Source: Escherichia coli
GTDB taxonomy: Bacteria > Pseudomonadota > Gammaproteobacteria > Enterobacterales > Enterobacteriaceae
Direction: 5' to 3' (one strand)
DNA length: 64,000 nt
Assembly: GCF_022846255.1 (NCBI RefSeq)
Contig: NZ_AP025682.1
In this document: piece by piece, positions 1 through 64,000 of the stretch
Layout of the letters: each line of letters begins with the position of its first letter
How positions within the stretch are numbered: position 1 is the first letter of the stretch
Position numbers and translations under genes: made by a program
Notes under the pieces: generated by a model
What the model was told of the DNA's origin: nothing
Database searches by the model: none
The model's input: the letters and a program-made list of their open reading frames with translations, nothing else

Positions 1-371
1 CGTTGCGAGAAATCATAATAACGGAGGCGGAAAGGATCTTTGATCGCCACAAAAATCTTGCTGGCCACTTGTGCGTAGTCGGGTTCTTCTTGTCCCGGAT
101 AGGCTTCATTGAGGTGCCCAACCAGACATAACTCCGCTTCCTTACGCGTCATTCCAGGCCGGCGCTCGCGGTCAGCATAATAAAGCATGGCGTCAAAGAG
201 ATACATGATTGCCGCCAGCGCATCAAGCTCAACACCATCGAACGGATTTCGCTGAAGGGCGCTATATATTGAATCCAGCGTCCGCACGACCAGCAAGGCG
301 TGAGACTGAATAGACAGCTCACGACGTGCCATTGATTCATTACGAGCCTGCTCCAAAAACCCTAGCGACAT
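1..371 (-). CDS. hypothetical protein, N-terminal part (gene runs off the left edge)
   Basis: Absent from the ORF track because it is open to the window edge. My translation of the minus strand from the ATG at 371-369 reads MSLGFLEQARNESMARRELSIQSHALLVVRTLDSIYSALQRNPFDGVELDALAAIMYLFDAM... with no stop down to base 1. It is divergent from the WYL regulator gene. No family recognised. Confidence 0.4.
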   Translation of the reverse strand, partial: MSLGFLEQARNESMARRELSIQSHALLVVRTLDSIYSALQRNPFDGVELDALAAIMYLFDAMLYYADRERRPGMTRKEAELCLVGHLNEAYPGQEEPDYAQVASKIFVAIKDPFRLRYYDFSQ

Positions 372-416
372 AACATTCTCCCTCTGAGACGGAAGCCACT
401 ATAGTACTCCCCTGCC

Positions 417-443
417 AATTAAGCAAAGAAACTTTGCTTAATT
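417..443. promoter_or_regulatory. perfect 12-bp inverted repeat in the divergent promoter region (candidate operator of the WYL regulator)
   Basis: AATTAAGCAAAG-aaa-CTTTGCTTAATT followed by a T-run. It lies between the two divergent genes (371 and 547). There is no upstream plus-strand gene for it to terminate. Confidence 0.35.
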
Positions 444-546
444 TTTTTTTATAGCAATGTTATTTGTTTTGATGTCATTCGCCTTCTATACTCAGTCGGT
501 ATATCAAACCGCAATTGATTAACCTGCAAATAAGAATAAAACTGAT

Positions 547-1440
547 ATGTACTACTCAAAGTTTCTTGAGAAACACAAATCCCCCCTCAGCCACGCACAA
601 TGGTTGCGCTTGCGCTATATTGAGCGCCAGCTACTGTGGGAACGAAAAGTCACTTCGCGCATGATTGCTGAAGAGTTTGGCGTCTCGGCGCAACAAGCTC
701 GTACTGATGTAAGAACCTATATGGAGGTCGCTCCAGGCAATGCTATTGAGAAGGGGGCCGGCCGAAAAGGGTATTTCCCCAGTACGACGTTTACGCCTGT
801 TTTGCTGGGAGACAACGATCTGGTCTGGCGTGCGACGGTAGAATTTCAACCGCCGCAAGCGGCCCACGCGCAGGAAATCCCGCTCATCCATCGCGCCGTG
901 CATAGCCGCACGCTGGCAATTTTTTTGTCAGCAATCGAACAGAAAGGACAAGTAAAAGTGACTTATGCGTCAATGGAAAACCCGGAAGGCATATCTCGTA
1001 CACTAAGCCCTACGGTAATTATCACCGTTAACGGGCGTCAGCATGTGCGAGCCTATGACTGGGGAAGTTCGGCGTTTAAGGACTTTGTTTTGGCGCGATT
1101 TCTGGACTCGCCGGAACTGATTGTTCCTGCACCCGCCCCGCCACGCAAAGATACCGCGTGGGAGGTCATAATCCCCGTGCGTTTTATCGCAAATCCAACA
1201 CTAAACAAAGCGCAACAAGAGGTAATTAAGCGGGACTATTTACTTGAACCCTCTGAATTCAACATTCGTGCACCAATGATTTTTTATTTATGCCCTGAAA
1301 ACAATCTGCCTAAAACAGATGATGAATATGCACAAGCTACTGACGCCAGCAGCCACGGCCCCTTTATCTACCCTGTTCTAGCTGTGCACGCCCAAACAGG
1401 GGAGCCTATTCATAAGTACCGCCATGCAGGTGAGAGATAG
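547..1440 (+). CDS. wHTH + WYL-domain transcriptional regulator (BrxR/CapW-like)
   Basis: The N-terminal segment ...VTSRMIAEEFGVSAQQARTDVRTYMEV... looks like a winged HTH. The central segment VKVTYASMENPEGISRTLSPTVIITVNGRQHVRAYDWGSSAFKDFVLARF fits the WYL-domain pattern (beta-rich, R.Y..... F.L.R). A hairpin at 1477-1503 follows the stop. Confidence 0.55.
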   Translation: MYYSKFLEKHKSPLSHAQWLRLRYIERQLLWERKVTSRMIAEEFGVSAQQARTDVRTYMEVAPGNAIEKGAGRKGYFPSTTFTPVLLGDNDLVWRATVEFQPPQAAHAQEIPLIHRAVHSRTLAIFLSAIEQKGQVKVTYASMENPEGISRTLSPTVIITVNGRQHVRAYDWGSSAFKDFVLARFLDSPELIVPAPAPPRKDTAWEVIIPVRFIANPTLNKAQQEVIKRDYLLEPSEFNIRAPMIFYLCPENNLPKTDDEYAQATDASSHGPFIYPVLAVHAQTGEPIHKYRHAGER

Positions 1441-1619
1441 ACATTCTGTTTACTAATAATTTATAGCCATTTTCTGCTCCTGCATCAGAGATATGATGCA
1501 GGAATATTAAATACCAGCCACCTATAAATTATGATTTATTAATTTCTGATTCAGTTAAATCCCTCTGAAAATAGACCCGTTTTAGTTCCATGCATCTTTA
1601 GAAATTCCGACCAAATAAT

Positions 1620-1930
1620 GGGGTCGGCAAACATCTATTTGAGACGTTGGTTCTCATCCTCAAGATCCTTGATTATTTTAATATCAGAAGATTCCATACC
1701 GCCGTATCTGGACTTGCAGTTGTAGTAAGTGGCTTAAGATAAGCCGGCCTCCCGGCAGACATCTTTAACAGTTTGCCCGTATTCAAGCGATTTAATCACG
1801 GCGATAATCTGATTCTCAGTAAAAGGGACTTTACGCATAGCGATCTCCTTCATTGGCAGATTGATTATGCCGGAGGATCTCTAAATGTTAATGGCACGAT
1901 TATGCGGGATATTTACAATACCAGTCCAAC
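1620..1930 (-). mobile_element. IS3-family insertion sequence fragment (orfA remnant with two in-frame stops, 3' part deleted)
   Basis: Minus-strand translation from the ATG at 1848 gives MRKVPFTENQIIAVIKSLEYGQTVKDVCREAGLS*ATYYNCKSRYGGMESSDIKIIKDLEDENQRLK*MFAD. This is the conserved IS3-family OrfA HTH/leucine-zipper sequence, broken by TAA at 1734-1736 and a TAG further on. No orfB follows. A TG-initiated end lies near 1928-1930, abutting the truncated integrase. Confidence 0.65.
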
Positions 1931-1948
1931 CCTCAGCTTACTGCAATG

Positions 1949-2818
1949 TCAATCAAGAGGGATGGTCCACATTGACGTATCAAAATCGATCTCTGACCAG
2001 CGAGCAAAACGTAGCTCACTGGAGCGAATAAAGATAAGCAGAGTGAGTTCCGTTGCCCAGCGGGTTAGCGGCCTGCCGGTATAGCCGTCTATTTTCTCAA
2101 GTAACTCAGGGATGCGCTTTAACTCCAGCGCCGGACGATGCTGTCGATTACTGGAAGCAACCGCCCCCGCCATCTCTTGTGCCGGGTTATAATCAATTAA
2201 TCCACTTTGCACTGCATAACGCATGATGGCCGTGGTGCGCTGTTGAAGGCGGGAAGCCACTTCAAAACGTCCAGATTTCTCCACGGCTTTAATGGGAATT
2301 AACAGATCGCGGGTGCCCAGTTCAGCAATATTGCGAGCAACAATTGTTGGGAAGATATTGTCCTCCAGGCTCTTTTTTCCACGATTAGCATGATCTTCCG
2401 ACCATTTTTGGTTGGTTACGAGCCACTCTCTGGCAACCTTCTCGAAAGTAATAATCTCTTTCGCCTGCTCTTCTTTCACAGCACGTTTATGCTCACGAGG
2501 ATCGATACCAGCAGCGACCAGCTTTCTGGCCTCTTCCCTTTTCTTCCGCGCATCCGCCAGCGAAACATCCGGGTAAACGCCGAACGCCATCAAATGTTGT
2601 TTACCACCAAAACGGAAACGAAATCGCCAATACTTTGAACCGCCAGGTTTTACAAGTAAAGACATGCCGTCGCCGTCAACAAGTGAATACTCTTTCTCCT
2701 CAGGTTTTGCAGGACGAACTTTAGTATACGTTAGGGCTATAGTGGTCTTCCTTCCATTGGTATCTCGTGAGTATACAAGCAATATCGAATCGGCAAATAT
2801 ACTTATAAGTATACTCAC
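1949..2818 (-). pseudogene. P4-type tyrosine integrase, inactivated (start codon lost, C-terminal catalytic half deleted)
   Basis: It aligns by eye to the intact island integrase (e.g. RFEVASRLQQRTTAIMRYAVQSGLIDYNPAQEMAGAV vs RLEVASRLQQRTTAVMRYAVQNGLIDYNPAQDMSGAI). The position matching Met1 (MALT...) is ATA at 2738-2740 (IALT). Homology stops at ...SEIDFDTSMWTIP, before the HxxR/Y catalytic region, where the IS fragment begins. Confidence 0.8.
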
Positions 2819-2903
2819 AAGCCTGTTGATGTGGGTTGAGTCAGGTTGACTTCAGTTGAGGAGAAAAGCTGGAAAAGCCTTGCGTAGCGCGGATTTCAGG
2901 CAT

Positions 2904-2927
2904 AAAAAAAGACCTCAGTTGAGGTCT
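2904..2927 (-). terminator. rho-independent terminator (displaced native leuX terminator)
   Basis: An 8-bp stem AGACCTCA/TGAGGTCT with a run of 7 T on the minus strand, lying immediately after the partial tRNA 3'-end repeat. Confidence 0.55.
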
Positions 2928-2940
2928 ATTTACATACTTT

Positions 2941-2963
2941 TGGTGCGAAGGCCGGACTCGAAC
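2941..2963. repeat. distal att direct repeat: copy of the leuX 3' end
   Basis: TGGTGCGAAGGCCGGACTCGAAC matches the 3' end of the tRNA at 21030-21053 (TGGTGCCGAAGGCCGGACTCGAAC) except for one missing C. Confidence 0.85.
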
Positions 2964-2990
2964 ATATTAATTATCCCGTTGTATTTAAGG

Positions 2991-3200
2991 CTATTTTATC
3001 AAAATCATTATTGAAGTACCATCATTAATACCATCATAGGTATTGTTCTCCTTTGGCAACAGTTCTTTGATATCGAAATACTTTAACGAACTTTTTATGA
3101 CATCATACTTTGAAGAAAAAATCACATACTGATTTTCATCCAGTACATCTTGCAAGACAAGGTATAAAACAGGGACTACGATTAAAAATAGCAAAGTCAT
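2991..3200 (-). CDS. hypothetical small protein with N-terminal hydrophobic helix
   Basis: The ORF alone (69 aa, MTLLFLIVVPVLYLVLQ...). No recognisable family, and the region is very AT-rich. Confidence 0.2.
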   Translation of the reverse strand: MTLLFLIVVPVLYLVLQDVLDENQYVIFSSKYDVIKSSLKYFDIKELLPKENNTYDGINDGTSIMILIK

Positions 3201-3685
3201 TCACTAAATGAATTCAAAATCAGTGATGTTCTTATCTGCAAGAATATAATATATTTAAAAGATTATAAGCAATATATAAATAATAATATAGCTTTAAAAA
3301 AACACACATGAATTAGAAGTTAAATACATTAATTAAAGAAACAAATAAGTAAGAATTTTGTTTTTAAATAACTCATGCAAACGCATCGTTTATTTATATT
3401 AAAGGAAAATGATGAAATCCAATCTAAATTTAAATAGCTACATTACAAACGAATAGAAAAAGAAGCATTTTCCATGTTAAACTACTATCTTGGTGAAGAC
3501 AGGGGGTATAGCCTTCTGCGGTAGCCTACGCTCTTCGAATGCAAAGCAAGAAAATAACCTTTATAATCAAATTGTTATGCAATGCGCTTGTAGAGCAAAG
3601 GTATCTTAAACGAATAGGTTTAACAGTTAAAGCCTCTTTACATAGGCTGAACAAGGGCAGTACTTGAAAATGATAAAATTGGGGT

Positions 3686-5371
3686 ATGTTTAAAATTATG
3701 AATGCCCATAGTTTAGAGATGAGAAAAGAGTTAGGAGCATATTATACTCCAAGTGCTCTTAGTCAAGTGATGTCAGATTGGGCAATTAGAAGACCAACTG
3801 ATAAAATACTTGAGCCAAGTTTTGGAGGCTGTGGCTTTTTAGAAAGCTGTGAAAAGAGCCTCATGGAGATAGGCTGCATAAACCCAATGGAAAATTTATT
3901 TGGGGTTGATGTAGACCAAAAAGCCTTTGATACTCTCAAAAAAAAATATGGGCATTTATTAATAAAAAAACATTTCATTTTAAGTGATTTCATTAACGTA
4001 TTTCCAAAAGATTTTGGCATTGAAGATTTTGAGGTTATCATTGGGAACCCTCCTTATATCTCTATGCATAATATGAGTTATGAACAAAGGAAGTCCTGTG
4101 AAAAAGTTTTTGCTGACTCACCTTTTAAAACAAAAACATTAGGACGCAATGCAAGTCTTTGGGGGTTTTTCTTACTCCATGCATTAAGCTTCATTCGAGA
4201 AAATGGACGAATAGCGTGGGTATTACCGAGTAGTTTTTTAAATGCCTATTATGCGAAAGAGCTTATAAGAATTTACAAAAATCATTTTAACCATCTAAAA
4301 ATAATAAAGATAAATGAAAGACTTTTCAAAAATGAAGGTGCCGATGAAATGTCAGTACTTTTTTTATGCGATGAGTTTCACAGGACACCTATCAATAATG
4401 GATACGTTTCAATTGGATTTGCTGACACATTAAATGAACTAACCAGCATAATGACTGGAACTAAAGAAAACAAATTAAATAGCTCTGAAAATTACAAATA
4501 TAATATATTAGATATTGACACATTAAATGTGATATCGTCTATAACAGAACATAAGTACAGTTTAAAAATACAGGATATTGCTGATATAAAGATTGGGATG
4601 GTAACCGGCATGAACAACTTCTTTATATTGGATCAAAATCAAATTTTAAAACATAATTTAGACAATAAACATTTTAGACCAGTTATTTCACGATTTTCAC
4701 ATTTGAAGGGAATTCACCACACATTAAAAAGACATACGAAGTTAATTGCAGACAATAAAAAAGGATTGCTATTACACGTCAGTCCAGATGATTTATATGA
4801 AAAACATAGTCCGTTGAGAAAATATTTATCACAAGTTGATAGAAAAGAACGAGTCAAAAACCGCACATTCAAAAAACGAAAAAAGTGGTTTCAACCAGAT
4901 GATGGTATTTACCCAGACGCATTTTTTTCATATATGGTTCATGAGTTTCCCAGAATGATATTAAATAAAGGGAAAGTTAACTGCACTAACTCAATACATC
5001 GTATCTTTTTCAAAGATATAGCATCTAATAAATTAAAAAAAGCATGTTGCATATCTCTTTTATCAACATTTTCACAACTTTCTGCCGAACTTGAAGGTCG
5101 GTCATATGGCTCAGGTGTGCTAAAAATAGAGCCTACCGCAGGAAAGAACATATCATTCTTAATTAAAGATGATTTAATACACGAGTTAAGCAACTTAAGT
5201 AAAGAAATAGATCAATTGCTTTTAAATAATGAAACAAGCAATGCCACTGCTTTAGTTGATAAGTTTTTTGTTGATAAGGGACTAATTAGCTTAGATGAAT
5301 TGAAAAGTCTTAAAAAAGGGTTATTCAGATTAAGAAAAGATCGATATAAAGGGGTCAAAAATTATGAGTGA
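3686..5371 (+). CDS. N6-adenine DNA methyltransferase, gamma class (Eco57I/TaqI-like) with its own C-terminal target-recognition domain
   Basis: Motif order is GAYYTP (aa 17-22), then the AdoMet motif I EPSFGGCGF (aa 43-51), then the catalytic motif IV NPPY (aa 121-124). A C-terminal TaqI-like specificity signature is present: IKIGMVTGMNNFFIL. Confidence 0.85.
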   Translation: MFKIMNAHSLEMRKELGAYYTPSALSQVMSDWAIRRPTDKILEPSFGGCGFLESCEKSLMEIGCINPMENLFGVDVDQKAFDTLKKKYGHLLIKKHFILSDFINVFPKDFGIEDFEVIIGNPPYISMHNMSYEQRKSCEKVFADSPFKTKTLGRNASLWGFFLLHALSFIRENGRIAWVLPSSFLNAYYAKELIRIYKNHFNHLKIIKINERLFKNEGADEMSVLFLCDEFHRTPINNGYVSIGFADTLNELTSIMTGTKENKLNSSENYKYNILDIDTLNVISSITEHKYSLKIQDIADIKIGMVTGMNNFFILDQNQILKHNLDNKHFRPVISRFSHLKGIHHTLKRHTKLIADNKKGLLLHVSPDDLYEKHSPLRKYLSQVDRKERVKNRTFKKRKKWFQPDDGIYPDAFFSYMVHEFPRMILNKGKVNCTNSIHRIFFKDIASNKLKKACCISLLSTFSQLSAELEGRSYGSGVLKIEPTAGKNISFLIKDDLIHELSNLSKEIDQLLLNNETSNATALVDKFFVDKGLISLDELKSLKKGLFRLRKDRYKGVKNYE

Positions 5372-7673
5372 AGATATTCTTTTTTTGAAGGATAAGATGA
5401 AAGCCCTCCTGGATAATGAGGCTCTCGATTATGATAAAGTATTAGAAACAGCAGTAAAAATCACCGAAAAAGACAACAACAATATTAGATTTTCTGTAGA
5501 TGCGAATTTAGTTAGAAGATTAGGTGAGCAGTTAGTCGCTAAAAAAACTACTGCTGTCAGTGAATTGGTGAAAAATGCTTATGACGCAGATTCGACATTA
5601 GTAAATGTATATTTCGAATTGAACGAAGCAAATCCTCGAATAGTCATATTCGATGACGGCACAGGTATGTCAAAGGAAGATATTATCAATGGATTCATGC
5701 GAATAAGCACAAGTGAAAAAGAAGATAACTCTGTTTCAGAACGATATCAGAGACTAAGAGCAGGTAGAAAAGGTATTGGGCGTTTTTCTACACAGCGATT
5801 AGGAAATTATTTAAAAATAATTACCAAGCAAGAAAATGAAGAGTTAGGATATTTAATAGAAATTAACTGGCAGCAGTTTTCAAAAAAGAAAAATATATCC
5901 TTCATTGCTAACACTATCTCAAAAATCGATGTGGATTTCATTCATGGAACAAAAATAATAATAGAAGATCTGAATGATAAAGATTGGTCTGATGGGAACA
6001 TAAAAACGGCTTATAAATATATTAAGAGCATTATAAATATTGCCCCAAGCGAGACAGATCCAGGTTTCCAAGTAAAGTTCTATTATAAAAATGCCAATGG
6101 CTATGAATTAGTTGCAGATGAGAAAACTGAAATTTTTTCTGATAGTGATGCTCATATTACAGCAACACTTGAAAATGGAAATGCTGTAGTGAGAGTTAGC
6201 AGTGAAACCCTTGGCATAAAAAATGAAAGCATAGATGTATGGTATGATGAAAAAAATAACATACGAAAATTCTCACATATAAACTCTCCAGTAAAGCTTG
6301 ATGCATACTATTTCTCATTAGCAACAGTTAACTCCAGAAAACAAGCGGCATATTTACGTGAAAATGGCGGAATAAAAATCTATCGAAATGGATTCAAGGT
6401 TTCTCCTTATGGAGAGCAGTATGATGACTGGACGGCTCTTGATGACTCGGTTCGAAGGAGAAAGATATTACCCCCTCATGGTAATCAAAACTTCTTTGGA
6501 CACGTCAAAGTTGAAGACCTAAATGGAATAGACTTTGAAGAAACGTCCTCAAGGGAAGGTCTGATTCATACCGATGCCTTTCAAGAACTTCGCCTCTTTG
6601 TATATAAAGCACTGACGGCTGCGGTAATAAGAATTAGTGAAGCCAGAAATATAAAAATAAATCCAAATGACCGTAGCTATGTTAAAGAAACTAAACCAAC
6701 AATATCAGTCAAAGATAAATTAAATATTGTATCTGAAACGATAAGCTCGGTTAGTAAATTGGTAGATGCAGCAACATCTGTTGATGACGTTTCAAGTGAT
6801 GGTGTCATTAATAACATTGAAGATAAAAGTATAAGAAACAAAATTATTGAAGATCTCCATGAAGCCGCAGATGAGCTAAAACAAGCGAGTGTGATATCTC
6901 AATCTTTAATCGATGAAATTGAGCTTCTTAGAGTGCTTGGCGCTATGGGCCTTGCTATTGGTGAGTTTACACACGAAATAAATTTATCAATAACAAGTTT
7001 GAGTATTAACGTTCAAAACCTTAAACAGTCTAAATTATTAGAGGAAGATAGAGACTCTGCTCTAAATAGCCTTGAAAATAATATTGCAACATTAAAATCA
7101 TTTACTAAATTTTTTGACAGTACTATACGTGAGAATGTAAACAGAAATAAGAAAGTTATTGAGATAAGAGACTCTATTGAGCCATTTTATGAATCGATGA
7201 AACCAATAATAGAACGCAAAGGAATTCAGTTTGCAATACATTATGAAGGTTATGAACTTTTTACGAAGCCGATTCATGTTTCAGAGCTATATTCTGTATT
7301 TATAAATCTCTTTACGAATGCATATAAAGCAATACTTCGTTCTGGAACAAATCCACGAAAAATGTCTTTAACTGCGAAAAAAGATAGTGAAGATATAATT
7401 ATCCGATTCGAAGATAGCGGTGATGGAATTGAACCTGCAAATAGAGAAAGAGTTTTTGAGCCTTTCTATACAACAAGTACACCATCAGGACCTTTTGAAA
7501 GTGATGATTTATCATTAAAAGGAATGGGATTGGGGTTATCAATCGTACGTGATCTCGTTGAATCCATGTCTGCAGAAATATCTATAGTTGATGCATCCGA
7601 TGGTTTTACAACGTGCTTTGAGTTGAGAATTCCAAAAGCTGATGATAAGGAAATACCAGATGACATCTATTAA
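5364..7673 (+). CDS. double-GHKL protein: N-terminal MORC/MutL-like ATPase module + coiled region + C-terminal histidine-kinase core (H-box, N, G1, G2 boxes)
   Basis: N-terminal module: ELVKNAYDAD (N71, D74), DDGTGM (aa 97-102), GRKGIGRFS (aa 134-142). C-terminal module: IGEFTHEINLS (H537), INLFTNAYKA (N652), EDSGDGI (aa 683-689), GMGLGLSIV (aa 720-728). No predicted TM segment. The start overlaps the methyltransferase stop by 8 nt. Confidence 0.7.
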   Translation: MSEDILFLKDKMKALLDNEALDYDKVLETAVKITEKDNNNIRFSVDANLVRRLGEQLVAKKTTAVSELVKNAYDADSTLVNVYFELNEANPRIVIFDDGTGMSKEDIINGFMRISTSEKEDNSVSERYQRLRAGRKGIGRFSTQRLGNYLKIITKQENEELGYLIEINWQQFSKKKNISFIANTISKIDVDFIHGTKIIIEDLNDKDWSDGNIKTAYKYIKSIINIAPSETDPGFQVKFYYKNANGYELVADEKTEIFSDSDAHITATLENGNAVVRVSSETLGIKNESIDVWYDEKNNIRKFSHINSPVKLDAYYFSLATVNSRKQAAYLRENGGIKIYRNGFKVSPYGEQYDDWTALDDSVRRRKILPPHGNQNFFGHVKVEDLNGIDFEETSSREGLIHTDAFQELRLFVYKALTAAVIRISEARNIKINPNDRSYVKETKPTISVKDKLNIVSETISSVSKLVDAATSVDDVSSDGVINNIEDKSIRNKIIEDLHEAADELKQASVISQSLIDEIELLRVLGAMGLAIGEFTHEINLSITSLSINVQNLKQSKLLEEDRDSALNSLENNIATLKSFTKFFDSTIRENVNRNKKVIEIRDSIEPFYESMKPIIERKGIQFAIHYEGYELFTKPIHVSELYSVFINLFTNAYKAILRSGTNPRKMSLTAKKDSEDIIIRFEDSGDGIEPANRERVFEPFYTTSTPSGPFESDDLSLKGMGLGLSIVRDLVESMSAEISIVDASDGFTTCFELRIPKADDKEIPDDIY

Positions 7674-8763
7674 CCTACTTTATATCGATGATGATCAGCC
7701 TCAGCAAGTAAAGGGTTTAATTGAAGCAATAATCAGTAAAGCGAGTTTTGATTTAAATATAACTCATAAACCGCCGACGAAAATGAGTGAAATAGCCATA
7801 GAGTTGAGACAAGGTTATGATGGTATCATCATAGATCAAAAACTTGACAGCTTTGTTGAGGGAGTAGAACCAGTTGATTACTTTGGTGCCGCGTTAGCAC
7901 AAAATTTGCGAACACTCATGGCGGGTAAGTCAGATAATATATCTTATAAGCCAATAATTTTACTCTCTCTCGAAAGCTTATTAATTGAATATTATAATCC
8001 CGATTCAAGCTCGCATGATCTATTTGATTTAGTTTTGAGTAAAAGCATATTAGAACAACCAGAATTGTTAGAAAAAAAAGTTCACTTAATAAAATCTATT
8101 GTGAATGCTTACAAACGTGCACATTCGGAAGACTCGTTATATCAATTGCTTTCTCTGAGCAGTAATTATTCATTGCTTGATAAAAGATTTGAAATATATA
8201 TTTCTCAGTATGATAAAGATATACATAAGCTCGTCACATCCATACACTCCACACTTCTGAGAAGTAGTGGCATGTTAGTTTCTGAGATAACTTTGGCAAC
8301 CAGACTGGGTATTAATATTGAAGAATCGCCAGACTGGCACCAAGTAATTGGGCACCTTGAGGAATATAAATACAATGGCATATTCTCTGATTATTATAAA
8401 AGATGGTGGTGGGCAGATGTAGAGTTGTGGATAAATAAAAAGCTTAACTGCCCAATAATTAAAGGATTAACCTCAGAAAAAAGAGTGGAGATCATCAAAG
8501 AAAAACTTGGCTTAGAACGATTGATGCCAATTCATAGCGTACATCCAGGCCAAAGCACCAAGTTTTGGGTTAATTGTATCATCAGTAAAGAACCTCTTGA
8601 TACAATAGATGCTCTTCGTGCATCATCTATGGAATTAAAACCTTGGGAAGATGATAAATACCTTTCAATTAAAACAGTGTTAGAGAGACGGGCCGAAAAA
8701 TATAAAGTACATCCAGAAGATAGAACAAAATTGGATCGAATTCGGGCGAGGTTTAAATTATAA
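7660..8763 (+). CDS. receiver (REC)-like domain protein with uncharacterised ~230-aa C-terminal domain
   Basis: Numbering from the MTSINLLY start. The REC signature residues are in the right order: LLYIDDD (D10-12), GIIIDQKLD (D59), PIILLSL (S103), LVLSKS (K128). The C-terminal part (…YKRWWWADVELWINKK…) matches nothing I recognise. The ORF overlaps the upstream stop by 14 nt. An alternative start at 7642 is possible. Confidence 0.5.
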   Translation: MTSINLLYIDDDQPQQVKGLIEAIISKASFDLNITHKPPTKMSEIAIELRQGYDGIIIDQKLDSFVEGVEPVDYFGAALAQNLRTLMAGKSDNISYKPIILLSLESLLIEYYNPDSSSHDLFDLVLSKSILEQPELLEKKVHLIKSIVNAYKRAHSEDSLYQLLSLSSNYSLLDKRFEIYISQYDKDIHKLVTSIHSTLLRSSGMLVSEITLATRLGINIEESPDWHQVIGHLEEYKYNGIFSDYYKRWWWADVELWINKKLNCPIIKGLTSEKRVEIIKEKLGLERLMPIHSVHPGQSTKFWVNCIISKEPLDTIDALRASSMELKPWEDDKYLSIKTVLERRAEKYKVHPEDRTKLDRIRARFKL

Positions 8764-9506
8764 TGAACAATAATACAACTTTGTTAGACGATATGTGTAG
8801 GCTCAGGGACTTTTTATATGATAGCCGCATATGCCCAGATATTAATCCTCTCAACCGTTTAATCAGTAAACTTAATGCAAATCTCCACTCCGAAACAGGG
8901 GAGGACTTTGAATACTCTTTAGACGATTTAGTATTTTATCTTAGCGAAAAATCTGGAACAATTTGTCCGACCCAAATTACACCCAAAGAAAACCCTATTG
9001 AAATACATTTGGAACTTATATTAAAAAGTGAAGGCCCTTATGAATTTTCGAAGATTAAAGAACTTTCAGGGCAATTACGACTTAAAGCTGAGTGGATCAA
9101 TGACACAACAGAAAAAATTGAGATAAAAACATCACATAGTGCTTGGCATTTTGATTATCATGTTCCTCAAATGGGGGATGGCGTAAATTCATTTACTCAT
9201 CCTCAATTCCATTTACAAAATGGAGGAAACAGGCTGACTGATAATTTAAATGACTATGGAGAGTTAATGATTCTTGATGCTCCAAGACTACCTTTACCTC
9301 CTATGGATGTGATATTAGCCATTGACTTTATTATTTCAAATTTCTTTGGTTCTATTTGGCAACAAGCATTATGTGATTCAGAATACATTGATGTAGTTAA
9401 AAGAGCACAAAAAGCATGGTGGAAACCTTATTATGAAGGTATAAGTCAACACTGGTCTGGCAATGGCTCAGGAATATCCAATATCCTAATTCCAAACCTT
9501 CTGTAG
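8763..9506 (+). CDS. hypothetical protein, last gene of the operon (His-rich segment)
   Basis: ATG overlaps the upstream TAA (TAATG). 247 aa. Contains SAWHFDYHVPQMGDGVNSFTHPQFHLQNGG. No family recognised. Confidence 0.5.
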   Translation: MNNNTTLLDDMCRLRDFLYDSRICPDINPLNRLISKLNANLHSETGEDFEYSLDDLVFYLSEKSGTICPTQITPKENPIEIHLELILKSEGPYEFSKIKELSGQLRLKAEWINDTTEKIEIKTSHSAWHFDYHVPQMGDGVNSFTHPQFHLQNGGNRLTDNLNDYGELMILDAPRLPLPPMDVILAIDFIISNFFGSIWQQALCDSEYIDVVKRAQKAWWKPYYEGISQHWSGNGSGISNILIPNLL

Positions 9507-9716
9507 TGTATCAAAATCTGTTAACCATCTCCAATTACGAATAGCAATATTTATATAAAACTAATTTTTTATTTTAAACAACTTCAGCAAGGGCTAACTC
9601 TCAGCATCTCCTTCGGTGATACTTTGAGTTGCTCCTTGTTTTTTCGCCCTTTGGTTGAAAAAATTAAAAGCAAAACCAACCCTATACATTGACTTTTTCA
9701 GCATCTATCATATAAA

Positions 9717-9747
9717 TAAAATAAGCATAATGGACATGCTTATTTTA
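9717..9747. promoter_or_regulatory. 12-bp inverted repeat upstream of mobC (candidate oriT / mob promoter element)
   Basis: TAAAATAAGCAT-n7-ATGCTTATTTTA, about 25 nt before the mobC-like start. Location is typical for small-relaxase oriT, but no nic consensus was recognised. Confidence 0.3.
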
Positions 9748-9771
9748 CTTTACTATATGAAAGGAGTTCAT

Positions 9772-10185
9772 ATGAATGATAGGAATCATACTTTTAATAA
9801 GTTCGAGCCATTCAGAAGTTGTAGCTATGAAAATTTTACTTCTGCTAAAACACTCTCCCAGCAGACACGTTCTCATTGTATTAGTATCAGATTAAATGAT
9901 GCCGAGTTATCTTACGTTGATGGCTTACGAGAAGATCTCAACCGTGCTGTTTGGATACGTATGTCAGCATTGAATCGTCTCCCTTCCAAAATTCCTGAAA
10001 TAAATCTAATTGTCTGGAAAGACCTTGCCAAAGCATCTCAGAATCTGAATAACCTCGTTCAGCATCTCAACACTAAATCACACGATAGTCCTTTTACTAT
10101 CACCGAAATTTATACGGTACAAAAAAGAATAAAAGCACTAAGAGATGCCCTTCTGTCAGCAAATCGATCTGTCAGTGATAAATAA
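9772..10185 (+). CDS. MobC-like relaxosome accessory protein
   Basis: AAGGAG lies 6 nt upstream of the ATG at 9772. IRLNDAELSYVDGLRE... followed by a helical C-terminus is the usual MobC/ribbon-helix-helix pattern. The stop overlaps the relaxase start (TAATG). Confidence 0.6.
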   Translation: MNDRNHTFNKFEPFRSCSYENFTSAKTLSQQTRSHCISIRLNDAELSYVDGLREDLNRAVWIRMSALNRLPSKIPEINLIVWKDLAKASQNLNNLVQHLNTKSHDSPFTITEIYTVQKRIKALRDALLSANRSVSDK

Positions 10186-11372
10186 TGAAAGGGATGCAAA
10201 AAATCCGCAGAGGAAAGAGTTTTGCTGGTGTCGTCCTCTATGCGTTAAAGCCCGGTTCTCATCATAAAAAAGACCCTATCGTGATCGGTGGAAATATAAC
10301 GATAGTTGGCAATGCCGCTAAAGATCTGATCGCTGAATTTGATAGCACCAAACAGCTTCGCCCTGACGTGCAAAAGGCTGTTTGGCACAACTCGCTTCGC
10401 TTACCTAAAGGTGAATCACTAACGGCTAAACAGTGGTCTGAAATAGCAGATGATTACATGTCCCGCATGGGCTTCTCTGAAACGCATCTCAGATGCTACG
10501 TCCTACATGACGACGAAGATGGCCAGCACATCCATATCATCGCCAGCAGAGTGTCTCTTGATGCCGGAAAGCTCTACCTCGGCAGGAATGAGAACCTGGC
10601 AAGCACGAGAATAATTCAGCAACTTGAAAGAAATTACAATCTGACAAGAACCAAAGGGCCAGGAGCTAAAGCATCTACATCTTCTCTTTCCTCTAAACCG
10701 AAACATAAAAAATCACGTAATGAGGCTATGTTAGAGGAGAGAACTGGTGAACCATGCCCTAAATCCATCATCCAAAGGGCTATAGATTCGATAACATTAA
10801 ATCCTATAGCAATTGATGACTTCGTTGAAAAGCTGAATAGCATAGGGATTACGGCGAAAAGCAATATTTCTTCAACTGGCAAGATGAATGGATTTTCCTT
10901 TGAATGCAAAGGTGTTGTGTTCAAAGCTTCCCAGCTTGGCAAGAAGTATAGTTGGAAGAACCTGGAATCAATGATTTCAATGAATTACAACTCACACATT
11001 GGTGATGAAAAACCTGTCATCCCTGAACCTGCTGCCCATCGCAGCAACGAAGCTGTCATACCTATAGTGGAAGACTATTCTGATGAAAAGATTTACCCTG
11101 AGATAAGGGTACCCTTACCAAGACCTGACACAGCGCCCACAAAACCTACAAGCATGACAATGCGTTGGATCGCAACCATACCTTATCTTGTGAGTGTTAT
11201 TAGCGCACTTAAAACGATGCGTATCCCCTTTCTAAAGGCGTTCAATGGCCCAAGGAAGTTCTTTTCCGTGTCCATGATTCACCTGTCCTCTGTAAGCCTG
11301 AAACAGACCAAAACGAATAATTTCAAACCAAAAAGTTCCCACCAAAAGGCCCACAAGCCCCTTCTCCCCTGA
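10185..11372 (+). CDS. mobilisation relaxase (MobA/VirD2-type relaxase/nuclease domain)
   Basis: N-terminal FAGVVLYALKP (candidate catalytic Tyr). Conserved VWHNSLRLPKGESL block. Histidine triad YVLHDDEDGQHIHIIASRV. The C-terminal third is low-complexity and may be degenerate. Confidence 0.75.
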   Translation: MKGMQKIRRGKSFAGVVLYALKPGSHHKKDPIVIGGNITIVGNAAKDLIAEFDSTKQLRPDVQKAVWHNSLRLPKGESLTAKQWSEIADDYMSRMGFSETHLRCYVLHDDEDGQHIHIIASRVSLDAGKLYLGRNENLASTRIIQQLERNYNLTRTKGPGAKASTSSLSSKPKHKKSRNEAMLEERTGEPCPKSIIQRAIDSITLNPIAIDDFVEKLNSIGITAKSNISSTGKMNGFSFECKGVVFKASQLGKKYSWKNLESMISMNYNSHIGDEKPVIPEPAAHRSNEAVIPIVEDYSDEKIYPEIRVPLPRPDTAPTKPTSMTMRWIATIPYLVSVISALKTMRIPFLKAFNGPRKFFSVSMIHLSSVSLKQTKTNNFKPKSSHQKAHKPLLP

Positions 11373-11580
11373 TTTCTCCACAGATAAACGATCGTTATAA
11401 TCGATCGATTTATTTATATTGATAGTCAATAACAATCAATAGGTAAATAATCGATCGGTACAAGCAATTTGCTATGTCCTTAGAAGTGTTCAAAATGTAC
11501 TTTCATGCATAAATCGGATAATAGGTTGATTTTACTAGCCTATTTTTCTATCCACGTATCGAACATGCAGGGACTGAAGT

Positions 11581-12171
11581 ATGAGATATCTCATGATGAA
11601 GCGTGTAATGTTAGCAATCCTTCTTCCGTTTATTGTTGGATGTTTATTTGGTGCTAAAGCATTATCAGAGTATTGGGTTGTGTGGTTTTTTGTTTGTGCA
11701 ATGTTGATGATCACAGCCTGGGGCGTGTGGTTAAAAAATAAAAACAGAGGTTCCAGCTTCAGCTACCTGAATGATAATGAAGATGGTGTATTTATCTACA
11801 AATTTCATAATCAAGAGATGCGTTTAGATAAAGCCAAAAAAGAGCTTTATTTAAAAGATGGGTTAAACGAAAAAACCTACACTTTTTCCGATGTTGAAAG
11901 CTGGGAATATAAAATTAGCACAGGTGGTCAGATCCTCACTTCAGGTCTTAACCCTACAACTAACTTGATTAACAATAAGATTCTTGGTGAAAACATTAAT
12001 GACACCGGCTTCTTTATCAAAGTTAAAGACATCAGAAACCCTGAGTGGCATATTCGATTCTTCCCTCAAGAAGGATCTTATAAAGATCAGAGGGGATTAA
12101 TTAGCTTAAAAAAACAGATGATGCAGTGGATGACCGTTTTTGACTTAATCGTAAATGCTGATACAAAGTAA
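11581..12171 (+). CDS. hypothetical membrane protein (two N-terminal hydrophobic helices, possible lipobox IVGC)
   Basis: ORF with N-terminal MKRVMLAILLPFIVGCLFGAK and YWVVWFFVCAMLMITAWGVWL. The soluble C-terminal domain is unassigned. Confidence 0.45.
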   Translation: MRYLMMKRVMLAILLPFIVGCLFGAKALSEYWVVWFFVCAMLMITAWGVWLKNKNRGSSFSYLNDNEDGVFIYKFHNQEMRLDKAKKELYLKDGLNEKTYTFSDVESWEYKISTGGQILTSGLNPTTNLINNKILGENINDTGFFIKVKDIRNPEWHIRFFPQEGSYKDQRGLISLKKQMMQWMTVFDLIVNADTK

Positions 12172-12182
12172 GGAAAACAAGA

Positions 12183-12473
12183 ATGAAAAAAACCATGCTA
12201 CTATTATTAGCTTCAATGTCGCTGACAGGTTGCAACAGTGAACCATCCGATGCAGATATTTCAAAAGCCATGCAGAGCTTTATGAGTGAGATGCATGGTA
12301 CCCTGAACTCGTCTAAAAAACTTGCGTGTAAAGATATAGAGAGTGATGGCAGTTATCTCTGCTCTGTAGAGTTCGATGCTAAACTTCCAATCGTGGGCCA
12401 TAGAGAATCGACGCTAGAATTAAAGTTTATTAAATCCGATGACTCCTGGAAAGCAATGGCTCCATCTAAATAA
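12183..12473 (+). CDS. small lipoprotein
   Basis: AAGGAA SD. Signal peptide plus lipobox MKKTMLLLLASMSLTGC. Confidence 0.6.
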   Translation: MKKTMLLLLASMSLTGCNSEPSDADISKAMQSFMSEMHGTLNSSKKLACKDIESDGSYLCSVEFDAKLPIVGHRESTLELKFIKSDDSWKAMAPSK

Positions 12474-12566
12474 ACTTAATTATATTTGACAATAGAAAAA
12501 TAGTACGTCATAGATAGTAAATTGATAACAACCAGTGGGTTGAGCCACTGGCTGTTATCCCAATGG

Positions 12567-12644
12567 TTAATACACGGATGTACTAACCACCATTAAAAGG
12601 ATAAACAACATCACCTTTAATGCACGGGAGCGTTTTTTAGACAT
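12567..12644 (-). CDS. 25-aa basic/hydrophobic peptide (MSKKRSRALKVMLFILLMVVSTSVY), candidate small membrane toxin
   Basis: Below the ORF-track cutoff; found by hand. AAGAAGGAG sits 6-7 nt upstream of the ATG. The peptide has a charged N-terminus followed by one hydrophobic helix. Confidence 0.35.
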   Translation of the reverse strand: MSKKRSRALKVMLFILLMVVSTSVY

Positions 12645-12730
12645 ACGCCACTCCTTCTTTTTCATCATCAACCTTATTGTTGGTGATGTTGCCTCTTTGG
12701 GCTGATGCAGATTATCATTTTAGAATACTA

Positions 12731-12757
12731 AAAGCATCCTTTCGGATGCTTTTTTTC
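12731..12757 (+). terminator. rho-independent terminator
   Basis: AAAGCATCC-tttc-GGATGCTTT followed by TTTTT. Confidence 0.6.
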
Positions 12758-12850
12758 GCCTTGAAAATATTAGCAAGATAATAATCCATAAAGGATAATA
12801 TAAAAACCAAAATAATATGCTACGGTAGTTGTTATAAAAATCACATAAAA

Positions 12851-13273
12851 CTACAGTCCATATTTTTTCCTTTTATCCTTCATCAATAATTCTCTTTTTA
12901 GGGTAGAAGCCTCATGTTTCCTTCTCTCATTAATATAGACTTTTTCGGTTCTACTACCATTGCTCACAATGAAATTGATAAGTGAAGAGCATACGTTTTT
13001 CATACGCTCTTTATCGAGCATGTCATTTTCAATATTATTGATATTGCAGTAATAAGAAAGTAGTAAAAAATTCAACACTACTTCCCTGTTTGAGAACGTT
13101 AGTTTTTCTATTTCAGGCTGGTATTTAATGTAGAACCCGGCACAAAACAGGTATGATTGTTCGATAATTTGTTGCTCTGAGAAGTCTGATTCAGAGAGTT
13201 TATCAACGAATCGATCAAGTAGAAGAAGATACCTTTCCATCAAATGAATATTTATTTTTTCCATAACATGCAT
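12851..13273 (-). CDS. hypothetical protein
   Basis: ORF only. The likely start is the second ATG (13264, MEKINIH...), which has AAGGA 8 nt upstream. Confidence 0.4.
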   Translation of the reverse strand: MHVMEKINIHLMERYLLLLDRFVDKLSESDFSEQQIIEQSYLFCAGFYIKYQPEIEKLTFSNREVVLNFLLLSYYCNINNIENDMLDKERMKNVCSSLINFIVSNGSRTEKVYINERRKHEASTLKRELLMKDKRKKYGL

Positions 13274-13357
13274 CCTTGCAATTTATTTTGCCATCCTGAC
13301 AATTAAATAAATACCATAATTATTAATCACGTCAATAGTTAAAACCTATCTATTTTA

Positions 13358-13756
13358 TTAAAGGTATTTTGCAGGTAACGGATTATTAAGTTCTTCAATC
13401 GTTATTTGTTTAAGGTGAGCATTATAAAGCCATACTTTGAACTGCTCTAAATAGCGTTCATTTAATGCCTTCAAAGCCTCATTTTCTGCTTCAAGTCTTC
13501 TAATTCGTTGAGAAGCCACTTTTAAATTAGCAGGTTTTACAGTATGTATTGCACCAGATTTGATAGTGGCCTTTTTCACACTGAAGCTTTCTGCAATCCT
13601 TACATGACTACTTAAGGATTGTCTTGATGGTCTTTTCCCAATAATCCTTACTAACCTGTCGCACAAAGCATCCCAGGTTAGTTTTTCATCTATAGACCAT
13701 GTGTTAATAACATCTACAATCTTCTTCTCATGATAACCATTTATATGCTTAGCCAT
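13358..13756 (-). CDS. small accessory protein of the recombinase module (coiled-coil C-terminus; TnpC-like position)
   Basis: Its start directly abuts the stop of the upstream recombinase gene (13757). RRLEAENEALKALNERYLEQF is a heptad-like segment. The call is positional only. Confidence 0.4.
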   Translation of the reverse strand: MAKHINGYHEKKIVDVINTWSIDEKLTWDALCDRLVRIIGKRPSRQSLSSHVRIAESFSVKKATIKSGAIHTVKPANLKVASQRIRRLEAENEALKALNERYLEQFKVWLYNAHLKQITIEELNNPLPAKYL

Positions 13757-15388
13757 TTATTCTCCTTTTTTTATTCTCTTATGGAATTCATACCATCTAT
13801 CAGCATTTATGTTCCCATCATTTTTATCATACAGTGTTCTTTTTGAAATTTTATCGTGAATTTTTGAAATCGTTTCGTTATCTAAACCAGAATTCTCAAT
13901 CGGATAATGTTCACACGGCTTAAACGCATATGAGTGCTTGCAGTAGCCATGTTTTGATACCAGTACTGCACCACTACTAAGTGAATCAAACTCATTAAGA
14001 ACCACCACTGGAATATCCTTTATTCTGTGCTCATTAACACACACTGATAACTTTTGTTCTCTTATTGCTTTAGACATTTGAAGATGCGATCTGTGGTCAT
14101 AAGAAAAATTTTGAGAAATAAGCTTACGTCCAGACCAGCGAGCAATACTAAACTCATCCATACCATTTATTTGAGCAAAAGTGTTGAGAAGATGCCTCAG
14201 TTGATGTGTTCTTAGCAAATATGGGCTACCATCATCATTTATATAACCATGTCTTTTAAATACATTTAAATATCCTTTTATATAATCAGAATCAACGATA
14301 TCAGTTTTAAAAAAATTCGTTGTAGGTCTGAATAACTTATCTAACATTTCCTTTTTATTTTGATTTAACTGTCCTTCAGTTAACAAGCAAAGCGCATTAG
14401 AATATTTGATTTTCTTCTCTCTATCATACCAAAAGAGATCTGGAGGTATATTTTCTTTAAGGGTTCCCATCGTTGAATTAGAGTAATTCTTTTGAATTTC
14501 AGCAGCCAATAATCTCGCTTGACTTGATAATTCTTTTAATCTGCTAATAGCCTTTTTTGCTACAGGTATCATTAAAGTTGGAATCCATTTTATATTGCCT
14601 TCATACCCTTTTGCTGAAAAAAATCTTAAACCGTATCTTTGAATGCCCTTTCCATCACATTCTGTAATTTCACAATCCACTGGCAAAGCTAAAATTTCCG
14701 ATATCCTACTCGGTGCACACATAAGTAAAGCAAGCACAGATGTAGTAAATATATCTCTTGACGATAATTGTTCATCCCGCTTTGAAAAAATCTCAGCAAT
14801 CGCAATAACTGATTTGATATCAGGCAATCTAGAATGGCCTTCCAGTGAAGAATCATAACCAGTCCAAGACTGAGTAATCCTATACCTAATTGGACTTATC
14901 CAAAATAAATAAGATGAGTTAGTCATCCTATTATCATTTAAAAATGAACTCAATTTCTCAAGTTCTTTCCCAATAGCAAATGCATGTGCTTTAGAATACT
15001 TTTCAGAGGCTATCCTTATGCATTCATCAAAGATTGAATTGTTGCAATAGTTTACATTAGCTTCCATATTGATTTTAAGTAAAACGAATTCGACAATCTT
15101 CAACATTGATAATGTTGAGTGTTTCGTCTTAGATTTATTGAATGAATGCACATGCAACATATATGCTTTAGCAAAATTAATAAAGCTATCATCTAAGCAT
15201 TCTTTGCTGTTTAGGTTGTTTTTTGAGTTAAACTTAGTAAACCTATATAAACCTTTCCATTTATTGCTTTCCCAAGAAGTTGTTAAATTATTATTAGAAA
15301 TAGTACTCTTACAAAACTCGATGAACTTAATAACATTATCGTGAGGGTTGTTTTTATTGCTTGGTTCAAAAATAAATATATTGTTCAT
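13757..15388 (-). CDS. tyrosine recombinase, third of trio (543 aa)
   Basis: Catalytic signature in order: CAPSRISEILAL (Arg), THQLRHLLNT (HxxR), NFSYDHR (Tyr). Overlaps the upstream gene by 4 nt. Confidence 0.7.
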   Translation of the reverse strand: MNNIFIFEPSNKNNPHDNVIKFIEFCKSTISNNNLTTSWESNKWKGLYRFTKFNSKNNLNSKECLDDSFINFAKAYMLHVHSFNKSKTKHSTLSMLKIVEFVLLKINMEANVNYCNNSIFDECIRIASEKYSKAHAFAIGKELEKLSSFLNDNRMTNSSYLFWISPIRYRITQSWTGYDSSLEGHSRLPDIKSVIAIAEIFSKRDEQLSSRDIFTTSVLALLMCAPSRISEILALPVDCEITECDGKGIQRYGLRFFSAKGYEGNIKWIPTLMIPVAKKAISRLKELSSQARLLAAEIQKNYSNSTMGTLKENIPPDLFWYDREKKIKYSNALCLLTEGQLNQNKKEMLDKLFRPTTNFFKTDIVDSDYIKGYLNVFKRHGYINDDGSPYLLRTHQLRHLLNTFAQINGMDEFSIARWSGRKLISQNFSYDHRSHLQMSKAIREQKLSVCVNEHRIKDIPVVVLNEFDSLSSGAVLVSKHGYCKHSYAFKPCEHYPIENSGLDNETISKIHDKISKRTLYDKNDGNINADRWYEFHKRIKKGE

Positions 15389-16710
15389 AATGCTCTCCAG
15401 GGATTGAATTTTTTACACGTTAAGCATTTCAAATCCTCTTTCGTATCTTCTAATAAGAAAAATGCATCTGAAACATACTTGATAAAAAAGTTCTTGTTTT
15501 CTTCAATCTCTATGCCCATAAGTATATTAGATAAGGGGTTAAAAAACGCACTTAGTCTCTTATCGATGTCATAAACGTTGTCAGGATTGTTTTTTATATA
15601 TATCATAGAAGAGTTTACTGATTTATGATCTAAGGCTTTAGCAATCACCTCAATTGAGGCTCCTTCGTTAGCCAGTCGACTTCCTAACGTATATCTGAAT
15701 CTTCTAGCATTAAGTTCTATATAGCTGTTAGTCCTTTCTGACCTAACATCGAATTTTGACGGAAAGTGTTTTAATAGTTTTGACATAACTGAATTTTTCA
15801 TATGGAAAAAATCTGTTGTTAAATCAGATAAAAAATCCTCAATCCTTTTTGTTTCCGTAATCTTATCTAAATTCATGAAGATTGGTAATTCGCCTCTATA
15901 GTTATTAATCCCAACACTGAATTTATCTTCAACAAACGCCTGATTTTGATTAATTAGCATTGATAAACTGTCATATAAGAACGGTTCTATCATTACCATA
16001 TTAAATTCTTTTCTGAAACATTTTCTTTGTTTTACTTTTGGTACATTCAAAAAGCACCCTCTCTCATTTTTAATGAGATCTTTAGCTTTTAGAGATATCA
16101 ATTGTAATGGCCTTCTTCCTGTTATTGCCAGCAAAAGGATATAACAATACAAAAAGCATTGAATTTTCTTCTCATGATAAAATTTTCCAACGGCGTTAAT
16201 AATGTTATTGAATTCCGTTTCAGTTAAAGGTCCTTTATTTGGATCTCGTCTTTTAACTGCATCTCCTGTTTGGTTTGGAATGATTTTTATTTTCTCCAGC
16301 ATTCTAATGGCAGTCGCATCTACCCCAGGGTAATTGAGATTTTTCCATTTAGTGATGAAAGCCTTAATTGAGTTTAGTTTGTAGTTTCTTTCTGAACCTA
16401 AATAAACATTCAATTGATATATTGCTTTGTCATCAATAGTATCGATGGTCATTGCACCAAACCACTTATAAAATAGATTGTTAATATTTTGTATATAAAA
16501 AGAACTATATTCAGACGCATAGTAAGCTAATGTTTTTAAGTAGCTAAGTTTCATTTTTGTAGGCATTCTATCTACAACTTTATGAGGGTATACGCAGTTT
16601 TCTTTATCAAGTTGCCATTTCTTATCTGACAGTTTGAAACTATATCTATTCATCTTAGCAAAAAAAATTTGCTCACTTTCAATACATTTTATTTCCACAT
16701 TAAACCCCAC
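15385..16710 (-). CDS. tyrosine recombinase, second of trio (441 aa)
   Basis: ITGRRPLQLISLK (Arg), ARRFRYTLGSRLANEG (xxR box), VNSSMIYIKN (Tyr). Overlaps the upstream gene by 11 nt. Confidence 0.65.
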   Translation of the reverse strand: MGFNVEIKCIESEQIFFAKMNRYSFKLSDKKWQLDKENCVYPHKVVDRMPTKMKLSYLKTLAYYASEYSSFYIQNINNLFYKWFGAMTIDTIDDKAIYQLNVYLGSERNYKLNSIKAFITKWKNLNYPGVDATAIRMLEKIKIIPNQTGDAVKRRDPNKGPLTETEFNNIINAVGKFYHEKKIQCFLYCYILLLAITGRRPLQLISLKAKDLIKNERGCFLNVPKVKQRKCFRKEFNMVMIEPFLYDSLSMLINQNQAFVEDKFSVGINNYRGELPIFMNLDKITETKRIEDFLSDLTTDFFHMKNSVMSKLLKHFPSKFDVRSERTNSYIELNARRFRYTLGSRLANEGASIEVIAKALDHKSVNSSMIYIKNNPDNVYDIDKRLSAFFNPLSNILMGIEIEENKNFFIKYVSDAFFLLEDTKEDLKCLTCKKFNPWRAL

Positions 16711-17905
16711 TAATTATTTTACTTACTGATTTATAGACCTTTAGGACGACATCCTTCTCTTGTTGGGATATATATTTAAAATTGTATCTATTACACATGA
16801 TTGACTCCTTTGACCAACCCATTAGATAATTCCTTAAATCTTTCCTTCTACTATATTCTAATTCAGCGCCTTCAATTCCTTTAGAATACATATAATTCCA
16901 AGAGTGCCTTAACCTATGACCTGAAAGATTATATAGCTTTGGACTTGCTCGTTTCAGTGTTGATATCACCTTCTCATAAGCTGAAATGCTTAAGGGTTCT
17001 CCTGCGTTTTTTCCGGTGCAATGAGCCACGAATAAGAAATTATGTTTTTTCCTTTTTGTCATTTTTTCCCTGCTATTGCTTATGTAATCAAAAATTTCAC
17101 TGGCTAACTCATCAGATAACGGAATAACCCTTTCTCCAGTCTTTACTAATGGCTGATAAGCTCTTCCATCTTCTTTTGAATCATGTCTTCTGACTACACT
17201 TAAAGTGTTGTCTCTGAGATCAAAATCATCTATTTTAAGATTGAGCAACTCTCCAGCCCTTAAACCTAAATTTAAGAGCAAGGTAAATATTAGTCTGTTC
17301 CTGACCTGTACTTCCTTATGAAAAGGGTTTTCAATCCCACCAATTTCCAATAGACGGAAAAGCACATTGATCTCTTCTTCATTTAACGATTTTTCAGATA
17401 TTTCATTCATATTCAATGAACTGTTTCTTGGAATATGTGCTCTGATACTTTCAATAAATACTTCTACTTCATACTTTGCATGAATCCCCTTTGACGAATG
17501 AACTAATCCACATAACCACTTAAGGTAGCGTGAAAAAACGTGTACTCTATAACTAAAGGTTCTCTTTGCAATAAACCTATTACTTGCTGATTTTATATTT
17601 ATAATTTTTTGTCTATCGAATCTTTGTTTCGCATATCTTACCAGATCATCTATTTCTGCAACGCTGAGATACTTTTTAAGCTCAATTCTCTCAACTATAT
17701 TAATTTTCCTACTATCTAAGAAATTACTAAAAATTAGTAAGTTAGTTGCAACTATTTCCATAGTTGAGGCGGTTGCGCCTCTATTTCTTATGTCTGTAGT
17801 AAGAAATAGATTTTGATAGTAAGCTGGTAGATTACTATTTTTATCAAGGATCAGGCATCCTCGCTCCCCATTACTCATGATGAATTTCTTTACTTTATAT
17901 CCCAT
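16700..17905 (-). CDS. tyrosine recombinase, first of trio (401 aa)
   Basis: NLGLRAGELLNLK (Arg), SGHRLRHSWNY (HxxR), MCNRYNFKY (Tyr). Confidence 0.7.
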   Translation of the reverse strand: MGYKVKKFIMSNGERGCLILDKNSNLPAYYQNLFLTTDIRNRGATASTMEIVATNLLIFSNFLDSRKINIVERIELKKYLSVAEIDDLVRYAKQRFDRQKIINIKSASNRFIAKRTFSYRVHVFSRYLKWLCGLVHSSKGIHAKYEVEVFIESIRAHIPRNSSLNMNEISEKSLNEEEINVLFRLLEIGGIENPFHKEVQVRNRLIFTLLLNLGLRAGELLNLKIDDFDLRDNTLSVVRRHDSKEDGRAYQPLVKTGERVIPLSDELASEIFDYISNSREKMTKRKKHNFLFVAHCTGKNAGEPLSISAYEKVISTLKRASPKLYNLSGHRLRHSWNYMYSKGIEGAELEYSRRKDLRNYLMGWSKESIMCNRYNFKYISQQEKDVVLKVYKSVSKIISGV

Positions 17906-18030
17906 TTTGACCTCATTCTTTACAAATTAATATCACTCTCACTTATTAAATATATTCCAATTCAAAATAATTCAAATTTTTTACAATGGCTTTAGTTTAT
18001 TTGGTATATATATTAATGGCTTGAAAAAAT

Positions 18031-18048
18031 TTATTTGACGTCAAATAA
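18031..18048. repeat. perfect 18-bp palindrome TTATTTGACGTCAAATAA upstream of the recombinase trio
   Basis: Read directly. A related half-site TACGTCAAATAT occurs at 18142-18153. Confidence 0.6.
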
Positions 18049-18287
18049 ACAGGTACGGCTAGTATTGAGTATCCATACCCGATATTAAGAAAACCATCTT
18101 CAACCCTTATAGCAAAAGCTCTGCTAGAAAAAAGGTAAAGAATTACGTCAAATATACTTATTTTTCAGATACAAACTTTACAAAGCCTCTTTTTTTTCAA
18201 AGCCACTAAGTAAACTCAAAAGATCTCTAAATTCCTTTTTCTTAATACATTATCAAAAGTTAAAAAATCCATGAAGCAGCATTCCTG

Positions 18288-18491
18288 TTAAGCGACATGC
18301 TTTCTTGAATTTTCGATAATTAATTGAATCCATTCATCGATTTCGCTTTCTACAAAAGCGGTAGCACGAATACCGATCTTTACTGGCTGTGGGAACCGAT
18401 TTTGGCTGATAAGACGATAGATCCACGCTTTACCAAATCCAGTTTTCTTCATGACTTCTGGTAAACGGATGAGACGAGCTTGATTTTCCAT
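18288..18491 (-). CDS. AlpA-family DNA-binding protein (excisionase/regulator type)
   Basis: From MENQARLIRLPEVMKKTGFGKAWIYRLISQNRFPQPVKIGIRATAFVESEIDEWI, the typical AlpA/MerR-like HTH sequence. I rejected the longer ORF start at 18575. Confidence 0.75.
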   Translation of the reverse strand: MENQARLIRLPEVMKKTGFGKAWIYRLISQNRFPQPVKIGIRATAFVESEIDEWIQLIIENSRKHVA

Positions 18492-18611
18492 ATGTATGTC
18501 CTCTGTTGTGTCTACAGGGCTACAGTACAAATGAATTTCGAATGGATGAAGCGAGATTACGAACATCAGAGCCATCCCTGGCTCGAAACTATGAGTCTCT
18601 GGAGATTCATA

Positions 18612-19481
18612 TCACTCAGAGTCTGAGAGTTTCATAACATCCGAAACCCTCATTTCTTTAACATGCTGATTTTTATTGATAAAAAAGTTAAATTGCCTTA
18701 AAAAATCAATTTCTACAGTTTTCATTGCGAAAGGCCGATCAGCATCTCTTATATGATATCCTTGGCGAATCGCCTTATCATCATCTTCATCCGTGTATAG
18801 CAATCGAGATAATCTGTCGTCTGACAGAAGTAATTTTTTTCTTTCTGACCATGCGAGCAAATCAAGCATAGGGATAATTCGATAGCTAATTAATTTTTTT
18901 ATTGCCCCATAACCAAATCTGACTGCATCAAGTGGTGCAGGTTTAACGCCTTTTACTTTTCGCCATTGTGGTAATGATACTCGCAGGGCCTCAGCTATCT
19001 CATCATCGCTTCCACCCGCAAGATCGATTTCTAACATAATCGTAGTAGGAAACTGTTCAGGAATTTTTTCGGAAATATATTCATTTTCAATAGTGGAATC
19101 AATTTTATATTGTTCTGTATTTGCTCTAATGAATAAAGCCTTTCTCATACAATCAAAACTGATATTTGCTATTCGATCAACAGTAGTAATAAAAAAGTAT
19201 GGGGGTTGATATAATTTATTTTCGGCATCCATATAATTTAAGTGCTTCTCTTTGATAAGAAAAGGATCACCATCCAATATCTGCATATAATTTTTCAATA
19301 CTGTTTTCTGCATTCCTTCTTCTATTACTGGTTTGAAAAAATAGGTTCTCGCCCATATTTCATGGTAAAGCATATTAATAGAAATGTTTTCAAACCCTCG
19401 ATATTTGTCCAAATCAAACCACGTTTTCACTGCTTTGGTGTCTTCTGATGTCCAACTATTCATTTTTACCCAAGATTTCAT
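18612..19481 (-). CDS. hypothetical protein between integrase and alpA-like gene
   Basis: ORF of ~290 aa. The start is ambiguous: ATG at 19481 with GGAG upstream, or GTG at 19523. No family recognised. Confidence 0.45.
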   Translation of the reverse strand: MKSWVKMNSWTSEDTKAVKTWFDLDKYRGFENISINMLYHEIWARTYFFKPVIEEGMQKTVLKNYMQILDGDPFLIKEKHLNYMDAENKLYQPPYFFITTVDRIANISFDCMRKALFIRANTEQYKIDSTIENEYISEKIPEQFPTTIMLEIDLAGGSDDEIAEALRVSLPQWRKVKGVKPAPLDAVRFGYGAIKKLISYRIIPMLDLLAWSERKKLLLSDDRLSRLLYTDEDDDKAIRQGYHIRDADRPFAMKTVEIDFLRQFNFFINKNQHVKEMRVSDVMKLSDSE

Positions 19482-19592
19482 TAATGCCACTCCGTTGTAA
19501 AAAGTTTTACTTCGTAATAGCACATAAATCGCAAATAAAAAAATGGCGTCTCAATTGGTTATTGAATACGCCATTTTACTCATAAAAATCAG

Positions 19593-20840
19593 TTAGTTAT
19601 TAAAATCAAAAGGTGCAATTCTTCTCTTAGTTGTTTCATCAAGATAATCAGCCCACCACTGCAACATCAACCTACGCTCATCCAAATGCTCAGCTTTATG
19701 AATGTATGCGGCACGAACGGAGTTCCGCTCCTGATGGCTCATCTGCCTCTCAACAGCATCTCTCGACCACTTTCCTGACTCGATCAAAGCACTACAAGCC
19801 ATCGCTCTAAAACCATGCCCACATACCTCAACGGTTGTGTCATAACCCATCGCCCTGAGCGCCTTGTTCACTGTGTTTTCGCTCATAGGTTTTCTGAAAT
19901 CATGATCGCCAATGAATACCAGGTCGCATTCGCCGCTGATTTCTCTGATGGCTTTTAGAAGTTCTAAAGCCTGACGACTTAACGGCACGAGGTGTGGGGT
20001 CTTCATTTTTGAACCTCGATGGGAATGTTTGACTCCTGGCAATAGCTCGCGTTCTCCAGGGATAGTCCACATCGCATTTTCAAAGTCGATCTCCGACCAT
20101 CTTGCGAATCGGAGTTCAATGGAACGGATAAAAATGAGCAATGTCAGCTTCACAGCTAATTTAGTAAGTTTCCTACCTTTAAAGCTTTCAATGCGCTCTA
20201 AAAGCTCTGAGAACCTATCAAATGGTAAGGCTGGTCTGTGGGTTCGTTTCGCAACTGTAATTGCCCCAGACATATCTTGTGCTGGATTGTAGTCAATTAA
20301 GCCATTCTGGACGGCATATCGCATTACTGCCGTAGTCCTTTGCTGTAGTCGGGAAGCAACTTCCAGTCGTCCAGAAGCTTCAACGGCCTTGATAGGGGCG
20401 ATAAGATCTCTGGTATTAAGCTCGGATATTTTTCTTTTACCAATAGCAGTAAAGAGACCATCCTCCATGCTTTTTAGAACTCTTTCGCTGTGAGAATCTG
20501 ACCATTTCCTTTTACAGGCAGTATGCCAGTCCCTTGCAACAGCTTCGAATGTCAGGGCTTCGCTTTGCTCAATCTTATCTGCTTTTTTCTTTTCAGAAGG
20601 ATCGATACCATCAGATACCAACTTTTTGGCTTCATCTCGCTTCCTGCGGGCTTCACCAAGAGAGACCATTGGATAAACACCCAATGCTAAAACTTTCTGT
20701 TTGCCCCCGAAACGGTATTGGAGTCGCCAGTACTTTGAACCATTGGGGTTGATCAGCAGGTGCATACCCTGCCCATCTGTGAGTTTGAAAGGTTTATCGG
20801 AGGGCTTTGTTGTTCGAACTTTGATATCAGTGAGTGCCAT
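19593..20840 (-). CDS. P4-type tyrosine integrase (intact, 415 aa)
   Basis: N-terminal arm-binding type sequence MALTDIKVRTTKPSDKPFKLTDGQGMHLLINPNGSKYWRLQYRFGGKQK. Catalytic region includes GHGFRAMACS (HxxR) and AAYIHKAE (Tyr). It sits adjacent to the tRNA 3' end. Confidence 0.9.
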   Translation of the reverse strand: MALTDIKVRTTKPSDKPFKLTDGQGMHLLINPNGSKYWRLQYRFGGKQKVLALGVYPMVSLGEARRKRDEAKKLVSDGIDPSEKKKADKIEQSEALTFEAVARDWHTACKRKWSDSHSERVLKSMEDGLFTAIGKRKISELNTRDLIAPIKAVEASGRLEVASRLQQRTTAVMRYAVQNGLIDYNPAQDMSGAITVAKRTHRPALPFDRFSELLERIESFKGRKLTKLAVKLTLLIFIRSIELRFARWSEIDFENAMWTIPGERELLPGVKHSHRGSKMKTPHLVPLSRQALELLKAIREISGECDLVFIGDHDFRKPMSENTVNKALRAMGYDTTVEVCGHGFRAMACSALIESGKWSRDAVERQMSHQERNSVRAAYIHKAEHLDERRLMLQWWADYLDETTKRRIAPFDFNN

Positions 20841-21029
20841 CAGTTGATACCTCCATTGTTGGTACCAAAATCAATCGAACCGAGAATACCATCAGTTATA
20901 CCATCATCGGTTGGTATATGTTCAAGGAATTGAGTAGACGTGAACAGACTAAGCCAAGTCAGAAACTCGCTTAACTTACTGTTTTTTTGGACTAAAGTAG
21001 ACGTTAGTAGACTTGAAAAAAGCTTTGTA

Positions 21030-21114
21030 TGGTGCCGAAGGCCGGACTCGAACCGGCACGTATTTCTACGGTTGATTTTGAATCAACTGCGTCTACCGAT
21101 TTCGCCACTTCGGC
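21030..21114 (-). tRNA. leuX: tRNA-Leu (anticodon CAA)
   Basis: The reverse complement reads GCCGAAGTGGCGAAATCGGTAGACGCAGTTGATTCAAAATCAACCGTAGAAATACGTGCCGGTTCGAGTCCGGCCTTCGGCACCA. It is 85 nt with a long variable arm, CAA in the anticodon loop and an encoded CCA. Confidence 0.95.
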
Positions 21115-21309
21115 ACTGAAGAGGTATGCGGAAAACGTTGTGAATTATACCTGTCACGCGCCACCATGCAAGCGCCAGCTTGCTCGCACCTCGCTAAGTG
21201 CTGAAATTTTCAGCATTGCATACCGCGATGTGTAACCTTTGTCACACTCCAGGCACCCCGCCCTGCCATGCTCTACACTTCCCAGACCACACCAGAGAAG
21301 GACCAAAAA

Positions 21310-22329
21310 ATGTCGATGATAAAAAGCTATGCCGCAAAAGAAGCGGGTGGCGAACTGGAAGTTTATGAGTACGATCCCGGTGAACTGAAGCCACAAGATG
21401 TTGAAGTGCAGGTGGATTACTGCGGGATCTGTCATTCCGATCTGTCAATGATCGATAATGAATGGGGATTTTCACAATATCCACTGGTTGCCGGGCATGA
21501 GGTGATTGGTCGCGTAGTGGCGCTCGGGAGTGCCGCGCAGGATAAAGGTTTGCAGGTCGGTCAGCGTGTCGGGATTGGCTGGACGGCGCGTAGCTGCGGG
21601 CATTGCGATGCCTGTATTAGCGGTAATCAGATCAACTGCGAGCAAGGTGCGGTGCCAACAATTATGAATCGCGGCGGTTTTGCCGAGAAGTTGCGTGCAG
21701 ACTGGCAATGGGTGATCCCACTGCCGGAAAATATCGATATCGAGTCCGCCGGGCCGCTGCTGTGTGGTGGTATCACGGTCTTTAAACCGCTGTTGATGCA
21801 CCATATCACTGCCACCAGCCGCGTTGGGGTAATTGGTATTGGCGGGCTGGGGCATATAGCTATAAAACTTCTGCACGCAATGGGATGCGAGGTGACAGCC
21901 TTTAGTTCTAATCCGGCGAAAGAGCAGGAAGTGCTGGCGATGGGTGCCGATAAAGTGGTGAATAGCCGCGATCCACAGGCACTGAAAGCACTGGCGGGGC
22001 AGTTTGATCTCATTATCAACACCGTCAACGTCAGCCTCGACTGGCAGCCCTATTTTGAGGCGCTGACCTATGGCGGTAATTTCCATACGGTCGGTGCGGT
22101 CCTCACGCCGCTGTCTGTTCCGGCCTTTACGTTAATTGCGGGCGACCGCAGCGTCTCTGGTTCAGCAACCGGTACACCTTATGAGTTGCGTAAGCTGATG
22201 CGCTTTGCCGCCCGCAGCAAGGTTGTGCCGACTACCGAACTGTTCCCGATGTCGAAAATTAACGACGCCATCCAGCATGTGCGCGATGGTAAAGCGCGCT
22301 ACCGCGTGGTGTTGAAAGCAGATTTTTGA
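21310..22329 (+). CDS. ahr: NADPH-dependent aldehyde reductase (Zn-ADH family)
   Basis: [26 protein letters not shown]... with GHEVIG and Cys-rich Zn motifs. Recognised as E. coli Ahr/YjgB. I chose the start at MSMIKS rather than the extended ORF. Confidence 0.9.
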
Positions 22330-22332
22330 AAA

Positions 22333-22896
22333 TCATTCGCAGCGCTGATCTGAGGCGCTGCCCTCTTTCGCACATATTCTGTTTTGTCTTATCGCCAGCA
22401 CAGCCTGCCGACATTGTTCGGTGACATTGGCAATATCATGGTTGATATCAATGCGCACAATATCCTGCTCATCTTCTTGTGGACGCTCCAGTGCCTCAAA
22501 CTGACTTTTTAGTAACGCTACCGGCATAAAATGCCCAGCCCGACGCTGCATTCGCGCGAGAATAGTTTCATAGTCGCCATCTAACCAGAGGAAATGAACA
22601 TGGGGGCTACCCTTGCGTAAAATATCACGATACTGTTTTTTTAATGATGAACAGACAATAAATCCTGTTTCATTCTTTTTATAAAGACTGTATGAAGCAT
22701 CATTTAAGCGTTCCAGCCAGGGAAGTCGATCTTCATCAGATAATGGAATACCCTGCGACATTTTATCTATATTTTTGGCTGGATGAAGATCGTCACCATC
22801 AATAAATTTAGCAGATAATAACGCGGCAACCTTGCTACCAATTAATGTTTTACCACTCCCTGAAACACCCATCAAAATAAAGCTTTCACCCGCCAT
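22333..22896 (-). CDS. idnK: gluconate kinase (thermosensitive)
   Basis: P-loop GVSGSGKT. 187 aa. Divergent from idnD as in E. coli. Confidence 0.92.
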   Translation of the reverse strand: MAGESFILMGVSGSGKTLIGSKVAALLSAKFIDGDDLHPAKNIDKMSQGIPLSDEDRLPWLERLNDASYSLYKKNETGFIVCSSLKKQYRDILRKGSPHVHFLWLDGDYETILARMQRRAGHFMPVALLKSQFEALERPQEDEQDIVRIDINHDIANVTEQCRQAVLAIRQNRICAKEGSASDQRCE

Positions 22897-22997
22897 TTAA
22901 AATCTCCTGAATCATCTTACCTGCGGCGATACTACGCCTGGTGGCATAATAATTTCACGTTTTTTTATTTCTGCTGATAAGAATTACAAGGCACATC

Positions 22998-23013
22998 ACG
23001 TTATGCGTAACAT
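22998..23013. promoter_or_regulatory. candidate IdnR/GntR operator in the idnK-idnD divergent promoter
   Basis: ACGTTA-TGCG-TAACAT is one mismatch from the ATGTTA-N4-TAACAT GntR-type palindrome. Confidence 0.5.
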
Positions 23014-23112
23014 AGTAATGTAACAATTTTCTGACGTGATCTTCATCACAAATAATGACAATTAAAACCGCTTAAATGCTTCCGAGGTGTCTACCTGACC
23101 AGTGAGGAATTT

Positions 23113-24144
23113 ATGCAAGTGAAAACACAGTCCTGCGTTGTTGCGGGCAAGAAAACTGTTGCCGTTACCGAGCAGACGATAGATTGGAATAATAATGGAA
23201 CATTAGTACAAATAACCCGAGGTGGAATTTGCGGTTCCGATTTACATTATTATCAGGAAGGAAAAGTAGGTAATTTCATGATAAAGGCACCGATGGTGTT
23301 AGGTCATGAAGTTATCGGTAAAGTTATTCATAGCGACTCATCAGAATTACATGAAGGGCAAACGGTAGCCATTAATCCGTCTAAACCGTGCGGTCACTGC
23401 AAATACTGCATTGAACATAACGAGAATCAGTGTACAGAGATGCGTTTTTTTGGCAGTGCCATGTATTTCCCTCATGTTGATGGTGGCTTTACCCGTTATA
23501 AAATGGTCGAAACGTCGCAATGTGTCCCTTATCCGGCCAAAGCTGACGAAAAGGTTATAGCTTTTGCCGAACCTTTAGCCGTCGCGATTCATGCCGCACA
23601 TCAGGCCGGCGAGTTACAGGGCAAGCGAGTATTTATTTCTGGTGTTGGGCCCATTGGCTGCCTGATTGTCAGTGCAGTGAAAACACTGGGGGCCGCGGAA
23701 ATTGTCTGTGCCGATGTGAGTCCCCGTTCCCTTTCGCTGGGCAAAGAGATGGGGGCGGATGTGCTCGTAAACCCACAAAACGACGACATGGATCACTGGA
23801 AAGCGGAAAAAGGCTATTTCGATGTCAGCTTTGAAGTGTCCGGTCATCCTTCATCAGTGAATACCTGTCTGGAGGTCACTCGTGCACGCGGCGTAATGGT
23901 GCAGGTAGGTATGGGAGGCGCGATGGCAGAATTCCCAATGATGACATTGATTGGTAAGGAGATTTCACTCAAAGGCTCTTTCCGTTTTACCAGCGAATTT
24001 AATACCGCAGTGTCATGGCTGGCGAATGGCGTTATTAATCCACTGCCTTTACTGAGTGCTGAATATCCCTTCACTGACCTGGAAGAGGCGCTACGTTTCG
24101 CCGGTGATAAAACCCAGGCAGCAAAAGTCCAGCTTGTTTTCTAA
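23113..24144 (+). CDS. idnD: L-idonate 5-dehydrogenase
   Basis: Zn-ADH family, GHEVIG, 343 aa, idn operon context. Confidence 0.92.
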   Translation: MQVKTQSCVVAGKKTVAVTEQTIDWNNNGTLVQITRGGICGSDLHYYQEGKVGNFMIKAPMVLGHEVIGKVIHSDSSELHEGQTVAINPSKPCGHCKYCIEHNENQCTEMRFFGSAMYFPHVDGGFTRYKMVETSQCVPYPAKADEKVIAFAEPLAVAIHAAHQAGELQGKRVFISGVGPIGCLIVSAVKTLGAAEIVCADVSPRSLSLGKEMGADVLVNPQNDDMDHWKAEKGYFDVSFEVSGHPSSVNTCLEVTRARGVMVQVGMGGAMAEFPMMTLIGKEISLKGSFRFTSEFNTAVSWLANGVINPLPLLSAEYPFTDLEEALRFAGDKTQAAKVQLVF

Positions 24145-24167
24145 GAGATAAATAAAGGAATAATACA

Positions 24168-24932
24168 ATGAACGATCTATTTTCACTGGCAGGAAAAAAT
24201 ATCTTGATTACCGGTTCAGCACAGGGCATTGGCTTTTTACTGGCAACCGGCCTGGGTAAATATGGCGCACAAATAATTATTAATGATATTACTGCCGAAC
24301 GCGCAGAACTTGCTGTAGAAAAACTCCACCAGGAGGGTATTCAGGCCGTTGCCGCACCTTTTAATGTTACTCATAAACATGAAATTGATGCCGCCGTTGA
24401 ACATATCGAAAAGGACATCGGCCCCATTGATGTGCTGGTGAATAACGCCGGTATCCAGCGCCGTCATCCTTTTACTGAGTTCCCTGAACAAGAGTGGAAT
24501 GATGTGATCGCAGTAAACCAGACCGCCGTGTTCCTGGTGTCGCAAGCGGTAACTCGTCACATGGTTGAACGCAAGGCAGGTAAAGTTATTAATATTTGCT
24601 CGATGCAAAGCGAACTGGGACGTGACACCATCACCCCTTATGCCGCATCGAAAGGGGCGGTAAAAATGCTCACCCGCGGCATGTGCGTCGAGCTGGCGCG
24701 CCACAATATTCAGGTCAACGGTATTGCGCCGGGCTATTTCAAAACAGAAATGACTAAAGCACTGGTTGAGGACGAAGCCTTCACCGCCTGGTTGTGCAAA
24801 CGGACCCCCGCCGCACGCTGGGGAGATCCGCAGGAACTGATTGGTGCTGCGGTGTTCCTTTCTTCAAAAGCCTCTGATTTCGTAAACGGCCACCTGTTGT
24901 TTGTTGATGGCGGCATGTTAGTGGCTGTTTAA
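24168..24932 (+). CDS. idnO: 5-keto-D-gluconate 5-reductase (SDR)
   Basis: TGSAQGIG cofactor motif, YAASK catalytic motif, 254 aa. Confidence 0.92.
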   Translation: MNDLFSLAGKNILITGSAQGIGFLLATGLGKYGAQIIINDITAERAELAVEKLHQEGIQAVAAPFNVTHKHEIDAAVEHIEKDIGPIDVLVNNAGIQRRHPFTEFPEQEWNDVIAVNQTAVFLVSQAVTRHMVERKAGKVINICSMQSELGRDTITPYAASKGAVKMLTRGMCVELARHNIQVNGIAPGYFKTEMTKALVEDEAFTAWLCKRTPAARWGDPQELIGAAVFLSSKASDFVNGHLLFVDGGMLVAV

Positions 24933-24996
24933 CAGCTACTACCCTACGTGCAGCGCGAAAGCGCTGCTTTTCTGGCACTAATAAGAGATAAAGACT

Positions 24997-26316
24997 ATGC
25001 CATTAATCATTATTGCGGCAGGCGTCGCGCTGCTTCTTATCCTGATGATCGGCTTTAAAGTTAACGGCTTTATTGCCCTCGTTCTGGTCGCTGCCGTCGT
25101 CGGATTTGCCGAAGGGATGGATGCACAGGCCGTCCTGCACTCTATACAAAATGGTATCGGCAGCACACTCGGCGGGCTGGCAATGATCCTCGGTTTCGGG
25201 GCCATGTTAGGCAAGCTGATTTCTGATACGGGCGCGGCACAACGTATCGCCACTACGCTGATTGCTACTTTTGGTAAAAAACGCGTGCAATGGGCGCTAG
25301 TGATCACCGGTCTGGTTGTGGGCCTCGCCATGTTTTTTGAAGTGGGTTTTGTCCTGCTGTTGCCGTTGGTATTTACCATCGTGGCATCATCTGGATTACC
25401 CCTGTTGTATGTTGGCGTACCGATGGTAGCAGCGCTCTCTGTAACCCACTGTTTTCTGCCGCCACATCCAGGGCCTACTGCCATCGCGACTATCTTTGAG
25501 GCTAATCTCGGAACGACTTTACTGTATGGATTTATCATTACCATTCCGACAGTTATTGTCGCAGGACCGCTGTTTTCTAAACTGCTAACTCGCTTTGAGA
25601 AAGCACCACCGGAAGGCTTATTTAATCCTCATCTGTTTAGCGAAGAGGAGATGCCCTCCTTCTGGAACAGTATTTTTGCTGCAGTGATCCCGGTCATCCT
25701 GATGGCTATCGCCGCCGTTTGTGAAATTACGTTACCGAAAACTAACACCGTGCGCCTCTTCTTTGAATTTGTCGGTAACCCTGCCGTTGCGCTGTTTATT
25801 GCCATTGTTATTGCGATTTTCACACTGGGCCGACGTAATGGACGCACCATCGAGCAAATCATGGATATCATTGGGGATTCTATAGGCGCTATCGCGATGA
25901 TTGTGTTTATTATCGCTGGCGGCGGCGCGTTTAAGCAGGTATTAGTAGATAGCGGTGTCGGGCAGTATATTTCACACTTAATGACCGGAACTACGCTTTC
26001 GCCGTTATTGATGTGCTGGACTGTCGCGGCGCTGTTGCGTATCGCTCTGGGCTCTGCCACCGTCGCGGCCATTACCACCGCGGGTGTGGTGTTGCCGATT
26101 ATCAACGTTACCCATGCCGATCCCGCTTTAATGGTACTGGCAACTGGTGCGGGCAGCGTGATCGCGTCACACGTAAACGACCCTGGCTTCTGGCTATTTA
26201 AAGGGTATTTTAATCTGACGGTTGGTGAAACGTTGCGTACCTGGACGGTGATGGAAACCCTTATTTCTATTATGGGTTTGCTGGGCGTGTTAGCCATTAA
26301 CGCCGTATTGCACTGA
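24997..26316 (+). CDS. idnT: L-idonate/5-ketogluconate/gluconate transporter (GntP family)
   Basis: Polytopic 439-aa membrane protein in idn operon order. Confidence 0.92.
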   Translation: MPLIIIAAGVALLLILMIGFKVNGFIALVLVAAVVGFAEGMDAQAVLHSIQNGIGSTLGGLAMILGFGAMLGKLISDTGAAQRIATTLIATFGKKRVQWALVITGLVVGLAMFFEVGFVLLLPLVFTIVASSGLPLLYVGVPMVAALSVTHCFLPPHPGPTAIATIFEANLGTTLLYGFIITIPTVIVAGPLFSKLLTRFEKAPPEGLFNPHLFSEEEMPSFWNSIFAAVIPVILMAIAAVCEITLPKTNTVRLFFEFVGNPAVALFIAIVIAIFTLGRRNGRTIEQIMDIIGDSIGAIAMIVFIIAGGGAFKQVLVDSGVGQYISHLMTGTTLSPLLMCWTVAALLRIALGSATVAAITTAGVVLPIINVTHADPALMVLATGAGSVIASHVNDPGFWLFKGYFNLTVGETLRTWTVMETLISIMGLLGVLAINAVLH

Positions 26317-26382
26317 AAGAATAAAATATTGTGATGTAGTTTCGGGGGAAGATTGAAGATTCCCCCGACGTTGGGAGAAGTT

Positions 26383-27381
26383 ATGCGCAATCACAGAATT
26401 TCTTTACAGGATATCGCTACGCTGGCTGGCGTAACAAAAATGACCGTGAGTCGTTATATCCGCTCGCCGAAAAAGGTGGCAAAGGAAACAGGCGAGCGCA
26501 TCGCCAAAATTATGGAAGAGATCAATTATATCCCTAATCGCGCTCCCGGCATGTTGTTGAATGCACAAAGTTATACCCTCGGTATCTTGATTCCGTCATT
26601 TCAAAATCAACTCTTCGCTGACATTCTCGCGGGAATAGAATCCGTCACCTCTGTGCATAATTATCAGACCATTATTGCTAATTACAATTACGATCGCGAT
26701 TCCGAAGAAGAGTCGGTGATTAACCTGCTCTCTTATAACATTGACGGGATTATTCTTTCGGAAAAATATCACACCATCAGGACGGTGAAATTTCTGCGTT
26801 CAGCCACCATTCCGGTCGTGGAATTGATGGATGTACAGGGAGAACGGCTGGATATGGAGGTCGGTTTTGATAATCGGCAGGCTGCTTTTGACATGGTGTG
26901 TACCATGCTGGATAAGCGAGTCAGGCGCAAAATTCTGTATCTCGGTTCCAAAGATGACACCCGCGATGAACAGCGTTATCAGGGGTATTGCGATGCGATG
27001 ATGCTGCATAATCTTTCCCCATTACGCATGAATCCACGCGCCATCTCATCCATTCATTTAGGAATGCAGTTAATGCGTGATGCCCTTAGCGCAAACCCGG
27101 ATTTAGACGGTGTATTTTGCACCAATGACGATATTGCGATGGGTGCGCTTCTGCTGTGCCGCGAGCGAAACCTCGCCGTGCCAGAACAAATTTCCATTGC
27201 GGGTTTTCATGGGCTGGAGATTGGCAGGCAAATGATCCCAAGCCTCGCCAGCGTAATTACTCCCCGTTTTGATATTGGTCGGATGGCCGCCCAAATGTTG
27301 CTGAGCAAAATTAAGAATAACGATCACAACCACAACACTGTTGACCTCGGGTATCAGATTTATCACGGTAACACGCTTTAG
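26383..27381 (+). CDS. idnR: LacI-family regulator of the idn operon
   Basis: [30 protein letters not shown] chose the ATG at 26383 over the TTG-extended ORF. Confidence 0.9.
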
Positions 27382-27458
27382 GTTATTTTCTCTGCATTAC
27401 ACATATTCTCTTTGCCGGACGTTGCCTATACTCCAGGCAGGAAACTGGAGGAAATCTC

Positions 27459-28961
27459 ATGAGCGAACCCCTGTTAATTGCCCGCACGCCGGACACAGAA
27501 CTGTTTTTACTGCCGGGAATGGCTAACCGCCATGGGCTGATTACCGGCGCAACGGGGACGGGTAAAACCGTTACGCTGCAAAAACTGGCGGAGTCATTGT
27601 CGGAAATCGGCGTGCCTGTGTTTATGGCTGATGTGAAAGGTGATTTAACGGGAGTTGCGGAGGAAGGTACATCTTCGGAAAAACTGCTCGCAAGGCTTAA
27701 AAATATCGGCGTAAATGACTGGCAACCTCATACTAATCCGGTGGTGGTGTGGGATATCTTTGGCGAGAAAGGCCATCCGGTGCGGGCGACGGTTTCGGAT
27801 CTGGGGCCGCTGTTGCTGGCACGACTGTTGAATCTCAACGATGTGCAATCTGGCGTGCTGAATATCATTTTCCGCATTGCTGACGATCAGGGATTGTTGC
27901 TGCTCGACTTTAAAGATCTGCGGGCAATTACCCAGTACATCGGCGATAACGCCAAATCCTTCCAGAATCAGTACGGTAATATCAGTAGTGCATCGGTTGG
28001 TGCCATCCAGCGCGGGCTGTTGTCGCTGGAACAGCAAGGCGCAGCACACTTCTTTGGTGAGCCGATGCTGGATATCAAAGACTGGATGCGCACCGATGCC
28101 AACGGTAAAGGCGTTATCAATATCCTCAGCGCCGAGAAGCTCTACCAGATGCCGAAACTGTACGCCGCCAGCCTGCTGTGGATGCTTTCAGAGTTGTATG
28201 AACAATTGCCGGAAGCGGGCGATCTGGAGAAACCAAAACTGGTGTTTTTCTTCGACGAAGCGCATCTGCTGTTTAACGATGCACCGCAGGTACTGCTGGA
28301 TAAGATTGAGCAGGTGATAAGGCTTATTCGCTCAAAAGGCGTGGGCGTCTGGTTCGTTTCGCAAAACCCGTCAGATATCCCGGATAACGTGCTCGGGCAG
28401 CTCGGTAATCGCGTTCAACACGCTTTGCGTGCTTTTACGCCTAAAGATCAGAAAGCAGTGAAGGCAGCGGCGCAAACCATGCGGGCCAATCCAACATTTG
28501 ATACCGAAAAGGCAATCCAGGAACTGGGGACGGGCGAAGCGTTAATCTCGTTTCTCGATGCGAAAGGAAGCCCTTCAGTGGTGGAACGGGCGATGGTGAT
28601 TGCCCCCTGTTCACGAATGGGGCCGGTGACGGAAGATGAGCGCAATGGCTTGATTAACCACTCCCCGGTGTATGGCAAGTACGAGGATGACGTGGACCGG
28701 GAATCCGCCTATGAGATGTTGCAAAAAGGCTTTCAGGCCAGTATCGAGCAGCAAAATAATCCTCCCGCGAAAGGGAAAGAGGTGGCGGTGGATGACGGTA
28801 TTCTCGGTGGATTGAAGGATATTTTGTTTGGCACTACCGGACCACGCGGCGGGAAGAAAGATGGTGTGGTGCAAACAATGGCAAAAAGCGCCGCCCGCCA
28901 GGTGACGAATCAGATTGTGCGCGGGATGTTGGGGAGTTTGCTGGGGGGGAGAAGAAGGTAA
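27459..28961 (+). CDS. yjgR: P-loop NTPase of unknown function (DUF853 type)
   Basis: GATGTGKT Walker A, FFFDEAH Walker B, 500 aa, conserved position. Confidence 0.88.
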
Positions 28962-28974
28962 GCCAGGTGCGATT

Positions 28975-29025
28975 TGTCTTTGCCTGATGCGACGCTGGCG
29001 CGCCGCATCAGGCCTACACTACTGC
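28975..29025. repeat. REP element
   Basis: TGCCTGATGCGACGCTGGCGCGCCGCATCAGGCCTAC imperfect palindrome. Confidence 0.75.
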
Positions 29026-29121
29026 AATATATTGAATTTTCATGATCTTTCAGGCATGAACGAAACACACTTTGCTAACAATAATAAAGGGAGCTTTCGC
29101 TCCCTTTATTCGTTCATTCGG

Positions 29122-30204
29122 TTACGATTTTCTCATTAACAGCCACAGGCTGATTAAGAAGAAGCTGGCACTTGGCAACAGTGCGCCGATGATCGGTGGG
29201 ATGCCGTAAACCAACGTCAGCGGGCCGAAGATCTGGTCCAGTACGTAGAAGACAAAACCGAAGCTAATACCAGTGACCACACGCACGCCCATCGGTACGC
29301 TACGCAGTGGGCCAAAGATGAACGACAGCGCCATCAGCATCATCACCGCCACGGATAGCGGCTGGAAGATTTTGCTCCACATGTTGAGCTGATAACGTCC
29401 GGCATCCTGACCGCTCGACTTCAGATACTTCACATAGTTGTGCAAACCGCTGATAGAGAGTGCATCCGGGTCCAGCGCCACCACGCCCAGTTTGTCTGGC
29501 GTGAGGTTGGTTTTCCAGGTGCCGCTCACCGTCTGCGAACCGGTGATCTGTTTCGGATTGGTCAAATCAGATTCATCAACCTGCGACAGACGCCAGACTT
29601 TATGTTCCGGGTCAAACTTCGCGGTAGCGGCATAGCGTACGGATTGCAGACGACGATTCTCGTTAAAGGCATAAATACTGATGCCACCTAACTCTTCGTC
29701 ACCTTTAACCCGCTCAATGTAGACGAAGTTGTTGCCATCTTTCGCCCATAAACCTTGCTGGGTAGAGAGCAACGAGCCGCCGTACATCGCCTGCGCACGG
29801 TAGTTACGCGCCATCTGCTCGCCCTGCGGCGCGACCCATTCACCAATCGCCATCGTCAGCAAGACCAGCGGAATGGCGGTTTTCATCACCGACAGCGCCA
29901 CCTGCATACGGGTAAAACCAGAAGCCTGCATCACCACCAGTTCGCTGCGCTGCGCCAGCATCCCAAGACCAAGCAACGCCCCAAGCAGAGCCGCCATCGG
30001 GAAGAAGATTTGCACATCTTTCGGCACGCTCAGCAAGGTATACATTCCTGCGCCTAACGCGTCGTAACTCCCCTGCCCGGCTTTTTTCAGCTGATCGACA
30101 AACTTGATAATGCCGGACAGCGACACCAGCATGAACAGCGTCATCATGATGGTGGTGAAAATAGTTTTACCGATATAGCGGTCAAGTACGCCAAAAGGTT
30201 GCAT
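29122..30204 (-). CDS. lptG: LPS export ABC permease LptG
   Basis: MQPFGVLDRYIGKTIF... Its ATG overlaps the lptF stop (TGATG). Confidence 0.93.
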   Translation of the reverse strand: MQPFGVLDRYIGKTIFTTIMMTLFMLVSLSGIIKFVDQLKKAGQGSYDALGAGMYTLLSVPKDVQIFFPMAALLGALLGLGMLAQRSELVVMQASGFTRMQVALSVMKTAIPLVLLTMAIGEWVAPQGEQMARNYRAQAMYGGSLLSTQQGLWAKDGNNFVYIERVKGDEELGGISIYAFNENRRLQSVRYAATAKFDPEHKVWRLSQVDESDLTNPKQITGSQTVSGTWKTNLTPDKLGVVALDPDALSISGLHNYVKYLKSSGQDAGRYQLNMWSKIFQPLSVAVMMLMALSFIFGPLRSVPMGVRVVTGISFGFVFYVLDQIFGPLTLVYGIPPIIGALLPSASFFLISLWLLMRKS

Positions 30205-31304
30205 CACACCGCTCCTTTACGCGAAAAACTGGCGCGCAGGCGGCGGACCGGCACGGTGTCCCAAAGGTTGAGAACAATCGCCAAAGCCAGATAAATCAGG
30301 TTAACGGTCCACATCCACAGCGTCGGGTCCAGCTTACCTTTACCGCCGTTCGATTTCAGGGAGGTCTGGATCAGGAAGAACAACAGATACAGCAGCATGG
30401 CTGGCAGCATCGACAGTACGCGCCCCTGACGCGGGTTAACCACGCTCAGCGGTACGACCATAAGTGCCATCATAAACACGGTGAACACCAACGTGATACG
30501 CCAGTTCAGTTCTGCGCGAGCACGATCGGTGTCAGTGTTCCACAATGTGCGCATGTCCATCTGGTCGGTATCGTTCGGGTCGAGCGCCACCGCCTGGTGA
30601 CCAATGATCGCCTGATAATCCTGGAAATCCGTAATGCGGAAATCACGTAACAGTGCAGTGCCTTCGAAGCGCGTTCCCTGGTTGAGAGTGACGACCTGGG
30701 AGCCGTCGCGCAGCTGGGTTAAATGTCCGGAATCGGCCACCACCACAGAAGGTCGTGCATTACCTTTTGGTCGAATTTGCGCGAGGAACACATCTTTGAA
30801 ATCGCTGCCGTCAACGCTTTCGATGAACAGCACCGAGCTGCCATTAGTCGCTTGCTGGAATTGCCCTTGCGCCAGCGCCGCCATGCCAGGGTTCGCTTTC
30901 GCTTCTGCTAACACTTCATCCTGATGACGCGATGACCATGGTCCCGCCCACATCACGTTAACCGCCGCGACGATTGCCGTGAACACCGCAAGGATCATTG
31001 CCGCTTTCACCAGCACCGCTTTGCTCAGACCGCAGGCATGCATTACCGTAATTTCACTTTCGGTATACAGTTTGCCCAGCGTCATCAGCAGCCCGAGGAA
31101 CAGGCTTAATGGCAGGATAAGCTGCGCCATTTCCGGCACGCCCAACCCGAGAAGGGAGAGCACCAGGTTCGCCGGAATATCGCCGTCAACCGCTGCGCCG
31201 AGGATCCTCACTAACTTTTGACAGAAGAAGATCAAAAGCAAGATGAAGAGTATCGCCAGCTGGCTTTTGAGCGTCTCCCGCACCAGATATCTTATGATTA
31301 TCAC
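30204..31304 (-). CDS. lptF: LPS export ABC permease LptF
   Basis: MIIIRYLVRETLKSQLAILF..., 366 aa, divergent from pepA. Confidence 0.93.
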   Translation of the reverse strand: MIIIRYLVRETLKSQLAILFILLLIFFCQKLVRILGAAVDGDIPANLVLSLLGLGVPEMAQLILPLSLFLGLLMTLGKLYTESEITVMHACGLSKAVLVKAAMILAVFTAIVAAVNVMWAGPWSSRHQDEVLAEAKANPGMAALAQGQFQQATNGSSVLFIESVDGSDFKDVFLAQIRPKGNARPSVVVADSGHLTQLRDGSQVVTLNQGTRFEGTALLRDFRITDFQDYQAIIGHQAVALDPNDTDQMDMRTLWNTDTDRARAELNWRITLVFTVFMMALMVVPLSVVNPRQGRVLSMLPAMLLYLLFFLIQTSLKSNGGKGKLDPTLWMWTVNLIYLALAIVLNLWDTVPVRRLRASFSRKGAV

Positions 31305-31567
31305 TTTAAATACGCCCGTAAAAACTCGTCTTTTGCAGGATTTTAGCTTGTTTCATGGCTTAAACGTCATTTATTCTCTTGAGTCGTCGAAATCGTCGCT
31401 AAGATAATTATACTCAACGGATTCACCTCTCAGATTTTGTTCTGACGTGCCAATGCCGTAATAACGTTAAGATTAACACGAAGTCATCGCAACAGCGGAC
31501 ATGAGTTACGAAAGCTTGCAATTCTATCTGTAGCCACCGCCGTTGTCTTTAAGATTCAGGAGCGTAG

Positions 31568-33082
<1,515 letters not shown>

Positions 33083-33089
33083 TTGCATC

Positions 33090-33295
33090 AGGCTGTGTTG
33101 TTATTGTCGGATGCGGCGTGAACGCCTTATCCAACCTACACAGCACTGAACTCGTAGGCCTGATAAGACGCGACAGCGTCGCATCAGGCAAGGCTGTTAT
33201 TGTCGGATGCGACGTGAACGCCTTATCCGACCTACACACAGCACTTAACTTGTAGGCCTGATAAGACGCGGCAGCGTCGCATCAGGCGCTGCGGT
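33090..33295. repeat. BIME cluster: four REP units forming an ~95-bp imperfect tandem duplication
   Basis: GTCGGATGCG[G/A]CGTGAACGCCTTATCC...GTAGGCCTGATAAGACGCG.CAGCGTCGCATCAGGC occurs twice. Confidence 0.85.
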
Positions 33296-33339
33296 GTATA
33301 CCTGATGCGTATTTAAATCCACCACAAGAAGCCCCATAT

Positions 33340-33783
33340 ATGAAAAACGCAACGTTCTACCTTCTGGACAATGACACCACCGTCGATGGCTTAAGCGCCG
33401 TTGAGCAGTTGGTGTGTGAAATTGCCGCAGAACGTTGGCGCAGTGGTAAGCGCGTACTCATCGCCTGTGAAGATGAAAAGCAGGCTTACCGACTGGATGA
33501 AGCCCTGTGGGCGCGTCCGGCAGAAAGCTTTGTTCCGCATAATTTAGCGGGAGAAGGACCGCGCGGCGGTGCGCCGGTGGAGATCGCCTGGCCGCAAAAG
33601 CGCAGCAGCAGCCCGCGCGATATATTGATTAGTCTGCGAACAAGCTTTGCAGATTTTGCCACCGCTTTCACAGAAGTGGTAGACTTCGTTCCTTATGAAG
33701 ATTCTCTGAAACAACTGGCGCGCGAACGCTATAAAGCCTACCGCGTGGCTGGTTTCAACCTGAATACGGCAACCTGGAAATAA
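33340..33783 (+). CDS. holC: DNA polymerase III chi subunit
   Basis: [43 protein letters not shown]..., 147 aa. The stop overlaps the valS start. Confidence 0.93.
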
Positions 33784-36638
33784 TGGAAAAGACATATAAC
33801 CCACAAGATATCGAACAGCCGCTTTACGAGCACTGGGAAAAGCAGGGCTACTTTAAGCCTAATGGCGATGAAAGCCAGGAAAGTTTCTGCATCATGATCC
33901 CGCCGCCGAACGTCACCGGCAGTTTGCATATGGGTCACGCCTTCCAGCAAACCATCATGGATACCATGATCCGCTATCAGCGCATGCAGGGCAAAAACAC
34001 CCTGTGGCAGGTCGGTACTGACCACGCCGGGATCGCTACCCAGATGGTCGTTGAGCGCAAGATTGCCGCAGAAGAAGGTAAAACCCGTCACGACTACGGC
34101 CGCGAAGCTTTCATCGACAAAATCTGGGAATGGAAAGCGGAATCCGGCGGCACCATTACCCGTCAGATGCGCCGTCTCGGCAACTCCGTCGACTGGGAGC
34201 GTGAACGCTTCACCATGGACGAAGGCCTGTCCAATGCGGTGAAAGAAGTTTTCGTTCGTCTGTATAAAGAAGACCTGATTTACCGTGGCAAACGCCTGGT
34301 AAACTGGGACCCGAAACTGCGCACCGCTATCTCCGACCTGGAAGTGGAAAACCGCGAATCGAAAGGTTCGATGTGGCACATCCGCTATCCGCTGGCTGAC
34401 GGCGCGAAAACCGCAGACGGTAAAGATTATCTGGTGGTTGCGACTACCCGTCCGGAAACTCTGCTGGGCGATACTGGCGTGGCCGTTAACCCGGAAGATC
34501 CGCGTTATAAAGATCTGATTGGCAAATATGTCATTCTGCCGCTGGTTAACCGTCGTATTCCGATCGTTGGCGACGAACACGCCGACATGGAAAAAGGCAC
34601 CGGCTGCGTGAAGATCACCCCAGCGCACGACTTTAACGACTATGAAGTCGGTAAACGTCACGCCCTGCCGATGATCAACATCCTGACCTTTGACGGCGAT
34701 ATCCGTGAAAGCGCCCAGGTGTTCGATACCAAAGGTAACGAATCTGACGTTTATTCTAGCGAAATCCCGGCAGAGTTCCAGAAACTGGAGCGTTTTGCTG
34801 CACGTAAAGCCGTCGTTGCTGCGGTTGACGCGCTCGGCCTGCTGGAAGAAATTAAACCGCACGACCTGACCGTTCCTTACGGCGACCGTGGCGGCGTGGT
34901 TATCGAACCGATGCTGACCGACCAGTGGTACGTTCGTGCCGATGTACTGGCGAAACCGGCAGTTGAAGCGGTTGAGAATGGCGACATTCAGTTCGTACCG
35001 AAGCAATACGAAAACATGTATTTCTCCTGGATGCGCGATATTCAGGACTGGTGTATCTCTCGTCAGCTATGGTGGGGTCACCGTATCCCGGCATGGTATG
35101 ACGAAGCGGGTAATGTTTATGTTGGCCGCAACGAAGACGAAGTGCGTAAAGAAAATAACCTCGGTGCTGATGTTGCGCTGCGTCAGGATGAAGACGTTCT
35201 CGACACCTGGTTCTCCTCCGCGCTGTGGACTTTCTCTACACTCGGCTGGCCGGAAAACACCGACGCACTGCGCCAGTTCCACCCAACCAGCGTGATGGTA
35301 TCTGGTTTTGACATCATCTTCTTCTGGATTGCCCGCATGATCATGATGACCATGCACTTCATCAAAGATGAAAATGGCAAACCGCAGGTGCCGTTCCACA
35401 CCGTTTACATGACCGGCCTGATTCGTGATGACGAAGGCCAGAAGATGTCCAAATCCAAAGGTAACGTGATTGACCCACTGGATATGGTTGACGGTATTTC
35501 GCTGCCGGAACTGCTGGAAAAACGTACCGGCAATATGATGCAGCCGCAGCTGGCGGACAAAATCCGTAAGCGCACCGAGAAGCAGTTCCCGAACGGCATT
35601 GAGCCGCACGGTACTGACGCGCTGCGCTTCACCCTGGCGGCGCTGGCTTCTACCGGTCGTGACATCAACTGGGATATGAAGCGTCTGGAAGGCTACCGTA
35701 ACTTCTGTAACAAGCTGTGGAACGCCAGCCGTTTTGTGCTGATGAACACGGAAGGTCAGGATTGCGGCTTCAACGGCGGTGAAATGACGCTGTCGCTGGC
35801 GGATCGCTGGATTCTGGCGGAGTTCAACCAGACCATCAAAGCGTACCGCGAAGCGCTGGACAGCTTCCGCTTCGATATCGCCGCAGGCATTCTGTATGAA
35901 TTCACCTGGAACCAGTTCTGTGACTGGTATCTGGAGCTGACCAAGCCGGTAATGAACGGTGGAACAGAAGCCGAACTGCGCGGTACTCGCCATACGCTGG
36001 TGACTGTACTGGAAGGTCTGCTGCGCCTCGCGCATCCGATCATTCCGTTCATCACCGAAACCATCTGGCAGCGTGTGAAAGTACTTTGCGGTATCACTGC
36101 CGACACCATCATGCTGCAGCCGTTCCCGCAGTACGATGCGTCTCAGGTTGATGAAGCGGCACTGGCCGACACCGAGTGGCTGAAACAGGCGATCGTTGCT
36201 GTACGTAACATCCGTGCAGAAATGAACATCGCGCCGGGTAAACCGCTGGAGCTGCTGCTGCGTGGTTGCAGCGCGGATGCAGAACGTCGCGTAAATGAAA
36301 ACCGCGGCTTCCTGCAAACGCTGGCGCGTCTGGAAAGCATCACCGTGCTGCCTGCTGATGATAAAGGTCCGGTTTCCGTTACAAAGATCGTCGACGGCGC
36401 AGAACTGCTGATCCCGATGGCAGGCCTCATCAACAAAGAAGATGAGCTGGCACGTCTGGCGAAAGAAGTAGCGAAGATCGAAGGCGAAATCAGCCGTATT
36501 GAGAACAAGCTGGCGAACGAAGGCTTTGTCGCCCGCGCACCGGAAGCGGTCATCGCGAAAGAGCGTGAGAAGCTGGAAGGCTACGCAGAAGCGAAAGCGA
36601 AGCTGATTGAACAGCAGGCTGTTATCGCCGCGCTGTAA
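33783..36638 (+). CDS. valS: valyl-tRNA synthetase
   Basis: Class I motifs [11 protein letters not shown] and KMSKS, 951 aa, C-terminal coiled coil. Confidence 0.97.
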
Positions 36639-36655
36639 TACTCATAGTGAAAACG

Positions 36656-36684
36656 AAGGCCGGAGCATGCTCCGGCCTTTTTAT
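36656..36684. terminator. bidirectional rho-independent terminator between valS and yjgN
   Basis: AAGGCCGGAGCATGCTCCGGCCTT palindrome flanked by an A-run and a T-run. Confidence 0.8.
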
Positions 36685-37872
36685 TTAGATAAACGGAACA
36701 TACGGCATAATACCGCGAGATATCCACATTAACGAACCGCTATCCTGCGGTTTGTCATCATTGGTTAACTCCAGCGAATCAAGGTCGCCCTGGACATGGG
36801 TATTGTTAGCAATCCAGCTAACCATCCACATTTTCAGCCAGGGATAAGCCAGACCACAGGTAATTGAGGACCCCATTAATACCGCCAACATGCGCAGAAG
36901 CATACCGATCGCGGTAACAGATGAATGAAAACGAATTGTCCCATTTGCCAGCGTCAGATTATTCAAAAACAGATTGCGTAACGTGACATAGAGATAACTG
37001 GCAAAAACAAGGATCGCGACAAAATACAGGAAATAAGAAGCCATAATCTGCGGGTAATATTGTAATACAAACTCACTGCCAGCATCAGACCTACCCAACA
37101 TGGTCATCATCATTAACTGCTGGAATACTGGTGCGATCATAATACCAATCACAATGATGAAAGGAACCATGGTTAATATTGCGAGCATGCAACCTTTAAT
37201 GCATTCTTTTACGTTTACCTGAATAGAAAACTTATGAATGCCAAAAGTTGCATTATTACCCAGCAATGGCATCCATTTACTATAGGTTATACCATGGACA
37301 ACACCTAGCCCGATGGCAGAAAGCAAACTTAATGCGACTAAGTTAAAGAATAAGCCTCCTATCGATGTCGTCACTTGCGCAATAAGATACAGTGCGAACC
37401 AAAAAACTAACGCCAACAGAACAGGCAGTCCTAGCATAACCCACCATGCACGCATCATTGAGCAGTTAAAGCCAAAGCGAATGTCATTCAGTGAGGTCAT
37501 GTTCGCCTGATACTGCAGACTCTTCACTGCCATACAAGGAATACCGCAGATCAAGAGAGCAAACAGGAATAAACCGAGCGCAAAGTGTTGACCTGCAAAA
37601 CAAGAAATACTGAGAAGATAAACCACCACAATAAGTAACATGCTAACAAAAATGGCACCACCTGTTCCCTTATAACTAAATGGTTGCCCCTTGAGTGTCA
37701 CATGTTGATAAATATAACGACGGCATTTTATCAATGCCCACGGTCCATATATTCCCAGAGTAATAATTGTCAGTAAAAAATTCACAAGACAAATAAGAAA
37801 ATACTCACCACCTTTGCCTGTGAAAACAAACGAGTGCCGAGAATTATCTTTCCCGATGTTTACATCATTCAT
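36685..37872 (-). CDS. yjgN: inner membrane protein (DUF898 type)
   Basis: Polytopic 395-aa membrane ORF in the conserved position after valS. Confidence 0.8.
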   Translation of the reverse strand: MNDVNIGKDNSRHSFVFTGKGGEYFLICLVNFLLTIITLGIYGPWALIKCRRYIYQHVTLKGQPFSYKGTGGAIFVSMLLIVVVYLLSISCFAGQHFALGLFLFALLICGIPCMAVKSLQYQANMTSLNDIRFGFNCSMMRAWWVMLGLPVLLALVFWFALYLIAQVTTSIGGLFFNLVALSLLSAIGLGVVHGITYSKWMPLLGNNATFGIHKFSIQVNVKECIKGCMLAILTMVPFIIVIGIMIAPVFQQLMMMTMLGRSDAGSEFVLQYYPQIMASYFLYFVAILVFASYLYVTLRNLFLNNLTLANGTIRFHSSVTAIGMLLRMLAVLMGSSITCGLAYPWLKMWMVSWIANNTHVQGDLDSLELTNDDKPQDSGSLMWISRGIMPYVPFI

Positions 37873-38064
37873 GAACTATATCCCTAAAATAAATTCCATT
37901 CATACCAATAATAATTCCAGTCAATTGATACTGGTTCGCCTAGAATACGCTTTATCTCAGAGAGATATGCTTAATATTTTCTGATTTATCTTCTTCTTGC
38001 ACCACCTAAGCGAGGGTGGTATTAAAGTGAGCTATAAATCATACATTTGAAATTGAGCTATGCT

Positions 38065-38568
38065 ATGAATGTTGTCGCTTCTCCCGCACTCCGTTTGCGC
38101 AAACTTACCGTCGCCGATAATCCTGCTATCGCCCACGTCATTCGTCAGGTATCCGCCGAATACGGTCTTACCGCTGATAAAGGCTACACCGTCGCCGATC
38201 CGAACCTTGACGAGCTGTATCAAGTGTATAGTCAGCCTGGCCACGCATATTGGGTGGTTGAGTACGAGGGTGAAGTGGTCGGCGGCGGTGGGATTGCGCC
38301 ATTAACCGGGAGTGAGTCAGACATTTGCGAACTGCAAAAGATGTATTTTCTTCCGGCTATCCGCGGCAAAGGGCTGGCAAAAAAACTGGCCTTAATGGCA
38401 ATGGAGCAGGCGCGAGAAATGGGCTTCAAACGCTGCTATCTGGAAACGACCGCTTTTTTAAAGGAAGCTATTGCGCTTTATGAGCATTTGGGCTTTGAGC
38501 ATATCGACTATGCGCTTGGCTGCACGGGTCATGTTGATTGTGAAGTGCGAATGCTACGCAAACTTTGA
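38065..38568 (+). CDS. yjgM: GNAT-family acetyltransferase
   Basis: The Q/RxxGxG/A-type motif [13 protein letters not shown] is present. I chose the ATG at 38065 (167 aa) over the TTG extension. Confidence 0.85.
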
Positions 38569-38624
38569 AAAAATGCCCGCGAGCTTAGACTCGCGGGCAT
38601 TCGAACATTAACCACGTACTTTTT

Positions 38625-38730
38625 GAGTATGCTGGATGTGACGTAAATGCCTTATCCGGGCTACAAATTCACCAGGTTGCAGGAACTACCTGGGCCTGAT
38701 ATGCGTAGCGCATCAGGTAACGCAGCCTTT
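38625..38730. repeat. REP elements
   Basis: GATGTGACGTAAATGCCTTATCCGGGCTAC ... GGCCTGATATGCGTAGCGCATCAGG. Confidence 0.7.
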
Positions 38731-38745
38731 GTCGTCAACGCTTAA

Positions 38746-39162
38746 TTAGTGACGAATACCGTCATCGTCTTCATCGACAAAATCTTCATCGTCGCCGTCT
38801 TCGCCGTTAGGATCTTCAAAGTAAGTGCCCCAACCATCGTACTCAACGTCAAATTTCTCCGCCAGCGTCATCAGTTGTTCAACCTGGGCATCGATCAGTT
38901 CGGCGTTCAACGCACACTCGCTGAGGATGTCGCAGCAAATCACGATATCACCATCTTCAACTTCCAGCTCTTCTGGATCGGTCACTTCGTAACCGAGTTT
39001 AAACGCTTCAACTGCTGCTTTTTCCAGGGTTTCCAGATCGTCTGCGGAAAGATGGTGTTCGATGGTGTACAGCGCGTCCGGATCGCTGCCATCTTCCAGT
39101 AATTCTTCAATAATCAAACGTGTTTCTTCACGCTGTTCTTCCAGTTGTTCCGGGTTTGCCAT
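38746..39162 (-). CDS. rraB: RNase E regulator RraB
   Basis: [37 protein letters not shown]..., acidic 138-aa protein. Confidence 0.92.
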
Positions 39163-39259
39163 GGCTTATTCCTCTTAATGTCCTGCCGATACTCTTATTG
39201 TCACACACCACTGACATTGCCTCCACCTTTGTGACAAAGATTTATGCTTTAGACTTGCA

Positions 39260-39298
39260 AATGAATAATCATCCATATAAATTGAATTTTAATTCATT
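39260..39298. promoter_or_regulatory. tandem ARG boxes (ArgR operator) overlapping the argI promoter
   Basis: AATGAATAATCATCCATA and AATTGAATTTTAATTCAT, separated by 2 bp, both matching the TNTGAATWWWWATTCANW pattern. Confidence 0.8.
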
Positions 39299-39323
39299 AA
39301 GGCGTTAGCCACAGGAGGGATCT

Positions 39324-40328
39324 ATGTCCGGGTTTTATCATAAGCATTTCCTGAAATTACTCGATTTCACGCCAGCTGAACTCAACAGCTTGTTGCAGTT
39401 AGCCGCGAAGCTGAAAGCCGATAAGAAAAGCGGTAAAGAAGAAGCCAGACTCACTGGCAAAAACATCGCGCTCATCTTCGAAAAAGACTCGACCCGTACC
39501 CGATGCTCTTTCGAAGTTGCCGCATATGACCAGGGTGCTCGCGTTACTTATCTCGGCCCAAGCGGCAGCCAGATTGGTCACAAAGAGTCGATTAAAGACA
39601 CTGCCCGCGTGCTTGGTCGCATGTATGACGGTATTCAGTATCGCGGCTATGGTCAGGAGATTGTCGAAACACTGGCGGAATACGCTGGCGTGCCAGTATG
39701 GAACGGCTTGACCAATGAGTTCCACCCCACGCAGCTGCTGGCGGATCTCCTCACCATGCAGGAGCATTTGCCCGGCAAAGCATTCAACGAAATGACGCTG
39801 GTCTATGCAGGTGACGCGCGTAACAACATGGGCAATTCGATGCTCGAAGCTGCAGCGCTTACCGGTCTGGATTTGCGTCTGGTCGCGCCACAGGCATGCT
39901 GGCCGGAAGCTGCGCTGGTTACGGAATGCCGCGCCCTGGCACAACAAAATGGCGGGAATATTACGCTGACGGAAGATGTAGCTAAAGGAGTTGAAGGTGC
40001 TGACTTTATCTATACCGATGTATGGGTGTCGATGGGTGAAGCAAAAGAGAAATGGGCTGAACGCATTGCATTGCTGCGTGATTATCAAGTGAACAGCAAG
40101 ATGATGCAGTTGACCGGTAACCCGGAGGTCAAATTCCTCCACTGCCTGCCCGCGTTTCATGACGACCAAACGACGCTTGGCAAAAAAATGGCGAAAGAGT
40201 TTGGCCTACATGGCGGAATGGAAGTGACTGATGAGGTCTTCGAATCTGCCGCCAGCATTGTATTTGATCAGGCGGAAAACCGCATGCATACCATCAAAGC
40301 GGTGATGGTCGCGACGCTCAGTAAATAA
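39324..40328 (+). CDS. argI: ornithine carbamoyltransferase
   Basis: STRTR and HPTQ, HCLP motifs, 334 aa. Confidence 0.95.
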
Positions 40329-40399
40329 TTGATATCGCTATAAAGATGCCGGGAAATACAAAAACATCCCGGCGTCACATTATTTTATGCAGTGATAGT

Positions 40400-42052
40400 T
40401 CAATTATTCCACCCCAATTTTTTTATTGCTATACGTAAATCTTCCGGAGGATTTAATTTTCCTAACTGTTCTTCATTAATATATCCATATATATTGATTT
40501 TGCCATTCCGGAGGATTTTCATCATTCTTGTTCTAATTTTTAATTCATTACCCATCTTTTCTTCAAAAATCTTAACGACATAACCCGGAAGTTTATTTAC
40601 AATTTCTTTTGTTTTTTCTTCATCACCATAAACATATCCTAACTCATTAAGATACAGCTGTTCGCCCTCATAACACTTAAGTAATTGATAGAAGTACCAC
40701 TTAGCAAAATCAGGTTGCTTCATGAAAAAATCCTTCAAAAAAATATCATTTACTAAAATGCTGACAGGCACTTCATTAAATAGTAACTTAACATCATCAA
40801 ATAACCTTAGTATTAAACGTGATTTTTCTTGATTGCTTAAGCTAAAATCATTGACATATGCAACCAACTTATCCCAAATCAATTCCTGTAATTTACGGCT
40901 ATTTTTATAGGGTTCTTTATCGAGATTGAAAAATAAGGTCTCAGCTATTTTAATTTTAGATTGATCGCAGCTAAAATCTTTAGATTGATCGCGGCTAAAA
41001 TCAATATGATTTATCACAGAGCATGCATGCTTTATCTTTGCTGAATCATCAAAATATTGCATGCTTTTATTAAAACACCAATCCAGTATTCTTACATCAT
41101 TAATATATGGGGATTTTAAAAAAGTCTCCAGAATCGAAACGATGACCGGTGCAAGGTTAACTTTTGCATCATCTAAGGAATCAATAAGAATATGAGACAG
41201 GTTAACTTTGATGTCATTAATTTCATTGTCAGTAGCTTTTTTATTATTAATAAGATAATTATTTAATACGTTAAGGTCATCTATTTCTTTCAGTATCCCT
41301 TTTTTACCCAGCAAGTATGAAATAGATTCATTACATACATAAGGCATTAATAGCAGATGTTCTTTCCTTATTGCTAATAATGCATTATTCAATGGTTTTT
41401 CTAATAAATCCGTAATCGTAGAATCAACTGAACCTTTACAACTCACCTGCGAGTTATTTAAGTCATGAGAATTATTTAACTCCTGCGGAATATTTAATAG
41501 ACGAGCTATTTCCTTGTTAGCTTCGCGTTGGTAACACGCCAGAATCTTGTTAGTAATCAGGTGTAATGAACTCTCATCTTTTCTTTCAAAGGACTTTCCT
41601 TCATAACGATTAGTCGAACCATCAGGTTGTTGAAATATAATAGCCGTATGTCCTTGACGAGTCCCCATAGTAGTGATAGTGGAAAGTGTAATTTCTATTT
41701 CCACCTTAGATAAACCCGCTCGTTCCCCTTCAGGATTATTCATAACAAACTTCATTAACTCACTGCCATCATTATTTTTGATATAAGATGAGGACTCAAT
41801 ATGAGCCATCATATTTCTTCCCGCTTCGTTGGAGCGTTTGCTAAAATCCACATAACCCAGGGTAAATATTTTTACCAAAAACTCCAAAAATGTCTTAGGA
41901 TCAAGGATATTTCTTGTATTATCCTGCCCCTCGGCATTACGGGCAAAATTATTCATTCCAACACGCCAGGTATTTAAAACTTCACTTTTTTGTTTAAAAT
42001 TGTCGGCTAATGTAATGTGTTGAAAATAATTCAAATCTGATATTTTGCTCAT
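40400..42052 (-). CDS. yjgL: AT-rich gene of unknown function in the yjgL position
   Basis: 550-aa ORF between argI and tabA, as in E. coli. Markedly AT-rich. The assignment is mainly positional. Confidence 0.7.
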   Translation of the reverse strand: MSKISDLNYFQHITLADNFKQKSEVLNTWRVGMNNFARNAEGQDNTRNILDPKTFLEFLVKIFTLGYVDFSKRSNEAGRNMMAHIESSSYIKNNDGSELMKFVMNNPEGERAGLSKVEIEITLSTITTMGTRQGHTAIIFQQPDGSTNRYEGKSFERKDESSLHLITNKILACYQREANKEIARLLNIPQELNNSHDLNNSQVSCKGSVDSTITDLLEKPLNNALLAIRKEHLLLMPYVCNESISYLLGKKGILKEIDDLNVLNNYLINNKKATDNEINDIKVNLSHILIDSLDDAKVNLAPVIVSILETFLKSPYINDVRILDWCFNKSMQYFDDSAKIKHACSVINHIDFSRDQSKDFSCDQSKIKIAETLFFNLDKEPYKNSRKLQELIWDKLVAYVNDFSLSNQEKSRLILRLFDDVKLLFNEVPVSILVNDIFLKDFFMKQPDFAKWYFYQLLKCYEGEQLYLNELGYVYGDEEKTKEIVNKLPGYVVKIFEEKMGNELKIRTRMMKILRNGKINIYGYINEEQLGKLNPPEDLRIAIKKLGWNN

Positions 42053-42174
42053 GACGAACTCCTTGAGTTAATAAGAACGTCTAAGCATTACAAATTTTAC
42101 TCACAAAAAAATATCAAAAAACGCTCTTTTCACAAACTCGCCGTAAACCTGGAGTTATTTACGGCGAAAAGTCA

Positions 42175-42639
<465 letters not shown>

Positions 42640-42771
42640 TTAATTAAAACAATGTTTCATTTCTATCGTTATACGAAAAGATGATCAATTCCGCCAGCCT
42701 TAACGCGTGAATTATTGTCTTATCACAACTTATCGGCAGGCGCGTTCCCGCCTTTCGGATCAAGGCCAGCA

Positions 42772-43365
42772 TCACTCCTTGAGAAGAGTTTTTATCGCTT
42801 CCCCCGCCATGGCAGCTGTTGCACAGAGTTGTTCGATGGAGTGCCCCTCCCGTGCCTTCGCAGAAAGCCCTGACATCACGGTACTCATAAAATCAGTCAC
42901 ACATTGTGCGCTTTGTGGATGCCGCCTGGCGATATAGTCATAAATGGTCGTTTCTGCGGCGTGATAATATTGAACGGCAATATCACGCGCTTGTGGATCA
43001 TGACTATGAATACCTTCAAGAACCATACAGCCAGCGCAGCCGCCGTTTTGGCTATATCTGCGCGCCGCTTCTTTTAATACCTCAACCAGGCACTCGCCTA
43101 CCGGACGATCATCACGAAGAATATCGGCAAGCGGAATAGCTTCCGTACCGACATATTCATTGAGTACACGGCTAAATAACCCAGCCTTACTGCCAAAAGC
43201 CGCGTAGAGGCTCGGGGGGTTAATACCAAGATAATCAGTAACTTCAGCAACACTGACAGCATCGAAACCTTTTTGGTGAAAAAGCACTTTTGCCGCAGAG
43301 ACTGCCTGCTCAGGAGCGAAACGTCTGGGACGACCTGGAACGCGAGATTGTTTTTTAGTGACCAT
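42772..43365 (-). CDS. bdcR: TetR-family repressor of bdcA
   Basis: N-terminal TetR HTH (KGFDAVSVAEVTDYLGINPPSLYAAFGSK), divergent from bdcA. Confidence 0.9.
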   Translation of the reverse strand: MVTKKQSRVPGRPRRFAPEQAVSAAKVLFHQKGFDAVSVAEVTDYLGINPPSLYAAFGSKAGLFSRVLNEYVGTEAIPLADILRDDRPVGECLVEVLKEAARRYSQNGGCAGCMVLEGIHSHDPQARDIAVQYYHAAETTIYDYIARRHPQSAQCVTDFMSTVMSGLSAKAREGHSIEQLCATAAMAGEAIKTLLKE

Positions 43366-43435
43366 TACAAAACTTGTTGACAGAAAGTTAAAACAGTTTT
43401 GTAATGCATGTTACATAATAAATCAAGGAGTCCTT

Positions 43436-44149
43436 ATGGGCGCTTTTACAGGTAAGACAGTTCTCATCCTCGGTGGTAGCCGTGGAATCGGTGCCGCTAT
43501 CGTACGTCGTTTCGTCACCGATGGAGCCAATGTACGATTCACCTATGCGGGGTCGAAAGATGCCGCTGAACGCCTGGCACATGAGACTGGAGCGACAGCA
43601 GTATTCACAGATAGTGCTGACAGAGACGCTGTTATTGATGTCGTTCGTAAGAGCGGCGCATTGGATATCCTGGTGGTAAATGCAGGTATTGGCGTCTTTG
43701 GCGATGCCCTGGAATTAAATGCCGACGATATTGATCGCCTTTTCAAAATCAATATTCATGCTCCTTATCATGCCTCTGTTGAAGCCGCCCGGCAGATGCC
43801 CGAAGGCGGGCGTATCTTAATCATCGGCTCCGTGAATGGCGATCGTATGCCTGTTGCAGGCATGGCTGCTTATGCCGCCAGTAAATCTGCCCTGCAAGGC
43901 ATGGCGCGCGGGCTGGCCCGTGATTTTGGACCGCGTGCGATCACCATTAACGTCGTCCAGCCAGGACCAATTGATACCGACGCTAATCCCGCCAACGGGC
44001 CAATGCGCGATATGTTGCATAGTTTTATGGCCATCAAAAGACATGGGCAACCGGAAGAGGTCGCTGGTATGGTCGCATGGTTAGCAGGGCCAGAAGCCAG
44101 TTTTGTTACCGGCGCGATGCATACCATTGATGGCGCATTTGGCGCATAA
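43436..44149 (+). CDS. bdcA: c-di-GMP-binding biofilm dispersal mediator (SDR)
   Basis: MGAFTGKTVLILGGSRGIGAAI..., YAASK motif, 237 aa from the internal ATG. Confidence 0.9.
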   Translation: MGAFTGKTVLILGGSRGIGAAIVRRFVTDGANVRFTYAGSKDAAERLAHETGATAVFTDSADRDAVIDVVRKSGALDILVVNAGIGVFGDALELNADDIDRLFKINIHAPYHASVEAARQMPEGGRILIIGSVNGDRMPVAGMAAYAASKSALQGMARGLARDFGPRAITINVVQPGPIDTDANPANGPMRDMLHSFMAIKRHGQPEEVAGMVAWLAGPEASFVTGAMHTIDGAFGA

Positions 44150-44280
44150 CCGGCTACGCTCAATTAAGCCCAGCCATTATCCATGATGTCTGGGTTTTGT
44201 TTACTCACGTCGTCCCCCTAAAAGCGGCTCCCGGTAAATATAAATCTTCTGTTCATGTCGTAAATCTTGAGGATAACCAA

Positions 44281-44676
44281 ATGGTAGAAAGAACCGCTGT
44301 TTTCCCTGCTGGCCGACATTCACTGTATGCTGAGCATCGTTATTCTGCGGCTATTCGTTCCGGCGATTTGCTGTTTGTTTCCGGGCAAGTAGGAAGTCGA
44401 GAGGACGGAACACCAGAACCCGATTTTCAGCAACAAGTCAGACTGGCATTTGATAATTTGCATGCGACCCTGGCTGCTGCGGGATGCACTTTTGACGATA
44501 TCATTGATGTTACGAGCTTTCATACCGATCCAGAAAAACAATTTGAAGACATCATGACGGTGAAAAATGAAATATTTAGCGCCCCACCTTATCCAAACTG
44601 GACGGCGGTGGGTGTTACCTGGCTGGCTGGCTTTGATTTTGAAATTAAAGTAATAGCGCGCATCCCTGAGCTGTAA
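44281..44676 (+). CDS. yjgH: RidA/YjgF-family (RutC-like) protein
   Basis: MVERTAVFPAGRHSLYAEHRYSAAIRSGDLLFVSGQ..., 131 aa from the internal ATG. Confidence 0.88.
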   Translation: MVERTAVFPAGRHSLYAEHRYSAAIRSGDLLFVSGQVGSREDGTPEPDFQQQVRLAFDNLHATLAAAGCTFDDIIDVTSFHTDPEKQFEDIMTVKNEIFSAPPYPNWTAVGVTWLAGFDFEIKVIARIPEL

Positions 44677-44956
44677 GCAATAGTGTTAGCCGTGAGTTTT
44701 CACGCTCCGCCCTATAAGTCGGATGAATGGAATAAAATGCATATCGGATTGGGTGAAAGTGAAAAAGAAAAAAGCAGGAAATGTCTGCAATTATTGATAC
44801 CGAACGACCATTCCCCTCCAGAACCATAGAAAATAAAAATGCACATACTTTGACTTTTAATTCAAATAAACCGTTTGCGCTGACAAAATATTGCATCAAA
44901 TGCTTGCACCGCTTCTGGCTATGAGTATAATGCCGGACAATTTGCCGGGAGGATGT

Positions 44957-45091
44957 ATGGTTCAGTGTGTTCGACATTTTGTCTTACCGCGTCTGAAAAA
45001 AGACGCTGGCCTGCCGTTTTTCTTCCCGTTGATCACCCATTCCCAGCCCCTCAATCGAGGGGCTTTTTTTTGCCCAGGCGTCAGGAGATAA
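44957..45091 (+). CDS. pyrL: pyrBI operon leader peptide
   Basis: MVQCVRHFVLPRLKKDAGLPFFFPLITHSQPLNRGAFFCPGVRR (44 aa), ending 4 nt before pyrB. Confidence 0.9.
   Translation: MVQCVRHFVLPRLKKDAGLPFFFPLITHSQPLNRGAFFCPGVRR
45045..45072 (+). terminator. pyrBI attenuator (UTP-sensitive rho-independent terminator inside pyrL)
   Basis: AGCCCCTC-aatc-GAGGGGCT followed by T8. Confidence 0.9.
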
Positions 45092-45094
45092 AAG

Positions 45095-46030
45095 ATGGCT
45101 AATCCGCTATATCAGAAACATATCATTTCCATAAACGACCTTAGTCGCGATGACCTTAATCTGGTGCTGGCGACAGCGGCGAAACTGAAAGCAAACCCGC
45201 AACCAGAGCTGTTGAAGCACAAAGTCATTGCCAGCTGTTTCTTCGAAGCCTCTACCCGTACCCGCCTCTCTTTCGAAACTTCCATGCACCGCCTGGGTGC
45301 CAGCGTGGTGGGCTTCTCCGACAGCGCCAATACATCACTGGGTAAAAAAGGCGAAACGCTGGCCGATACCATTTCGGTTATCAGCACTTACGTCGATGCG
45401 ATAGTGATGCGTCATCCGCAAGAAGGTGCGGCGCGCCTGGCCACCGAATTTTCTGGCAATGTACCGGTACTGAATGCCGGTGATGGCTCCAACCAACATC
45501 CGACACAAACCTTGCTGGACTTGTTCACCATTCAGGAAACCCAGGGGCGGCTGGAAAATCTGCACATTGCGATGGTCGGTGACCTCAAATATGGCCGCAC
45601 CGTTCACTCCCTGACTCAGGCGCTAGCGAAGTTCGACGGCAACCGTTTTTACTTCATCGCGCCGGACGCGCTGTCAATGCCGCAATACATTCTGGATATG
45701 CTTGATGAAAAAGGGATCGCCTGGAGTCTGCACAGCTCTATTGAAGAAGTGATGGCGGAAGTAGACATCCTGTATATGACCCGCGTGCAAAAAGAGCGCC
45801 TGGACCCGTCCGAGTACGCCAACGTGAAAGCGCAGTTTGTTCTTCGCGCCAGCGATCTCCACAACGCCAAAGCCAATATGAAAGTGCTGCATCCGCTGCC
45901 GCGTGTTGATGAGATTGCGACGGATGTGGATAAAACGCCTCACGCCTGGTACTTCCAGCAAGCAGGCAACGGGATTTTCGCTCGCCAGGCGTTACTGGCA
46001 CTGGTTCTGAATCGCGATCTGGTACTGTAA
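45095..46030 (+). CDS. pyrB: aspartate carbamoyltransferase catalytic chain
   Basis: STRTR, HPTQ, HPLPR motifs, 311 aa. Confidence 0.96.
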
Positions 46031-46042
46031 GGGGAAATAGAG

Positions 46043-46504
46043 ATGACACACGATAATAAATTGCAGGTTGAAGCTATTAAACGCGGCACGGTAATTGACC
46101 ATATCCCCGCCCAGATCGGTTTTAAGCTGTTGAGTCTGTTCAAGTTGACCGAAACAGATCAGCGCATCACCATTGGTCTGAATTTGCCTTCTGGCGAGAT
46201 GGGGCGCAAGGATCTGATCAAAATCGAAAATACCTTTTTAAGTGAGGATCAGGTTGATCAGCTGGCGTTATATGCACCGCAAGCCACGGTTAACCGTATC
46301 GACAACTATGAAGTGGTTGGCAAATCGCGCCCCAGTCTGCCAGAGCACATCGACAATGTGCTGGTCTGCCCGAACAGCAACTGTATCAGCCATGCCGAAC
46401 CGGTTTCATCCAGCTTTGCCGTGCGAAAACGCGCCAATGATATCGCGCTCAAATGCAAATACTGTGAAAAAGAGTTTTCTCATAATGTGGTGCTGGCCAA
46501 TTAA
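46043..46504 (+). CDS. pyrI: aspartate carbamoyltransferase regulatory chain
   Basis: C-terminal Zn cluster CPNSNCISH...CKYCEK, 153 aa. Confidence 0.96.
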
Positions 46505-46576
46505 TTGCGGTTGGTAATAAAAGTCTGGCTCCCTATAATGAGCCAGACTTTTTACCGCTGTAATAAAGGAGAAATC

Positions 46577-46963
46577 ATGAGCAAAACTATCGCGACGGAA
46601 AATGCACCGGCAGCTATCGGTCCTTACGTGCAGGGCGTTGATCTGGGCAATATGATTATCACTTCCGGTCAGATCCCGGTAAACCCGAAAACGGGCGAAG
46701 TCCCGGCAGATGTCGCTGCACAGGCGCGTCAGTCGCTGGATAACGTAAAAGCGATCGTCGAAGCCGCTGGCCTGAAAGTGGGCGATATCGTTAAAACCAC
46801 CGTGTTTGTGAAAGATCTGAACGACTTCGCAACCGTTAATGCTACCTACGAAGCCTTCTTCACCGAACACAACGCCACCTTCCCGGCACGTTCTTGCGTT
46901 GAAGTTGCCCGTCTGCCGAAAGACGTGAAGATTGAGATCGAAGCGATCGCTGTTCGTCGCTAA
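46577..46963 (+). CDS. ridA: enamine/imine deaminase RidA
   Basis: MSKTIATENAPAAIGPYVQGVDLGNMIITSGQIP..., 128 aa from the internal ATG. Confidence 0.94.
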   Translation: MSKTIATENAPAAIGPYVQGVDLGNMIITSGQIPVNPKTGEVPADVAAQARQSLDNVKAIVEAAGLKVGDIVKTTVFVKDLNDFATVNATYEAFFTEHNATFPARSCVEVARLPKDVKIEIEAIAVRR

Positions 46964-47019
46964 TCTTGATGGAAATCCGGGCTATCATGCCCGGATTAAG
47001 TCTAATGACAAACGCAAAA

Positions 47020-47112
47020 TTGCCTGATGCGCTACGCTTATCAGGCCTACGTGATTCCTGCAATTTATTGAATTTGTAGGCCTGATAAGGCATTTACGCC
47101 GCATCCGGCATG
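47020..47112. repeat. REP elements
   Basis: TGCCTGATGCGCTACGCTTATCAGGCCTAC ... GTAGGCCTGATAAGGCATTTACGCCGCATCCGGCA. Confidence 0.8.
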
Positions 47113-47168
47113 AACAAAGCTCACTTTGTCTGCAATCTGATTCCGGGCCACCATGCCCAGTTTATTCT

Positions 47169-49865
47169 TTACTGCCAACCGTAACGACGGCTATAGAACC
47201 CTTTCACCAACTGGGTTAACGTCATATACCCTGCCAGAATCGCAACCAGCCACGGGAAATAGCTTAACGGCAGCGCCTGCAGCTGCAGATAACTGGCCAG
47301 CGGTGAAAACGGCAATGCGATCCCGACAATCATCACGATCACGGTCATAATCATTAACGGCCACGATGCACAGCTCTGAATAAACGGTACACGACGGGTG
47401 CGGATCATATGCACAATCAGCGTTTGCGACAGTAAGCCCACCACAAACCAGCCCGACTGGAACAGCGTTTGCGTTTCCGGCGTGTTGGCATGGAATACCC
47501 ACCACATCAGGCAAAACGTCAGAATATCGAAAATCGAGCTGATCGGTCCGAAGAAGACCATAAAGCGCCCCAGATCCGCCGGATTCCAACGCTGCGGCTT
47601 TTGAATTTGCTCGTCGTCGACGTTATCAAATGGGATCGCCACCTGTGACACATCGTATAGCAGATTTTGAATAAGCAAGTGTAGCGGCAACATCGGCAGG
47701 AAGGGCAAGAAAGCACTCGCCACCAGCACGCTGAACACATTACCGAAGTTAGAGCTCGCCGTCATTTTGATGTATTTCAGCATGTTGGCGAAAGTGCGAC
47801 GTCCCTCAATAACCCCCTCTTCCAGCACCATCAGGCTTTTTTCCAGCAGGATGATATCAGCCGCTTCACGGGCAATATCTACCGCGCCGTCCACAGAAAT
47901 GCCGATATCCGCAGCGCGTAAGGCGGGCGCATCATTAATACCATCGCCCATAAAGCCAACCACATGCCCTTCGCGCTTCAGCAACGTTACGATGCGTTCT
48001 TTATGCATCGGCGTCAGACGAGCAAACAGCGTGGTGCGCTGTGCGAGATTTGCCAGTTCGTCGTCAGATAGCGTTTCAATATCACTACCAATGACCACCT
48101 CTCCCGCGTCCAGCCCCACTTCATGGCACACTTTCGCTGCAACTAACTCACTGTCGCCAGTAAGGATTTTTACGGTAATTCCACTCGCTTTTAATGCCTT
48201 CAGTGCCGGAGCGGTTGTCTCTTTTGGCGGATCAAGGAAAGCAATATATCCTTCGAGGATCAGGTCGGATTCATCCGCCCGCTGGTAATCTCCTTCACGC
48301 GCTGGCAGGTATTTCGTCGCCACCGCAACCACGCGCAGCCCCTGACGATTCAGCGTATCAGTAACCCGCTTAATCTTACGCAGCATGGTGTCATCGAGCG
48401 GTACAATCTCGCCATTGTGACGCACTTGCGAACACACATTGAGGATTTCCTGCAATGCGCCTTTGCAAACCAACTGATGGTGTTCGGTATTTTCTGCCAC
48501 AACCACCGACATCCGACGACGCTCGAAATCAAACGGAATCTCATCAATTTTTTGCCAACGGCTGGCCAGCGAGCGCGCTGACTCTTCATCCGTACCTTCG
48601 AGCACCGCTGTATCAAGCAGGTTTTTAAGCCCGGTCTGGTAATGGCTGTTCAACCACGCGCTATGCAGCACGCGTTCGCTAGTTTTACCGGAGATATCGG
48701 TATGATTCTCCAGCACAATTTTATCCTGTGTCAGGGTGCCGGTTTTATCAGTGCACAGAATATCCATTGCGCCAAAGTTCTGAATGGCATCCAGATGTTT
48801 GACGATCACTTTCTGTTTCGACAACTTGACTGCGCCACGCGCCAGCGTCGAGGTAACAATCATCGGCAACATTTCTGGCGTTAAGCCTACCGCGACCGAA
48901 AGCGCAAACAGTGCCGCTTCCCACCAGTCACCTTTGGTGTAACCGTTGATAAGCAACACCACCGGAGCCATCACCAGCATAAAGCGAATCAGCAGCATAC
49001 TGACGCGGCTAATCCCTTGCTGAAAGGCATTCGGCTCGCTTTCCTGCTCACTAACACGCCCCGCCAGTTGACCAAACCAGGTATTGGCACCTGTGGCAAT
49101 CACCATTGCTTGTGCCGTGCCGCTCACCACGGTGGTGCCCATAAAACACAGGGTGTCGCACTCCAGCGGATTGCTGTGCTCCGGCTGGCGAGTGGTAGCG
49201 GCTTTTTCCACGGGCAGAGACTCACCGGTTAACGACGCCTGAGCGACAAACAGATCCCGCGCCTGCAAGATACGTAAATCTGCCGGGATCATATCCCCCG
49301 CCGCCAGTTTTATAATATCGCCGGGCACCAGTTGGTCTATCGGGATTTCCAGCCAGCCATTTTCACCTTTATCGTTAATTACGCGCAGTACCGTCGCGGT
49401 ATTACTGACCATCGCTTTCAGGGCATCTGCCGCTTTGGTGGAACGAGCTTCCTGAATAAAGTTCAGCAACGTAGAAATAGCGACCATTAGCGCGATAACA
49501 CCTGCGGCAAATAAATCTTCCGTGGCGTAAGAAATAGCACCAAGAATGGTGAGCAAAATATTAAAGGGGTTGCGATAGCAGACCCATAAATGTACCCACC
49601 ACGGCGACGGTTGTTGTGCGGGTAATTTATTTTCACCATGTTGTTCGCGGGCAGATTCCACTTCCGCCAGATTTAACCCTTCCGGATGGGTGTCGAACGT
49701 TTTCCACAATTCTTCTTCGGGCATCACCGCCATTTTCAGGCAATGCGCACTTAAAGAAGGCGGGACCGCCGCATTCACTGTCTGCTGCGCGCCAGGCAAT
49801 GGATCACGATGAACCAGACGGGAAGGTAAATGGCGAATGAGCCGGGTAAAAATTTCTTTAAACAT
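47169..49865 (-). CDS. mgtA: Mg2+-importing P-type ATPase
   Basis: DKTGTLT phosphorylation motif, TGES, MGDGINDAPAL, 898 aa. Confidence 0.96.
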   Translation of the reverse strand: MFKEIFTRLIRHLPSRLVHRDPLPGAQQTVNAAVPPSLSAHCLKMAVMPEEELWKTFDTHPEGLNLAEVESAREQHGENKLPAQQPSPWWVHLWVCYRNPFNILLTILGAISYATEDLFAAGVIALMVAISTLLNFIQEARSTKAADALKAMVSNTATVLRVINDKGENGWLEIPIDQLVPGDIIKLAAGDMIPADLRILQARDLFVAQASLTGESLPVEKAATTRQPEHSNPLECDTLCFMGTTVVSGTAQAMVIATGANTWFGQLAGRVSEQESEPNAFQQGISRVSMLLIRFMLVMAPVVLLINGYTKGDWWEAALFALSVAVGLTPEMLPMIVTSTLARGAVKLSKQKVIVKHLDAIQNFGAMDILCTDKTGTLTQDKIVLENHTDISGKTSERVLHSAWLNSHYQTGLKNLLDTAVLEGTDEESARSLASRWQKIDEIPFDFERRRMSVVVAENTEHHQLVCKGALQEILNVCSQVRHNGEIVPLDDTMLRKIKRVTDTLNRQGLRVVAVATKYLPAREGDYQRADESDLILEGYIAFLDPPKETTAPALKALKASGITVKILTGDSELVAAKVCHEVGLDAGEVVIGSDIETLSDDELANLAQRTTLFARLTPMHKERIVTLLKREGHVVGFMGDGINDAPALRAADIGISVDGAVDIAREAADIILLEKSLMVLEEGVIEGRRTFANMLKYIKMTASSNFGNVFSVLVASAFLPFLPMLPLHLLIQNLLYDVSQVAIPFDNVDDEQIQKPQRWNPADLGRFMVFFGPISSIFDILTFCLMWWVFHANTPETQTLFQSGWFVVGLLSQTLIVHMIRTRRVPFIQSCASWPLMIMTVIVMIVGIALPFSPLASYLQLQALPLSYFPWLVAILAGYMTLTQLVKGFYSRRYGWQ

Positions 49866-50130
49866 AAGGAGTCCCTCCGCACTGTCTGAAACAGTACAGA
49901 AATGTCTTCAGGCGTGGCGAAGCCTTACCTGAAGGTAATAAAGCTGAGCAGGGACGTTAAAACGTCACGGCCTTACGCATCCGGTAACGCCGTGAAAAGA
50001 CGGGCTTACCGGAAAAGTTTTAATCTCCGTCGAGGGAGAGGCGTGGGATCAGGTTCCATATAACCTCCGGTAAGTGAAAAAAGCGCCGCAAATAATAAGG
50101 AGAATCCAATAATATTCGTAGCATTTATGG
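49866..50130 (-). promoter_or_regulatory. mgtA 5' leader (Mg2+/proline-responsive attenuator region containing mgtL)
   Basis: Long untranslated region upstream of mgtA that contains the mgtL ORF. The upstream extent is approximate. Confidence 0.7.
50006..50059 (-). CDS. mgtL: mgtA leader peptide
   Basis: [17 protein letters not shown] (17 aa, proline-rich), read as the C-terminal part of track ORF 50006..50347. Confidence 0.85.
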
Positions 50131-50243
50131 CGATATAATACCTGCTGGCAACTAAACCAACGATAAACCAGACTTTACCCATTGCTGAATGCACAGGTAA
50201 AGTTAGGCTCAAATAATTAAACAACACGTTATGGGACAACAGG

Positions 50244-51191
50244 ATGCAAAATCGGCTGACCATCAAAGACATCGCGCGCTTAAGCGGCGTGGGGAAATCT
50301 ACGGTTTCCCGGGTGCTGAATAACGAAAGCGGCGTGAGCCAGCGCACGCGCGAGCGTGTTGAAGCAGTGATGAATCAGCATGGATTTTCCCCTTCCCGCT
50401 CTGCGCGCGCTATGCGTGGGCAAAGCGATAAAGTGGTCGCCATCATTGTTACCCGTCTGGATTCGTTGTCAGAAAATCTCGCCGTTCAAACCATGCTGCC
50501 AGCGTTCTATGAACAAGGTTACGATCCAATCATGATGGAAAGTCAGTTTTCCCCACAATTAGTTGCCGAACATTTGGGGGTGCTGAAACGGCGTAATATC
50601 GACGGCGTAGTGCTGTTCGGTTTTACCGGCATAACAGAAGAAATGTTAGCCCACTGGCAGTCATCGCTGGTTCTGCTGGCGCGTGACGCAAAAGGCTTTG
50701 CTTCGGTCTGTTATGACGACGAAGGGGCAATCAAGATCCTGATGCAACGGCTGTATGACCAGGGACATCGTAATATCAGCTATCTCGGCGTGCCGCACAG
50801 TGACGTGACGACCGGTAAGCGACGTCACGAAGCCTACCTGGCGTTCTGCAAAGCGCATAAACTGCATCCCGTTGCCGCTCTGCCAGGGCTTGCTATGAAG
50901 CAAGGCTATGAGAACGTAGCAAAAGTGATTACGCCTGAAACTACCGCGTTACTGTGCGCAACCGACACGCTGGCACTTGGCGCAAGTAAATACCTGCAAG
51001 AGCAACGCATCGACACCTTGCAACTGGCGAGCGTCGGTAATACACCGTTAATGAAATTCCTCCATCCGGAGATCGTCACCGTAGATCCCGGTTACGCCGA
51101 AGCTGGACGCCAGGCGGCCTGCCAGTTGATCGCGCAGGTCACCGGGCGCAGCGAACCGCAACAAATCATCATCCCCGCCACCCTGTCCTGA
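50244..51191 (+). CDS. treR: trehalose operon repressor (LacI family)
   Basis: MQNRLTIKDIARLSGVGKSTVSRVLN HTH, 315 aa. Confidence 0.94.
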   Translation: MQNRLTIKDIARLSGVGKSTVSRVLNNESGVSQRTRERVEAVMNQHGFSPSRSARAMRGQSDKVVAIIVTRLDSLSENLAVQTMLPAFYEQGYDPIMMESQFSPQLVAEHLGVLKRRNIDGVVLFGFTGITEEMLAHWQSSLVLLARDAKGFASVCYDDEGAIKILMQRLYDQGHRNISYLGVPHSDVTTGKRRHEAYLAFCKAHKLHPVAALPGLAMKQGYENVAKVITPETTALLCATDTLALGASKYLQEQRIDTLQLASVGNTPLMKFLHPEIVTVDPGYAEAGRQAACQLIAQVTGRSEPQQIIIPATLS

Positions 51192-51230
51192 TCGTTTCCC
51201 GAACGATAAATTGTGATCTTCGCTGTGTTT

Positions 51231-51244
51231 CGGGAACGTTCCCG
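51231..51244. promoter_or_regulatory. palindromic candidate TreR operator in the treB promoter
   Basis: CGGGAACGTTCCCG is a perfect palindrome. A second IR TCGTTTCCCGAACGA lies at 51192-51206, and a CRP-like half-site TGTGAT at 51212. Confidence 0.55.
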
Positions 51245-51309
51245 TTTTTAAATTTTTCCGCGCAATATATTCTGCAGCCAACCAAAAATGTCATCTGCCA
51301 TGGGGCTTT

Positions 51310-52731
51310 ATGATGAGCAAAATAAACCAAACGGATATCGATCGGTTGATTGAAATGGTCGGCGGGCGCGGCAATATTGCGACGGTGAGCCACTGTATTA
51401 CTCGCCTGCGCTTTGTCCTCAACCAACCGGCCAATGCCAGACCGAAAGAAATTGAGCAACTCCCCATGGTGAAAGGCTGTTTCACCAATGCCGGGCAATT
51501 TCAGGTGGTGATTGGCACCAACGTGGGTGATTACTATCAAGCACTGATTGCGTCAACCGGACAGGCGCAGGTTGATAAAGAGCAGGTAAAAAAAGCCGCC
51601 CGGCAGAATATGAAATGGCATGAGCAGTTGATCTCTCATTTCGCGGAGATCTTCTTCCCATTGCTGCCCGCGTTGATTAGTGGTGGTTTGATCCTCGGTT
51701 TTCGCAATGTGATCGGCGATTTGCCCATGAGCAACGGTCAGACGCTGGCGCAAATGTACCCTTCCCTGCAAACGATCTACGATTTTCTGTGGTTGATCGG
51801 TGAAGCGATCTTCTTCTACCTGCCGGTCGGGATTTGCTGGTCAGCGGTGAAAAAAATGGGTGGTACACCGATCCTCGGTATCGTGCTTGGCGTAACGCTG
51901 GTTTCTCCACAGCTGATGAACGCTTATCTGCTCGGGCAGCAGCTGCCGGAAGTATGGGACTTTGGCATATTCAGCATCGCCAAAGTGGGCTATCAGGCGC
52001 AGGTCATCCCGGCACTGTTAGCCGGACTGGCGCTGGGCGTTATTGAAACTCGTCTTAAGCGCATCGTGCCGGATTACCTCTATCTGGTGGTGGTGCCCGT
52101 CTGTTCGCTGATCCTCGCGGTGTTCCTCGCCCATGCGCTGATTGGTCCGTTTGGTCGCATGATTGGCGATGGCGTTGCCTTTGCGGTACGTCACCTGATG
52201 ACCGGCAGCTTTGCTCCGATTGGCGCGGCATTGTTTGGCTTCCTGTACGCCCCGCTGGTGATCACCGGCGTACACCAGACCACGCTTGCTATTGATTTGC
52301 AGATGATTCAAAGCATGGGTGGCACGCCAGTGTGGCCGCTGATTGCGCTGTCGAATATTGCTCAGGGCTCCGCCGTGATAGGTATTATCATTTCCAGCCG
52401 CAAGCACAATGAACGCGAGATCTCCGTGCCTGCCGCTATCTCCGCCTGGCTTGGAGTCACTGAGCCTGCTATGTACGGCATCAACCTGAAATATCGCTTC
52501 CCGATGCTGTGCGCGATGATTGGTTCTGGTCTGGCAGGATTGCTATGCGGCCTGAACGGCGTTATGGCGAATGGCATCGGCGTAGGCGGCCTGCCGGGAA
52601 TTCTCTCGATTCAGCCGAGCTACTGGCAGGTGTTTGCGCTGGCAATGGCTATCGCCATCATCATCCCGATTGTACTCACCTCGTTTATCTATCAGCGGAA
52701 ATACCGCCTGGGCACGCTGGACATTGTTTAA
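51310..52731 (+). CDS. treB: PTS trehalose-specific EIIBC component
   Basis: EIIB Cys motif VSHCITRLRF followed by a polytopic EIIC, 473 aa. Confidence 0.95.
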   Translation: MMSKINQTDIDRLIEMVGGRGNIATVSHCITRLRFVLNQPANARPKEIEQLPMVKGCFTNAGQFQVVIGTNVGDYYQALIASTGQAQVDKEQVKKAARQNMKWHEQLISHFAEIFFPLLPALISGGLILGFRNVIGDLPMSNGQTLAQMYPSLQTIYDFLWLIGEAIFFYLPVGICWSAVKKMGGTPILGIVLGVTLVSPQLMNAYLLGQQLPEVWDFGIFSIAKVGYQAQVIPALLAGLALGVIETRLKRIVPDYLYLVVVPVCSLILAVFLAHALIGPFGRMIGDGVAFAVRHLMTGSFAPIGAALFGFLYAPLVITGVHQTTLAIDLQMIQSMGGTPVWPLIALSNIAQGSAVIGIIISSRKHNEREISVPAAISAWLGVTEPAMYGINLKYRFPMLCAMIGSGLAGLLCGLNGVMANGIGVGGLPGILSIQPSYWQVFALAMAIAIIIPIVLTSFIYQRKYRLGTLDIV

Positions 52732-52780
52732 TTTTCTTCGGGGCGCAATTGCGCCCCCTCGCATTTGCAGGAATAACGTA

Positions 52781-54436
52781 ATGACTCATCTTCCCCACTG
52801 GTGGCAAAACGGCGTTATCTACCAGATTTATCCAAAGAGTTTTCAGGACACCACGGGTAGCGGCACCGGCGATTTACGTGGCGTTATCCAACGCCTGGAC
52901 TATCTGCATAAACTGGGCGTTGATGCCATCTGGCTAACCCCCTTTTATGTCTCTCCCCAGGTCGATAACGGTTACGACGTAGCGAATTATACGGCGATTG
53001 ATCCCACCTATGGCACGCTGGACGATTTTGACGAACTGGTGACACAGGCAAAATCGCGTGGGATTCGTATCATTCTCGATATGGTGTTTAACCATACCTC
53101 TACCCAACATGCCTGGTTTCGCGAGGCGCTGAACAAAGAAAGCCCTTACCGCCAGTTTTATATCTGGCGCGATGGAGAACCAGAAACGCCACCGAACAAC
53201 TGGCGTTCAAAATTCGGTGGTAGTGCGTGGCGCTGGCATGCAGAAAGCGAACAGTACTATTTGCATCTCTTTGCACCAGAACAGGCGGATCTCAACTGGG
53301 AGAATCCAGCGGTACGCGCAGAGCTGAAAAAAGTCTGTGAGTTCTGGGCCGATCGTGGGGTCGACGGGTTGCGCCTGGATGTGGTGAATCTGATCTCCAA
53401 AGATCCGCGTTACCCTGAAGACCTGGATGGCGACGGGCGTCGCTTCTATACCGACGGGCCACGAGCACACGAGTTTTTGCACGAGATGAACCGCGATGTG
53501 TTTACGCCACGCGGGTTAATGACCGTAGGTGAAATGTCCTCCACCAGCCTTGAGCATTGCCAGCGATACGCGGCACTGACAGGCAGTGAATTGTCGATGA
53601 CCTTTAATTTTCATCACCTGAAGGTCGATTATCCCGGAGGTGAAAAATGGACGCTGGCTAAACCTGACTTTGTGGCGTTGAAAACATTGTTCCGCCACTG
53701 GCAACAAGGAATGCACAACGTGGCATGGAATGCCTTGTTCTGGTGTAACCACGATCAGCCGCGCATTGTTTCTCGCTTTGGTGATGAAGGTGAATACCGC
53801 GTGCCTGCGGCAAAAATGCTGGCGATGGTGCTGCATGGCATGCAGGGAACGCCGTATATCTACCAGGGCGAAGAGATTGGCATGACCAACCCACATTTCA
53901 CGCGCATTACTGACTATCGCGACGTGGAGAGCCTCAATATGTTTGCCGAGCTGCGCAACGATGGGCGTGATGCCGACGAGTTATTGGCAATCCTCGCCAG
54001 TAAATCCCGTGACAACAGTCGCACACCCATGCAATGGACCAACGGCGATAATGCCGGGTTTACGGCTGGCGAACCGTGGATTGGCCTGGGCGATAACTAT
54101 CAGGAAATCAACGTAGAAGCAGCGCTGGCCGATGAGTCCTCGGTGTTTTACACCTACCAAAAGTTAATCGCACTGCGTAAGCAAGAAGCCGTCCTGACAT
54201 GGGGCGATTACCAGGATCTGCTGCCAAACAGCCCTGTATTGTGGTGCTATCGCCGTGAGTGGAAGGGGCAAACCTTGCTGGTCATTGCCAACCTTAGCCG
54301 TGAGACCCAACCCTGGCAGCCAGGGAAAATGCTCGGCAACTGGCAGCTTGTGATGCATAACTACGAAGAAGCCTCACCACAACCCTGTACCATGACTTTA
54401 CGGCCTTTTGAGGCTGTCTGGTGGTTACAGAAGTAA
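52781..54436 (+). CDS. treC: trehalose-6-phosphate hydrolase (GH13)
   Basis: MTHLPHWWQNGVIYQIYPKSF..., DMVFNHTS, GLRLDVVN, 551 aa from the ATG at 52781 (the track ORF is 5'-extended). Confidence 0.95.
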   Translation: MTHLPHWWQNGVIYQIYPKSFQDTTGSGTGDLRGVIQRLDYLHKLGVDAIWLTPFYVSPQVDNGYDVANYTAIDPTYGTLDDFDELVTQAKSRGIRIILDMVFNHTSTQHAWFREALNKESPYRQFYIWRDGEPETPPNNWRSKFGGSAWRWHAESEQYYLHLFAPEQADLNWENPAVRAELKKVCEFWADRGVDGLRLDVVNLISKDPRYPEDLDGDGRRFYTDGPRAHEFLHEMNRDVFTPRGLMTVGEMSSTSLEHCQRYAALTGSELSMTFNFHHLKVDYPGGEKWTLAKPDFVALKTLFRHWQQGMHNVAWNALFWCNHDQPRIVSRFGDEGEYRVPAAKMLAMVLHGMQGTPYIYQGEEIGMTNPHFTRITDYRDVESLNMFAELRNDGRDADELLAILASKSRDNSRTPMQWTNGDNAGFTAGEPWIGLGDNYQEINVEAALADESSVFYTYQKLIALRKQEAVLTWGDYQDLLPNSPVLWCYRREWKGQTLLVIANLSRETQPWQPGKMLGNWQLVMHNYEEASPQPCTMTLRPFEAVWWLQK

Positions 54437-54580
54437 ATCTTCGCTAAGCCCCGGTAATGCCTGTCATTCCGGGGTTTTGCCTGTCAGTATGTTGTTTTTG
54501 TTGATTTTATAATCAAAAAATTCATTAAAAAATTTACATATCGCTGTAGCGCCCGTCATCCGTACGCTCTGCTTTTTACT

Positions 54581-54670
54581 TTGAGCTACATCAAAAAAAG
54601 TTCAAACATCCTTGATGCAAAGCACTATATATAGACTTTAAAATGCGTCCCAACCCAATATGTTGTATTA
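54581..54670 (+). promoter_or_regulatory. nrdDG anaerobic promoter region: two FNR sites and probable NrdR boxes
   Basis: TTGAGCTACATCAA (54581-54594) and TTGATGCAAAGCAC (54612-54625) have centres 31 bp apart. AT-rich boxes CACTATATATAGAC and CCAATATGTTGTAT resemble NrdR boxes. Confidence 0.6.
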
Positions 54671-54829
54671 ATCGACTATAATTGCTACTACAGCTCCCCA
54701 CGAAAAAGGTGCGACGTTGTGGATAAGCGGATGGCGATTGCGGAAAGCACCGGAAAACGAAACGAAAAAACCGGAAAACGCCTTTCCCAATTTCTGTGGA
54801 TAACCTGTTCTTAAAAATATGGAGCGATC

Positions 54830-56968
54830 ATGACACCGCATGTGATGAAACGAGACGGCTGCAAAGTGCCGTTTAAATCAGAGCGCATCAAAGAAGCGAT
54901 TCTGCGTGCAGCTAAAGCAGCGGAAGTCGATGATGCCGATTATTGCGCCACTGTTGCTGCGGTTGTCAGCGAGCAGATGCAGGGCCGCAACCAGGTGGAT
55001 ATCAATGAGATCCAGACCGCAGTTGAAAACCAGCTGATGTCGGGGCCATACAAACAACTGGCTCGTGCTTACATCGAGTACCGTCACGATCGCGACATTG
55101 AACGTGAAAAACGCGGTCGCCTGAACCAGGAGATCCGTGGTCTGGTCGAGCAGACCAACTCCTCGTTACTCAACGAAAACGCCAACAAAGACAGCAAGGT
55201 GATTCCAACCCAGCGCGACCTGCTGGCCGGGATCGTGGCTAAACACTATGCACGCCAGCACCTGCTGCCGCGTGACGTGGTGCAGGCACATGAACGTGGT
55301 GATATTCACTATCACGATCTCGATTACTCACCGTTCTTCCCGATGTTCAACTGCATGTTGATCGACCTGAAAGGCATGCTGACCCAGGGCTTTAAAATGG
55401 GGAACGCCGAGATTGAACCGCCGAAATCGATCTCTACGGCAACCGCGGTAACTGCGCAGATTATTGCTCAGGTCGCCAGCCATATTTATGGCGGCACCAC
55501 CATTAACCGTATCGATGAAGTGCTGGCACCGTTTGTCACCGCCAGCTACAACAAACATCGCAAGACCGCAGAAGAGTGGAACATCCCGGACGCCGAAGGC
55601 TACGCTAACTCTCGTACCATCAAAGAGTGCTACGATGCCTTCCAGTCGCTGGAGTACGAAGTAAACACCCTGCACACCGCCAACGGTCAAACACCGTTTG
55701 TGACCTTTGGTTTTGGTCTGGGCACCAGCTGGGAGTCGCGCCTGATTCAGGAATCTATCCTGCGTAACCGTATCGCCGGCCTCGGTAAAAACCGTAAAAC
55801 GGCGGTGTTCCCGAAACTGGTGTTTGCGATTCGCGATGGCCTGAACCATAAAAAAGGCGATCCGAACTACGACATCAAACAGCTGGCGCTGGAGTGCGCA
55901 AGCAAGCGCATGTATCCGGATATCCTTAACTACGATCAGGTAGTGAAAGTCACCGGTTCGTTTAAAACCCCGATGGGCTGCCGCAGCTTCCTCGGCGTGT
56001 GGGAAAATGAAAACGGCGAGCAGATCCACGATGGTCGTAACAACCTCGGCGTGATCAGCCTGAACCTGCCGCGTATTGCTCTGGAAGCAAAAGGCGATGA
56101 AGCCACCTTCTGGAAGCTGCTGGATGAACGTCTGGTGTTGGCACGTAAGGCGCTGATGACCCGTATCGCTCGTCTCGAAGGCGTGAAAGCGCGCGTAGCC
56201 CCGATCCTCTATATGGAAGGCGCTTGTGGCGTGCGTCTGAATGCTGACGACGACGTTTCTGAAATCTTCAAAAACGGTCGTGCGTCTATTTCGCTGGGTT
56301 ACATCGGCATCCACGAAACCATTAACGCGCTGTTCGGCGGCGAGCATGTTTACGACAACGAGCAGCTGCGCGCGAAAGGTATTGCGATTGTTGAGCGTCT
56401 GCGTCAGGCGGTGGATCAGTGGAAAGAAGAAACTGGCTACGGTTTCAGCCTCTACAGTACACCGAGTGAGAACCTGTGCGACCGCTTCTGCCGTCTCGAT
56501 ACCGCTGAGTTTGGCGTGGTGCCGGGCGTGACCGATAAAGGTTACTACACCAACAGTTTCCACCTCGATGTGGAGAAGAAGGTGAACCCGTACGACAAGA
56601 TCGACTTTGAAGCGCCTTACCCGCCACTGGCGAACGGTGGCTTCATTTGCTATGGCGAGTATCCAAACATTCAGCACAACCTGAAGGCGCTGGAAGATGT
56701 CTGGGATTACAGCTATCAGCATGTACCGTATTACGGCACCAACACACCGATCGATGAATGCTACGAGTGTGGCTTTACCGGCGAATTTGAGTGCACCAGC
56801 AAAGGCTTCACTTGTCCGAAATGTGGTAACCATGACACCTCCCGTGTGTCGGTGACTCGCCGCGTGTGCGGATATTTAGGTAGCCCGGATGCACGTCCGT
56901 TTAACGCTGGTAAGCAGGAAGAAGTTAAGCGCCGCGTTAAACATTTGGGAAATGGGCAGATAGGTTAA
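54830..56968 (+). CDS. nrdD: anaerobic ribonucleoside-triphosphate reductase
   Basis: N-terminal ATP-cone, C-terminal Zn Cys cluster CYECGF...CPKCG, glycyl-radical motif RRVCGYLG, 712 aa. Confidence 0.96.
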   Translation: MTPHVMKRDGCKVPFKSERIKEAILRAAKAAEVDDADYCATVAAVVSEQMQGRNQVDINEIQTAVENQLMSGPYKQLARAYIEYRHDRDIEREKRGRLNQEIRGLVEQTNSSLLNENANKDSKVIPTQRDLLAGIVAKHYARQHLLPRDVVQAHERGDIHYHDLDYSPFFPMFNCMLIDLKGMLTQGFKMGNAEIEPPKSISTATAVTAQIIAQVASHIYGGTTINRIDEVLAPFVTASYNKHRKTAEEWNIPDAEGYANSRTIKECYDAFQSLEYEVNTLHTANGQTPFVTFGFGLGTSWESRLIQESILRNRIAGLGKNRKTAVFPKLVFAIRDGLNHKKGDPNYDIKQLALECASKRMYPDILNYDQVVKVTGSFKTPMGCRSFLGVWENENGEQIHDGRNNLGVISLNLPRIALEAKGDEATFWKLLDERLVLARKALMTRIARLEGVKARVAPILYMEGACGVRLNADDDVSEIFKNGRASISLGYIGIHETINALFGGEHVYDNEQLRAKGIAIVERLRQAVDQWKEETGYGFSLYSTPSENLCDRFCRLDTAEFGVVPGVTDKGYYTNSFHLDVEKKVNPYDKIDFEAPYPPLANGGFICYGEYPNIQHNLKALEDVWDYSYQHVPYYGTNTPIDECYECGFTGEFECTSKGFTCPKCGNHDTSRVSVTRRVCGYLGSPDARPFNAGKQEEVKRRVKHLGNGQIG

Positions 56969-56989
56969 TCTTCACTCTGTGTTAAGCAA

Positions 56990-57100
<111 letters not shown>

Positions 57101-57125
57101 GCGGACTGATAAGCCAGGTGAAATA

Positions 57126-57590
57126 ATGAACTATCATCAGTACTATCCTGTCGACATCGTCAACGGCCCCGGCACTCGCTGCACCCTGTTTGTCTCCGGG
57201 TGTGTTCATGAATGCCCCGGTTGCTATAACAAAAGCACCTGGCGGGTAAATTCCGGTCAGCCATTTACCAAAGCAATGGAAGACCAGATCATTAACGATC
57301 TGAATGACACTCGCATCAAACGCCAGGGTATTTCCCTCTCCGGCGGCGATCCGCTGCATCCGCAAAACGTGCCGGATATTCTGAAACTGGTACAACGCAT
57401 CCGCGCCGAGTGTCCGGGTAAAGACATCTGGGTGTGGACAGGCTATAAACTCGACGAACTCAACGCTGCGCAAATGCAGGTTGTTGATTTGATTAACGTG
57501 CTGGTCGACGGCAAATTTGTGCAGGATTTAAAAGACCCTTCCCTGATCTGGCGCGGCAGCAGCAATCAGGTGGTGCATCATTTGCGATGA
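57126..57590 (+). CDS. nrdG: anaerobic RNR activating enzyme (radical SAM)
   Basis: CxxxCxxC cluster GCVHECPGCYN, 154 aa. Confidence 0.95.
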   Translation: MNYHQYYPVDIVNGPGTRCTLFVSGCVHECPGCYNKSTWRVNSGQPFTKAMEDQIINDLNDTRIKRQGISLSGGDPLHPQNVPDILKLVQRIRAECPGKDIWVWTGYKLDELNAAQMQVVDLINVLVDGKFVQDLKDPSLIWRGSSNQVVHHLR

Positions 57591-57634
57591 TAAGTTCCCT
57601 GTTACCTGAGTGCAGGCAACAGGGAATTAAAGAA

Positions 57635-58024
<390 letters not shown>

Positions 58025-58203
58025 TCACTTCCTTTTTTATTTACACTTCATCCTTCACACTGCCTCATCGACGGCTACGCTCATTCGCCCGAGTCACGTA
58101 CTACGAGTACGCTCCCCGGCTCTCATTCACTTTCCGTCTCGATGCAGTGCGAATGATTTTGTGTAATTTTTTAGTTTATAGCGCGGCAGGTCGCGCCAGT
58201 TTT

Positions 58204-59556
58204 TTACTGCCCGGCGATTTTCATCTCCGGCAACAGCACAGAACCACACTGTATATTACTGCGTGTTTCAATATCGTTACCGACGGTGACAATATTGCGC
58301 CACATATCTTTTAAATTACCAGCGATGGTGATTTCGCTCACCGGATACTGAATCTCGCCATTCTCTACCCAGAAGCCCGCTGCACCACGGGAATAATCAC
58401 CGGTAATGGCACTCACGCCCTGGCCCATCAATTCCGTCACCACCAGCCCAGTGCCCATCTCTTTGAGCATCTGCTCGAAGCTTAGACCTTGTCCGGCAAT
58501 GCGCCAGTTGTGAATACCGCCCGCATGTCCGGTGCTTTTCAGCCCCAATTTGCGCGCCGAATAGCTGGTCAGCAGCCACTGAGTCAGGATGCCATCTTTG
58601 ACGATATCGCGGCGCTCGGTGCGCACACCTTCGCTGTCGAATGGTGTAGATGCCAGCCCTTTCAGCAGATGCGGATGTTCTTCAATAGTCAGCCAGTCCG
58701 GCAGAATTTGTTTACCGAGCGAGTCGAGCAAGAAGGTCGATTTACGGTAGACCGCACCACCCGCTATCGCCCCCACCAAATGACCAAACAACCCTGTTGC
58801 CACTTCATTGGCAAAAATCACCGGCGCTTTCATGGTAGAAAGTTTACGCGGTGACAGGCGCGATAAGGTACGGCGAGCACAGTCGGCCCCAACCCACTCT
58901 GGCGTTTGTAGATCGCTCATCGCACGCCCAATGGTGTAGGCATAATCGCGCTCCATATCGCCATTTTCTTCGGCGATTACACAACTGGAGAGCGAATGAC
59001 GCGTTGAGCAGTAACCCTGCAACATGCCGTGGCTGTTGCCAAAAACTTTGACACCGTAGTGGCTGTTAAAGCTACCGCCTTCGGTATTGGTGATGCGTTT
59101 GTCCGCCTGCAATGCCGCCTGTTCCGCACGGGCCGCCAGTTCAATGGCTTCATCCGGAGAAACGTCCGCAGGGTGGAACAGGTCAAGATCCGGCGCGTCG
59201 AAAGCCAGCAGTTCTTTGTCTGCCACGCCTGCATACGGATCTGGCGAAGTGTAACGGGCAATATCCAGCGCCGCCTGTACGGTGCGGGCAATGGCCTGCG
59301 GGCTTAAATCGGTAGACGATGCGCTACCTTTACGGTTCTGGTGATAAACGGTGATCCCCAGCGCGCCATCGCTATTGAATTCAACATTCTCCACTTCACC
59401 ATAACGCGTGCTTACGCTAATGCCGGTGGTCTTGCTGACGGCAACTTCTGCACCGTCCGATTTGCCTGAGGCCAACTCCAGCGCAGTCGAAACTGCTTCT
59501 TCCAGAATCTTGCGCTGCGCTTCAACTTGAGAGATTACTTTCATTGCAAGTGCCAT
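58204..59556 (-). CDS. pmbA: metalloprotease subunit PmbA/TldE
   Basis: [30 protein letters not shown]..., 450 aa. Confidence 0.94.
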
Positions 59557-59649
59557 AATGTAGAGAGTTTCTCTGAAGTCTAACAGAGAACCGTTTTTCA
59601 GTGCGCATCTTAACTGGTAACATTAGCCTCTTTTTTTAAGGAGCCTGAG

Positions 59650-60201
59650 ATGACTAAGCAGCCCGAAGACTGGCTCGACGACGTTCCCGGTGATGACATC
59701 GAAGACGAAGACGATGAAATTATCTGGGTCAGTAAAAGTGAAATTAAACGTGATGCCGAGGAGCTAAAACGCCTTGGCGCGGAAATTGTTGATCTGGGGA
59801 AAAACGCGCTGGATAAGATCCCGTTAGATGCGGATCTGCGCGCGGCTATTGAGCTCGCCCAGCGTATTAAGATGGAAGGTCGCCGCCGCCAGTTGCAGCT
59901 CATCGGTAAGATGCTGCGCCAGCGCGACGTAGAACCGATCCGTCAGGCGCTGGATAAGCTGAAAAACCGCCACAACCAGCAAGTGGTGTTGTTCCATAAA
60001 CTGGAAAACCTGCGCGATCGTCTGATCGAGCAAGGTGATGACGCCATCGCTGAAGTATTGAATCTGTGGCCCGATGCCGATCGTCAGCAACTGCGTACTC
60101 TGATCCGTAACGCGAAGAAAGAGAAAGAAGGGAATAAGCCGCCGAAATCCGCGCGCCAGATTTTCCAGTATCTGCGTGAGTTAGCGGAAAACGAAGGGTA
60201 A
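59650..60201 (+). CDS. yjgA: ribosome-associated protein YjgA (DarP)
   Basis: [35 protein letters not shown]..., 183 aa. Confidence 0.92.
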
Positions 60202-60227
60202 TTTTCGTTGTTGATGTGAGTATGGTT

Positions 60228-60348
60228 TGCCGGATGCGGTGCACCTGTAGGCCTGATAAGACGCATCAAGCGTCGCATCAGGCACTATGCTCAAATGCCG
60301 GATGCGACGTGAACGCCTTATCCGGCCTACACACACTCTATCAGGCTG
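60228..60348. repeat. REP elements
   Basis: GCCGGATGCGGTGCACCTGTAGGCCTGATAAGACGC...GCCGGATGCGACGTGAACGCCTTATCCGGCCTAC. Confidence 0.8.
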
Positions 60349-60358
60349 AGGCTGTGAA

Positions 60359-61732
60359 TTACTGCGCAGCTTCCGCTTTCTTCGCCAGACCATCCAGCAG
60401 TTTCTGATGGATCCCACCAAAACCGCCGTTGCTCATCACCAGAATGTGATCGCCCGGCTGAGCGGTTTTCACCACCATATCTGCCAGCGTATCCACATCG
60501 CCGCTCCAGTGTGCAGGCTGAACGCAGGCTTCTGCCACTTCTGCCACCTGCCACGGAATATGCGCCGGTTGCAGCAGGAAGACTTCATCGGCACGACCTA
60601 ATGAAGGTGCCAGATCGTCTTTGCAGATCCCCATTTTCATGGTGTTTGAGCGCGGTTCCAGCACAGCAATAATGCGCGCCGTACCGCCAACTTTGCCGCG
60701 CAGCGCCGCAAGCGTTGCCAGAATCGCCGTCGGGTGATGGGCAAAATCATCATACACCGTCACGCCATTTGCTTCTCCGCGCAACTCCAGACGACGACGA
60801 GCGTTAATAAACGAACCCAGCGCGTTAGCAGCATCTGCCGGCGCTACGCCAACATGACGGGCCGCCGCAATCGCCATCAGGCCGTTGTGCATATTATGTT
60901 CGCCCACCAGCGACCATTTCACTTCGCCCACTTTTTCGCCATCCAGCAAGACTTCCCATTCGGAAGCGTCAGTGGTCAGCTTTTTCGCCTGCCAGTGACC
61001 TTGCTCGCCCACCAGCTCCTGCTCGCTCCAACAGCCCATCGCCATGGTCTGTTTCAGGTTGATGTCGTTTTCCGGCCAGATAATACGGCCCTGCCCCGGA
61101 ACGATACGCACCAGATGGTGGAACTGTTTCTGGATCGCTTTCAGGTCGTCAAAGATATCGGCGTGATCGAACTCAAGGTTGTTGAGGATCAGCGTACGCG
61201 GGCAGTAATGGACAAATTTAGAGCGTTTGTCGAAGAAGGCGCAGTCGTACTCATCCGCTTCGATAACAAAGAAGTTGCTTTCGCCCAGACGCGCCGAAAC
61301 CTCAAAGTTCCCCGGCACACCGCCGATCACAAATCCCGGTTTGTAACCGCATTGTTCCAGAATCCAGGTCGCCATTCCCGCCGTGGTGGTTTTGCCGTGT
61401 GTACCGGCAACGGCCAGCACCCAGCGGTCGCGCAGCACAAAATCGTGCAGCCACTGCGGACCTGACATATAAGGGATGTTTTTTTCCAGTACCGCTTCCA
61501 CACACGGATTTCCACGGGTCATGGCGTTACCAATAATCACCAGATCCGGCTGTGGATCGAGCTGGCTGGCATCGTAACCCTGAATCAGTTCAATGCCTTG
61601 CTTCTCAAGTAAGGTGCTCATCGGCGGATACACATTGGCGTCCGAACCCGTTACTTCATGGCCTAACTGGCGCGCCAGCATCGCCAGACCGCCCATAAAC
61701 GTGCCACAAATTCCTAAAATATGAATGCGCAT
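60359..61732 (-). CDS. mpl: UDP-N-acetylmuramate:L-Ala-gamma-D-Glu-meso-DAP ligase
   Basis: MRIHILGICGTFMGGLA..., Mur ligase P-loop GTHGKTT, 457 aa. Confidence 0.95.
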   Translation of the reverse strand: MRIHILGICGTFMGGLAMLARQLGHEVTGSDANVYPPMSTLLEKQGIELIQGYDASQLDPQPDLVIIGNAMTRGNPCVEAVLEKNIPYMSGPQWLHDFVLRDRWVLAVAGTHGKTTTAGMATWILEQCGYKPGFVIGGVPGNFEVSARLGESNFFVIEADEYDCAFFDKRSKFVHYCPRTLILNNLEFDHADIFDDLKAIQKQFHHLVRIVPGQGRIIWPENDINLKQTMAMGCWSEQELVGEQGHWQAKKLTTDASEWEVLLDGEKVGEVKWSLVGEHNMHNGLMAIAAARHVGVAPADAANALGSFINARRRLELRGEANGVTVYDDFAHHPTAILATLAALRGKVGGTARIIAVLEPRSNTMKMGICKDDLAPSLGRADEVFLLQPAHIPWQVAEVAEACVQPAHWSGDVDTLADMVVKTAQPGDHILVMSNGGFGGIHQKLLDGLAKKAEAAQ

Positions 61733-61907
61733 ACGTCACTATCCTTTTTTAATCTGGCGCTCATTTTACGCATATGTCGGGCAAGTGAGAAACGCATTTC
61801 AGGATAATCCGTAATTTGCTGGCGCGATTCACCTGAGCGCAACATTGGGATTATTTGTTAAGATTGTTGCGGTCGCTTTACTCCATAAACATTGCAGGGA
61901 AAGTTTT

Positions 61908-62906
61908 ATGAAAACGTTAGGTGAATTTATTGTCGAAAAGCAGCACGAGTTTTCTCATGCTACCGGTGAGCTCACTGCTTTGCTGTCGGCAATAAAACTG
62001 GGCGCCAAGATTATCCATCGCGATATCAACAAAGCAGGACTGGTTGATATCCTGGGTGCCAGCGGTGCTGAGAACGTGCAGGGCGAGGTTCAGCAGAAAC
62101 TCGACCTGTTCGCTAATGAGAAACTGAAAGCCGCACTGAAAGCACGCGATATCGTTGCGGGCATTGCCTCTGAAGAAGAAGATGAGATTGTCGTCTTTGA
62201 AGGCTGTGAACACGCAAAATACGTGGTGCTGATGGACCCACTGGATGGCTCGTCCAACATCGATGTTAACGTCTCTGTCGGTACCATTTTCTCTATCTAC
62301 CGCCGCGTTACGCCTGTTGGCACGCCGGTAACGGAAGAAGATTTCCTCCAGCCTGGTAACAAACAGGTTGCGGCAGGTTACGTGGTATACGGCTCCTCTA
62401 CTATGCTGGTTTACACCACCGGATGCGGTGTTCACGCCTTTACTTATGATCCTTCGCTGGGTGTTTTCTGCCTGTGCCAGGAACGGATGCGCTTCCCGGA
62501 GAAAGGCAAAACCTACTCCATCAACGAAGGAAACTACATTAAGTTTCCGAACGGGGTGAAGAAGTACATTAAATTCTGCCAGGAAGAAGATAAATCCACC
62601 AACCGCCCGTATACCTCACGTTATATCGGTTCACTGGTCGCGGATTTCCACCGTAACCTGCTGAAAGGCGGTATTTATCTCTACCCAAGCACCGCCAGCC
62701 ACCCGGACGGTAAACTACGTTTACTGTATGAGTGCAACCCGATGGCATTCCTGGCGGAACAAGCGGGCGGTAAAGCGAGCGATGGCAAAGAGCGTATTCT
62801 GGATATTATCCCGGAAACCCTGCACCAGCGCCGTTCGTTCTTTGTCGGCAACGACCATATGGTTGAAGATGTCGAACGCTTTATCCGTGAGTTCCCGGAC
62901 GCGTAA
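61908..62906 (+). CDS. fbp: fructose-1,6-bisphosphatase class I
   Basis: [23 protein letters not shown]..., DPLDGSSN motif, 332 aa from the ATG at 61908. Confidence 0.96.
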
Positions 62907-62938
62907 GCTCCTGCGCCTCTCCACACGGAGAGGCGTTT

Positions 62939-63934
62939 TTATCGCTGCGCAATGTTGACTCTTGTCACTGGCGAACTCTGACGATTCTCCCACAGCACCG
63001 TTAATCCACGCTGTAATGCTATAAAAATAAACAACAAAATACCGATGGCGATTTTCGTCCACCAGGAACTCAGCGTGCCATCAAAGTTTATGTAAGTCTG
63101 AATCAGTCCCTGAATCGCCACGCCAAAAAGCGTCCCTAATACCGTTCCAACGCCACCACTCAAAAGCGTACCGCCAATTACCACTGAGGCGATAGCATCC
63201 AGTTCCACACCTACGCCCGCCAGTGCATATCCGGCCTGGGTATAAATCGAGAAGACAATCCCCGCCAGCGTTGCCAGTCCGGTGGAGAGCATATAAATGC
63301 GAATAGTGGTGCTGCGAGTGGAAATCCCCATCAGGTTTGCCGACGTTGCGTTGCCGCCAATGGCGTATACCTGATTACCAAAACGGGTACGATGCGCGAG
63401 TAATATGCCGATAACCACCACCGCCAGCATCAGTAGTCCCATCGCACTTAAGCGACCACCGCCAGGGATTTTCCACGCAAGGCTTGAGAGCGTGTCATAA
63501 ACAGGATGGTTTATCGGGATCGACTCTTCCGAAACGAGATAGCTGACGCCACGCAAAAAGAACATTCCCGCAAGGGTAATGATAAACGCCGGGATCTTCA
63601 GGGCGTCAATCAGAAGCCCCATAAATGCGCCGAAGGCACAGCCCATCACCAACACCAGCGGAAACGCCAGCAGCGGCGAGAGGCCGAAATCGCCAATCAC
63701 TTTTGCCAGAAACACGCCGGTAAAGGCGATCACCGAACCGACGGAGAGATCGATCCCACCGGAGAGGATCACAAAGGTCATGCCAACGGCGATTATCCCA
63801 AGAAAGGCATTATCGGTCAGGATATTGCAGATCACTCTTGTGGAAGCAAAACCGGGAAACTGGGTCAGACAGTAGATATAACCCAACACAAAGACGCCGA
63901 TGGTGATCATCAGTGGCAAATTACGTTTTATCAC
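62939..63934 (-). CDS. yjfF: galactofuranose ABC transporter permease
   Basis: GTG start, MIKRNLPLMITIGVFVLGY..., polytopic, 331 aa, adjacent to fbp as in E. coli. Confidence 0.9.
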   Translation of the reverse strand: MIKRNLPLMITIGVFVLGYIYCLTQFPGFASTRVICNILTDNAFLGIIAVGMTFVILSGGIDLSVGSVIAFTGVFLAKVIGDFGLSPLLAFPLVLVMGCAFGAFMGLLIDALKIPAFIITLAGMFFLRGVSYLVSEESIPINHPVYDTLSSLAWKIPGGGRLSAMGLLMLAVVVIGILLAHRTRFGNQVYAIGGNATSANLMGISTRSTTIRIYMLSTGLATLAGIVFSIYTQAGYALAGVGVELDAIASVVIGGTLLSGGVGTVLGTLFGVAIQGLIQTYINFDGTLSSWWTKIAIGILLFIFIALQRGLTVLWENRQSSPVTRVNIAQR

Positions 63935-64000
63935 GGTTACGTCCCCCTTTAATCAGACTGATAAAGCGTTGCGACTGAACAATCAGCACGCAAAGCACCA
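63921..64000 (-). CDS. ytfT: ABC transporter permease, C-terminal 25 codons only (gene continues beyond the right edge)
   Basis: Minus-strand frame reads ...VLCVLIVQSQRFISLIKGGRNRDKT*, overlapping the yjfF start by 14 nt. The assignment is positional. Confidence 0.7.
   Translation of the reverse strand, partial: VLCVLIVQSQRFISLIKGGRNRDKT

Follow-up and report, generated by a model that had tools for sequence, protein, structure and literature searches.

Which system begins at the left edge of this stretch of Escherichia coli DNA (64 kb in length and called the window here), where a regulator gene is divergent from a reading frame that runs off the edge, and how did it come to lie 18 kb from leuX? 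The best explanation as a whole, to which we give a probability of about 0.8, is that an older island at leuX was followed by an 18-kb insertion and that the edge is a type III Wadjet cassette repressed by BrxR. The features on which this reading is built are collected in Table 1, and loci of relatives are cited by number (L001 and so on).

Table 1. Features of the left part of the window, with the basis of each assignment
Feature	Position	Strand	Basis
jetA, codons 1-123 of ~488, predicted kleisin subunit, running off the left edge of the window	3-371	-	PADLOC JetA3, ortholog identity
Divergent brxR/jetA control region, 175 nt	372-546		Conserved blocks in nine-genus alignment
Predicted jetA promoter: -35 TTGCTT (426 to 421), 17-nt spacer, -10 TATAGT (403 to 398)	398-426	-	Read from sequence
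Perfect 27-bp palindrome AATTAAGCAAAG-aaa-CTTTGCTTAATT, predicted BrxR operator	417-443		Symmetry and conservation
Predicted brxR promoter: -35 TTGTTT (464-469), 17-nt spacer, -10 TATACT (487-492)	464-492	+	Inference
brxR, 297-aa wHTH-WYL-WCX regulator, BrxR/CapW family	547-1440	+	PDB, Pfam, PADLOC and PGAP matches
Cassette tail	1441-1563		Enterobacter and Pseudocitrobacter homology stops at ~1563 (= L001:21563, blastn)
IS3-family orfA fragment with two in-frame stops, without orfB	1617-1838	-	Translation, HTH_Tnp_1
P4-type integrase pseudogene, N-terminal ~262 of ~415 residues	1949-2740	-	Domain matches, homology to integrase of island B
Native leuX intrinsic terminator	2910-2927	-	Terminator scan
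Distal att repeat, copy of the leuX 3' end	2941-2963	-	Sequence match
Newer AT-rich integrative mobilisable island, 18 kb (island B)	2964-21029		G+C of 30-38%
Intact leuX, tRNA-Leu(CAA)	21030-21114	-	ARAGORN

The island array at leuX

Bases 1-2963 belong to an older leuX island, of which they form the tRNA-proximal end, and hold, from left to right, the start of jetA, the control region, brxR, the IS3 orfA fragment, the integrase pseudogene, the leuX terminator and the att copy. The six elements that the initial annotation had listed here (att repeat, terminator, integrase pseudogene, IS3 fragment, WYL regulator and open reading frame) were all found, with slightly corrected coordinates. At about 2964-3000, where the newer island starts, the G+C content falls from 47% to 31%. 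Besides its own P4-type integrase (19593-20840), this newer island encodes a methyltransferase and a relaxase. Against complete genomes, bases 1-2965 matched at 98.0% at best, and an Rfam scan of bases 1-3700 returned nothing credible.

The att repeat (TGGTGCGAAGGCCGGACTCGAAC, 23 nt) corresponds to the 3' end of the intact leuX minus 1 nt. It is the sole such match in the window (0 expected), and its repeat partner lies at 21030-21053. The terminator (stem AGACCTCAACTGAGGTCT, read from 2927 to 2910 on the minus strand and followed by TTTTTTT) is now 18 kb from leuX, while in genomes without a second island (e.g., L001) it directly follows the tRNA gene. Both the integrase and the insertion sequence of the older island are decayed. 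In the integrase, homology runs from 2740 to 1949, residues 27-287 of the listed reading frame aligning with residues 1-261 of the intact 415-aa integrase of island B at 63% identity. The domain search recovered Arm-DNA-bind_3 (1.5e-27) and Phage_int_M (5.1e-26) and no catalytic Phage_integrase (R-H-R-Y) domain, the start codon reads ATA, and the gene is cut at the IS junction. With its catalytic domain lost and ATA as its start, this is a pseudogene of the P4-type family and not a working member; PGAP calls the L001 copy frameshifted and incomplete. The IS3 fragment comprises 74 codons (1838 to 1617) that match HTH_Tnp_1 (67.8 bits, 9.5e-19) and share 82% identity with genes that carry the annotation of IS3-family transposase. 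A complete IS3 element has orfA and an orfB DDE transposase between inverted repeats, and only the orfA fragment was found here.

These observations suggest an order of events. The older island became fixed in place: an IS3 element cut short its P4-type integrase and then decayed in turn. A second island, of 18 kb, entered leuX later and displaced the older one from the tRNA, together with the terminator and the att copy. Such tandem accretion, already proposed in the initial annotation, is borne out by other genomes. The brxR-IS-integrase segment abuts an intact leuX without a second island in L001, L002, L006 and L009, other second islands occupy the same slot in L004, L005, L007 and L008, and the 18-kb island of the window is found in TUM11353 (99.6% identity) beside a different resident array. 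Among complete E. coli genomes, none carried both island B and the older segment. Repeats of the tRNA 3' end bracket the newer island, each island has its integrase on the side facing the tRNA, and there are genomes with an empty site. Known E. coli leuX arrays (the KpLE2/intB region and pathogenicity islands; PMC7545054) likewise have P4-type integrases beside the tRNA, direct repeats of its 3' end, older islands fixed by the decay of their integrases, and variable cargo. The cargo here consists of defence systems instead of virulence genes, and nothing essential differs.

The gene at the window edge and its operon

The divergent reading frame starts with an ATG at 371, is preceded by a Shine-Dalgarno-like GAGGGAG 7 nt upstream, and is free of stops for 123 codons up to the edge of the window. 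A database search with this 123-aa fragment returned short fragments only. Taken alone, the fragment matches the PADLOC JetA3 profile PDLC00564 (E = 1.4e-81, profile positions 1-123 of 488), and 122 of its 123 residues are the same as in the 488-aa protein of L001, itself matched end to end by the JetA3 model (1129.6 bits). These matches identify the gene as the JetA of a type III Wadjet. The jet genes past codon 123 of jetA lie outside the window and are known from the loci of relatives, where the order leftwards is jetA-jetB-jetC-jetD. As in JetA3, the matches of the relatives' JetC and JetD to the type III models span the whole profile: JetC matches JetC3 end to end (3367.8 bits, with 7 more JetC3 models matched), and residues 5-351 of JetD cover the 347-position JetD3 profile (806.8 bits). 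JetD also matches Pfam JetD_C (37.2 bits; cut-off, 22). Second in order in these loci, where Wadjet has its KITE subunit JetB, there is always a gene of 264-298 aa; the 298-aa product, "JetB," had no PADLOC, Pfam, NCBIfam or PDB match; the NCBIfam search with BrxR and all Jet proteins returned nothing. All eight contigs encoding a 100%-identical BrxR have, leftwards, an operon of 488, 298, 1478 and 347 aa or a disrupted copy of it.

The expectation that a second defence locus runs leftwards from base 371 is therefore upheld, since the fragment is JetA3 and its ortholog heads jetABCD in relatives. The type of defence had to be revised, from the BrxR/CapW-headed anti-phage kind (BREX, CBASS) to a type III Wadjet. 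By class this is an anti-plasmid system, and anti-plasmid activity would be expected of the present one. The genes had already been named by PGAP and PADLOC, and the system is a catalogued, ordinary one, whose representative operon in the literature is that of Bacillus thuringiensis (bioRxiv 10.1101/2025.03.10.642339). Relative to the catalogued type III systems, ours belongs to a small, sequence-isolated gammaproteobacterial branch (23 hits at E ≤ 1e-3 in a search of 1.84 billion representatives) with an acquired BrxR gene, which is absent from the four more distant relatives examined.

PDB sequence searches with JetA, JetB, JetC and JetD returned nothing meaningful, and no relation to solved Jet or Muk chains was detectable in them. 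Compared with what is described of type I Wadjet (E. coli GF4-3 and Pseudomonas aeruginosa; Deep 2022 and Liu 2022, via PMC11662680) and of MukBEF, the operon shares the A-B-C-D order, the JetD_C/Toprim domain of JetD, and a JetC with Walker A, a long coiled coil and a signature motif (GSGGQ). It differs in a JetC of ~1478 aa that matches no Pfam family and whose Walker B reads D-N, not D-E, and in a JetB without model match. The order of secondary structures in JetA (helical N-terminus, small beta-hairpin, helical bundle and C-terminal winged-helix-like unit) fits a kleisin, as in those systems. Foldseek gave MukF as the top PDB fold match of the JetA3 model (E = 0.011; TM-score, 0.23/0.33), which is a weak hint of a kleisin-like JetA, the AlphaFold model being poor (pLDDT 56, pTM 0.36, from a shallow alignment with members 73-88% identical to the first sequence).

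In blastn comparisons, brxR and jetABCD form a 9.1-kb cassette with sharp boundaries (L001:12475-21563). The arrangement is kept in all eight loci from Enterobacter, Pseudocitrobacter, Photorhabdus, Marinobacter, Pectobacterium, Oceanimonas, Endozoicomonas and Carnimonas, the last of them cut by a contig end. The flanking genes vary, and jetABCD alone travels with brxR over the nine genera. The window edge is, from these comparisons, the control end of a horizontally mobile cassette. Its tail contains a 9-bp hairpin (1478-1486/1495-1503) without a T-run after it.

The operon has frequently decayed in E. coli. In the sampled loci jetC is split twice (L002 and L004) and jetA and jetD once (L007). 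Among complete genomes, annotation places an insertion sequence inside the match in 4 of the 20 near-complete copies listed, and of the 95 genomes with any match about 30 are left with a jetD-side remnant alone. Together with the adjoining integrase and IS element, already pseudogenes, these cases raise the possibility that the cassette is dead here as well, its operon truncated, interrupted by an insertion sequence or frameshifted to the left, so that the edge would be the stump of a decayed Wadjet. We consider this unlikely, though to be reckoned with: the 123 jetA codons in the window form an open frame with 99% identity to intact copies, brxR does not differ from that of intact loci (0 nucleotide differences from the L001 copy), the palindrome is perfect, and intact loci make up six of the nine E. 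coli ones sampled. An intact jetABCD operon is what we infer for this genome.

The regulator and its predicted operator

The product of brxR is, from its profile matches, a full-length relative of BrxR and CapW with the three-domain architecture of an N-terminal winged helix-turn-helix, a central WYL and a C-terminal WCX domain. That a WYL-type regulator is encoded at 547-1440 is confirmed by Pfam (WYL, 29.1 bits; cut-off, 21.8), by PADLOC (WYL, 9.9e-16) and by the PDB profiles. Precomputed domain matches are PF26109 (WHD_BrxR) and PF26107 (BrxR_CTD), and PGAP names the gene a BrxR family regulator. Among solved structures, the best match is BrxR of Acinetobacter sp. NEB394 (PDB 7T8K/7T8L; PMC9122589), with E = 1.5e-28 over residues 10-239 for 7T8K, followed by CapW (7TB5, 2.5e-23, and also 7TB6 and 9C5G; PMC9122588, PMC11662680) and BrxR of Escherichia fergusonii pEFER (7QFZ, 1.7e-13; PMC9122601). 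The alignments to the solved BrxR and CapW chains span residues 10-262. The S-x-Q-Q of the recognition helix is common to both proteins (S47-A48-Q49-Q50 here, S37-R38-Q39-Q40 in the Acinetobacter BrxR). The family is characterised by an RWHVR motif and by Ser and Arg residues of the WYL domain that contact single-stranded DNA (PMC11662680). The latter are conserved, S142 and R184 (S158 and R200 in E. coli CapW) being invariant among orthologues. Both arginines of the motif, R164 and R168, are invariant as well, and the motif reads RQHVR in all nine orthologues, with Gln replacing Trp. The gene is divergent from a defence operon, an arrangement described as common for the family in the initial annotation, and sits at a type III Wadjet, whose control is predicted from sequence, instead of at BREX or CBASS. 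Co-localisation of BrxR/CapW with Wadjet has already been published (PMC9122601, PMC11662680).

The control region between the two genes measures 172-183 nt across nine genera, and the blocks conserved in their alignment are the jetA ribosome-binding site, both -10 boxes and the palindrome. The palindrome arms are complementary at 12 of 12 positions, which was equalled in none of 500 shuffles, and can also be read as 11-nt arms with a 5-nt spacer. In 12 sequences, Watson-Crick symmetry was kept in 125 of 144 cells in register, against 24-60 of 144 when slid by 1-3 nt, and 6 of the 12 pairs showed two-sided changes. Within E. coli, the pair 420/440 is T/A in the window, C/G in most other genomes, and C/A, a one-step intermediate, in L009. 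The palindrome is degenerate in three of the nine genera (L013, L015 and L016). Two-sided changes thus preserve its dyad symmetry, both between genera and inside E. coli, which makes it the likely operator of BrxR. Its position fits: it lies between the conserved divergent -10 boxes, and the predicted jetA -35 falls within its left arm, which places it, in silico, over the promoter of the adjacent defence operon. The jetA -10 is kept in eight of nine genera, as is the brxR -10 (TACACT in L017). A consensus promoter scan at a stricter threshold flagged neither predicted promoter. Transcription is predicted to start near 391 for jetA and near 499 for brxR. The geometry and position of the predicted operator equal those of the Acinetobacter BrxR site (10-bp half-sites with a 5-bp spacer, from -51 to -27; PMC9122589), and its geometry also fits the published BrxR sites of PMC9122601. 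The half-sites are of ~10-11 bp, and the inner G(C/T)AAA resembles the Acinetobacter GTAAA. A stretch of 11 nt at 557-567 that matches the palindrome centre was considered as a second site and rejected as probably due to chance, since its codons are not conserved in other genera.

The centre of the palindrome, at about -39, occupies a position that class II activators may also use, and the predicted jetA -35 is weak (3/6 matches). BrxR might accordingly be an activator (e.g., of class II near -40, as for DriD and PafBC), WYL activators being known (PMC11662680), or a regulator acting in trans or on the whole island, a level of control proposed by Picton et al. (PMC9122601), and not a local repressor of jetABCD. 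We find this very unlikely. BrxR groups inside the BrxR/CapW repressors, and island-wide control is disfavoured by the single copy of the palindrome in 107 kb (none other in the 64-kb window or the 43-kb L001 locus) and by jetABCD being the sole companion of brxR where flanks differ. A structural role for the palindrome, as intrinsic terminator or cruciform, is scarcely credible and was rejected, although the terminator scan picked it up as terminator-like on the plus strand (12-bp stem, 3-nt loop, T-run), since its stem is A+T-rich (G-C in 3 of 12 pairs), no plus-strand gene lies upstream to be terminated, the T-run is not conserved in L012-L017 while the dyad is kept, and it is placed between two conserved divergent -10 boxes.

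Proposed control of the cassette and its significance

Under local repression of jetABCD, a BrxR dimer would bind the palindrome, which spans about -26 to -52 and covers the predicted jetA -35, and would keep the operon repressed. As in the BrxR/CapW family, the homodimer would be released when its WYL domain senses single-stranded DNA or DNA damage, and Wadjet expression would increase. The SMC-like JetABC complex would then load on small circular DNA, to be cut by the Toprim nuclease JetD. One may speculate that the Wadjet of this gammaproteobacterial lineage is inducible and not constitutive, its clade-specific RQHVR-type BrxR sensing single-stranded DNA, such as a conjugative strand, and switching on a sequence-isolated type III system, whose JetC has a natural Asn at the position of the catalytic Walker-B Glu and which might therefore differ in its working from the ATP-hydrolysing, loop-extruding type I complex; we regard this extended scheme as quite unlikely to hold.

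Such a system could influence the range of plasmids that the strain takes up, resistance plasmids among them. Beyond what was catalogued, the present analysis adds a well-supported operator prediction, a 9.1-kb BrxR-Wadjet cassette shared by nine genera and the frequent decay of its operon in E. coli. It also offers a ready-made system for the idea of a Wadjet inducible by damage or single-stranded DNA, which has so far rested on co-localisation statistics alone. The main value is one of correct annotation, the left edge being a resident leuX defence island headed by an anti-plasmid system with predicted BrxR control. The label of "remnant" given to it initially undersells this segment. A large live defence island starts with it in relatives, where the cargo includes Wadjet, a PDC-S11 nuclease, a phosphorothioate-dependent (SBD-HNH) endonuclease and Zorya II.

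A type III Wadjet jetA gene and a BrxR-family regulator gene at the left edge of the window

The 123-aa fragment open at the left edge by itself matched the PADLOC model of the type III Wadjet protein JetA3 (PDLC00564; E = 1.4e-81, profile positions 1 to 123 of 488) and shared 122 of 123 residues with a 488-aa protein of E. coli CFSAN061771 (locus L001). There, this protein heads an operon encoding proteins of 488, 298, 1478, and 347 aa. The first and third matched JetA3 and JetC3 end to end (1129.6 and 3367.8 bits, respectively), and the fourth matched both JetD3 (806.8 bits, residues 5 to 351 against the whole 347-position profile) and Pfam JetD_C (37.2 bits, above the threshold of 22). The second had no match in PADLOC, Pfam, NCBIfam, or PDB; it was nonetheless always encoded at this position. 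Searching for BrxR proteins identical to that of the window yielded eight contigs, each carrying the operon or a disrupted copy, and the best match to bases 1 to 2965 reached 98.0%. We strongly infer from sequence that a jet operon lies to the left of the window. The identity and architecture of the locus, brxR divergent from jetA-jetB-jetC-jetD, have a probability of about 0.8 to 0.9; an intact operon in this genome is fairly likely, with less assurance.

The initial annotation had assigned a WYL fold to the regulator, and this was borne out by profile searches. Nearly the full length of the protein aligned with BrxR and CapW chains of known structure (7T8K, E = 1.5e-28; 7TB5, E = 2.5e-23; 9C5G and 7TB6, ~1e-17; 7QFZ, E = 1.7e-13), passed Pfam WYL, had precomputed WHD_BrxR and BrxR_CTD matches, and is named "BrxR family helix-turn-helix transcriptional regulator" by PGAP. 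CapW binds single-stranded DNA through the two arginines of its RWHVR motif and, in Ec CapW, S158 and R200 (PMC11662680). The equivalents of these residues were invariant in the 9 BrxR orthologs linked to Wadjet, all of which carry glutamine in place of the motif tryptophan (R164-Q165-H166-V167-R168). Since this tryptophan packs against the linker helix in CapW (PMC11662680), allosteric coupling may, by analogy, differ in RQHVR proteins.

Two features merit the attention of specialists. PDB sequence searches with JetA, JetB, JetC, and JetD detected no solved relative of type III Wadjet; a low-confidence structure model of JetA3 had MukF as its top fold match, which hints weakly at the expected relationship. 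The JetC3 ortholog (L001:13567-18003) has canonical Walker A (VNGGGKST) and signature (GSGGQ) motifs and a Walker B reading FLLAD-N, with asparagine where ABC/SMC ATPases have the catalytic glutamate (D-E); this was invariant in eight genera (L001 and the non-E. coli loci L010 to L016).

Successive islands at leuX

All the elements listed by the initial annotation were present, with only minor coordinate corrections (see the table). The orfA remnant shares 82% identity with annotated IS3-family transposases. The truncated integrase has ATA at its start-codon position and is 63% identical to residues 1 to 261 of the intact 415-aa integrase; a domain search found its catalytic domain absent. G+C content is 30 to 38% between the 23-nt att copy and leuX versus 44 to 49% to the left.

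Features of the left part of the window and of the newer island
Feature	Position	Strand	Remarks
jetA, N-terminal part	ATG at 371, open at window edge	-	123 codons; ORF reading
brxR/jetA intergenic region	372-546		175 nt
jetA -10, predicted	403->398	-	TATAGT
jetA -35, predicted	426->421	-	TTGCTT; inside left palindrome arm; 17-nt spacer
brxR -10, predicted	487-492	+	TATACT
brxR	547-1440	+	297 codons
IS3-family orfA remnant	1838->1617	-	74 codons, two in-frame stops; HTH_Tnp_1 9.5e-19
P4-type integrase, N-terminal two thirds	2740->1949	-	Arm-DNA-bind_3, Phage_int_M
Intrinsic terminator	2927->2910	-	terminator scan
Copy of leuX 3' end	2941-2963		23 nt
Eco57I-like N6-adenine methyltransferase	3686-5371		newer island; overlaps next gene
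GHKL-ATPase protein	5364-7673		newer island; 769 aa
Two ORFs without family	7642-9506		newer island
MobA/VirD2 relaxase	10185-11372		newer island
Two adjacent tyrosine recombinases	15385-17905		newer island; beside 543-aa protein annotated as DNA-binding
DUF6387 protein	within 2964-21029		newer island
P4-type integrase	19593-20840		newer island
leuX, tRNA-Leu(CAA), intact	21030-21114		18 kb right of 23-nt copy

Tandem accretion, as initially proposed, was supported by L001, where the brxR-IS-integrase-terminator segment directly adjoins intact leuX, as it also does in three other E. coli loci (L002, L006, and L009). In four more (L004, L005, L007, and L008), the same slot is occupied by an island of another type (CbtA/CbeA, RadC, antirestriction). 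Strain TUM11353 carries the 18-kb island of the window (99.6% identity); the resident array beside it there is a different one that includes a type I restriction-modification system and AbiE. The 18-kb element is thus an independent integrative mobilizable island that encodes its integrase and relaxase; on entering leuX, it displaced an older island with a dead integrase.

One nucleotide is missing from the distal att copy (TGGTGC-GAAGG), a deletion also found in L004, L005, L007, and L008 (~12393), all with a different second island, while the copy is perfect in TUM11353, which carries the island of the window (sites compared include L018:12053). This suggests that the tRNA-proximal slot turned over while the older segment stayed in place. 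Divergence from L001 was 0.3% over 1-1948 and 5.7% over 1949-2900, with the jump exactly at the IS/integrase junction. For 1949-2900, the best full-length match among 5426 genomes was 97.1%, and partial matches of at least 99% occurred in 445 records. The integrase pseudogene resembles an allele of mosaic or recombinant origin.

That islands stack in tandem at leuX and that integrases decay there is textbook knowledge (e.g., PMC7545054). Colocalization of BrxR and CapW homologs with Wadjet has been reported (PMC9122601, text on Fig. 8A; PMC11662680, discussion), PADLOC includes HMMs to which this E. coli family aligns over the full length, and PGAP already names BrxR and JetD. The finding is therefore correct and was already known; prediction of the operator, delimitation of the cassette, and recognition of the RQHVR variant extend it incrementally.

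A putative operator between brxR and jetA

The intergenic region contains a perfect palindrome at 417-443 (AATTAAGCAAAG-aaa-CTTTGCTTAATT; alternatively, 11-nt arms and a 5-nt spacer), whose score was reached by none of 500 shuffles. In twelve sequences (nine genera and E. coli variants), Watson-Crick symmetry held in 125 of 144 cells in register versus 24 to 60 of 144 when the register was slid by 1 to 3 nt, and 6 of the 12 pairs showed two-sided changes. Within E. coli, region 1-1948 differs from L001 at six positions, two of which, 420 and 440, are symmetry partners: the window has T/A and most other genomes have C/G, both giving perfect palindromes, and L009 has C/A, a one-step intermediate. 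L007, with its split jetA and jetD genes, additionally has G changed to T in the right-arm core. A single copy of the palindrome is present in each of the two sequences searched, the 64-kb window and the 43-kb L001 locus.

Two conserved hexamers readable as divergent -10 boxes flank it. Both promoters and their transcription start sites are predicted, with scores below the threshold of the scan tool. As the putative jetA -35 lies within the left arm, the palindrome would span about -26 to -52 relative to the predicted start. The Acinetobacter BrxR site has the same geometry and position (10-bp half-sites, 5-bp spacer, -51 to -27; PMC9122589) and a similar inner half-site (GTAAA, versus GCAAA here). 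We lean modestly toward a repressor-operator model, in which a BrxR dimer on the palindrome would occlude the jetA -35 and would be released by single-stranded DNA or DNA damage sensed through the WYL domain; JetABCD would then recognize and cleave small circular DNA. The release and cleavage steps are modeled on findings for CapW and type I Wadjet (PMC11662680 and the references it cites). At 557-567, 11 nt exactly match the palindrome center (AAGAAACTTTG, 426-436) in inverted orientation; this is probably due to chance rather than a second operator, since these codons (brxR 4 to 7) are not conserved in other genera.

Distribution of the cassette and content of the islands

A scan of one genome per species revealed eight further loci, in Enterobacter, Pseudocitrobacter, Photorhabdus, Marinobacter, Pectobacterium, Oceanimonas, Endozoicomonas, and Carnimonas (BrxR 76 to 97% identical). 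In all of them, brxR diverges from jetA-jetB-jetC-jetD (the Carnimonas locus is truncated by the end of its contig), and the flanking genes differ from genus to genus. Nucleotide homology to E. coli covers L001:12475-21563, from ~24 nt past jetD to 123 nt past brxR (window position ~1563). At least 80% of this mobile five-gene cassette was found in 64 of 5426 complete E. coli genomes, always on the chromosome, and ~30 further ones retain only a jetD-side remnant (jetD and part of jetC). Several copies have IS66, IS3, or IS100 annotated within the match, and jetA, jetC, or jetD is split in three of nine sampled E. coli loci (L002, L004, and L007). Such frequent inactivation, seen in these loci and in match rows H41, H48, H52, and H59 to H69, fits the idea that an anti-plasmid system is costly to carry.

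Few proteins belong to the JetA3 family: a search of 1.84 billion cluster representatives gave 23 matches at E<=1e-3. In its distant members (28 to 35% identity), the four genes have the same layout and sizes. A neighboring WYL gene was absent from all four loci examined, so BrxR seems to have been added specifically in this clade.

In relatives, the older leuX island is a dense defense island. Left of the cassette (L001:1-12400), it encodes a PDC-S11 PDDEXK nuclease, an HNH endonuclease, a ScoMcrA-like phosphorothioate-dependent SBD-HNH endonuclease, a truncated nanM, type II Zorya (zorA2, zorB2, and zorE), an STY4851/ECs_5259 family protein, and a DEAH-box helicase. The newer 18-kb island may hold an unclassified methylase-linked defense module.

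Follow-up and report, generated by a model that had tools for sequence, protein, structure and literature searches.

The locus studied here raises the question of what the AT-rich DNA beside leuX is, by what route it came there, and whether it can still move. The window, that is, the whole 64-kb stretch of DNA analysed, is E. coli chromosome and contains one tRNA gene, tRNA-Leu(CAA), placed by ARAGORN at 21030-21114 on the minus strand. The earlier note proposed that an island of about 18 kb is delimited at this gene by an att direct repeat, consisting of the 3' 24 nt of leuX and a 23-nt copy from which one C is absent. The two copies are as follows.

21030..21114, minus strand: leuX, tRNA-Leu(CAA); the 24 nt at its 3' end (21030-21053) form the tRNA-side att copy (attL-like)
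2941..2963, no strand assigned: distal att copy (attR-like), a 23-nt version of the leuX 3' end minus one C

The plus-strand sequences, TGGTGCCGAAGGCCGGACTCGAAC at 21030-21053 and TGGTGCGAAGGCCGGACTCGAAC at 2941-2963, confirmed this description. The exact 18-mer CGAAGGCCGGACTCGAAC had two sites only in the 64 kb, one in each att copy, and as a measure of chance expectation 100 shuffles gave zero matches even with 2 mismatches permitted. The repeat was also found by an ungapped repeat finder (family D9, spacing 18,090). The segment between the copies is 18,066 bp long, and 2941-21029, which includes one repeat copy, is 18,089 bp long. The GC content was 34.7% at 2964-21029, 46.7% at 1-2940 and 50.4% at 21115-64000, and the GC profile agrees with the claim that the interior is AT-richer than the backbone (34.7% vs 50%).

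As an empty-site query, a composite of 2141-2940 fused to leuX and the right flank (21030-21830) was aligned to 5,426 complete E. coli genomes. A full-length alignment in one piece was obtained in 459 of these genomes, CFT073 among them. In CFSAN061771 the identical left flank lies directly against intact leuX, and the flank junction is exact to the base in both CFT073 and CFSAN061771. The boundaries of the island are therefore those placed earlier, to the base, and in island-free genomes the two flanks are fused at one leuX. The comparison also supports the suggested site-specific integration into the leuX 3' end. Other leuX islands show the single-C form of the repeat at their distal junctions too; the missing C is not private damage of this island. 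It would hinder recombination if it lay inside the strand-exchange overlap.

The features outside the distal repeat are given below.

2903..2927, minus strand: terminator-like hairpin and T-run (terminator scan), contiguous with leuX in CFT073 and CFSAN061771
1949..2818, minus strand: 3'-truncated P4-type integrase of an older leuX island, catalytic domain lost
547..1440, plus strand: BrxR-family WYL-domain regulator, in the older leuX island and outside the 18-kb element

The hairpin, just beyond the distal repeat, has a GC-rich stem of 7 bp and a T-run (2927-2910, minus strand) and folds with -17.6 kcal/mol (z = -3.9). Its position directly 3' of leuX in island-free genomes bears out the idea that it is the original leuX terminator. 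The regulator was assigned from Pfam WYL and from the name that RefSeq gives it in relatives carrying this flank. The truncated integrase matches Pfam Arm-DNA-bind_3 and Phage_int_M only, its frame breaks past ...SMWTIP relative to the CFT073 copy, and it is a partial pseudogene in the annotation of relatives. The DNA beyond the distal repeat is thus what remains of an older, decayed leuX island and not backbone, a point absent from the earlier note. Because the distal flank is such a remnant with a truncated integrase, we regard the arrangement as tandem accretion at leuX.

At the tRNA end of the island lie the genes expected to act on these sites, and candidate arm-type sites are found at both ends.

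19593..20840, minus strand: P4-type (CP4-like) tyrosine integrase, 415 aa, intact; Arm-DNA-bind_3, Phage_int_M and Phage_integrase
18612..19523, minus strand: DUF6387 protein, 289 aa from the RefSeq start 19481; backbone gene
18288..18575, minus strand: alpA-family gene, 67 aa from the RefSeq start 18491; Pfam Phage_AlpA (PF05930), 2.7e-20
20886..20906, plus strand: between int and leuX, ATACCATCA twice with 12-nt spacing; candidate arm-type sites, proximal arm
3016..3036, plus strand: TACCATCA twice with 12-nt spacing; candidate arm-type sites for integrase binding, distal arm

Both the intact integrase adjoining the tRNA and the nearby AlpA-like gene had been recognized before. The integrase ORF has the complete three-domain architecture, and R (IRSIELR), K, HGFR, H and Y were identified in it by eye. 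Solved domains of CP4-like integrases match this protein in its N-terminal and core-binding domains. It shares 68% identity with the leuX integrase of the CFT073 type, and its orthologues in other genera, 87-99% identical, adjoin leuX. The alpA-family product, which weakly matches a solved AlpA-family protein, is presumed by analogy to be a recombination directionality factor or excision activator. The window has 8 copies of the motif ATACCATCA, where 0.44 would be expected (18-fold over-represented). A 12-nt-spaced doublet of the motif is present at both island ends, and the distal-end doublet also in the A42 island.

The earlier note missed the relaxase/oriT module, the three additional recombinase genes and what kind of cargo the island has. 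The relaxase/oriT module consists of the following parts.

9584..9660, plus strand: candidate oriT-like conserved non-coding block; GCAAGGGCTAAC, an inverted repeat, then TTTTTTCGCCCTTTGGTTG
9689..9745, plus strand: promoter-like TTGACA / TATCAT (promoter scan), then a conserved small hairpin, ahead of mobC
9772..10185, plus strand: MobC-like relaxosome accessory gene, 137 aa, named from position only
10185..11372, plus strand: relaxase, 395 aa, MobA/VirD2 nuclease domain (Pfam PF03432, 1.6e-26), MOBP-like

The conserved island backbone begins at the oriT-like block; loci of many genera have it ahead of mobC, in 17 distinct versions. The consensus fold of the block has 14 pairs, 3 with compensatory changes, with a covariation term of about zero; from this conserved structure it may contain the nick site. 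The region 9689..9745 has conserved columns in a 35-sequence alignment. The MobC-like protein had no family match in the domain and family searches, but in relatives its gene is always immediately 5' of the relaxase gene, and plasmid relatives of the relaxase carry an annotated MobC at the equivalent position. The relaxase shows Y19 and a histidine triad (HDDEDGQHIH) by eye, has a sub-threshold match to NCBIfam TraI/MobA(P), and shares about 35% identity with the pWES-1 relaxase, a MOBP type according to MOB-suite. Mating-pore, coupling-protein and replication families had no Pfam match in any ORF of at least 70 aa.

We therefore think it probable, taking the explanation as a whole, that 2941-21029 is an integrative mobilizable element inserted at the leuX 3' end by its own P4-type integrase. 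In this reading the element entered by tyrosine-recombinase site-specific recombination between its own attP and the leuX 3' end; the tRNA gene was rebuilt intact on the integrase side, and the 23-nt leuX' copy was left at the far end, in front of the older decayed island. The families involved suggest the following life cycle. For excision, Int and the AlpA-family protein would recombine both att copies to give a circle; such excision at the present day is plausible, as the parts look intact. The MobC-like protein and the MOBP-type relaxase would then nick the oriT-like site at about 9584-9660. Since pore genes are absent from the island, the strand would presumably use the mating pore of a conjugative plasmid in the same cell, and Int would re-insert the circle into leuX of the recipient.

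An unlikely alternative is that the island integrated in this way but is now a fixed, immobile relic, for example through the deletion in the distal att copy or silent regulatory defects. The imperfect distal copy agrees with this, as do the decayed elements that leuX arrays accumulate, such as the neighbouring truncated integrase, and the rarity of the full island: it is whole in one other genome among the 5,426 complete E. coli genomes, so transfer is not frequent. However, the single-C form is common in leuX islands with intact integrases, and the backbone ORFs are all full length, with the lengths annotated in relatives. The other carrier, TUM11353, has the island inserted at the same nucleotide with 41 differences in 18.17 kb (99.77% identical), whereas its distal flank is another one (hsdR) and its flanking core genes are about 93-97% identical. 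An island that differs by 0.23% between flanks that differ by 3-7% has moved recently. The empty-site junctions and this near-identical island amid diverged flanks thus support well both site-specific integration and recent horizontal spread between lineages.

The gene order tRNA, P4-type int, DUF6387, alpA, ginABCD, mob is conserved in more than 40 Enterobacterales loci. A tRNA gene lies just upstream of the P4-type int in 16 of 44 loci from other species: leuX in 11 loci (Int 87-99% identical to the present integrase), thrW in 2 (39%) and tRNA-Arg(TCT) in 3 (39-40%). E. coli also has a thrW member of this island group. The identity of GinC across loci varies from 36% to 97%, independently of the tRNA target. 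By sequence comparison it is the P4-type integrase, unlike gin, that tracks the target. The gin genes themselves, and the gene beside them, are listed here.

16700..17905, minus strand: ginA-like tyrosine recombinase, 401 aa; Pfam Phage_integrase, 1.1e-18
15385..16710, minus strand: ginB-like tyrosine recombinase, 441 aa (437 from the RefSeq start); Pfam Phage_integrase
13757..15388, minus strand: ginC-like gene, 543 aa; tyrosine-recombinase fold, C-terminal Cys/His cluster
13358..13756, minus strand: ginD-like gene, 132 aa, nucleotide-identical to the TUM11353 gene WP_001052044.1
12851..13273, minus strand: conserved backbone gene, 140 aa, 3' of ginD in most relatives

The ginA-like protein shows GLRAGEL, HRLRH, W and Y by eye, and the ginB-like protein scores 325 bits against NCBIfam integrase_1 (cut-off 350). 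The ginC-like protein has no Pfam match, but its AF2 model (pLDDT 75) has Cre, XerH and IntI as matches, at probability 1.0, and R227, H394, R397, W417 and Y429 are invariant across 22 homologues. The 140-aa protein had no credible match in the domain and family searches. The four overlapping genes from 17905 to 13358, encoding three tyrosine-recombinase-fold proteins and a small protein, are a ginABCD operon, the hallmark of "GInt" islands, situated 3.1 kb inside the tRNA/P4-Int-bounded island. These three further recombinase-type genes could aid or interfere with the movement of the island.

It is quite unlikely, in our opinion, that the island, or its part from ginA to the distal end, is a GInt moved by ginABCD, with int-DUF6387-alpA merely as a landing pad. 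This idea is favoured by the operon layout and by a published survey, in which orthologues of the ginC-like gene are entered as ginC in the ginC-ginD list and WP_001052044.1 appears among the ginD orthologues (Additional file 10 of PMC10214605). In Pseudomonas, integration and excision require all four gin genes (PMC5385486). In addition, islands that have diverged far more in their other modules still share 93-98% identity in the gin block. However, the conserved block does not end at the same place in all relatives: one edge lies at 18184, 18476, 18652 or 21150 and the other at ginD or the 140-aa gene, a pattern that looks like homologous exchange. The A42 island and the gut isolate locus L023 have both ends, the int module and the cargo in common (97.9%), whereas their gin operons are 54-70% identical. 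Moreover, the flanking repeat is a tRNA 3' end beside a P4-type integrase, which co-varies with the tRNA target as gin does not, and repeat and sequence searches found no gin-specific direct repeats.

The island carries, in addition, the features below.

3686..5371, plus strand: cargo gene 1, Eco57I-like N6-adenine DNA methyltransferase, 561 aa; Pfam N6_Mtase / Eco57I / M_Eco57I_C
5364..7673, plus strand: cargo gene 2, 769 aa, two GHKL ATPase domains (Pfam)
7642..8763, plus strand: cargo gene 3, 373 aa (367 from the RefSeq start), no recognisable domain
8763..9506, plus strand: cargo gene 4, 247 aa, no recognisable domain
11581-12171, plus strand: DUF4755 protein (Pfam)
12183-12473, plus strand: lipoprotein-like protein, 96 aa, signal-peptide/Cys motif in the translation
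12524..12559, no strand assigned: perfect 15-bp inverted repeat between two convergent gene blocks (terminator scan), probably a bidirectional terminator

Cargo gene 1 matches PADLOC MTase_II (2.3e-89). The product of cargo gene 2 has an N-terminal HATPase_c_3 domain (MORC/MutL-like) and a histidine-kinase-like C-terminal part; its NCBIfam similarities, to the BbrUII/HgiDII N-terminus and to histidine kinases, are all well under the cut-offs, and its homologues of about 770 aa are spread over many phyla. Cargo genes 3 and 4 had no Pfam, NCBIfam, PADLOC or PHROG match. The four-gene cassette also occurs in defence hotspots of Vibrio and Pseudomonas, where a Pfam-less gene of similar size and position to cargo gene 3 follows the methyltransferase and GHKL genes. 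The cassette is most likely a restriction-like defence or addiction module.

That the island is a PICI-like or P4-like phage satellite, which a helper phage would package, and does not move by conjugation, an already disfavoured reading, is extremely improbable: the P4-type integrase and AlpA-family gene beside a tRNA, the size below 20 kb and the defence cargo also fit Gram-negative satellites, but primase/replicase, capsid-size redirection, terminase small subunit, Psu/Sid/Delta and cos-related genes were not detected (Pfam, PHROGs), and a relaxase, a MobC-like partner and an oriT-like site are present instead.

Compared with known elements, the island has the same target, leuX 3'-end direct repeat and tRNA-adjoining integrase as PAI II536 of E. 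coli 536 and the CFT073 leuX island, which are tRNA-integrated islands with P4-like integrases. Excision and leuX-specific re-integration of PAI II536 have been demonstrated experimentally, with an added mobilization region needed for the experiments (PMC3202238), whereas the present island has its own relaxase/oriT. It is also smaller (18 kb vs 107 kb) and, unlike the PAI II536-type islands, lacks virulence genes and has a gin operon. With GInts (2017; surveyed by Idola et al. 2023) it shares the overlapping four-gene operon, with ginC/ginD-like orthologues in the published list, and variable, often RM-type cargo. However, archetypal GInts have gin at the element 5' end and imperfect repeats of their own of 10-17 nt, target protein-coding genes and are considered non-mobilizable, whereas this island is bounded by a tRNA and has a relaxase. 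The literature describes GinC as a protein without the catalytic motif, while the present GinC-like protein keeps R, H-x-x-R, W and Y invariant.

EARL / ROD21-like islands (e.g. ICEKp258.2), which excise as a circle, share the P4-type integrase, AlpA-family directionality factor, DUF6387, relaxase and RM-type cargo (PMC10763509). They differ in tRNA-Asn targets, MOBQ relaxase, TraD, type IV pilus genes and H-NS, have alpA/DUF6387 at the end opposite int, and lack a gin operon. The Pseudomonadota integrative mobilizable elements (PIMEs; bioRxiv 10.64898/2026.01.12.698999), found in E. coli and relatives, share int and alpA, mobilization functions and a large accessory region rich in immune systems; their core is int, alpA, replicase, trbJ and trbL, whereas neither replicase nor trb was detectable here by Pfam. 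Gamma-Mobile-Trio (GMT) islands share two tyrosine-type recombinases with a third protein and defence-rich cargo, but the similarity to GmtY is faint (22-24 bits, cut-off 340), their insertion sites are inverted repeats, and P4-type integrase and relaxase are not defining parts of them.

In conclusion, the leuX island is of the usual integrase-driven type, to which a plasmid-type transfer gene, a restriction-like cassette and, unexpectedly, three recombinase genes are added.

The only tRNA gene found in the window is leuX, which encodes tRNA-Leu(CAA), at 21030-21114 on the minus strand. The 24 nt of its 3' end read, on the plus strand (21030-21053), TGGTGCCGAAGGCCGGACTCGAAC, and the same sequence minus one C recurs as a 23-nt copy at 2941-2963, just as an earlier note, made from the sequence alone, had described. 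The exact 18-mer common to the two copies has no third site in the 64 kb. A chance origin of the repeat was rejected: 0 matches were expected, and no shuffle gave any, even with two mismatches allowed. The same note had called the DNA between the copies AT-richer, and we found its GC content to be 34.7%, against 46.7% on the left and 50.4% on the right. The island bounded by the repeat is 18,089 bp long when one copy is counted. Its features, preceded by two genes of its left flank, are as follows.

547-1440, left flank, BrxR-family WYL regulator
1949-2818, minus strand, left flank, a second, truncated P4-type integrase that keeps its arm-binding and core-binding domains and breaks off before the catalytic domain
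3686-9506, four-gene cassette: Eco57I-like N6 methyltransferase, 769-aa dual-GHKL ATPase protein and two domain-less proteins
9584-9660, conserved non-coding block
9772-11372, MobC-like gene and relaxase
11581-12473, DUF4755 protein and small lipoprotein-like protein
12851-13273, minus strand, 140-aa gene, the first of the minus-strand block
13358-17905, minus strand, four overlapping genes of 132, 543, 441 and 401 aa
18288-18575, minus strand, alpA
18612-19523, minus strand, DUF6387
19593-20840, minus strand, int, the P4-type integrase

An intact P4-type integrase next to the tRNA and an AlpA-like gene nearby had been reported, and both are present: int is full-length and lies 189 nt from the tRNA gene, and alpA belongs to the AlpA family. 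The integrase has 415 aa and three Pfam domains, of which the catalytic one spans profile positions 4-170 of 172; its catalytic motifs were seen by eye, and its domains match solved CP4-like integrases. Among the island genes we found no replication, mating-pore, coupling-protein or phage-structural families. The AT-rich gap between the convergent gene blocks contains a perfect 15-bp GC-containing inverted repeat (12524-12559), which sits in a segment that is variable among island relatives and is probably a bidirectional terminator.

In order to locate the empty site, we built a composite in which the 800 nt of left flank up to 2940 are followed by leuX and 717 nt of right flank (801 nt from 21030). 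This composite aligned unbroken over its full length in 459 of the 5,426 complete E. coli genomes. In the base-level alignment to CFT073, a strain without the island, the flank continues directly into one complete leuX, and in CFSAN061771, another such strain, the exact left flank of the window, truncated integrase included, adjoins leuX. That is, the boundaries are real, and the flanks meet base-exactly at a single leuX. Three features of a tRNA-integrated P4-integrase island, namely a repeat of the tRNA 3' end, a full-length adjacent integrase and an empty site, were found. The observation of the earlier note was thus confirmed, and its interpretation, integration into the leuX 3' end by site-specific recombination, is supported by the genome comparison.

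The sequence immediately outside the distal copy required a modified interpretation. A hairpin with a T-run does adjoin this copy on the outer side (2927-2910, minus strand). It had been taken as the original leuX terminator; it is indeed the sequence that followed leuX before the insertion, but it is part of an older element. The truncated integrase, an IS fragment next to it and the BrxR regulator rule out that the distal flank is chromosome backbone, and in relatives the flank extends into Wadjet-like, phosphorothioate-dependent restriction and Zorya II genes. The left flank is what is left of an older leuX island. Strain PD23 has the same left flank, and there another island fills the slot between it and leuX. 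Because of this older-island flank and the different PD23 island in the same slot, leuX is a site of serial, tandem accretion.

On the other side, just right of leuX and ahr, the idnK-idnDOTR block (22333-27400) is present in the window, CFT073 and strain A42. It is missing in TUM11353 (an E. coli with a near-identical island), CFSAN061771 and strain ZH177, where ahr (in ZH177, an ahr remnant) adjoins yjgR. The block is a presence/absence polymorphism beside the integration hotspot.

The one-C-short repeat occurs at the distal junctions of the window (2941-2963), A42, PD23 and comparison locus L014 (L004 6453-6476; L006 22940-22962; L014 about 20814), and PD23 has it though its leuX island type is unrelated. 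Strain-specific damage is ruled out by the recurrence of the same form in A42, PD23 and L014. The tRNA-side copy has CC in every case, and TUM11353 has CC at both copies. In L014 and in L023, a locus of a gut isolate, the sequence left of GCGAAGG is unrelated to leuX. These findings suggest that the attP core carried by the element has one C, and the chromosome-derived and element-derived sequences would join at about the position of the missing C. Such an origin of the one-C form from attP speaks against reading the missing C as decay.

The sequence ATACCATCA occurs 8 times in the window against 0.44 expected. Three exact copies mark the ends of the island: two are found between int and leuX (20886 and 20898), and one at the distal end (3028) is paired with a near-copy at 3016. 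In each doublet the copies are 12 nt apart and point the same way. This doublet is also present at the distal end of the A42 island, despite a different surrounding sequence. Taken with the arm-binding domain that the integrase has, these doublets would fit a conventional attP with candidate arm-type sites.

The whole island was found in only one of the 5,426 complete E. coli genomes searched, that of TUM11353. Over 18.17 kb the two islands show 41 differences (99.77% identity), and the adjacent core genes are much less similar, with about 93% in the ahr region, 94.7% in yjgR and 96.9% in lptG. Beyond its distal repeat, TUM11353 has a type I hsdR gene and another hairpin, unlike the window, and yet identity to the window starts at the same nucleotide despite the differing distal flank. 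The same element at the same position in two diverged lineages and two distal contexts is what site-specific integration after horizontal transfer predicts. These comparisons indicate that the island moved recently.

The island also carries a mobilization module. The relaxase has a MobA/VirD2 nuclease domain (PF03432, 1.6e-26), an N-terminal tyrosine, Y19, and the histidine triad HDDEDGQHIH. Its closest plasmid relatives belong to small mobilizable plasmids, and the nearest plasmid relaxases are typed MOBP; one of these relatives, pWES-1, is typed MOBP and has MobC upstream. The conserved block upstream of mobC, a candidate oriT, consists of GCAAGGGCTAAC, an inverted repeat and TTTTTTCGCCCTTYGGTTG, and 17 versions of its sequence occur in various genera. 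Its inner stem varies in sequence and keeps its complementarity, with a compensatory change in 3 of 14 pairs and a covariation term of about 0. Its CGCCCT core presumably resembles MOBQ/P nick regions, which we treat as a lead. No Pfam family of T4SS mating-pore or coupling-protein genes was found in any ORF of at least 70 aa. That is, as expected of an IME, the island has its own relaxase and no mating-pore or coupling-protein genes of its own, and from this gene content it is predicted to be mobilizable 'by design'. Before mobC, at 9689-9745, most family members have a TTGACA promoter close to the consensus, together with a conserved hairpin of small size (AAGCAT...ATGCTT), which may be an operator controlling the mobilization genes.

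The four genes at 13358-17905 are co-directional, overlapping by 11 and 4 nt and then abutting. The 401-aa and 441-aa proteins (GinA- and GinB-like) match the tyrosine-recombinase family in Pfam, and the 543-aa GinC-like protein has no family match there. When GinB and GinC were compared by sequence with solved structures, no significant match was obtained; only the fold search succeeded. The AlphaFold model of the GinC-like protein (22 homologues, pLDDT 75) matches Cre, XerH and IntI, and R227, H394, R397, W417 and Y429, which are invariant in the 22 homologues, are located on the corresponding helices and strands of the model. Motif and model together thus point to a putative R/H-x-x-R/W/Y catalytic set. 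The same protein (13757-15388, minus strand) has a conserved C-terminal Cys/His cluster of C482, H484 and C491.

A ginABCD operon, encoding three recombinase-type proteins and a small protein, defines the GInt islands (PMC5385486), and the island has this layout of three tyrosine-recombinase-type proteins and a small protein. The published list of ginC/ginD orthologues (Additional file 10, PMC10214605) includes WP_001052044.1, the product of a gene nucleotide-identical to 13358-13756, as well as the orthologues, 543 aa long, from the A42-type and O55:H7 islands. The extra recombinase genes are a gin operon. According to the published descriptions, GinC is without the catalytic RHRY motif, whereas the GinC-like protein of the window keeps the R, H-x-x-R, W and Y positions.

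To find relatives, we scanned one genome per species and obtained 44 loci, which were compared by tblastn with the island proteins and by tRNA finding. The family relatives include E. coli O55:H7/O157:H7, Klebsiella, Pectobacterium and Pantoea, and E. coli has thrW members as well as decayed members near ileY. The order tRNA, int, DUF6387, alpA, ginA-D, 140-aa gene, relaxase, mobC is kept across Enterobacterales, even at 30-40% Gin identity. The identity of Int to that of the window follows the target, being 87-99% at leuX (11 loci), 39% at thrW (2) and 39-40% at tRNA-Arg(TCT) (3). The identity of GinC is unrelated to the target, with 39-43% in six leuX loci and 94-95% in both thrW loci. In L023, int, DUF6387 and alpA are 96-100% identical to those of the window, and the Gin proteins are only 54-70% identical; L023 and A42 have both ends in common and cargo that is 97.9% identical, and their centres differ.

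One possibility is that the operon is a discrete GInt nested in the island with its own ends. The gin block, 93-98% identical, has different edges in different relatives, and we recognized no gin-specific 10-17-nt imperfect flanking repeats around 12.85 kb and 18.2 kb, where short imperfect ones could be missed. As neither repeats nor constant block edges were found, this possibility is unsupported. In a GInt, moreover, gin occupies the 5' end and ginD is directly followed by cargo, whereas here ginA is separated from the island end by int, DUF6387 and alpA, an order seen in more than 40 loci. Since Int tracks the tRNA target, GinC does not, and the modules are mosaic, we conclude from these alignments that the P4-type integrase sets the island ends and that gin is an internal, exchangeable module of the backbone. 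A decayed relative near ypjA/ileY in O55:H7 and O157:H7 strains (in O55:H7 CB9615, locus L003, 11470-22745) keeps DUF6387, alpA, ginABCD, the relaxase and an ABC-three-component cargo, and its P4-type integrase is gone.

The two domain-less proteins of the cargo are about 370-385 and 245-250 aa long. The four-gene arrangement recurs in V. cholerae, in the hotspot that separates integrase from cI repressor in a P2-like prophage, and in P. aeruginosa, where a Shedu gene is its neighbour. In both, the GHKL protein is 38-42% identical, and its companions are an Eco57I-type methyltransferase and two genes that lack domains and match in size. PADLOC v2 did not name the cassette as a system; what it recognized was limited to the methyltransferase and a partial stretch of REase_II-like ATPase. 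A known defence system was rejected, there being no match to MADS or to the HEF_HK / Response_reg_2 pair. With regard to a type II restriction-modification system, the cargo has a clear methyltransferase, and no nuclease domain was recognized in it; the similarity of the GHKL protein to BbrUII/HgiDII-type enzymes is confined to their N-terminal ATPase part (96 bits, cut-off 550). MORC-like GHKL ATPases have long been associated with restriction-modification (PMC8011034), and the cargo falls within this association but without the domains defined there. Most likely it would be a restriction-like defence or addiction module. An unnamed methyltransferase/GHKL cassette of four genes thus recurs in the defence hotspots of three different mobile-element types.

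Among known islands, the closest in behaviour are the P4-integrase leuX islands of the PAI II536 type; for PAI II536, excision and leuX-specific re-integration were demonstrated (PMC3202238). The EARL islands (PMC10763509) have int, AlpA, DUF6387 and a relaxase in common with it. EARL/ROD21-like islands, however, target tRNA-Asn and carry a MOBQ relaxase and TraD, pilus and H-NS genes; the window island targets tRNA-Leu, its nearest plasmid relaxases are MOBP, and TraD, pilin and H-NS families had no match in it. Target, relaxase type and accessory backbone thus differ. The PIME core is int, alpA, replicase, trbJ and trbL, of which the island has int and alpA only, with no match to replicase, TrbJ or TrbL families. 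The Gamma-Mobile-Trio comprises GmtY, GmtZ and GmtX, whereas here the matches to the GmtY model reach 21.9 and 24.3 bits, its cut-off being 340, and GmtZ and GmtX have no match. The island was therefore not assigned to PIME, EARL, GMT, PICI or P4 satellites, each of which it departs from in at least one defining feature; it has the hallmark operon of GInts but not their architecture.

A leuX island with att repeats is an ordinary, textbook phenomenon. The literature that we searched held no report of a gin operon consistently embedded in tRNA/P4-integrase-bounded, relaxase-bearing islands, and a 2026 preprint on genomic islands as hitchers makes no mention of this family. The window island, clean and delimited in full, exemplifies a family that is widespread in Enterobacterales. 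This family combines a P4-type integrase with a MOBP relaxase and the GInt recombinase operon, and thus three mobility systems, and it shuffles defence cassettes among tRNA hotspots.

We speculate, as a tentative and rather doubtful proposal, that ginABCD in Enterobacterales may be a conserved internal module of such tRNA-targeting, relaxase-bearing islands and not the engine of a free-standing island. Recombination would then have two tiers, in which the P4-type integrase and AlpA set chromosomal entry and exit and the three gin recombinases do a second job. If this is true, that job could be, for example, the capture or exchange of cargo next to the backbone, insertion at secondary sites where the host has no tRNA site free, or circularisation by copy-out ahead of transfer, and the view of GInts as non-mobilizable would be overturned. 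The island offers a tractable E. coli system for the role of the three gin recombinases alongside a conventional integrase.

Follow-up and report, generated by a model that had tools for sequence, protein, structure and literature searches.

Four overlapping genes on a mobile island of Escherichia coli probably encode a modification-coupled anti-invader system, in which a His-Asp phosphorelay would serve as the restriction arm. A probability of about 0.6 is assigned to this reading, which is based on domain identities, catalytic residues, the order of genes 2, 3 and 4, their association with three kinds of modification modules, and their occurrence in hotspots. The functional unit is the cassette of genes 2-3-4; since this cassette is also paired with SspBCD or DndCDE, the methylase encoded by gene 1 is one of several interchangeable partners. 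The window, i.e., the whole stretch of 64,000 nucleotides which was analysed (contig NZ_AP025682.1), contains the four genes between positions 3686 and 9506. With 5.8 kb and an enterobacterial host, this version is compact and should be easy to clone and test.

The four genes and their products

All four genes are on the plus strand, and overlaps were read at each of the three junctions: 8 nucleotides between genes 1 and 2 (ATGAGTGA at 5364-5371, read directly), 14 nucleotides between genes 2 and 3, where the ATG of gene 3 at 7660, with AAGGAA just 5' of it, precedes the gene 2 TAA at 7671-7673, and TAATG at 8761-8765 between genes 3 and 4. Comparison of homologues supported the gene 3 start at 7660 rather than the alternative at 7642, and the equivalent position was used by PGAP in E. 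coli TUM11353, too. Since the 2/3 and 3/4 overlaps are also present in the independently called genes of distant relatives, the translational coupling which the first-pass annotation had proposed from the junctions is conserved and not due to chance. A scan for promoters and terminators gave matches which were no more frequent than in shuffled sequence.

Gene 1 (3686..5371) is predicted to encode a complete N6-adenine DNA methyltransferase of the gamma class with its own target-recognition domain of the Eco57I/TaqI type; it would be the modification (self-marking) module. The motifs GAYYTP, EPSFGGCGF and NPPY follow each other in the order X - I - IV of the gamma class, the Pfam models N6_Mtase, Eco57I and M_Eco57I_C were all matched above their cut-offs, and the match to the PADLOC model MTase_II (type II MTase) was full-length (2e-89), all of which agrees with the earlier reading of this gene. 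A match to the PglX model was confined to the methylase catalytic core (5e-6); the NCBIfam model MAD2 was likewise matched by the catalytic core only (24 bits, cut-off 720), and the match to PADLOC mad2 (8e-16) spans the catalytic domain.

Gene 2 (5364..7673) encodes a soluble protein, in which no transmembrane segment was found. As judged from its sequence, it is a MutL/MORC-type GHKL ATPase fused to an intact histidine-kinase core, consisting of the ATPase (residues about 40-210), a conserved middle region (about 310-410), a DHp region with H537-E538 and a CA region (640-760). Pfam placed HATPase_c_3 at 63-187 (3e-27) and HATPase_c at 641-759, while PDB sequence profile searches matched residues 55-121 to MutL (1e-6) and residues 519-761 to solved histidine kinases, including HK853 and ThkA (1e-17). 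The N-terminal Bergerat motifs I-III (E67, N71, D74, D97xGxG101, G134-G139) and the kinase residues (H537-E538, N648/N652, D684xGxG688, F698, G720xGLGL) were invariant in 10 distant homologues; the combination of a MORC/MutL-like ATPase with a kinase core, claimed previously, is thus well founded. A conserved segment, YRNGFRV, resembles the FVNGR motif of MutL, and this resemblance may point to a transducer domain of the S5 type. The BbrUII/HgiDII family model was matched by residues 42-206 (2e-27), covering only the first 170 of 659 model positions; other matches to restriction-enzyme models (PADLOC, NCBIfam) were also partial and via the N-terminal ATPase, and a match to PADLOC Aga_Nuclease was weak (E 0.015), with no stretch passing.

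The MutL-like head and its linkage to an adenine methylase would also fit methyl-directed repair or maintenance of the mobile element, similar to Dam/MutL/MutH, where the head, along with a partner that nicks, would work on hemimodified DNA to keep the element stable or its replication faithful. This function is highly improbable: no MutS- or MutH-like partner was found with Pfam, PADLOC or NCBIfam, the same cassette is paired with phosphorothioation genes (see below), the kinase-receiver output is without a counterpart in mismatch repair, and the hotspot contexts suggest conflict rather than repair.

The product of gene 3 (7660..8763) carries a receiver (REC) domain in residues 1-130, as had been suspected. 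The (beta/alpha)5 fold is present, and D10, D11, D59, S103 and K128 occupy the positions of the acidic pair, the Asp, the Ser/Thr and the Lys, respectively; these pocket residues are invariant among homologues. An HTH-like region follows (segment LATRLGI; helices at about 188-232 in the structure model), and then a small beta-rich C-terminal domain, the family of which is without a name. A match of gene 3 to an NCBIfam 5'-3' exonuclease model was weak (E 0.012).

Gene 4 (8763..9506), the candidate effector, encodes a protein of 247 amino acids. Its designation as an orphan could not be maintained, since its family comprises over 400 clusters and has a remote link to DUF2290. The family signature is W-H-x-D-x-H ... 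H-P-x-x-H-x-x-x-G-G ... P-R ... P-P-x-D, with an invariant His/Asp cluster; the predicted fold is confident, and a fold search gave no PDB match. The window protein scored E 0.14 with Pfam DUF2290 (PF10053; 12 bits versus a gathering score of 25), which was matched by 5 of 80 family members (best 2.6e-4), and the PADLOC DUF2290 model was matched by 7 of 80 (best 5.4e-6). These values indicate a probable remote relationship, not membership.

The cassette, its partners and its locations

Homologues of genes 2 and 3 preceded the gene 4 homologue, with order and strand kept, in 67 of 67 metagenome loci and on 3 viral contigs, and likewise in those genome and plasmid loci which included enough upstream DNA; in a few loci the cassette copies were decayed. 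The synteny of gene 2 homologues, which the first-pass annotation had recommended for examination, is therefore strongly conserved. A gene 3 profile detected only 2 loci on genome contigs, since the degenerate patterns were too narrow; the gene 4 profile performed far better on metagenome contigs. A version with 25% identity on a Paraburkholderia plasmid has the same four-gene layout, including the His motif in the fourth protein. In Campylobacter plasmid relatives of the general kind of the HEF_HK/Response_reg_2 pair (see below), with kinase, receiver and dcm, no gene 4 homologue was found.

Partners were counted in 39 non-redundant loci, with exclusion of a Dnd locus (L057) in which gene 2 was fragmented. 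A gamma methylase was located directly upstream of the cassette in 16 of the 39 loci and, together with a type IIG-like protein, in one more (17 in total). SspBCD genes were beside the cassette in 17/39 loci (SspC, PADLOC E=0), 7 of which had PbeA/C as well; DndCDE genes were present in one locus, and PbeABCD was the sole partner in another one. PbeABCD is a known phosphorothioate-linked restriction partner and not a modification module. In one locus (L015), SspBCD and the cassette form a six-gene unit on their own, and no further restriction partner is visible. The idea of a four-gene unit can thus be kept insofar as the pairing with a methylase recurs; it has to be given up insofar as genes 2-3-4 form the unit. 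In a tree of gene 2 sequences, the phosphorothioate-linked cassettes formed one clade and the methylase-linked ones several deep clades, i.e., the clades follow the type of partner, which therefore co-evolves with the cassette.

Layered defences are common in defence islands, and the cassette has PbeABCD beside it in 7 of the Ssp loci, an SspE-like gene in locus L077 and Mrr in locus L009. It could thus be an abortive-infection or backup module. Triggered by a phage cue such as DNA ends, replication intermediates or an anti-restriction protein, it would arrest or kill the cell; the modification state would not be read, and the modification module would provide a first line of its own. Millman et al. 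are said to have described in 2022 that kinase-to-receiver signalling in Detocs can drive abortive infection, which would be a precedent. This explanation appears quite improbable, since among loci with enough flank none was found in which the cassette clearly lacked a modification or Pbe module nearby (4 loci were left undecided), the methylase-linked four-gene units have no other restriction arm, so that their methylase would be purposeless, and the type of partner tracks the phylogeny of the cassette.

The four-gene locus is cargo of an 18-kb mobile island at leuX, and the previous description of an AT-rich island at a tRNA gene was borne out. Its GC content is 0.347 versus 0.504 elsewhere, with the drop starting at about 3000. 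A 23/24-nt repeat of the 3' end of tRNA-Leu(CAA), seen by direct comparison, bounds the island at 2941-2963 (distal att repeat) and 21030-21053. The tRNA gene itself (leuX, 21030..21114, minus strand; ARAGORN and annotation of TUM11353 and A42) is the integration site, with integrase genes directly left of it. Mobilisation genes for a small MobC-like protein and a relaxase (9655..11372, plus strand; PGAP, TUM11353) belong to the context and are outside the system. The locus of TUM11353 is 99.7-99.9% identical to that of the window. Sister leuX islands contain in the same slot an R-M set with two adenine methylases and an HNH nuclease. In Rahnella the cassette is located in the gpA–portal gap of a P2-like prophage, which is a validated defence hotspot in P2 (PMC9122126); in Pseudoalteromonas it is cargo of a Tn7-like element. 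Other copies are on plasmids, one adjoining a pAgo gene, and on viral contigs. Taken together, these are defence-like surroundings.

No recognisable nuclease or toxic domain was found in genes 2-4 with Pfam, PADLOC, NCBIfam, PHROGs, PDB sequence profiles or fold search, and the C-terminus of gene 3, with its HTH-like segment, looks like the DNA-binding output of an ordinary transcription-regulating response regulator. Both points speak against defence and would suit a regulatory two-component system, where gene 2 senses the state of the DNA, gene 3 is a transcription factor of the receiver-HTH type and gene 4 an accessory; gene 3 would then tune the linked modification genes or others, in the manner of an epigenetic switch or of controller proteins. 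Epigenetic roles of orphan phosphorothioate or methylase systems have been discussed (PMC8092258, PMC12421847). Such a regulator is nevertheless considered unlikely. The cassette occupies the slot of a restriction partner beside three modification modules, with which it co-evolves; the defence hotspots of phages and transposons contain compact units of methylase and cassette, and a simple regulator of an orphan methylase would be of no obvious value there; gene 4 is strictly conserved, with its invariant His/Asp cluster and DUF2290 link; and what serves as the sensor head is an ATPase of the DNA-clamp type instead of a domain for ligand binding.

Comparison with known systems

Apart from the partial or weak matches given above, the four genes gave no match to a helicase, HsdR/HsdS, Res, PglZ, BrxC, DrmA or nuclease domain with Pfam, PADLOC and NCBIfam. 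Type I/III R-M, BREX and DISARM were considered and rejected, as HsdR/HsdS, Res, PglZ/BrxC/BrxL and DrmA/B/C are not among the four genes, and the dissimilarity to these systems stated in the first-pass annotation was corroborated. A PADLOC run did not place the genes in any named system, and no model of PADLOC, NCBIfam or Pfam names a system of these four genes.

The attribute "undescribed" is correct to the extent that no model names the system; it has to be qualified in view of a sister pair and of a remark on Acinetobacter baumannii. In a purely computational paper, Bellieny-Rabelo et al. 2021 found a kinase-like and receiver-like pair (HEF_HK/Response_reg_2) enriched beside R-M genes (PMC8011034). 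The kinase of this pair is soluble, with the architecture HATPase_c_3, HEF_HK with His-Glu in the DHp, and HATPase_c; its neighbour is a divergent receiver protein without another known domain; and the pair is R-M-adjacent and linked to paraMORC ATPases (PMC8011034). The same arrangement, HATPase_c_3 + DHp + HATPase_c with a receiver-like gene beside R-M genes, is present here. Unlike here, the neighbours emphasised in the paper are C5-methylase, Vsr and HNH, and the results sections consulted do not report a conserved third protein or pairing with Ssp/Dnd (PMC8011034). Membership in these families was rejected for the window proteins and 22 relatives: gene 2 scored 19.8 bits with HEF_HK (PF19191), below the gathering score of 24.1, its relatives scored 12.5-17.1 or gave no match, and Response_reg_2 (PF19192) was matched by 0/14 members of the gene 3 family and 0/7 distant proteins in the gene 3 position (E<=10, 1 or 0.1). 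[quoted passage not shown] In a 2024 reappraisal of Dnd, a histidine kinase, GHKL ATPase, receiver domain or DUF2290 is not mentioned (PMC10853773).

The Ssp/Dnd/Pbe systems (SspE, SspFGH, DndFGH, PbeABCD) also combine a modification module with a separable restriction module of several genes, and the cassette, when located directly after SspBCD or DndCDE, is in the usual position of SspE, SspFGH or DndFGH. That it fills a slot normally held by restriction modules supports a role in defence. The mark is phosphorothioate in Ssp/Dnd, whereas it would be m6A in the window copy. No relationship was found between genes 2-4 and SspE (DUF262/DUF1524), SspF, SspH, DndFGH or PbeABCD (PADLOC; Ssp descriptions in PMC8092258). 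Identity with SspFGH, suspected from the position after SspBCD, was rejected, as the Walker A motif of SspF and the FtsK-like features of SspH (PMC8092258) are absent and no PADLOC match was obtained; in cassette loci PADLOC finds SspC, PbeA and PbeC and nothing for the cassette proteins.

MORC-type GHKL ATPases in R-M-like systems were described by Iyer et al. 2008 (PMC2292703). Such MORC/paraMORC proteins (BbrUII/HgiDII-type, VcSduA) share with gene 2 the GHKL head, the catalytic Glu and the linkage to methylases; they carry or adjoin a nuclease, helicase or TIR output, whereas gene 2 has a kinase core which would signal to a separate receiver. In VcSduA, a Shedu variant, a GHKL head of the paraMORC type controls a defence nuclease, and defence is abolished when the ATPase is mutated (E27A; PMC12137116).

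Detocs (DtcABC) also has a cytoplasmic histidine kinase and a receiver-domain protein in a defence context. It differs by a receiver-only buffer and a nucleosidase effector, neither of which is recognisable here, and it is not tied to a DNA-modification module. Membership was rejected, as genes 2-4 gave no Detocs match (PADLOC-DB v2, E<=0.1); of the likeness to Detocs which had been put forward, only the shared kinase-receiver logic can therefore be retained. MADS (mad1-8) resembles the locus as a methylase-linked defence of several genes with a kinase and ATPases, which phages escape epigenetically (bioRxiv 10.1101/2023.03.30.534895). It consists of eight genes with MAD6-8 being mandatory, whereas here only the catalytic core of gene 1 is weakly MAD2-like; MAD6, MAD7 and MAD8 are absent, genes 2-4 match no MADS model (NCBIfam, PADLOC), and membership was rejected. 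Helicase + DUF2290 is a validated system (Rousset et al. 2022, PMC9122126), which shares with the locus the weak and partial DUF2290 link via the gene 4 family and the hotspots of P2/P4 type; its helicase has no equivalent among the four genes.

Proposed mechanism and significance

In the modification-coupled system proposed here, gene 1 would place N6-methyladenine marks on the host DNA wherever its recognition sequence occurs, and genes 2-4 would be a portable "restriction" cassette which replaces the classical endonuclease. Relatives of the MutL/MORC type dimerise around DNA. The ATPase head of gene 2 would sense DNA without the mark, perhaps by relying on the partner modification enzyme to recognise the site. 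Sensing would cause the C-terminal kinase domain to autophosphorylate at H537, the phosphoryl group would be transferred from H537 to D59 of gene 3, and activated gene 3, together with gene 4, would damage or block the invading DNA. The defence role as such, the direction of signalling, the trigger, and the identity and action of the effector are what we infer beyond the domain assignments. More tentative, with somewhat less than even chances, is the notion that genes 2-4 are a modification-agnostic "phosphorelay restriction" cassette, leading from a MutL/MORC-like clamp, which would detect DNA without the host mark, by His-to-Asp transfer to a receiver-effector plus a DUF2290-like enzyme, which would attack this DNA, and working with m6A, Ssp or Dnd marks. 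In that case two-component signalling would for the first time be seen to gate immunity of the R-M type, and the cassette would be the missing restriction partner for a part of the "orphan" sspBCD loci.

By analogy, VcSduA would be a precedent for a defence nuclease controlled by a GHKL head, and the probable remote DUF2290 link of gene 4 also suggests defence. This link is weak, with a minority of members matching, and counts against the defence reading to that extent. Also on this side are the need for one cassette to read both m6A and phosphorothioate, its rarity in E. coli (1 of 5,426 complete genomes), and the searchable literature, in which no experiment on a member of the cassette family was found.

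If the proposal is correct, this would be a new kind of discrimination between self and foreign DNA, with a signalling cascade between the recognition of unmarked DNA and the attack. A testable role for a kinase-fused MORC-like ATPase would be provided, as well as a pointer to a biochemical activity of the gene 4 family, possibly relevant to DUF2290. For 84% of sspBCD loci no restriction partner is known (PMC8092258), and the issue of a missing Ssp partner was raised for A. baumannii global clone 2 (PMC12421847). The cassette would be a candidate partner for some SspBCD/Dnd loci without a known nuclease.

Operon structure and the four proteins

The first-pass annotation had described a plus-strand operon of four genes with overlapping junctions, which is real, as confirmed by ORF coordinates and junction sequences. 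The genes encode an N6-adenine methylase (gene 1, 3686–5371), a GHKL ATPase/histidine-kinase fusion (gene 2, 5364–7673), a receiver protein (gene 3, 7660–8763) and a protein of 247 aa (gene 4, 8763–9506). Direct reading gave ATGAGTGA at 5364–5371 for the gene 1/gene 2 junction and TAATG at 8761–8765 for that of genes 3 and 4; the ATG of gene 3 at 7660, with an AAGGAA Shine-Dalgarno sequence immediately 5' of it, is situated 14 nt inside gene 2, which ends with TAA at 7671–7673. The 2/3 and 3/4 overlaps were seen again in the gene calls of distant relatives. An alternative start of gene 3 at 7642 was rejected, since every homologue begins with "MTSI.. LYIDDD" and PGAP chose 7660 in the sole E. 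coli genome with the locus. In a scan for promoters and terminators the real sequence scored no better than shuffled sequence.

By Pfam, the gene 1 product is a gamma-class N6-adenine methyltransferase, complete and with a specificity domain of Eco57I type; it matched the PADLOC type II MTase model over its full length (2e-89) and is predicted to be a self-sufficient m6A methylase. The gene 2 product is soluble and contains a pair of Bergerat ATPase domains, the N-terminal of which resembles MutL/MORC (HATPase_c_3, 3e-27; MutL in the PDB, 1e-6); its residues 42–206 match the head of restriction enzymes of the BbrUII/HgiDII family (2e-27); a function in methyl-directed repair is considered highly improbable. 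A DHp+CA kinase core of standard type makes up the C-terminal half (HK853 and ThkA in the PDB, 1e-17). All catalytic residues (E67, N71, D74, D97xGxG, H537-E538, N648/N652, D684xGxG, GxGLGL) are invariant in ten homologues with identities down to 33%. The sensor of this kinase is a DNA-clamp-type ATPase, not a ligand-binding domain. In gene 3 the phospho-acceptor pocket of the receiver is intact, and the C-terminal 240 residues, for which no family assignment was obtained, comprise a segment resembling an HTH and a small domain rich in beta structure with abundant conserved aromatic residues.

The anatomy agreed with the first description, except that gene 4 is not an orphan: profile searches revealed a large family, with 81 clusters in an indexed database and 1002 representatives in an exhaustive one (423 at E<=1e-30). 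Its signature is W128-H129-x-D131-x-H133 ... H146-P-x-x-H150-x-x-x-G-G, followed by P174-R175 ... P-P180-x-D182 ... D188 ... N193. DUF2290, which forms part of the Helicase+DUF2290 system validated by experiment (PMC9122126), was matched by 7/80 family members in PADLOC (best 5e-6) and 5/80 in Pfam (best 3e-4); since these are a minority, the relationship is remote.

A portable cassette and its partner modules

ORFs were scanned with HMMs built from our own alignments in 67 metagenome loci (fetched by the gene 4 profile), three viral contigs and several genome and plasmid loci. In the loci examined, a homologue of gene 2 accompanied those of genes 3 and 4 in every case, and the order was gene 2, gene 3, gene 4 on one strand wherever sufficient upstream sequence was present. 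Genes 2–4 are a portable three-gene cassette, and the third protein, from gene 4, is strictly co-inherited with the other two and has a His/Asp cluster that is invariant. A few decayed copies were also encountered (L006 1772–2541; L041 6607–8866; L052; L072): a P2-like prophage has gene 4 as two ORFs, two loci have a divided gene 2, and one has a broken gene 3.

Partners were counted in 39 non-redundant loci with full-length gene 2; a further locus with Dnd genes (L057) was excluded due to its fragmented gene 2. A gene 1-type methylase was located directly upstream of the cassette in 16 loci, and the phosphorothioate DNA-marking genes SspB-SspC-SspD (SspC, PADLOC E=0) were beside it in 17, seven of which contained also PbeA/PbeC. 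DndC-D-E, with DndA and DndB nearby, was the neighbour in one locus, and PbeABCD, a phosphorothioate-linked restriction partner, was the sole partner in another. Four loci were not assigned: among them, L077 is a short contig starting with an SspE-like GmrSD_N protein, and in L025 genes of ParB_N, SPL-like radical-SAM and QueC/Asn-synthase-like type (995–3467, 9575–11338) surround the cassette, with neither methylase nor Ssp genes; the genes in L025 may represent yet another DNA-modification pathway. In one additional methylase-partnered locus (L079) the methylase occurs together with a type IIG-like protein, and in a Hymenobacter plasmid and one viral contig it follows the cassette. A version on a Paraburkholderia plasmid, only 25% identical, has the same layout (HTH gene, Eco57I-type methylase, kinase, receiver-like protein and a 225-aa protein containing "HYDYEH...HPIFHAQLG").

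In a neighbour-joining tree of gene 2, all phosphorothioate-linked cassettes formed one clade and methylase-linked cassettes several deep clades; therefore, partner type is inherited with the cassette and not randomly shuffled. This phylogeny, and four-gene units without another restriction arm, argue against a modification-independent abortive-infection layer, which appears improbable. One locus (L015) contains SspBCD and the cassette alone, with no other restriction candidate. In L014, a second GHKL system (10741–15204, minus strand; SF2 helicase of 558 aa, HATPase_c_3 protein of 599 aa, 316-aa protein) adjoins the SspBCD-cassette unit and is similar to the R-M loci with MORC and helicase described by Iyer et al. 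2008.

Mobile and defence settings

The four-gene locus is the outermost cargo of an element of about 18 kb integrated at tRNA-Leu(CAA) (leuX), with 34.7% GC versus 0.504 outside and bounded by a 23/24-nt direct repeat of the tRNA 3' end (2941–2963 and 21030–21053). In addition to its integrase, the island encodes two more tyrosine recombinases as well as a relaxase; it is an integrative mobilisable element. At 13757–18000 (minus strand), two overlapping tyrosine-recombinase genes come after a DNA-binding protein gene; with the tRNA-proximal integrase they make an unusual triple-recombinase arrangement. The backbone from just past the gene 4 stop is common to about 15 E. coli genomes, the cassette being present in only 1 of 5,426 complete ones; E. 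coli A42 has in the same slot (L086 7821–11885) two adenine methylases (N6 and Dam-like) and an HNH endonuclease. Just outside the island are a WYL/HTH regulator of the BrxR family and a tyrosine recombinase that is degenerate (547–1440 and 1949–2818, minus strand); the same BrxR gene adjoins a Wadjet-like (JetD) cluster in E. coli PD23, which suggests that leuX is occupied by defence islands in tandem. Low GC (0.34–0.39) within sequence of about 0.5 at 37001–38000 and 40001–42000 may mark other horizontally acquired segments.

In Rahnella bruchi, methylase and cassette occupy the gpA–portal interval of a P2-like prophage, a hotspot in which anti-phage systems have been demonstrated (PMC9122126). 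The cassette is Tn7-like cargo in Pseudoalteromonas; on the Hymenobacter plasmid (L083 315–13278) cassette and downstream methylase have as neighbours a Piwi-domain (pAgo) gene and a DNA methyltransferase of 1118 aa. There are records of near-identical or close proteins from Salmonella, Proteus, Pantoea and Rahnella, which points to horizontal spread. A purely regulatory two-component system would fit the HTH-like output of gene 3 and the failure to recognise a nuclease in genes 2–4, but leaves the restriction-partner slot, the hotspots and gene 4 unexplained, and is unlikely.

Published relatives and proposed mechanism

The closest published description, a computational one, is that of Bellieny-Rabelo et al. 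2021 (PMC8011034), who defined HEF_HK and Response_reg_2 from a kinase-like/receiver-like gene pair (91.6% linked) that is overrepresented near R-M genes, chiefly those for C5 methylases, Vsr and HNH, and who saw a relationship between the kinase and paraMORCs. Their results sections describe neither a conserved third protein nor Ssp/Dnd pairing. Since the window proteins share the architecture and fail both Pfam models, they are treated as a sister lineage. Conjugative Campylobacter plasmids (L085, 41 records; 5989–10442) encode a double-GHKL kinase of 26% identity and, with it, a response regulator of 340 aa beside a dcm methylase, with the gene 4 homologue absent, and look like the C5-methylase-linked lineage of 2021. 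For A. baumannii GC2, Ssp loci without nuclease near a histidine-kinase two-component system were suggested in 2025 to be a new Ssp variant (PMC12421847); such proteins go unmentioned in a reappraisal of Dnd systems from 2024. Membership tests rejected identity of the cassette with SspFGH, SspE, DndFGH, PbeABCD, MADS, Detocs, BREX, DISARM and type I/III R-M, and a search of freely accessible literature found no experimental work on it. The designation as undescribed holds insofar as no named system matches, and is qualified by the 2021 sister pair and the 2025 remark. BbrUII/HgiDII-type enzymes and VcSduA, whose GHKL mutant E27A loses defence (PMC12137116), carry a head of this kind in direct fusion with a nuclease; in the cassette, a kinase predicted to signal to separate proteins replaces the nuclease.

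Genes 2–4 would represent the restriction arm. The MutL/MORC-like head of gene 2 would engage DNA without the mark; having no specificity domain, the cassette may borrow the site recognition of its partner enzyme, as do type I, type III and BREX systems. ATP-driven dimerisation would set off autophosphorylation of H537, the phosphate would pass to D59 of gene 3, and genes 3 and 4 would then nick, cleave or block DNA. This complete phosphorelay-restriction scheme is tentative, with somewhat less than an even chance. The proposed defence function, itself predicted from sequence, passed every available computational test; it is strengthened by the modular pairing with phosphorothioation systems, the cassette being combined systematically with DNA-marking modules in defence hotspots. 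A modification-coupled defence role of the four-gene locus, i.e., self/non-self immunity based on DNA modification, would appear probable (about 60%), and its minimal four-gene form is directly testable by experiment.

Follow-up and report, generated by a model that had tools for sequence, protein, structure and literature searches.

Proteins in which a HATPase_c_3 domain is followed by HEF_HK and HATPase_c domains, and whose genes adjoin receiver-like and restriction-modification (R-M) genes, were described by Bellieny-Rabelo, Pretorius and Moleleki in 2021 (PMC8011034). In that purely computational study the N-terminal ATPase was proposed to act as the sensor, and control of R-M systems was proposed for these HEF_HK two-component-like elements. 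A precedent for a His-Asp relay in phage defence is provided by Detocs (bioRxiv 10.1101/2023.01.24.525353), and an experimental precedent for control of a defence nuclease by a GHKL domain is provided by VcSduA (type I-D Shedu / paraMORC3, PMC12137116). Literature searches retrieved no experimental work on the architecture joining HATPase_c_3 to a kinase, and none that demonstrates defence, phosphotransfer or DNA sensing in the kinase family studied here. Here we show that in one soluble protein of Escherichia coli a MutL/MORC-type ATPase is joined to a complete histidine kinase. The gene of this protein lies in a window of 64,000 nucleotides (the whole stretch of DNA analysed, from contig NZ_AP025682.1) and belongs to a cassette of about 5.8 kb, which also encodes an Eco57I-like methylase, a receiver protein and an orphan protein, X3 (Table 1).

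Table 1. Features of the kinase gene and its neighbours in the window.
Feature	Coordinates	Strand	Description
Eco57I-family N6-adenine DNA methyltransferase, 561 aa	3686..5371	+	C-terminal target-recognition domain; first gene of the cassette
Double-GHKL kinase	5364..7673	+	769-aa soluble protein, MutL-like ATPase and histidine kinase core
N-terminal GHKL ATP-binding domain, aa 63-196	5550..5951	+	Predicted by Pfam HATPase_c_3, NCBIfam and hhalign
Conserved middle domain, aa 197-430	5952..6653	+	Invariant columns in the alignment
Variable, highly charged linker, aa 431-517	6654..6914	+	Least conserved block of the kinase
DHp helices, aa 518-585	6915..7118	+	Phospho-acceptor H537 (codon 6972-6974), then E538
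Kinase catalytic (CA) domain, aa 641-759	7284..7640	+	Pfam HATPase_c
Receiver protein, 367 aa	7660..8763	+	REC domain, about aa 1-132, then output domain
Orphan protein X3, 247 aa	8763..9506	+	Start shares one base with the stop of the receiver gene

The reading frame of the kinase was intact over its 769 aa, and a complete E. coli chromosome of 99.9% identity carries the kinase annotated as a single CDS. The same architecture of about 770 aa recurs in no fewer than 401 species-level genomes, and alignment with 26 relatives (37-89% identity) revealed that both ATP sites and H537 are invariant. An earlier sequence-only reading of this DNA had claimed two different Bergerat-fold modules in a single cytoplasmic polypeptide. 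Both modules proved genuine, with catalytic residues intact, by Pfam, NCBIfam, a PDB profile and hhalign, and every motif quoted in that reading was recovered at its residue when the codons were checked. The domain assignment, which had been recommended as a check, placed both GHKL halves far beyond chance. No transmembrane segment was found in the 769-aa protein, where the highest 19-residue Kyte-Doolittle mean was 1.37, and the cytoplasmic location was thereby borne out. Within the kinase the N-terminal ATPase and the YRNGF...SREG block were better conserved than the kinase core, which fits an engine rather than a relic.

In the N-terminal half, Pfam HATPase_c_3 covers aa 63-187 (E 2.7e-27, 95.9 bits), and hhalign placed aa 53-280 on residues 16-244 of E. 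coli MutL (probability 95.7%, E 9.5e-9). Motif I corresponds to E67/N71/D74 (ELVKNAYDAD), motif II to D97/G99/G101 (DDGTGM), motif III to G134-R140 (GRKGIG, G134-G139) and motif IV to G195-T196; in the 26-sequence alignment the residues of motifs I to III and G195 were invariant, while T196 was kept in at least 90%. Residues 42-206 also matched the N-terminus of the BbrUII/HgiDII restriction enzymes (NCBIfam NF050001, E 2.1e-27), a match confined to the first 170 positions of a profile of 659. Judged by its motifs and alignments, the N-terminal module is a catalytically intact GHKL ATPase of the MutL/MORC branch. The earlier label of MORC/MutL-like holds for its MutL part, for which homology was found; the protein is MORC-like only in so far as it belongs to the MutL/MORC branch of GHKL.

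The middle domain carries the invariant blocks DPGF, YRNGF..YG..DW, LPPHxNxN and E..SREG, and the block YRNGFKVSPYGEQYDDW, which had been pointed out before, is present at aa 340-356, as confirmed codon by codon. The first part of this domain aligns with the start of MutL domain II, of which hhalign reached the first ~40 residues (MutL 207-244) before ending at kinase residue 280, and a profile of aa 185-455 matched nothing in PDB or Pfam. A putative S5/transducer domain is, by alignment, not demonstrable past its first ~40 residues. The distance from the SREG motif to the H-box varied from 111 to 143 aa across the family, with a composition of 19% E, 14% K and 9% D. The linker is a charged tether of variable length rather than a signalling helix of fixed register. 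Its variable length and charge argue against a simple helical coupling of ATPase to kinase, and a direct conformational relay between the two is not obvious.

Pfam HATPase_c covers aa 641-759 of the C-terminal half (E 1.3e-25, 90.4 bits). The family profile aligned with the complete DHp and CA domains of HK853 (3dge, residues 24-247; E 7e-16) and with the whole DHp of CpxA and ZraS. The H-box GEFTHEINLS contains H537 and E538, both invariant among the 26 relatives, as are the N box (N648/N652, NLFTNAYKA), the G1 box (D684/G686/G688, EDSGDGI) and the G2 box (G720/G722/G724, GMGLGLS); in the F box T704 is invariant and F698 is present in at least 90% of the 26-sequence alignment. The C-terminal module is, by these marks, a complete HisKA-type kinase core with H537 as predicted acceptor, and the HisKA/HATPase half of the earlier claim was upheld. 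The kinase lacks the HisKA phosphatase motif, T/N at H+4, and has L541 there, at a position that varies in the family. The Pfam model HEF_HK (PF19191) reached 19.8 bits in the DHp region, below its gathering threshold of 24.1, and only 4 of the 26 relatives gave any match to it (best E 4e-4). PF19191 has likewise been noted to lack T/N at H+4.

The partner genes are packed tightly around the kinase: the methylase gene runs 8 nt into the start of the kinase gene, whose last 14 nt are shared with the start of the receiver gene. The methylase contains the Pfam domains N6_Mtase, Eco57I and M_Eco57I_C and matches the PADLOC model MTase_II PDLC03267 (E 2.3e-89); comparison of close relatives did not uncover a clear-cut exchange of its target-recognition domain, such as would mark the methylase as the sole specificity determinant. 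The gene after the kinase encodes a genuine receiver domain, whose acceptor pocket is intact. This domain has a CheY-like (beta-alpha)5 fold with the acidic pair D10 and D11, the acceptor D59, S103 and K128, all invariant or nearly so. This real receiver fold and its conserved acceptor Asp make phosphotransfer from the kinase to the downstream protein plausible. At E 0.01 or better, no Pfam receiver model matched 49 of 50 receiver members, the single match being the 'inactive receiver' iREC (E 0.0015), and none of the 50 matched Response_reg_2 (PF19192), for which the library copy had no positive control. The output domain of about 230 aa is rich in Trp and Arg, matches no known fold and bears an HTH-like segment (E..LA.RLG[IV]...S.DW). 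The best Foldseek matches of the receiver protein include the full-length NarL-type regulators RcsB and EvgA, with a TM score of 0.24 normalised to the query. A transcription factor fits the HTH-like segment and this weak NarL-type likeness equally well. X3 has no relative by Pfam, PDB or fold, and its structure model is poor; its invariant residues are H129, D131, H146, P147, H150, P174, R175 and P180 (HxD...HPxxH...PR), and it is the candidate metal-dependent effector. No known nuclease domain was detected in the kinase, the receiver or X3 by Pfam, PADLOC, NCBIfam and PDB searches.

Translational linkage joins the four genes, which are inherited together across phyla. The order kinase, receiver, X3 was found in 84 of 87 loci, the three exceptions being contig ends, and occurs in Proteobacteria, Bacteroidota, Acidobacteriota, Chloroflexota, Nitrospirota, Deinococcota, Verrucomicrobiota, Bacillota and CPR. 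An Eco57I-family methylase adjoined the trio in all 76 informative loci, either upstream or downstream, so the linkage survives rearrangement. A small HTH_3 controller-like gene lay directly upstream in 11 of 80 loci. In the window the cassette is cargo, of 32-35% GC, of a mobilisable island at leuX; among 5,426 complete E. coli genomes a single one contains the cassette. Related islands of other strains carry an HNH and two-methylase R-M system in the same slot, and homologous cassettes adjoin integrases or sit inside a P2-like prophage. The cassette travels as mobile-element cargo and takes a slot that elsewhere holds R-M systems. In sister cassettes a recognisable nuclease occupies the place of X3; one on a Bacteroides finegoldii plasmid comprises a kinase, a REC-like protein, an HNH endonuclease and an Eco57I methylase.

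PADLOC 2.0 and NCBIfam did not recognise the cassette as a defence system. Membership in Detocs was rejected, as none of the four proteins matched a PADLOC Detocs model with an E-value of 0.01 or lower and no PNP domain was found. Membership in MADS was also rejected: the methylase resembles mad2/MADS2 only weakly and locally (PADLOC E 8e-16; NCBIfam 24 bits against a cutoff of 720), and no other MADS gene was found beside it, MADS requiring MAD6-8 together with the MAD2 methylase.

The cassette is most likely a phosphorelay-controlled, R-M-like defence system, the mechanism of which we infer as follows. With ATP, the N-terminal ATPase would dimerise or clamp on DNA, like MutL, MORC and GHKL-Shedu, and would report DNA that lacks the mark of the methylase. 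This dimerised or clamped state would alter the output of the kinase, and the N-terminal ATPase could in this way be the sensor that drives autophosphorylation of H537, as had been suggested earlier. The phosphoryl group would pass from H537 to D59 of the receiver protein, whose output domain may license X3, probably a metal-dependent hydrolase or nuclease, or may itself target DNA. Self DNA would be protected by the methylase, whose family is the same in every locus and which may for that reason contribute sequence specificity as well. We give about an even chance to the 769-aa protein being the signalling ATPase-kinase of a four-gene, R-M-like defence cassette. The further claim of a new class of R-M-like immunity, in which a MutL/MORC-type clamp reads methylation and a His-Asp relay activates a new family of metal-dependent HxD...HPxxH effectors, is put forward tentatively, as possible rather than probable.

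Kinase and receiver might instead form a regulatory two-component system that only controls transcription of the methylase and the effector, as a C-protein-like timer on entry into a new host; the receiver would then act as a transcription factor that binds DNA, and a cellular cue, for instance NTP level or DNA damage, would be read by the N-terminal ATPase. In essence this is what Bellieny-Rabelo et al. (2021, PMC8011034) had speculated, and it agrees with the HTH-like segment and with the presence of RcsB and EvgA among the best Foldseek matches. However, that likeness is weak and comes mostly from the REC domain, X3 with its invariant His and Asp is co-inherited in every complete locus and still needs a role, and the extra HTH_3 gene of some loci would be redundant with the receiver as regulator; we regard this reading as fairly unlikely. 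In an abortive-infection or addiction module, X3 and/or the receiver output would kill or arrest the host after infection or loss of methylation instead of selectively cutting foreign DNA, which we regard as unlikely. Carriage on mobile elements, the tight linkage of four genes and the precedent of Detocs as two-component defence speak for such a module, but an obligatory sequence-specific methylase is the hallmark of systems that tell self from non-self by modification and not by sensing infection, and no known toxin domain was detected.

It is quite improbable that the C-terminal GHKL module is a second mechanical ATPase or a pseudokinase in a MutL/Hsp90-like machine, with a pseudo-receiver as scaffold. 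The missing T/N at H+4 and the near-complete lack of Pfam receiver matches, the only one being iREC, would suit it, yet the N, G1 and G2 boxes show no variation, nor do H537 and E538, and the residues of the receiver pocket are invariant or nearly so; conservation of this kind would be unexpected in the absence of phosphoryl chemistry. Chance motif matches or an artefactual fusion of two genes can be practically dismissed: nothing was found in favour, the domain E-values lie between 1e-25 and 1e-27, and the occurrence in hundreds of species-level genomes together with the single CDS of the nearly identical chromosome refutes them.

If the relay of the defence cassette works as proposed, it would be a widespread defence module in which a phosphorelay decides the attack on DNA, so that recognition would be coupled to cleavage indirectly, via a signalling step that is not known from any characterised R-M type. 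It would also establish an ATPase clamp on DNA as a new histidine-kinase input, link bacterial MutL/MORC-like ATPases to a defined signalling output and assign a function to two orphan protein families. The novelty of the input logic, implied when the sequence-only reading failed to recognise it among characterised kinases, is tempered, as the three-part architecture, the sensor idea and the R-M association had already been published in silico in 2021 (PMC8011034). The hypothesis is directly testable with a compact E. coli cassette and clear targets for point mutation, namely E67/N71, H537 and N652 of the kinase, D59 of the receiver and H129/D131 of X3.

Comparison with the HEF_HK elements (PMC8011034) revealed an identical, soluble architecture, an adjacent receiver-like gene and a nearby methylase along with further R-M genes. 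Their methylase is mainly C5 with Vsr or HNH_2, whereas here it is always of the Eco57I type and N6-adenine, and X3, the invariant third partner here, is absent from their description. The family of the window is a sister of the published one: HEF_HK is sub-threshold, the partner does not match Response_reg_2 and the methylase is N6-adenine rather than C5.

MORC and paraMORC proteins (Iyer, Abhiman and Aravind 2008, PMC2292703) share with the 769-aa kinase GHKL motifs I-IV, an R-M neighbourhood and mobile DNA, but the paraMORC1-5 families have no fused kinase core. They are defined by the S5 domain, of which only the first ~40 residues align here, and their partners include SF2 helicases, unlike those of the cassette. 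HK853, EnvZ and CpxA with CheY-like receivers have in common with this system the H-E dyad, the N/G1/F/G2 boxes and an adjacent DD/D/S/K receiver. Their input is a PAS, HAMP or periplasmic domain, whereas here it is another ATPase; canonical HisKA kinases further differ from the present one in its variable charged linker and its lack of T/N at H+4, and canonical CheY-like systems in its receiver output domain and third partner, neither of which has known relatives.

Detocs (DtcABC) is alike in principle, being a cytoplasmic kinase-to-receiver relay for defence on mobile islands. Its parts are the kinase DtcA, the buffer receiver DtcB and DtcC, a receiver with a PNP ATP-nucleosidase effector; it reportedly has a TPR-type sensor and no methylase, and acts by depleting ATP. 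VcSduA and the BbrUII/HgiDII enzymes use an N-terminal GHKL ATPase to control an effector that acts on DNA, as proposed here; in those proteins the nuclease is fused directly to the ATPase, whereas here a His-Asp relay and two proteins would stand between them.

The 769-codon kinase ORF is intact, and the sequence-only reading had described its product as a cytoplasmic polypeptide carrying two different Bergerat-fold ATPase modules. All the residues quoted for the motifs were indeed present at the kinase positions assigned to them. In the Pfam scan, aa 63-187 matched HATPase_c_3 (E 2.7e-27) and aa 641-759 matched HATPase_c (E 1.3e-25), which excludes chance motif matches. The NCBIfam search matched the N-terminus of BbrUII/HgiDII-family restriction enzymes to aa 42-206 (E 2.1e-27) and many sensor kinases to aa ~520-760. 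Among PDB sequences, HK853, CpxA and ZraS were among those matching the C-terminal half, and MutL and MLH1 matched the N-terminal part. The profile of a 26-sequence kinase family alignment spanned the whole DHp+CA of HK853 (residues 24-247 of 3dge, E 7e-16), and hhalign with this profile aligned E. coli MutL 16-244 with kinase residues 53-280 (95.7% probability, E 9.5e-9). The data confirmed the presence of two ATPase modules in one ORF. The HEF_HK (DHp) match at aa 528-585 was sub-threshold (19.8 bits; cutoff 24.1), and the family profile of the middle domain (aa 185-455) found no match in PDB or Pfam. The maximum 19-residue hydropathy was 1.37 and the kinase is therefore devoid of a membrane segment, in agreement with the earlier claim that it has no transmembrane domain.

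Relatives of the kinase number in the thousands. The alignment (n=26, 37-89% identity) drew on Gamma-, Beta- and Deltaproteobacteria, Bacteroidota and one archaeal MAG. Invariant residues were E67, N71, D74, D97, G99, G101, G134, K136-R140 and G195 at the N-terminal ATP site; D232-F235, Y340-F344, Y349, G350, D355, W356, P370, H372, N374, N376, E393 and S396-G399 in the middle block; and H537, E538, N648, N652, K655, D684, G686-G688, G720 and G722-G724 in the kinase core. Pairwise comparisons revealed that the N-terminal ATPase and the YRNGF...SREG block were the best conserved parts and aa ~440-520 the worst. The spacing from SREG to the H-box varied from 111 to 143 residues in the family, and this segment was rich in Glu (19%), Lys (14%) and Asp (9%). 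Being variable in length and charged, it is thus a tether and not a fixed-register signalling helix, unlike the helices of fixed register which couple the sensor to DHp in classical kinases. The position H537+4, occupied by Leu here, varies across the family, and so the HisKA phosphatase motif is absent from the kinase, as it is from PF19191 according to a recent preprint.

The start of the kinase ORF overlaps the end of the methylase gene, and the genes for the receiver protein (367 aa) and the orphan protein X3 (247 aa) follow 3' of it, again overlapping. The same quartet is present in Vibrio fluvialis within a P2-like prophage, in Pseudomonas aeruginosa adjoining an integrase, and in a Bacteroidales MAG, where the methylase has been relocated to the 3' end. 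No full-length homologue was present in the phage genomes searched. A one-genome-per-species scan found kinase relatives in at least 401 genomes, 80 loci were retrieved, and HMMs of the partner proteins were run against every ORF of 87 loci. The order kinase, receiver, 247-aa protein on one strand was kept in 84 of the 87, the remaining three being cut by contig ends. An Eco57I-family methylase adjoined in all 76 loci that retain both flanks, 26 having it upstream and 50 downstream. Such linkage, kept through rearrangement across phyla, indicates from gene order that the four products work together. In a TRD-swap search among close relatives, addressing the methylase as sole specificity determinant, all four proteins diverged in parallel. 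A small HTH_3 (controller-protein-like) gene lies directly 5' of the kinase in 11 of the 80 loci (for example at 2502-2690 of locus L006) and is absent from the window. A small-ORF search upstream of the window's methylase likewise revealed no controller ORF, and a promoter and terminator scan returned matches at chance level.

The predicted model of the receiver protein was confident (pLDDT 88, pTM 0.87). The acceptor D59 and K128 were invariant among 50 homologues, and the acidic pair D10 and D11 as well as S103 were present in at least 90% of them. No Pfam family matched, Response_reg_2 (PF19192) included, in a scan run without a PF19192 positive control. The output domain, lacking a family match or a solved-structure relative in PDB, was rich in conserved Trp, Arg and Gly and had one conserved Cys (C306), a single conserved acidic residue and an HTH-like segment at aa ~205-225.

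X3 was found 3' of the receiver gene in the 84 retrieved loci containing it. A search of 1.84 billion proteins gave 778 cluster representatives at 50% identity, and the 150 of these among the matches listed were 143-301 aa long, mostly 240-270 aa. H129, D131, H146, P147, H150, P174, R175 and P180 were invariant and H133, Y149 and G154-G155 nearly so, giving the pattern WHxDxH...HPxYHxQxGG...PRxxHPPxD, which suggests a metal-dependent enzyme. Neither a Pfam scan of 50 members nor a profile search of PDB returned a relative, and the fold search, also without a match, used an AF2 model that was poor because its alignment held 7 sequences only. A 2-His-1-carboxylate (dioxygenase-like) site of HxD...H type would be speculation, since the spacing is 13-17 residues and fold support is lacking.

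Features of the kinase cassette and its surroundings in the window
Feature	Position	Strand	Remarks
WYL-domain protein	547-1440	+	PADLOC WYL E 1e-15; kind found beside defence systems
Integrase fragment	1949-2818	-	Arm-DNA-bind_3 + Phage_int_M, without catalytic domain
Methylase	3686-5371	+	Pfam N6_Mtase, Eco57I, M_Eco57I_C; PADLOC MTase_II E 2e-89
Double-GHKL kinase	5364-7673	+	769 codons, intact
ATPase-kinase linker	6654-6914	+	kinase aa 431-517; hypervariable length
Receiver protein	7660-8763	+	367 aa
Receiver output domain	8056-8760	+	~230 aa, C-terminal two thirds; model pLDDT about 90
X3	8763-9506	+	247-aa orphan protein family
Small ORF	9655-10185	+	upstream partner of relaxase
Relaxase	10185-11372	+	MobA/VirD2-type
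DUF4755 protein	11581-12171	+	
Three tyrosine-recombinase genes	15385-16710, 16700-17905, 19593-20840		near tRNA-Leu(CAA)
tRNA-Leu(CAA)	21030-21114	-	marks island end

The cassette is carried by the leuX island, which is probably mobilisable. GC content was 32-35% in the cassette and 32-37% in the island, as against about 46-54% beyond the tRNA. A 543-aa 'DNA-binding protein' is encoded beside the tRNA, within 13757-20840. Of 5,426 complete E. coli genomes, that of TUM11353 alone carries the cassette; the window matched this strain at 99.9% identity and differed from it in the left flank, where TUM11353 has hsdMSR in place of the WYL gene and the integrase fragment, the latter probably a remnant. 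The island backbone (9586-21197), with relaxase and recombinases, is common to many E. coli strains at 97.5% identity, but the cassette is not. In strain A42 the slot corresponding to window 2890-9586 holds an HNH endonuclease and two adenine methylases (Dam-like and N6). Thus, the cassette occupies an exchangeable slot for R-M or defence cargo.

Two ATP sites, an H-box and the pocket of a cognate-looking receiver are intact, the four-gene linkage is obligate, and the context is a mobile R-M slot. We propose a DNA-sensing phosphorelay, which as a whole we consider about as likely to be right as wrong. The MutL-like module would bind or clamp DNA in an ATP-dependent manner and report unmethylated DNA, and its DNA-bound state would modulate the kinase. 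The phosphoryl group would pass from H537 to D59 of the receiver protein, whose output domain may then license X3, or DNA binding. Self DNA would be marked by the methylase, which may supply sequence specificity as well. Detocs is reportedly a precedent for such a relay. For a GHKL-controlled defence nuclease, the precedent is Shedu (PMC12137116).

Under the main rival, to which we give roughly one chance in five, the two-component pair would control the R-M module at the level of transcription only. Abortive infection is less likely than such control, and so is a pseudokinase machine.

Plasmids carry full-length kinase relatives of 25-28% identity (tblastn), and Campylobacter supplied 41 of the 221 plasmid records matched. 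The C. jejuni pTet plasmid encodes a kinase and a response regulator, with a dcm gene convergent to them. On a Bacteroides finegoldii plasmid, toxin-antitoxin genes flank a cassette of kinase, REC-like protein (209 aa), HNH endonuclease and Eco57I-type methylase. As hhalign aligned the 209-aa protein with the receiver domain in the window's family (E 4.9e-5), a design of double-GHKL kinase, receiver, nuclease and methylase recurs. The B. finegoldii cassette differs in having a recognisable nuclease in the position held by X3, and hhalign of X3 with that HNH nuclease was negative.

PADLOC 2.0 and NCBIfam 20.0 have no system-level model for the cassette proteins. MADS membership was rejected, since the methylase similarity was weak and other mad genes were absent, and no Detocs model matched. 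MORC and paraMORC ATPases, defined by an S5 domain that is putative in the window's kinase, are known from R-M operons, with kinase fusions not described (Iyer et al. 2008, PMC2292703). One unvalidated system among the predictions of DefensePredictor (PMC13092281) combines HATPase and REC domains. Our literature searches found no experimental work on the double-GHKL kinase architecture. HEF_HK (PF19191) and Response_reg_2 (PF19192) were defined by Bellieny-Rabelo et al. 2021 (PMC8011034), who reported soluble proteins of the dominant architecture HATPase_c_3+HEF_HK+HATPase_c (174 of 222), a 91.6% linkage with a receiver-like gene and enrichment of R-M genes nearby, above all those for C5 methylases, Vsr and HNH_2. 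The authors proposed HATPase_c_3 as the sensor and a branching of the family from paraMORCs. In contrast, HEF_HK is below threshold in the window's kinase, with matches in only 4 of its 26 relatives, its partner does not match PF19192, the methylase is an N6-adenine Eco57I-type enzyme, and X3 is an obligatory third partner. The window's family therefore differs from the Pfam seed family and is a variant of a kind already described computationally.
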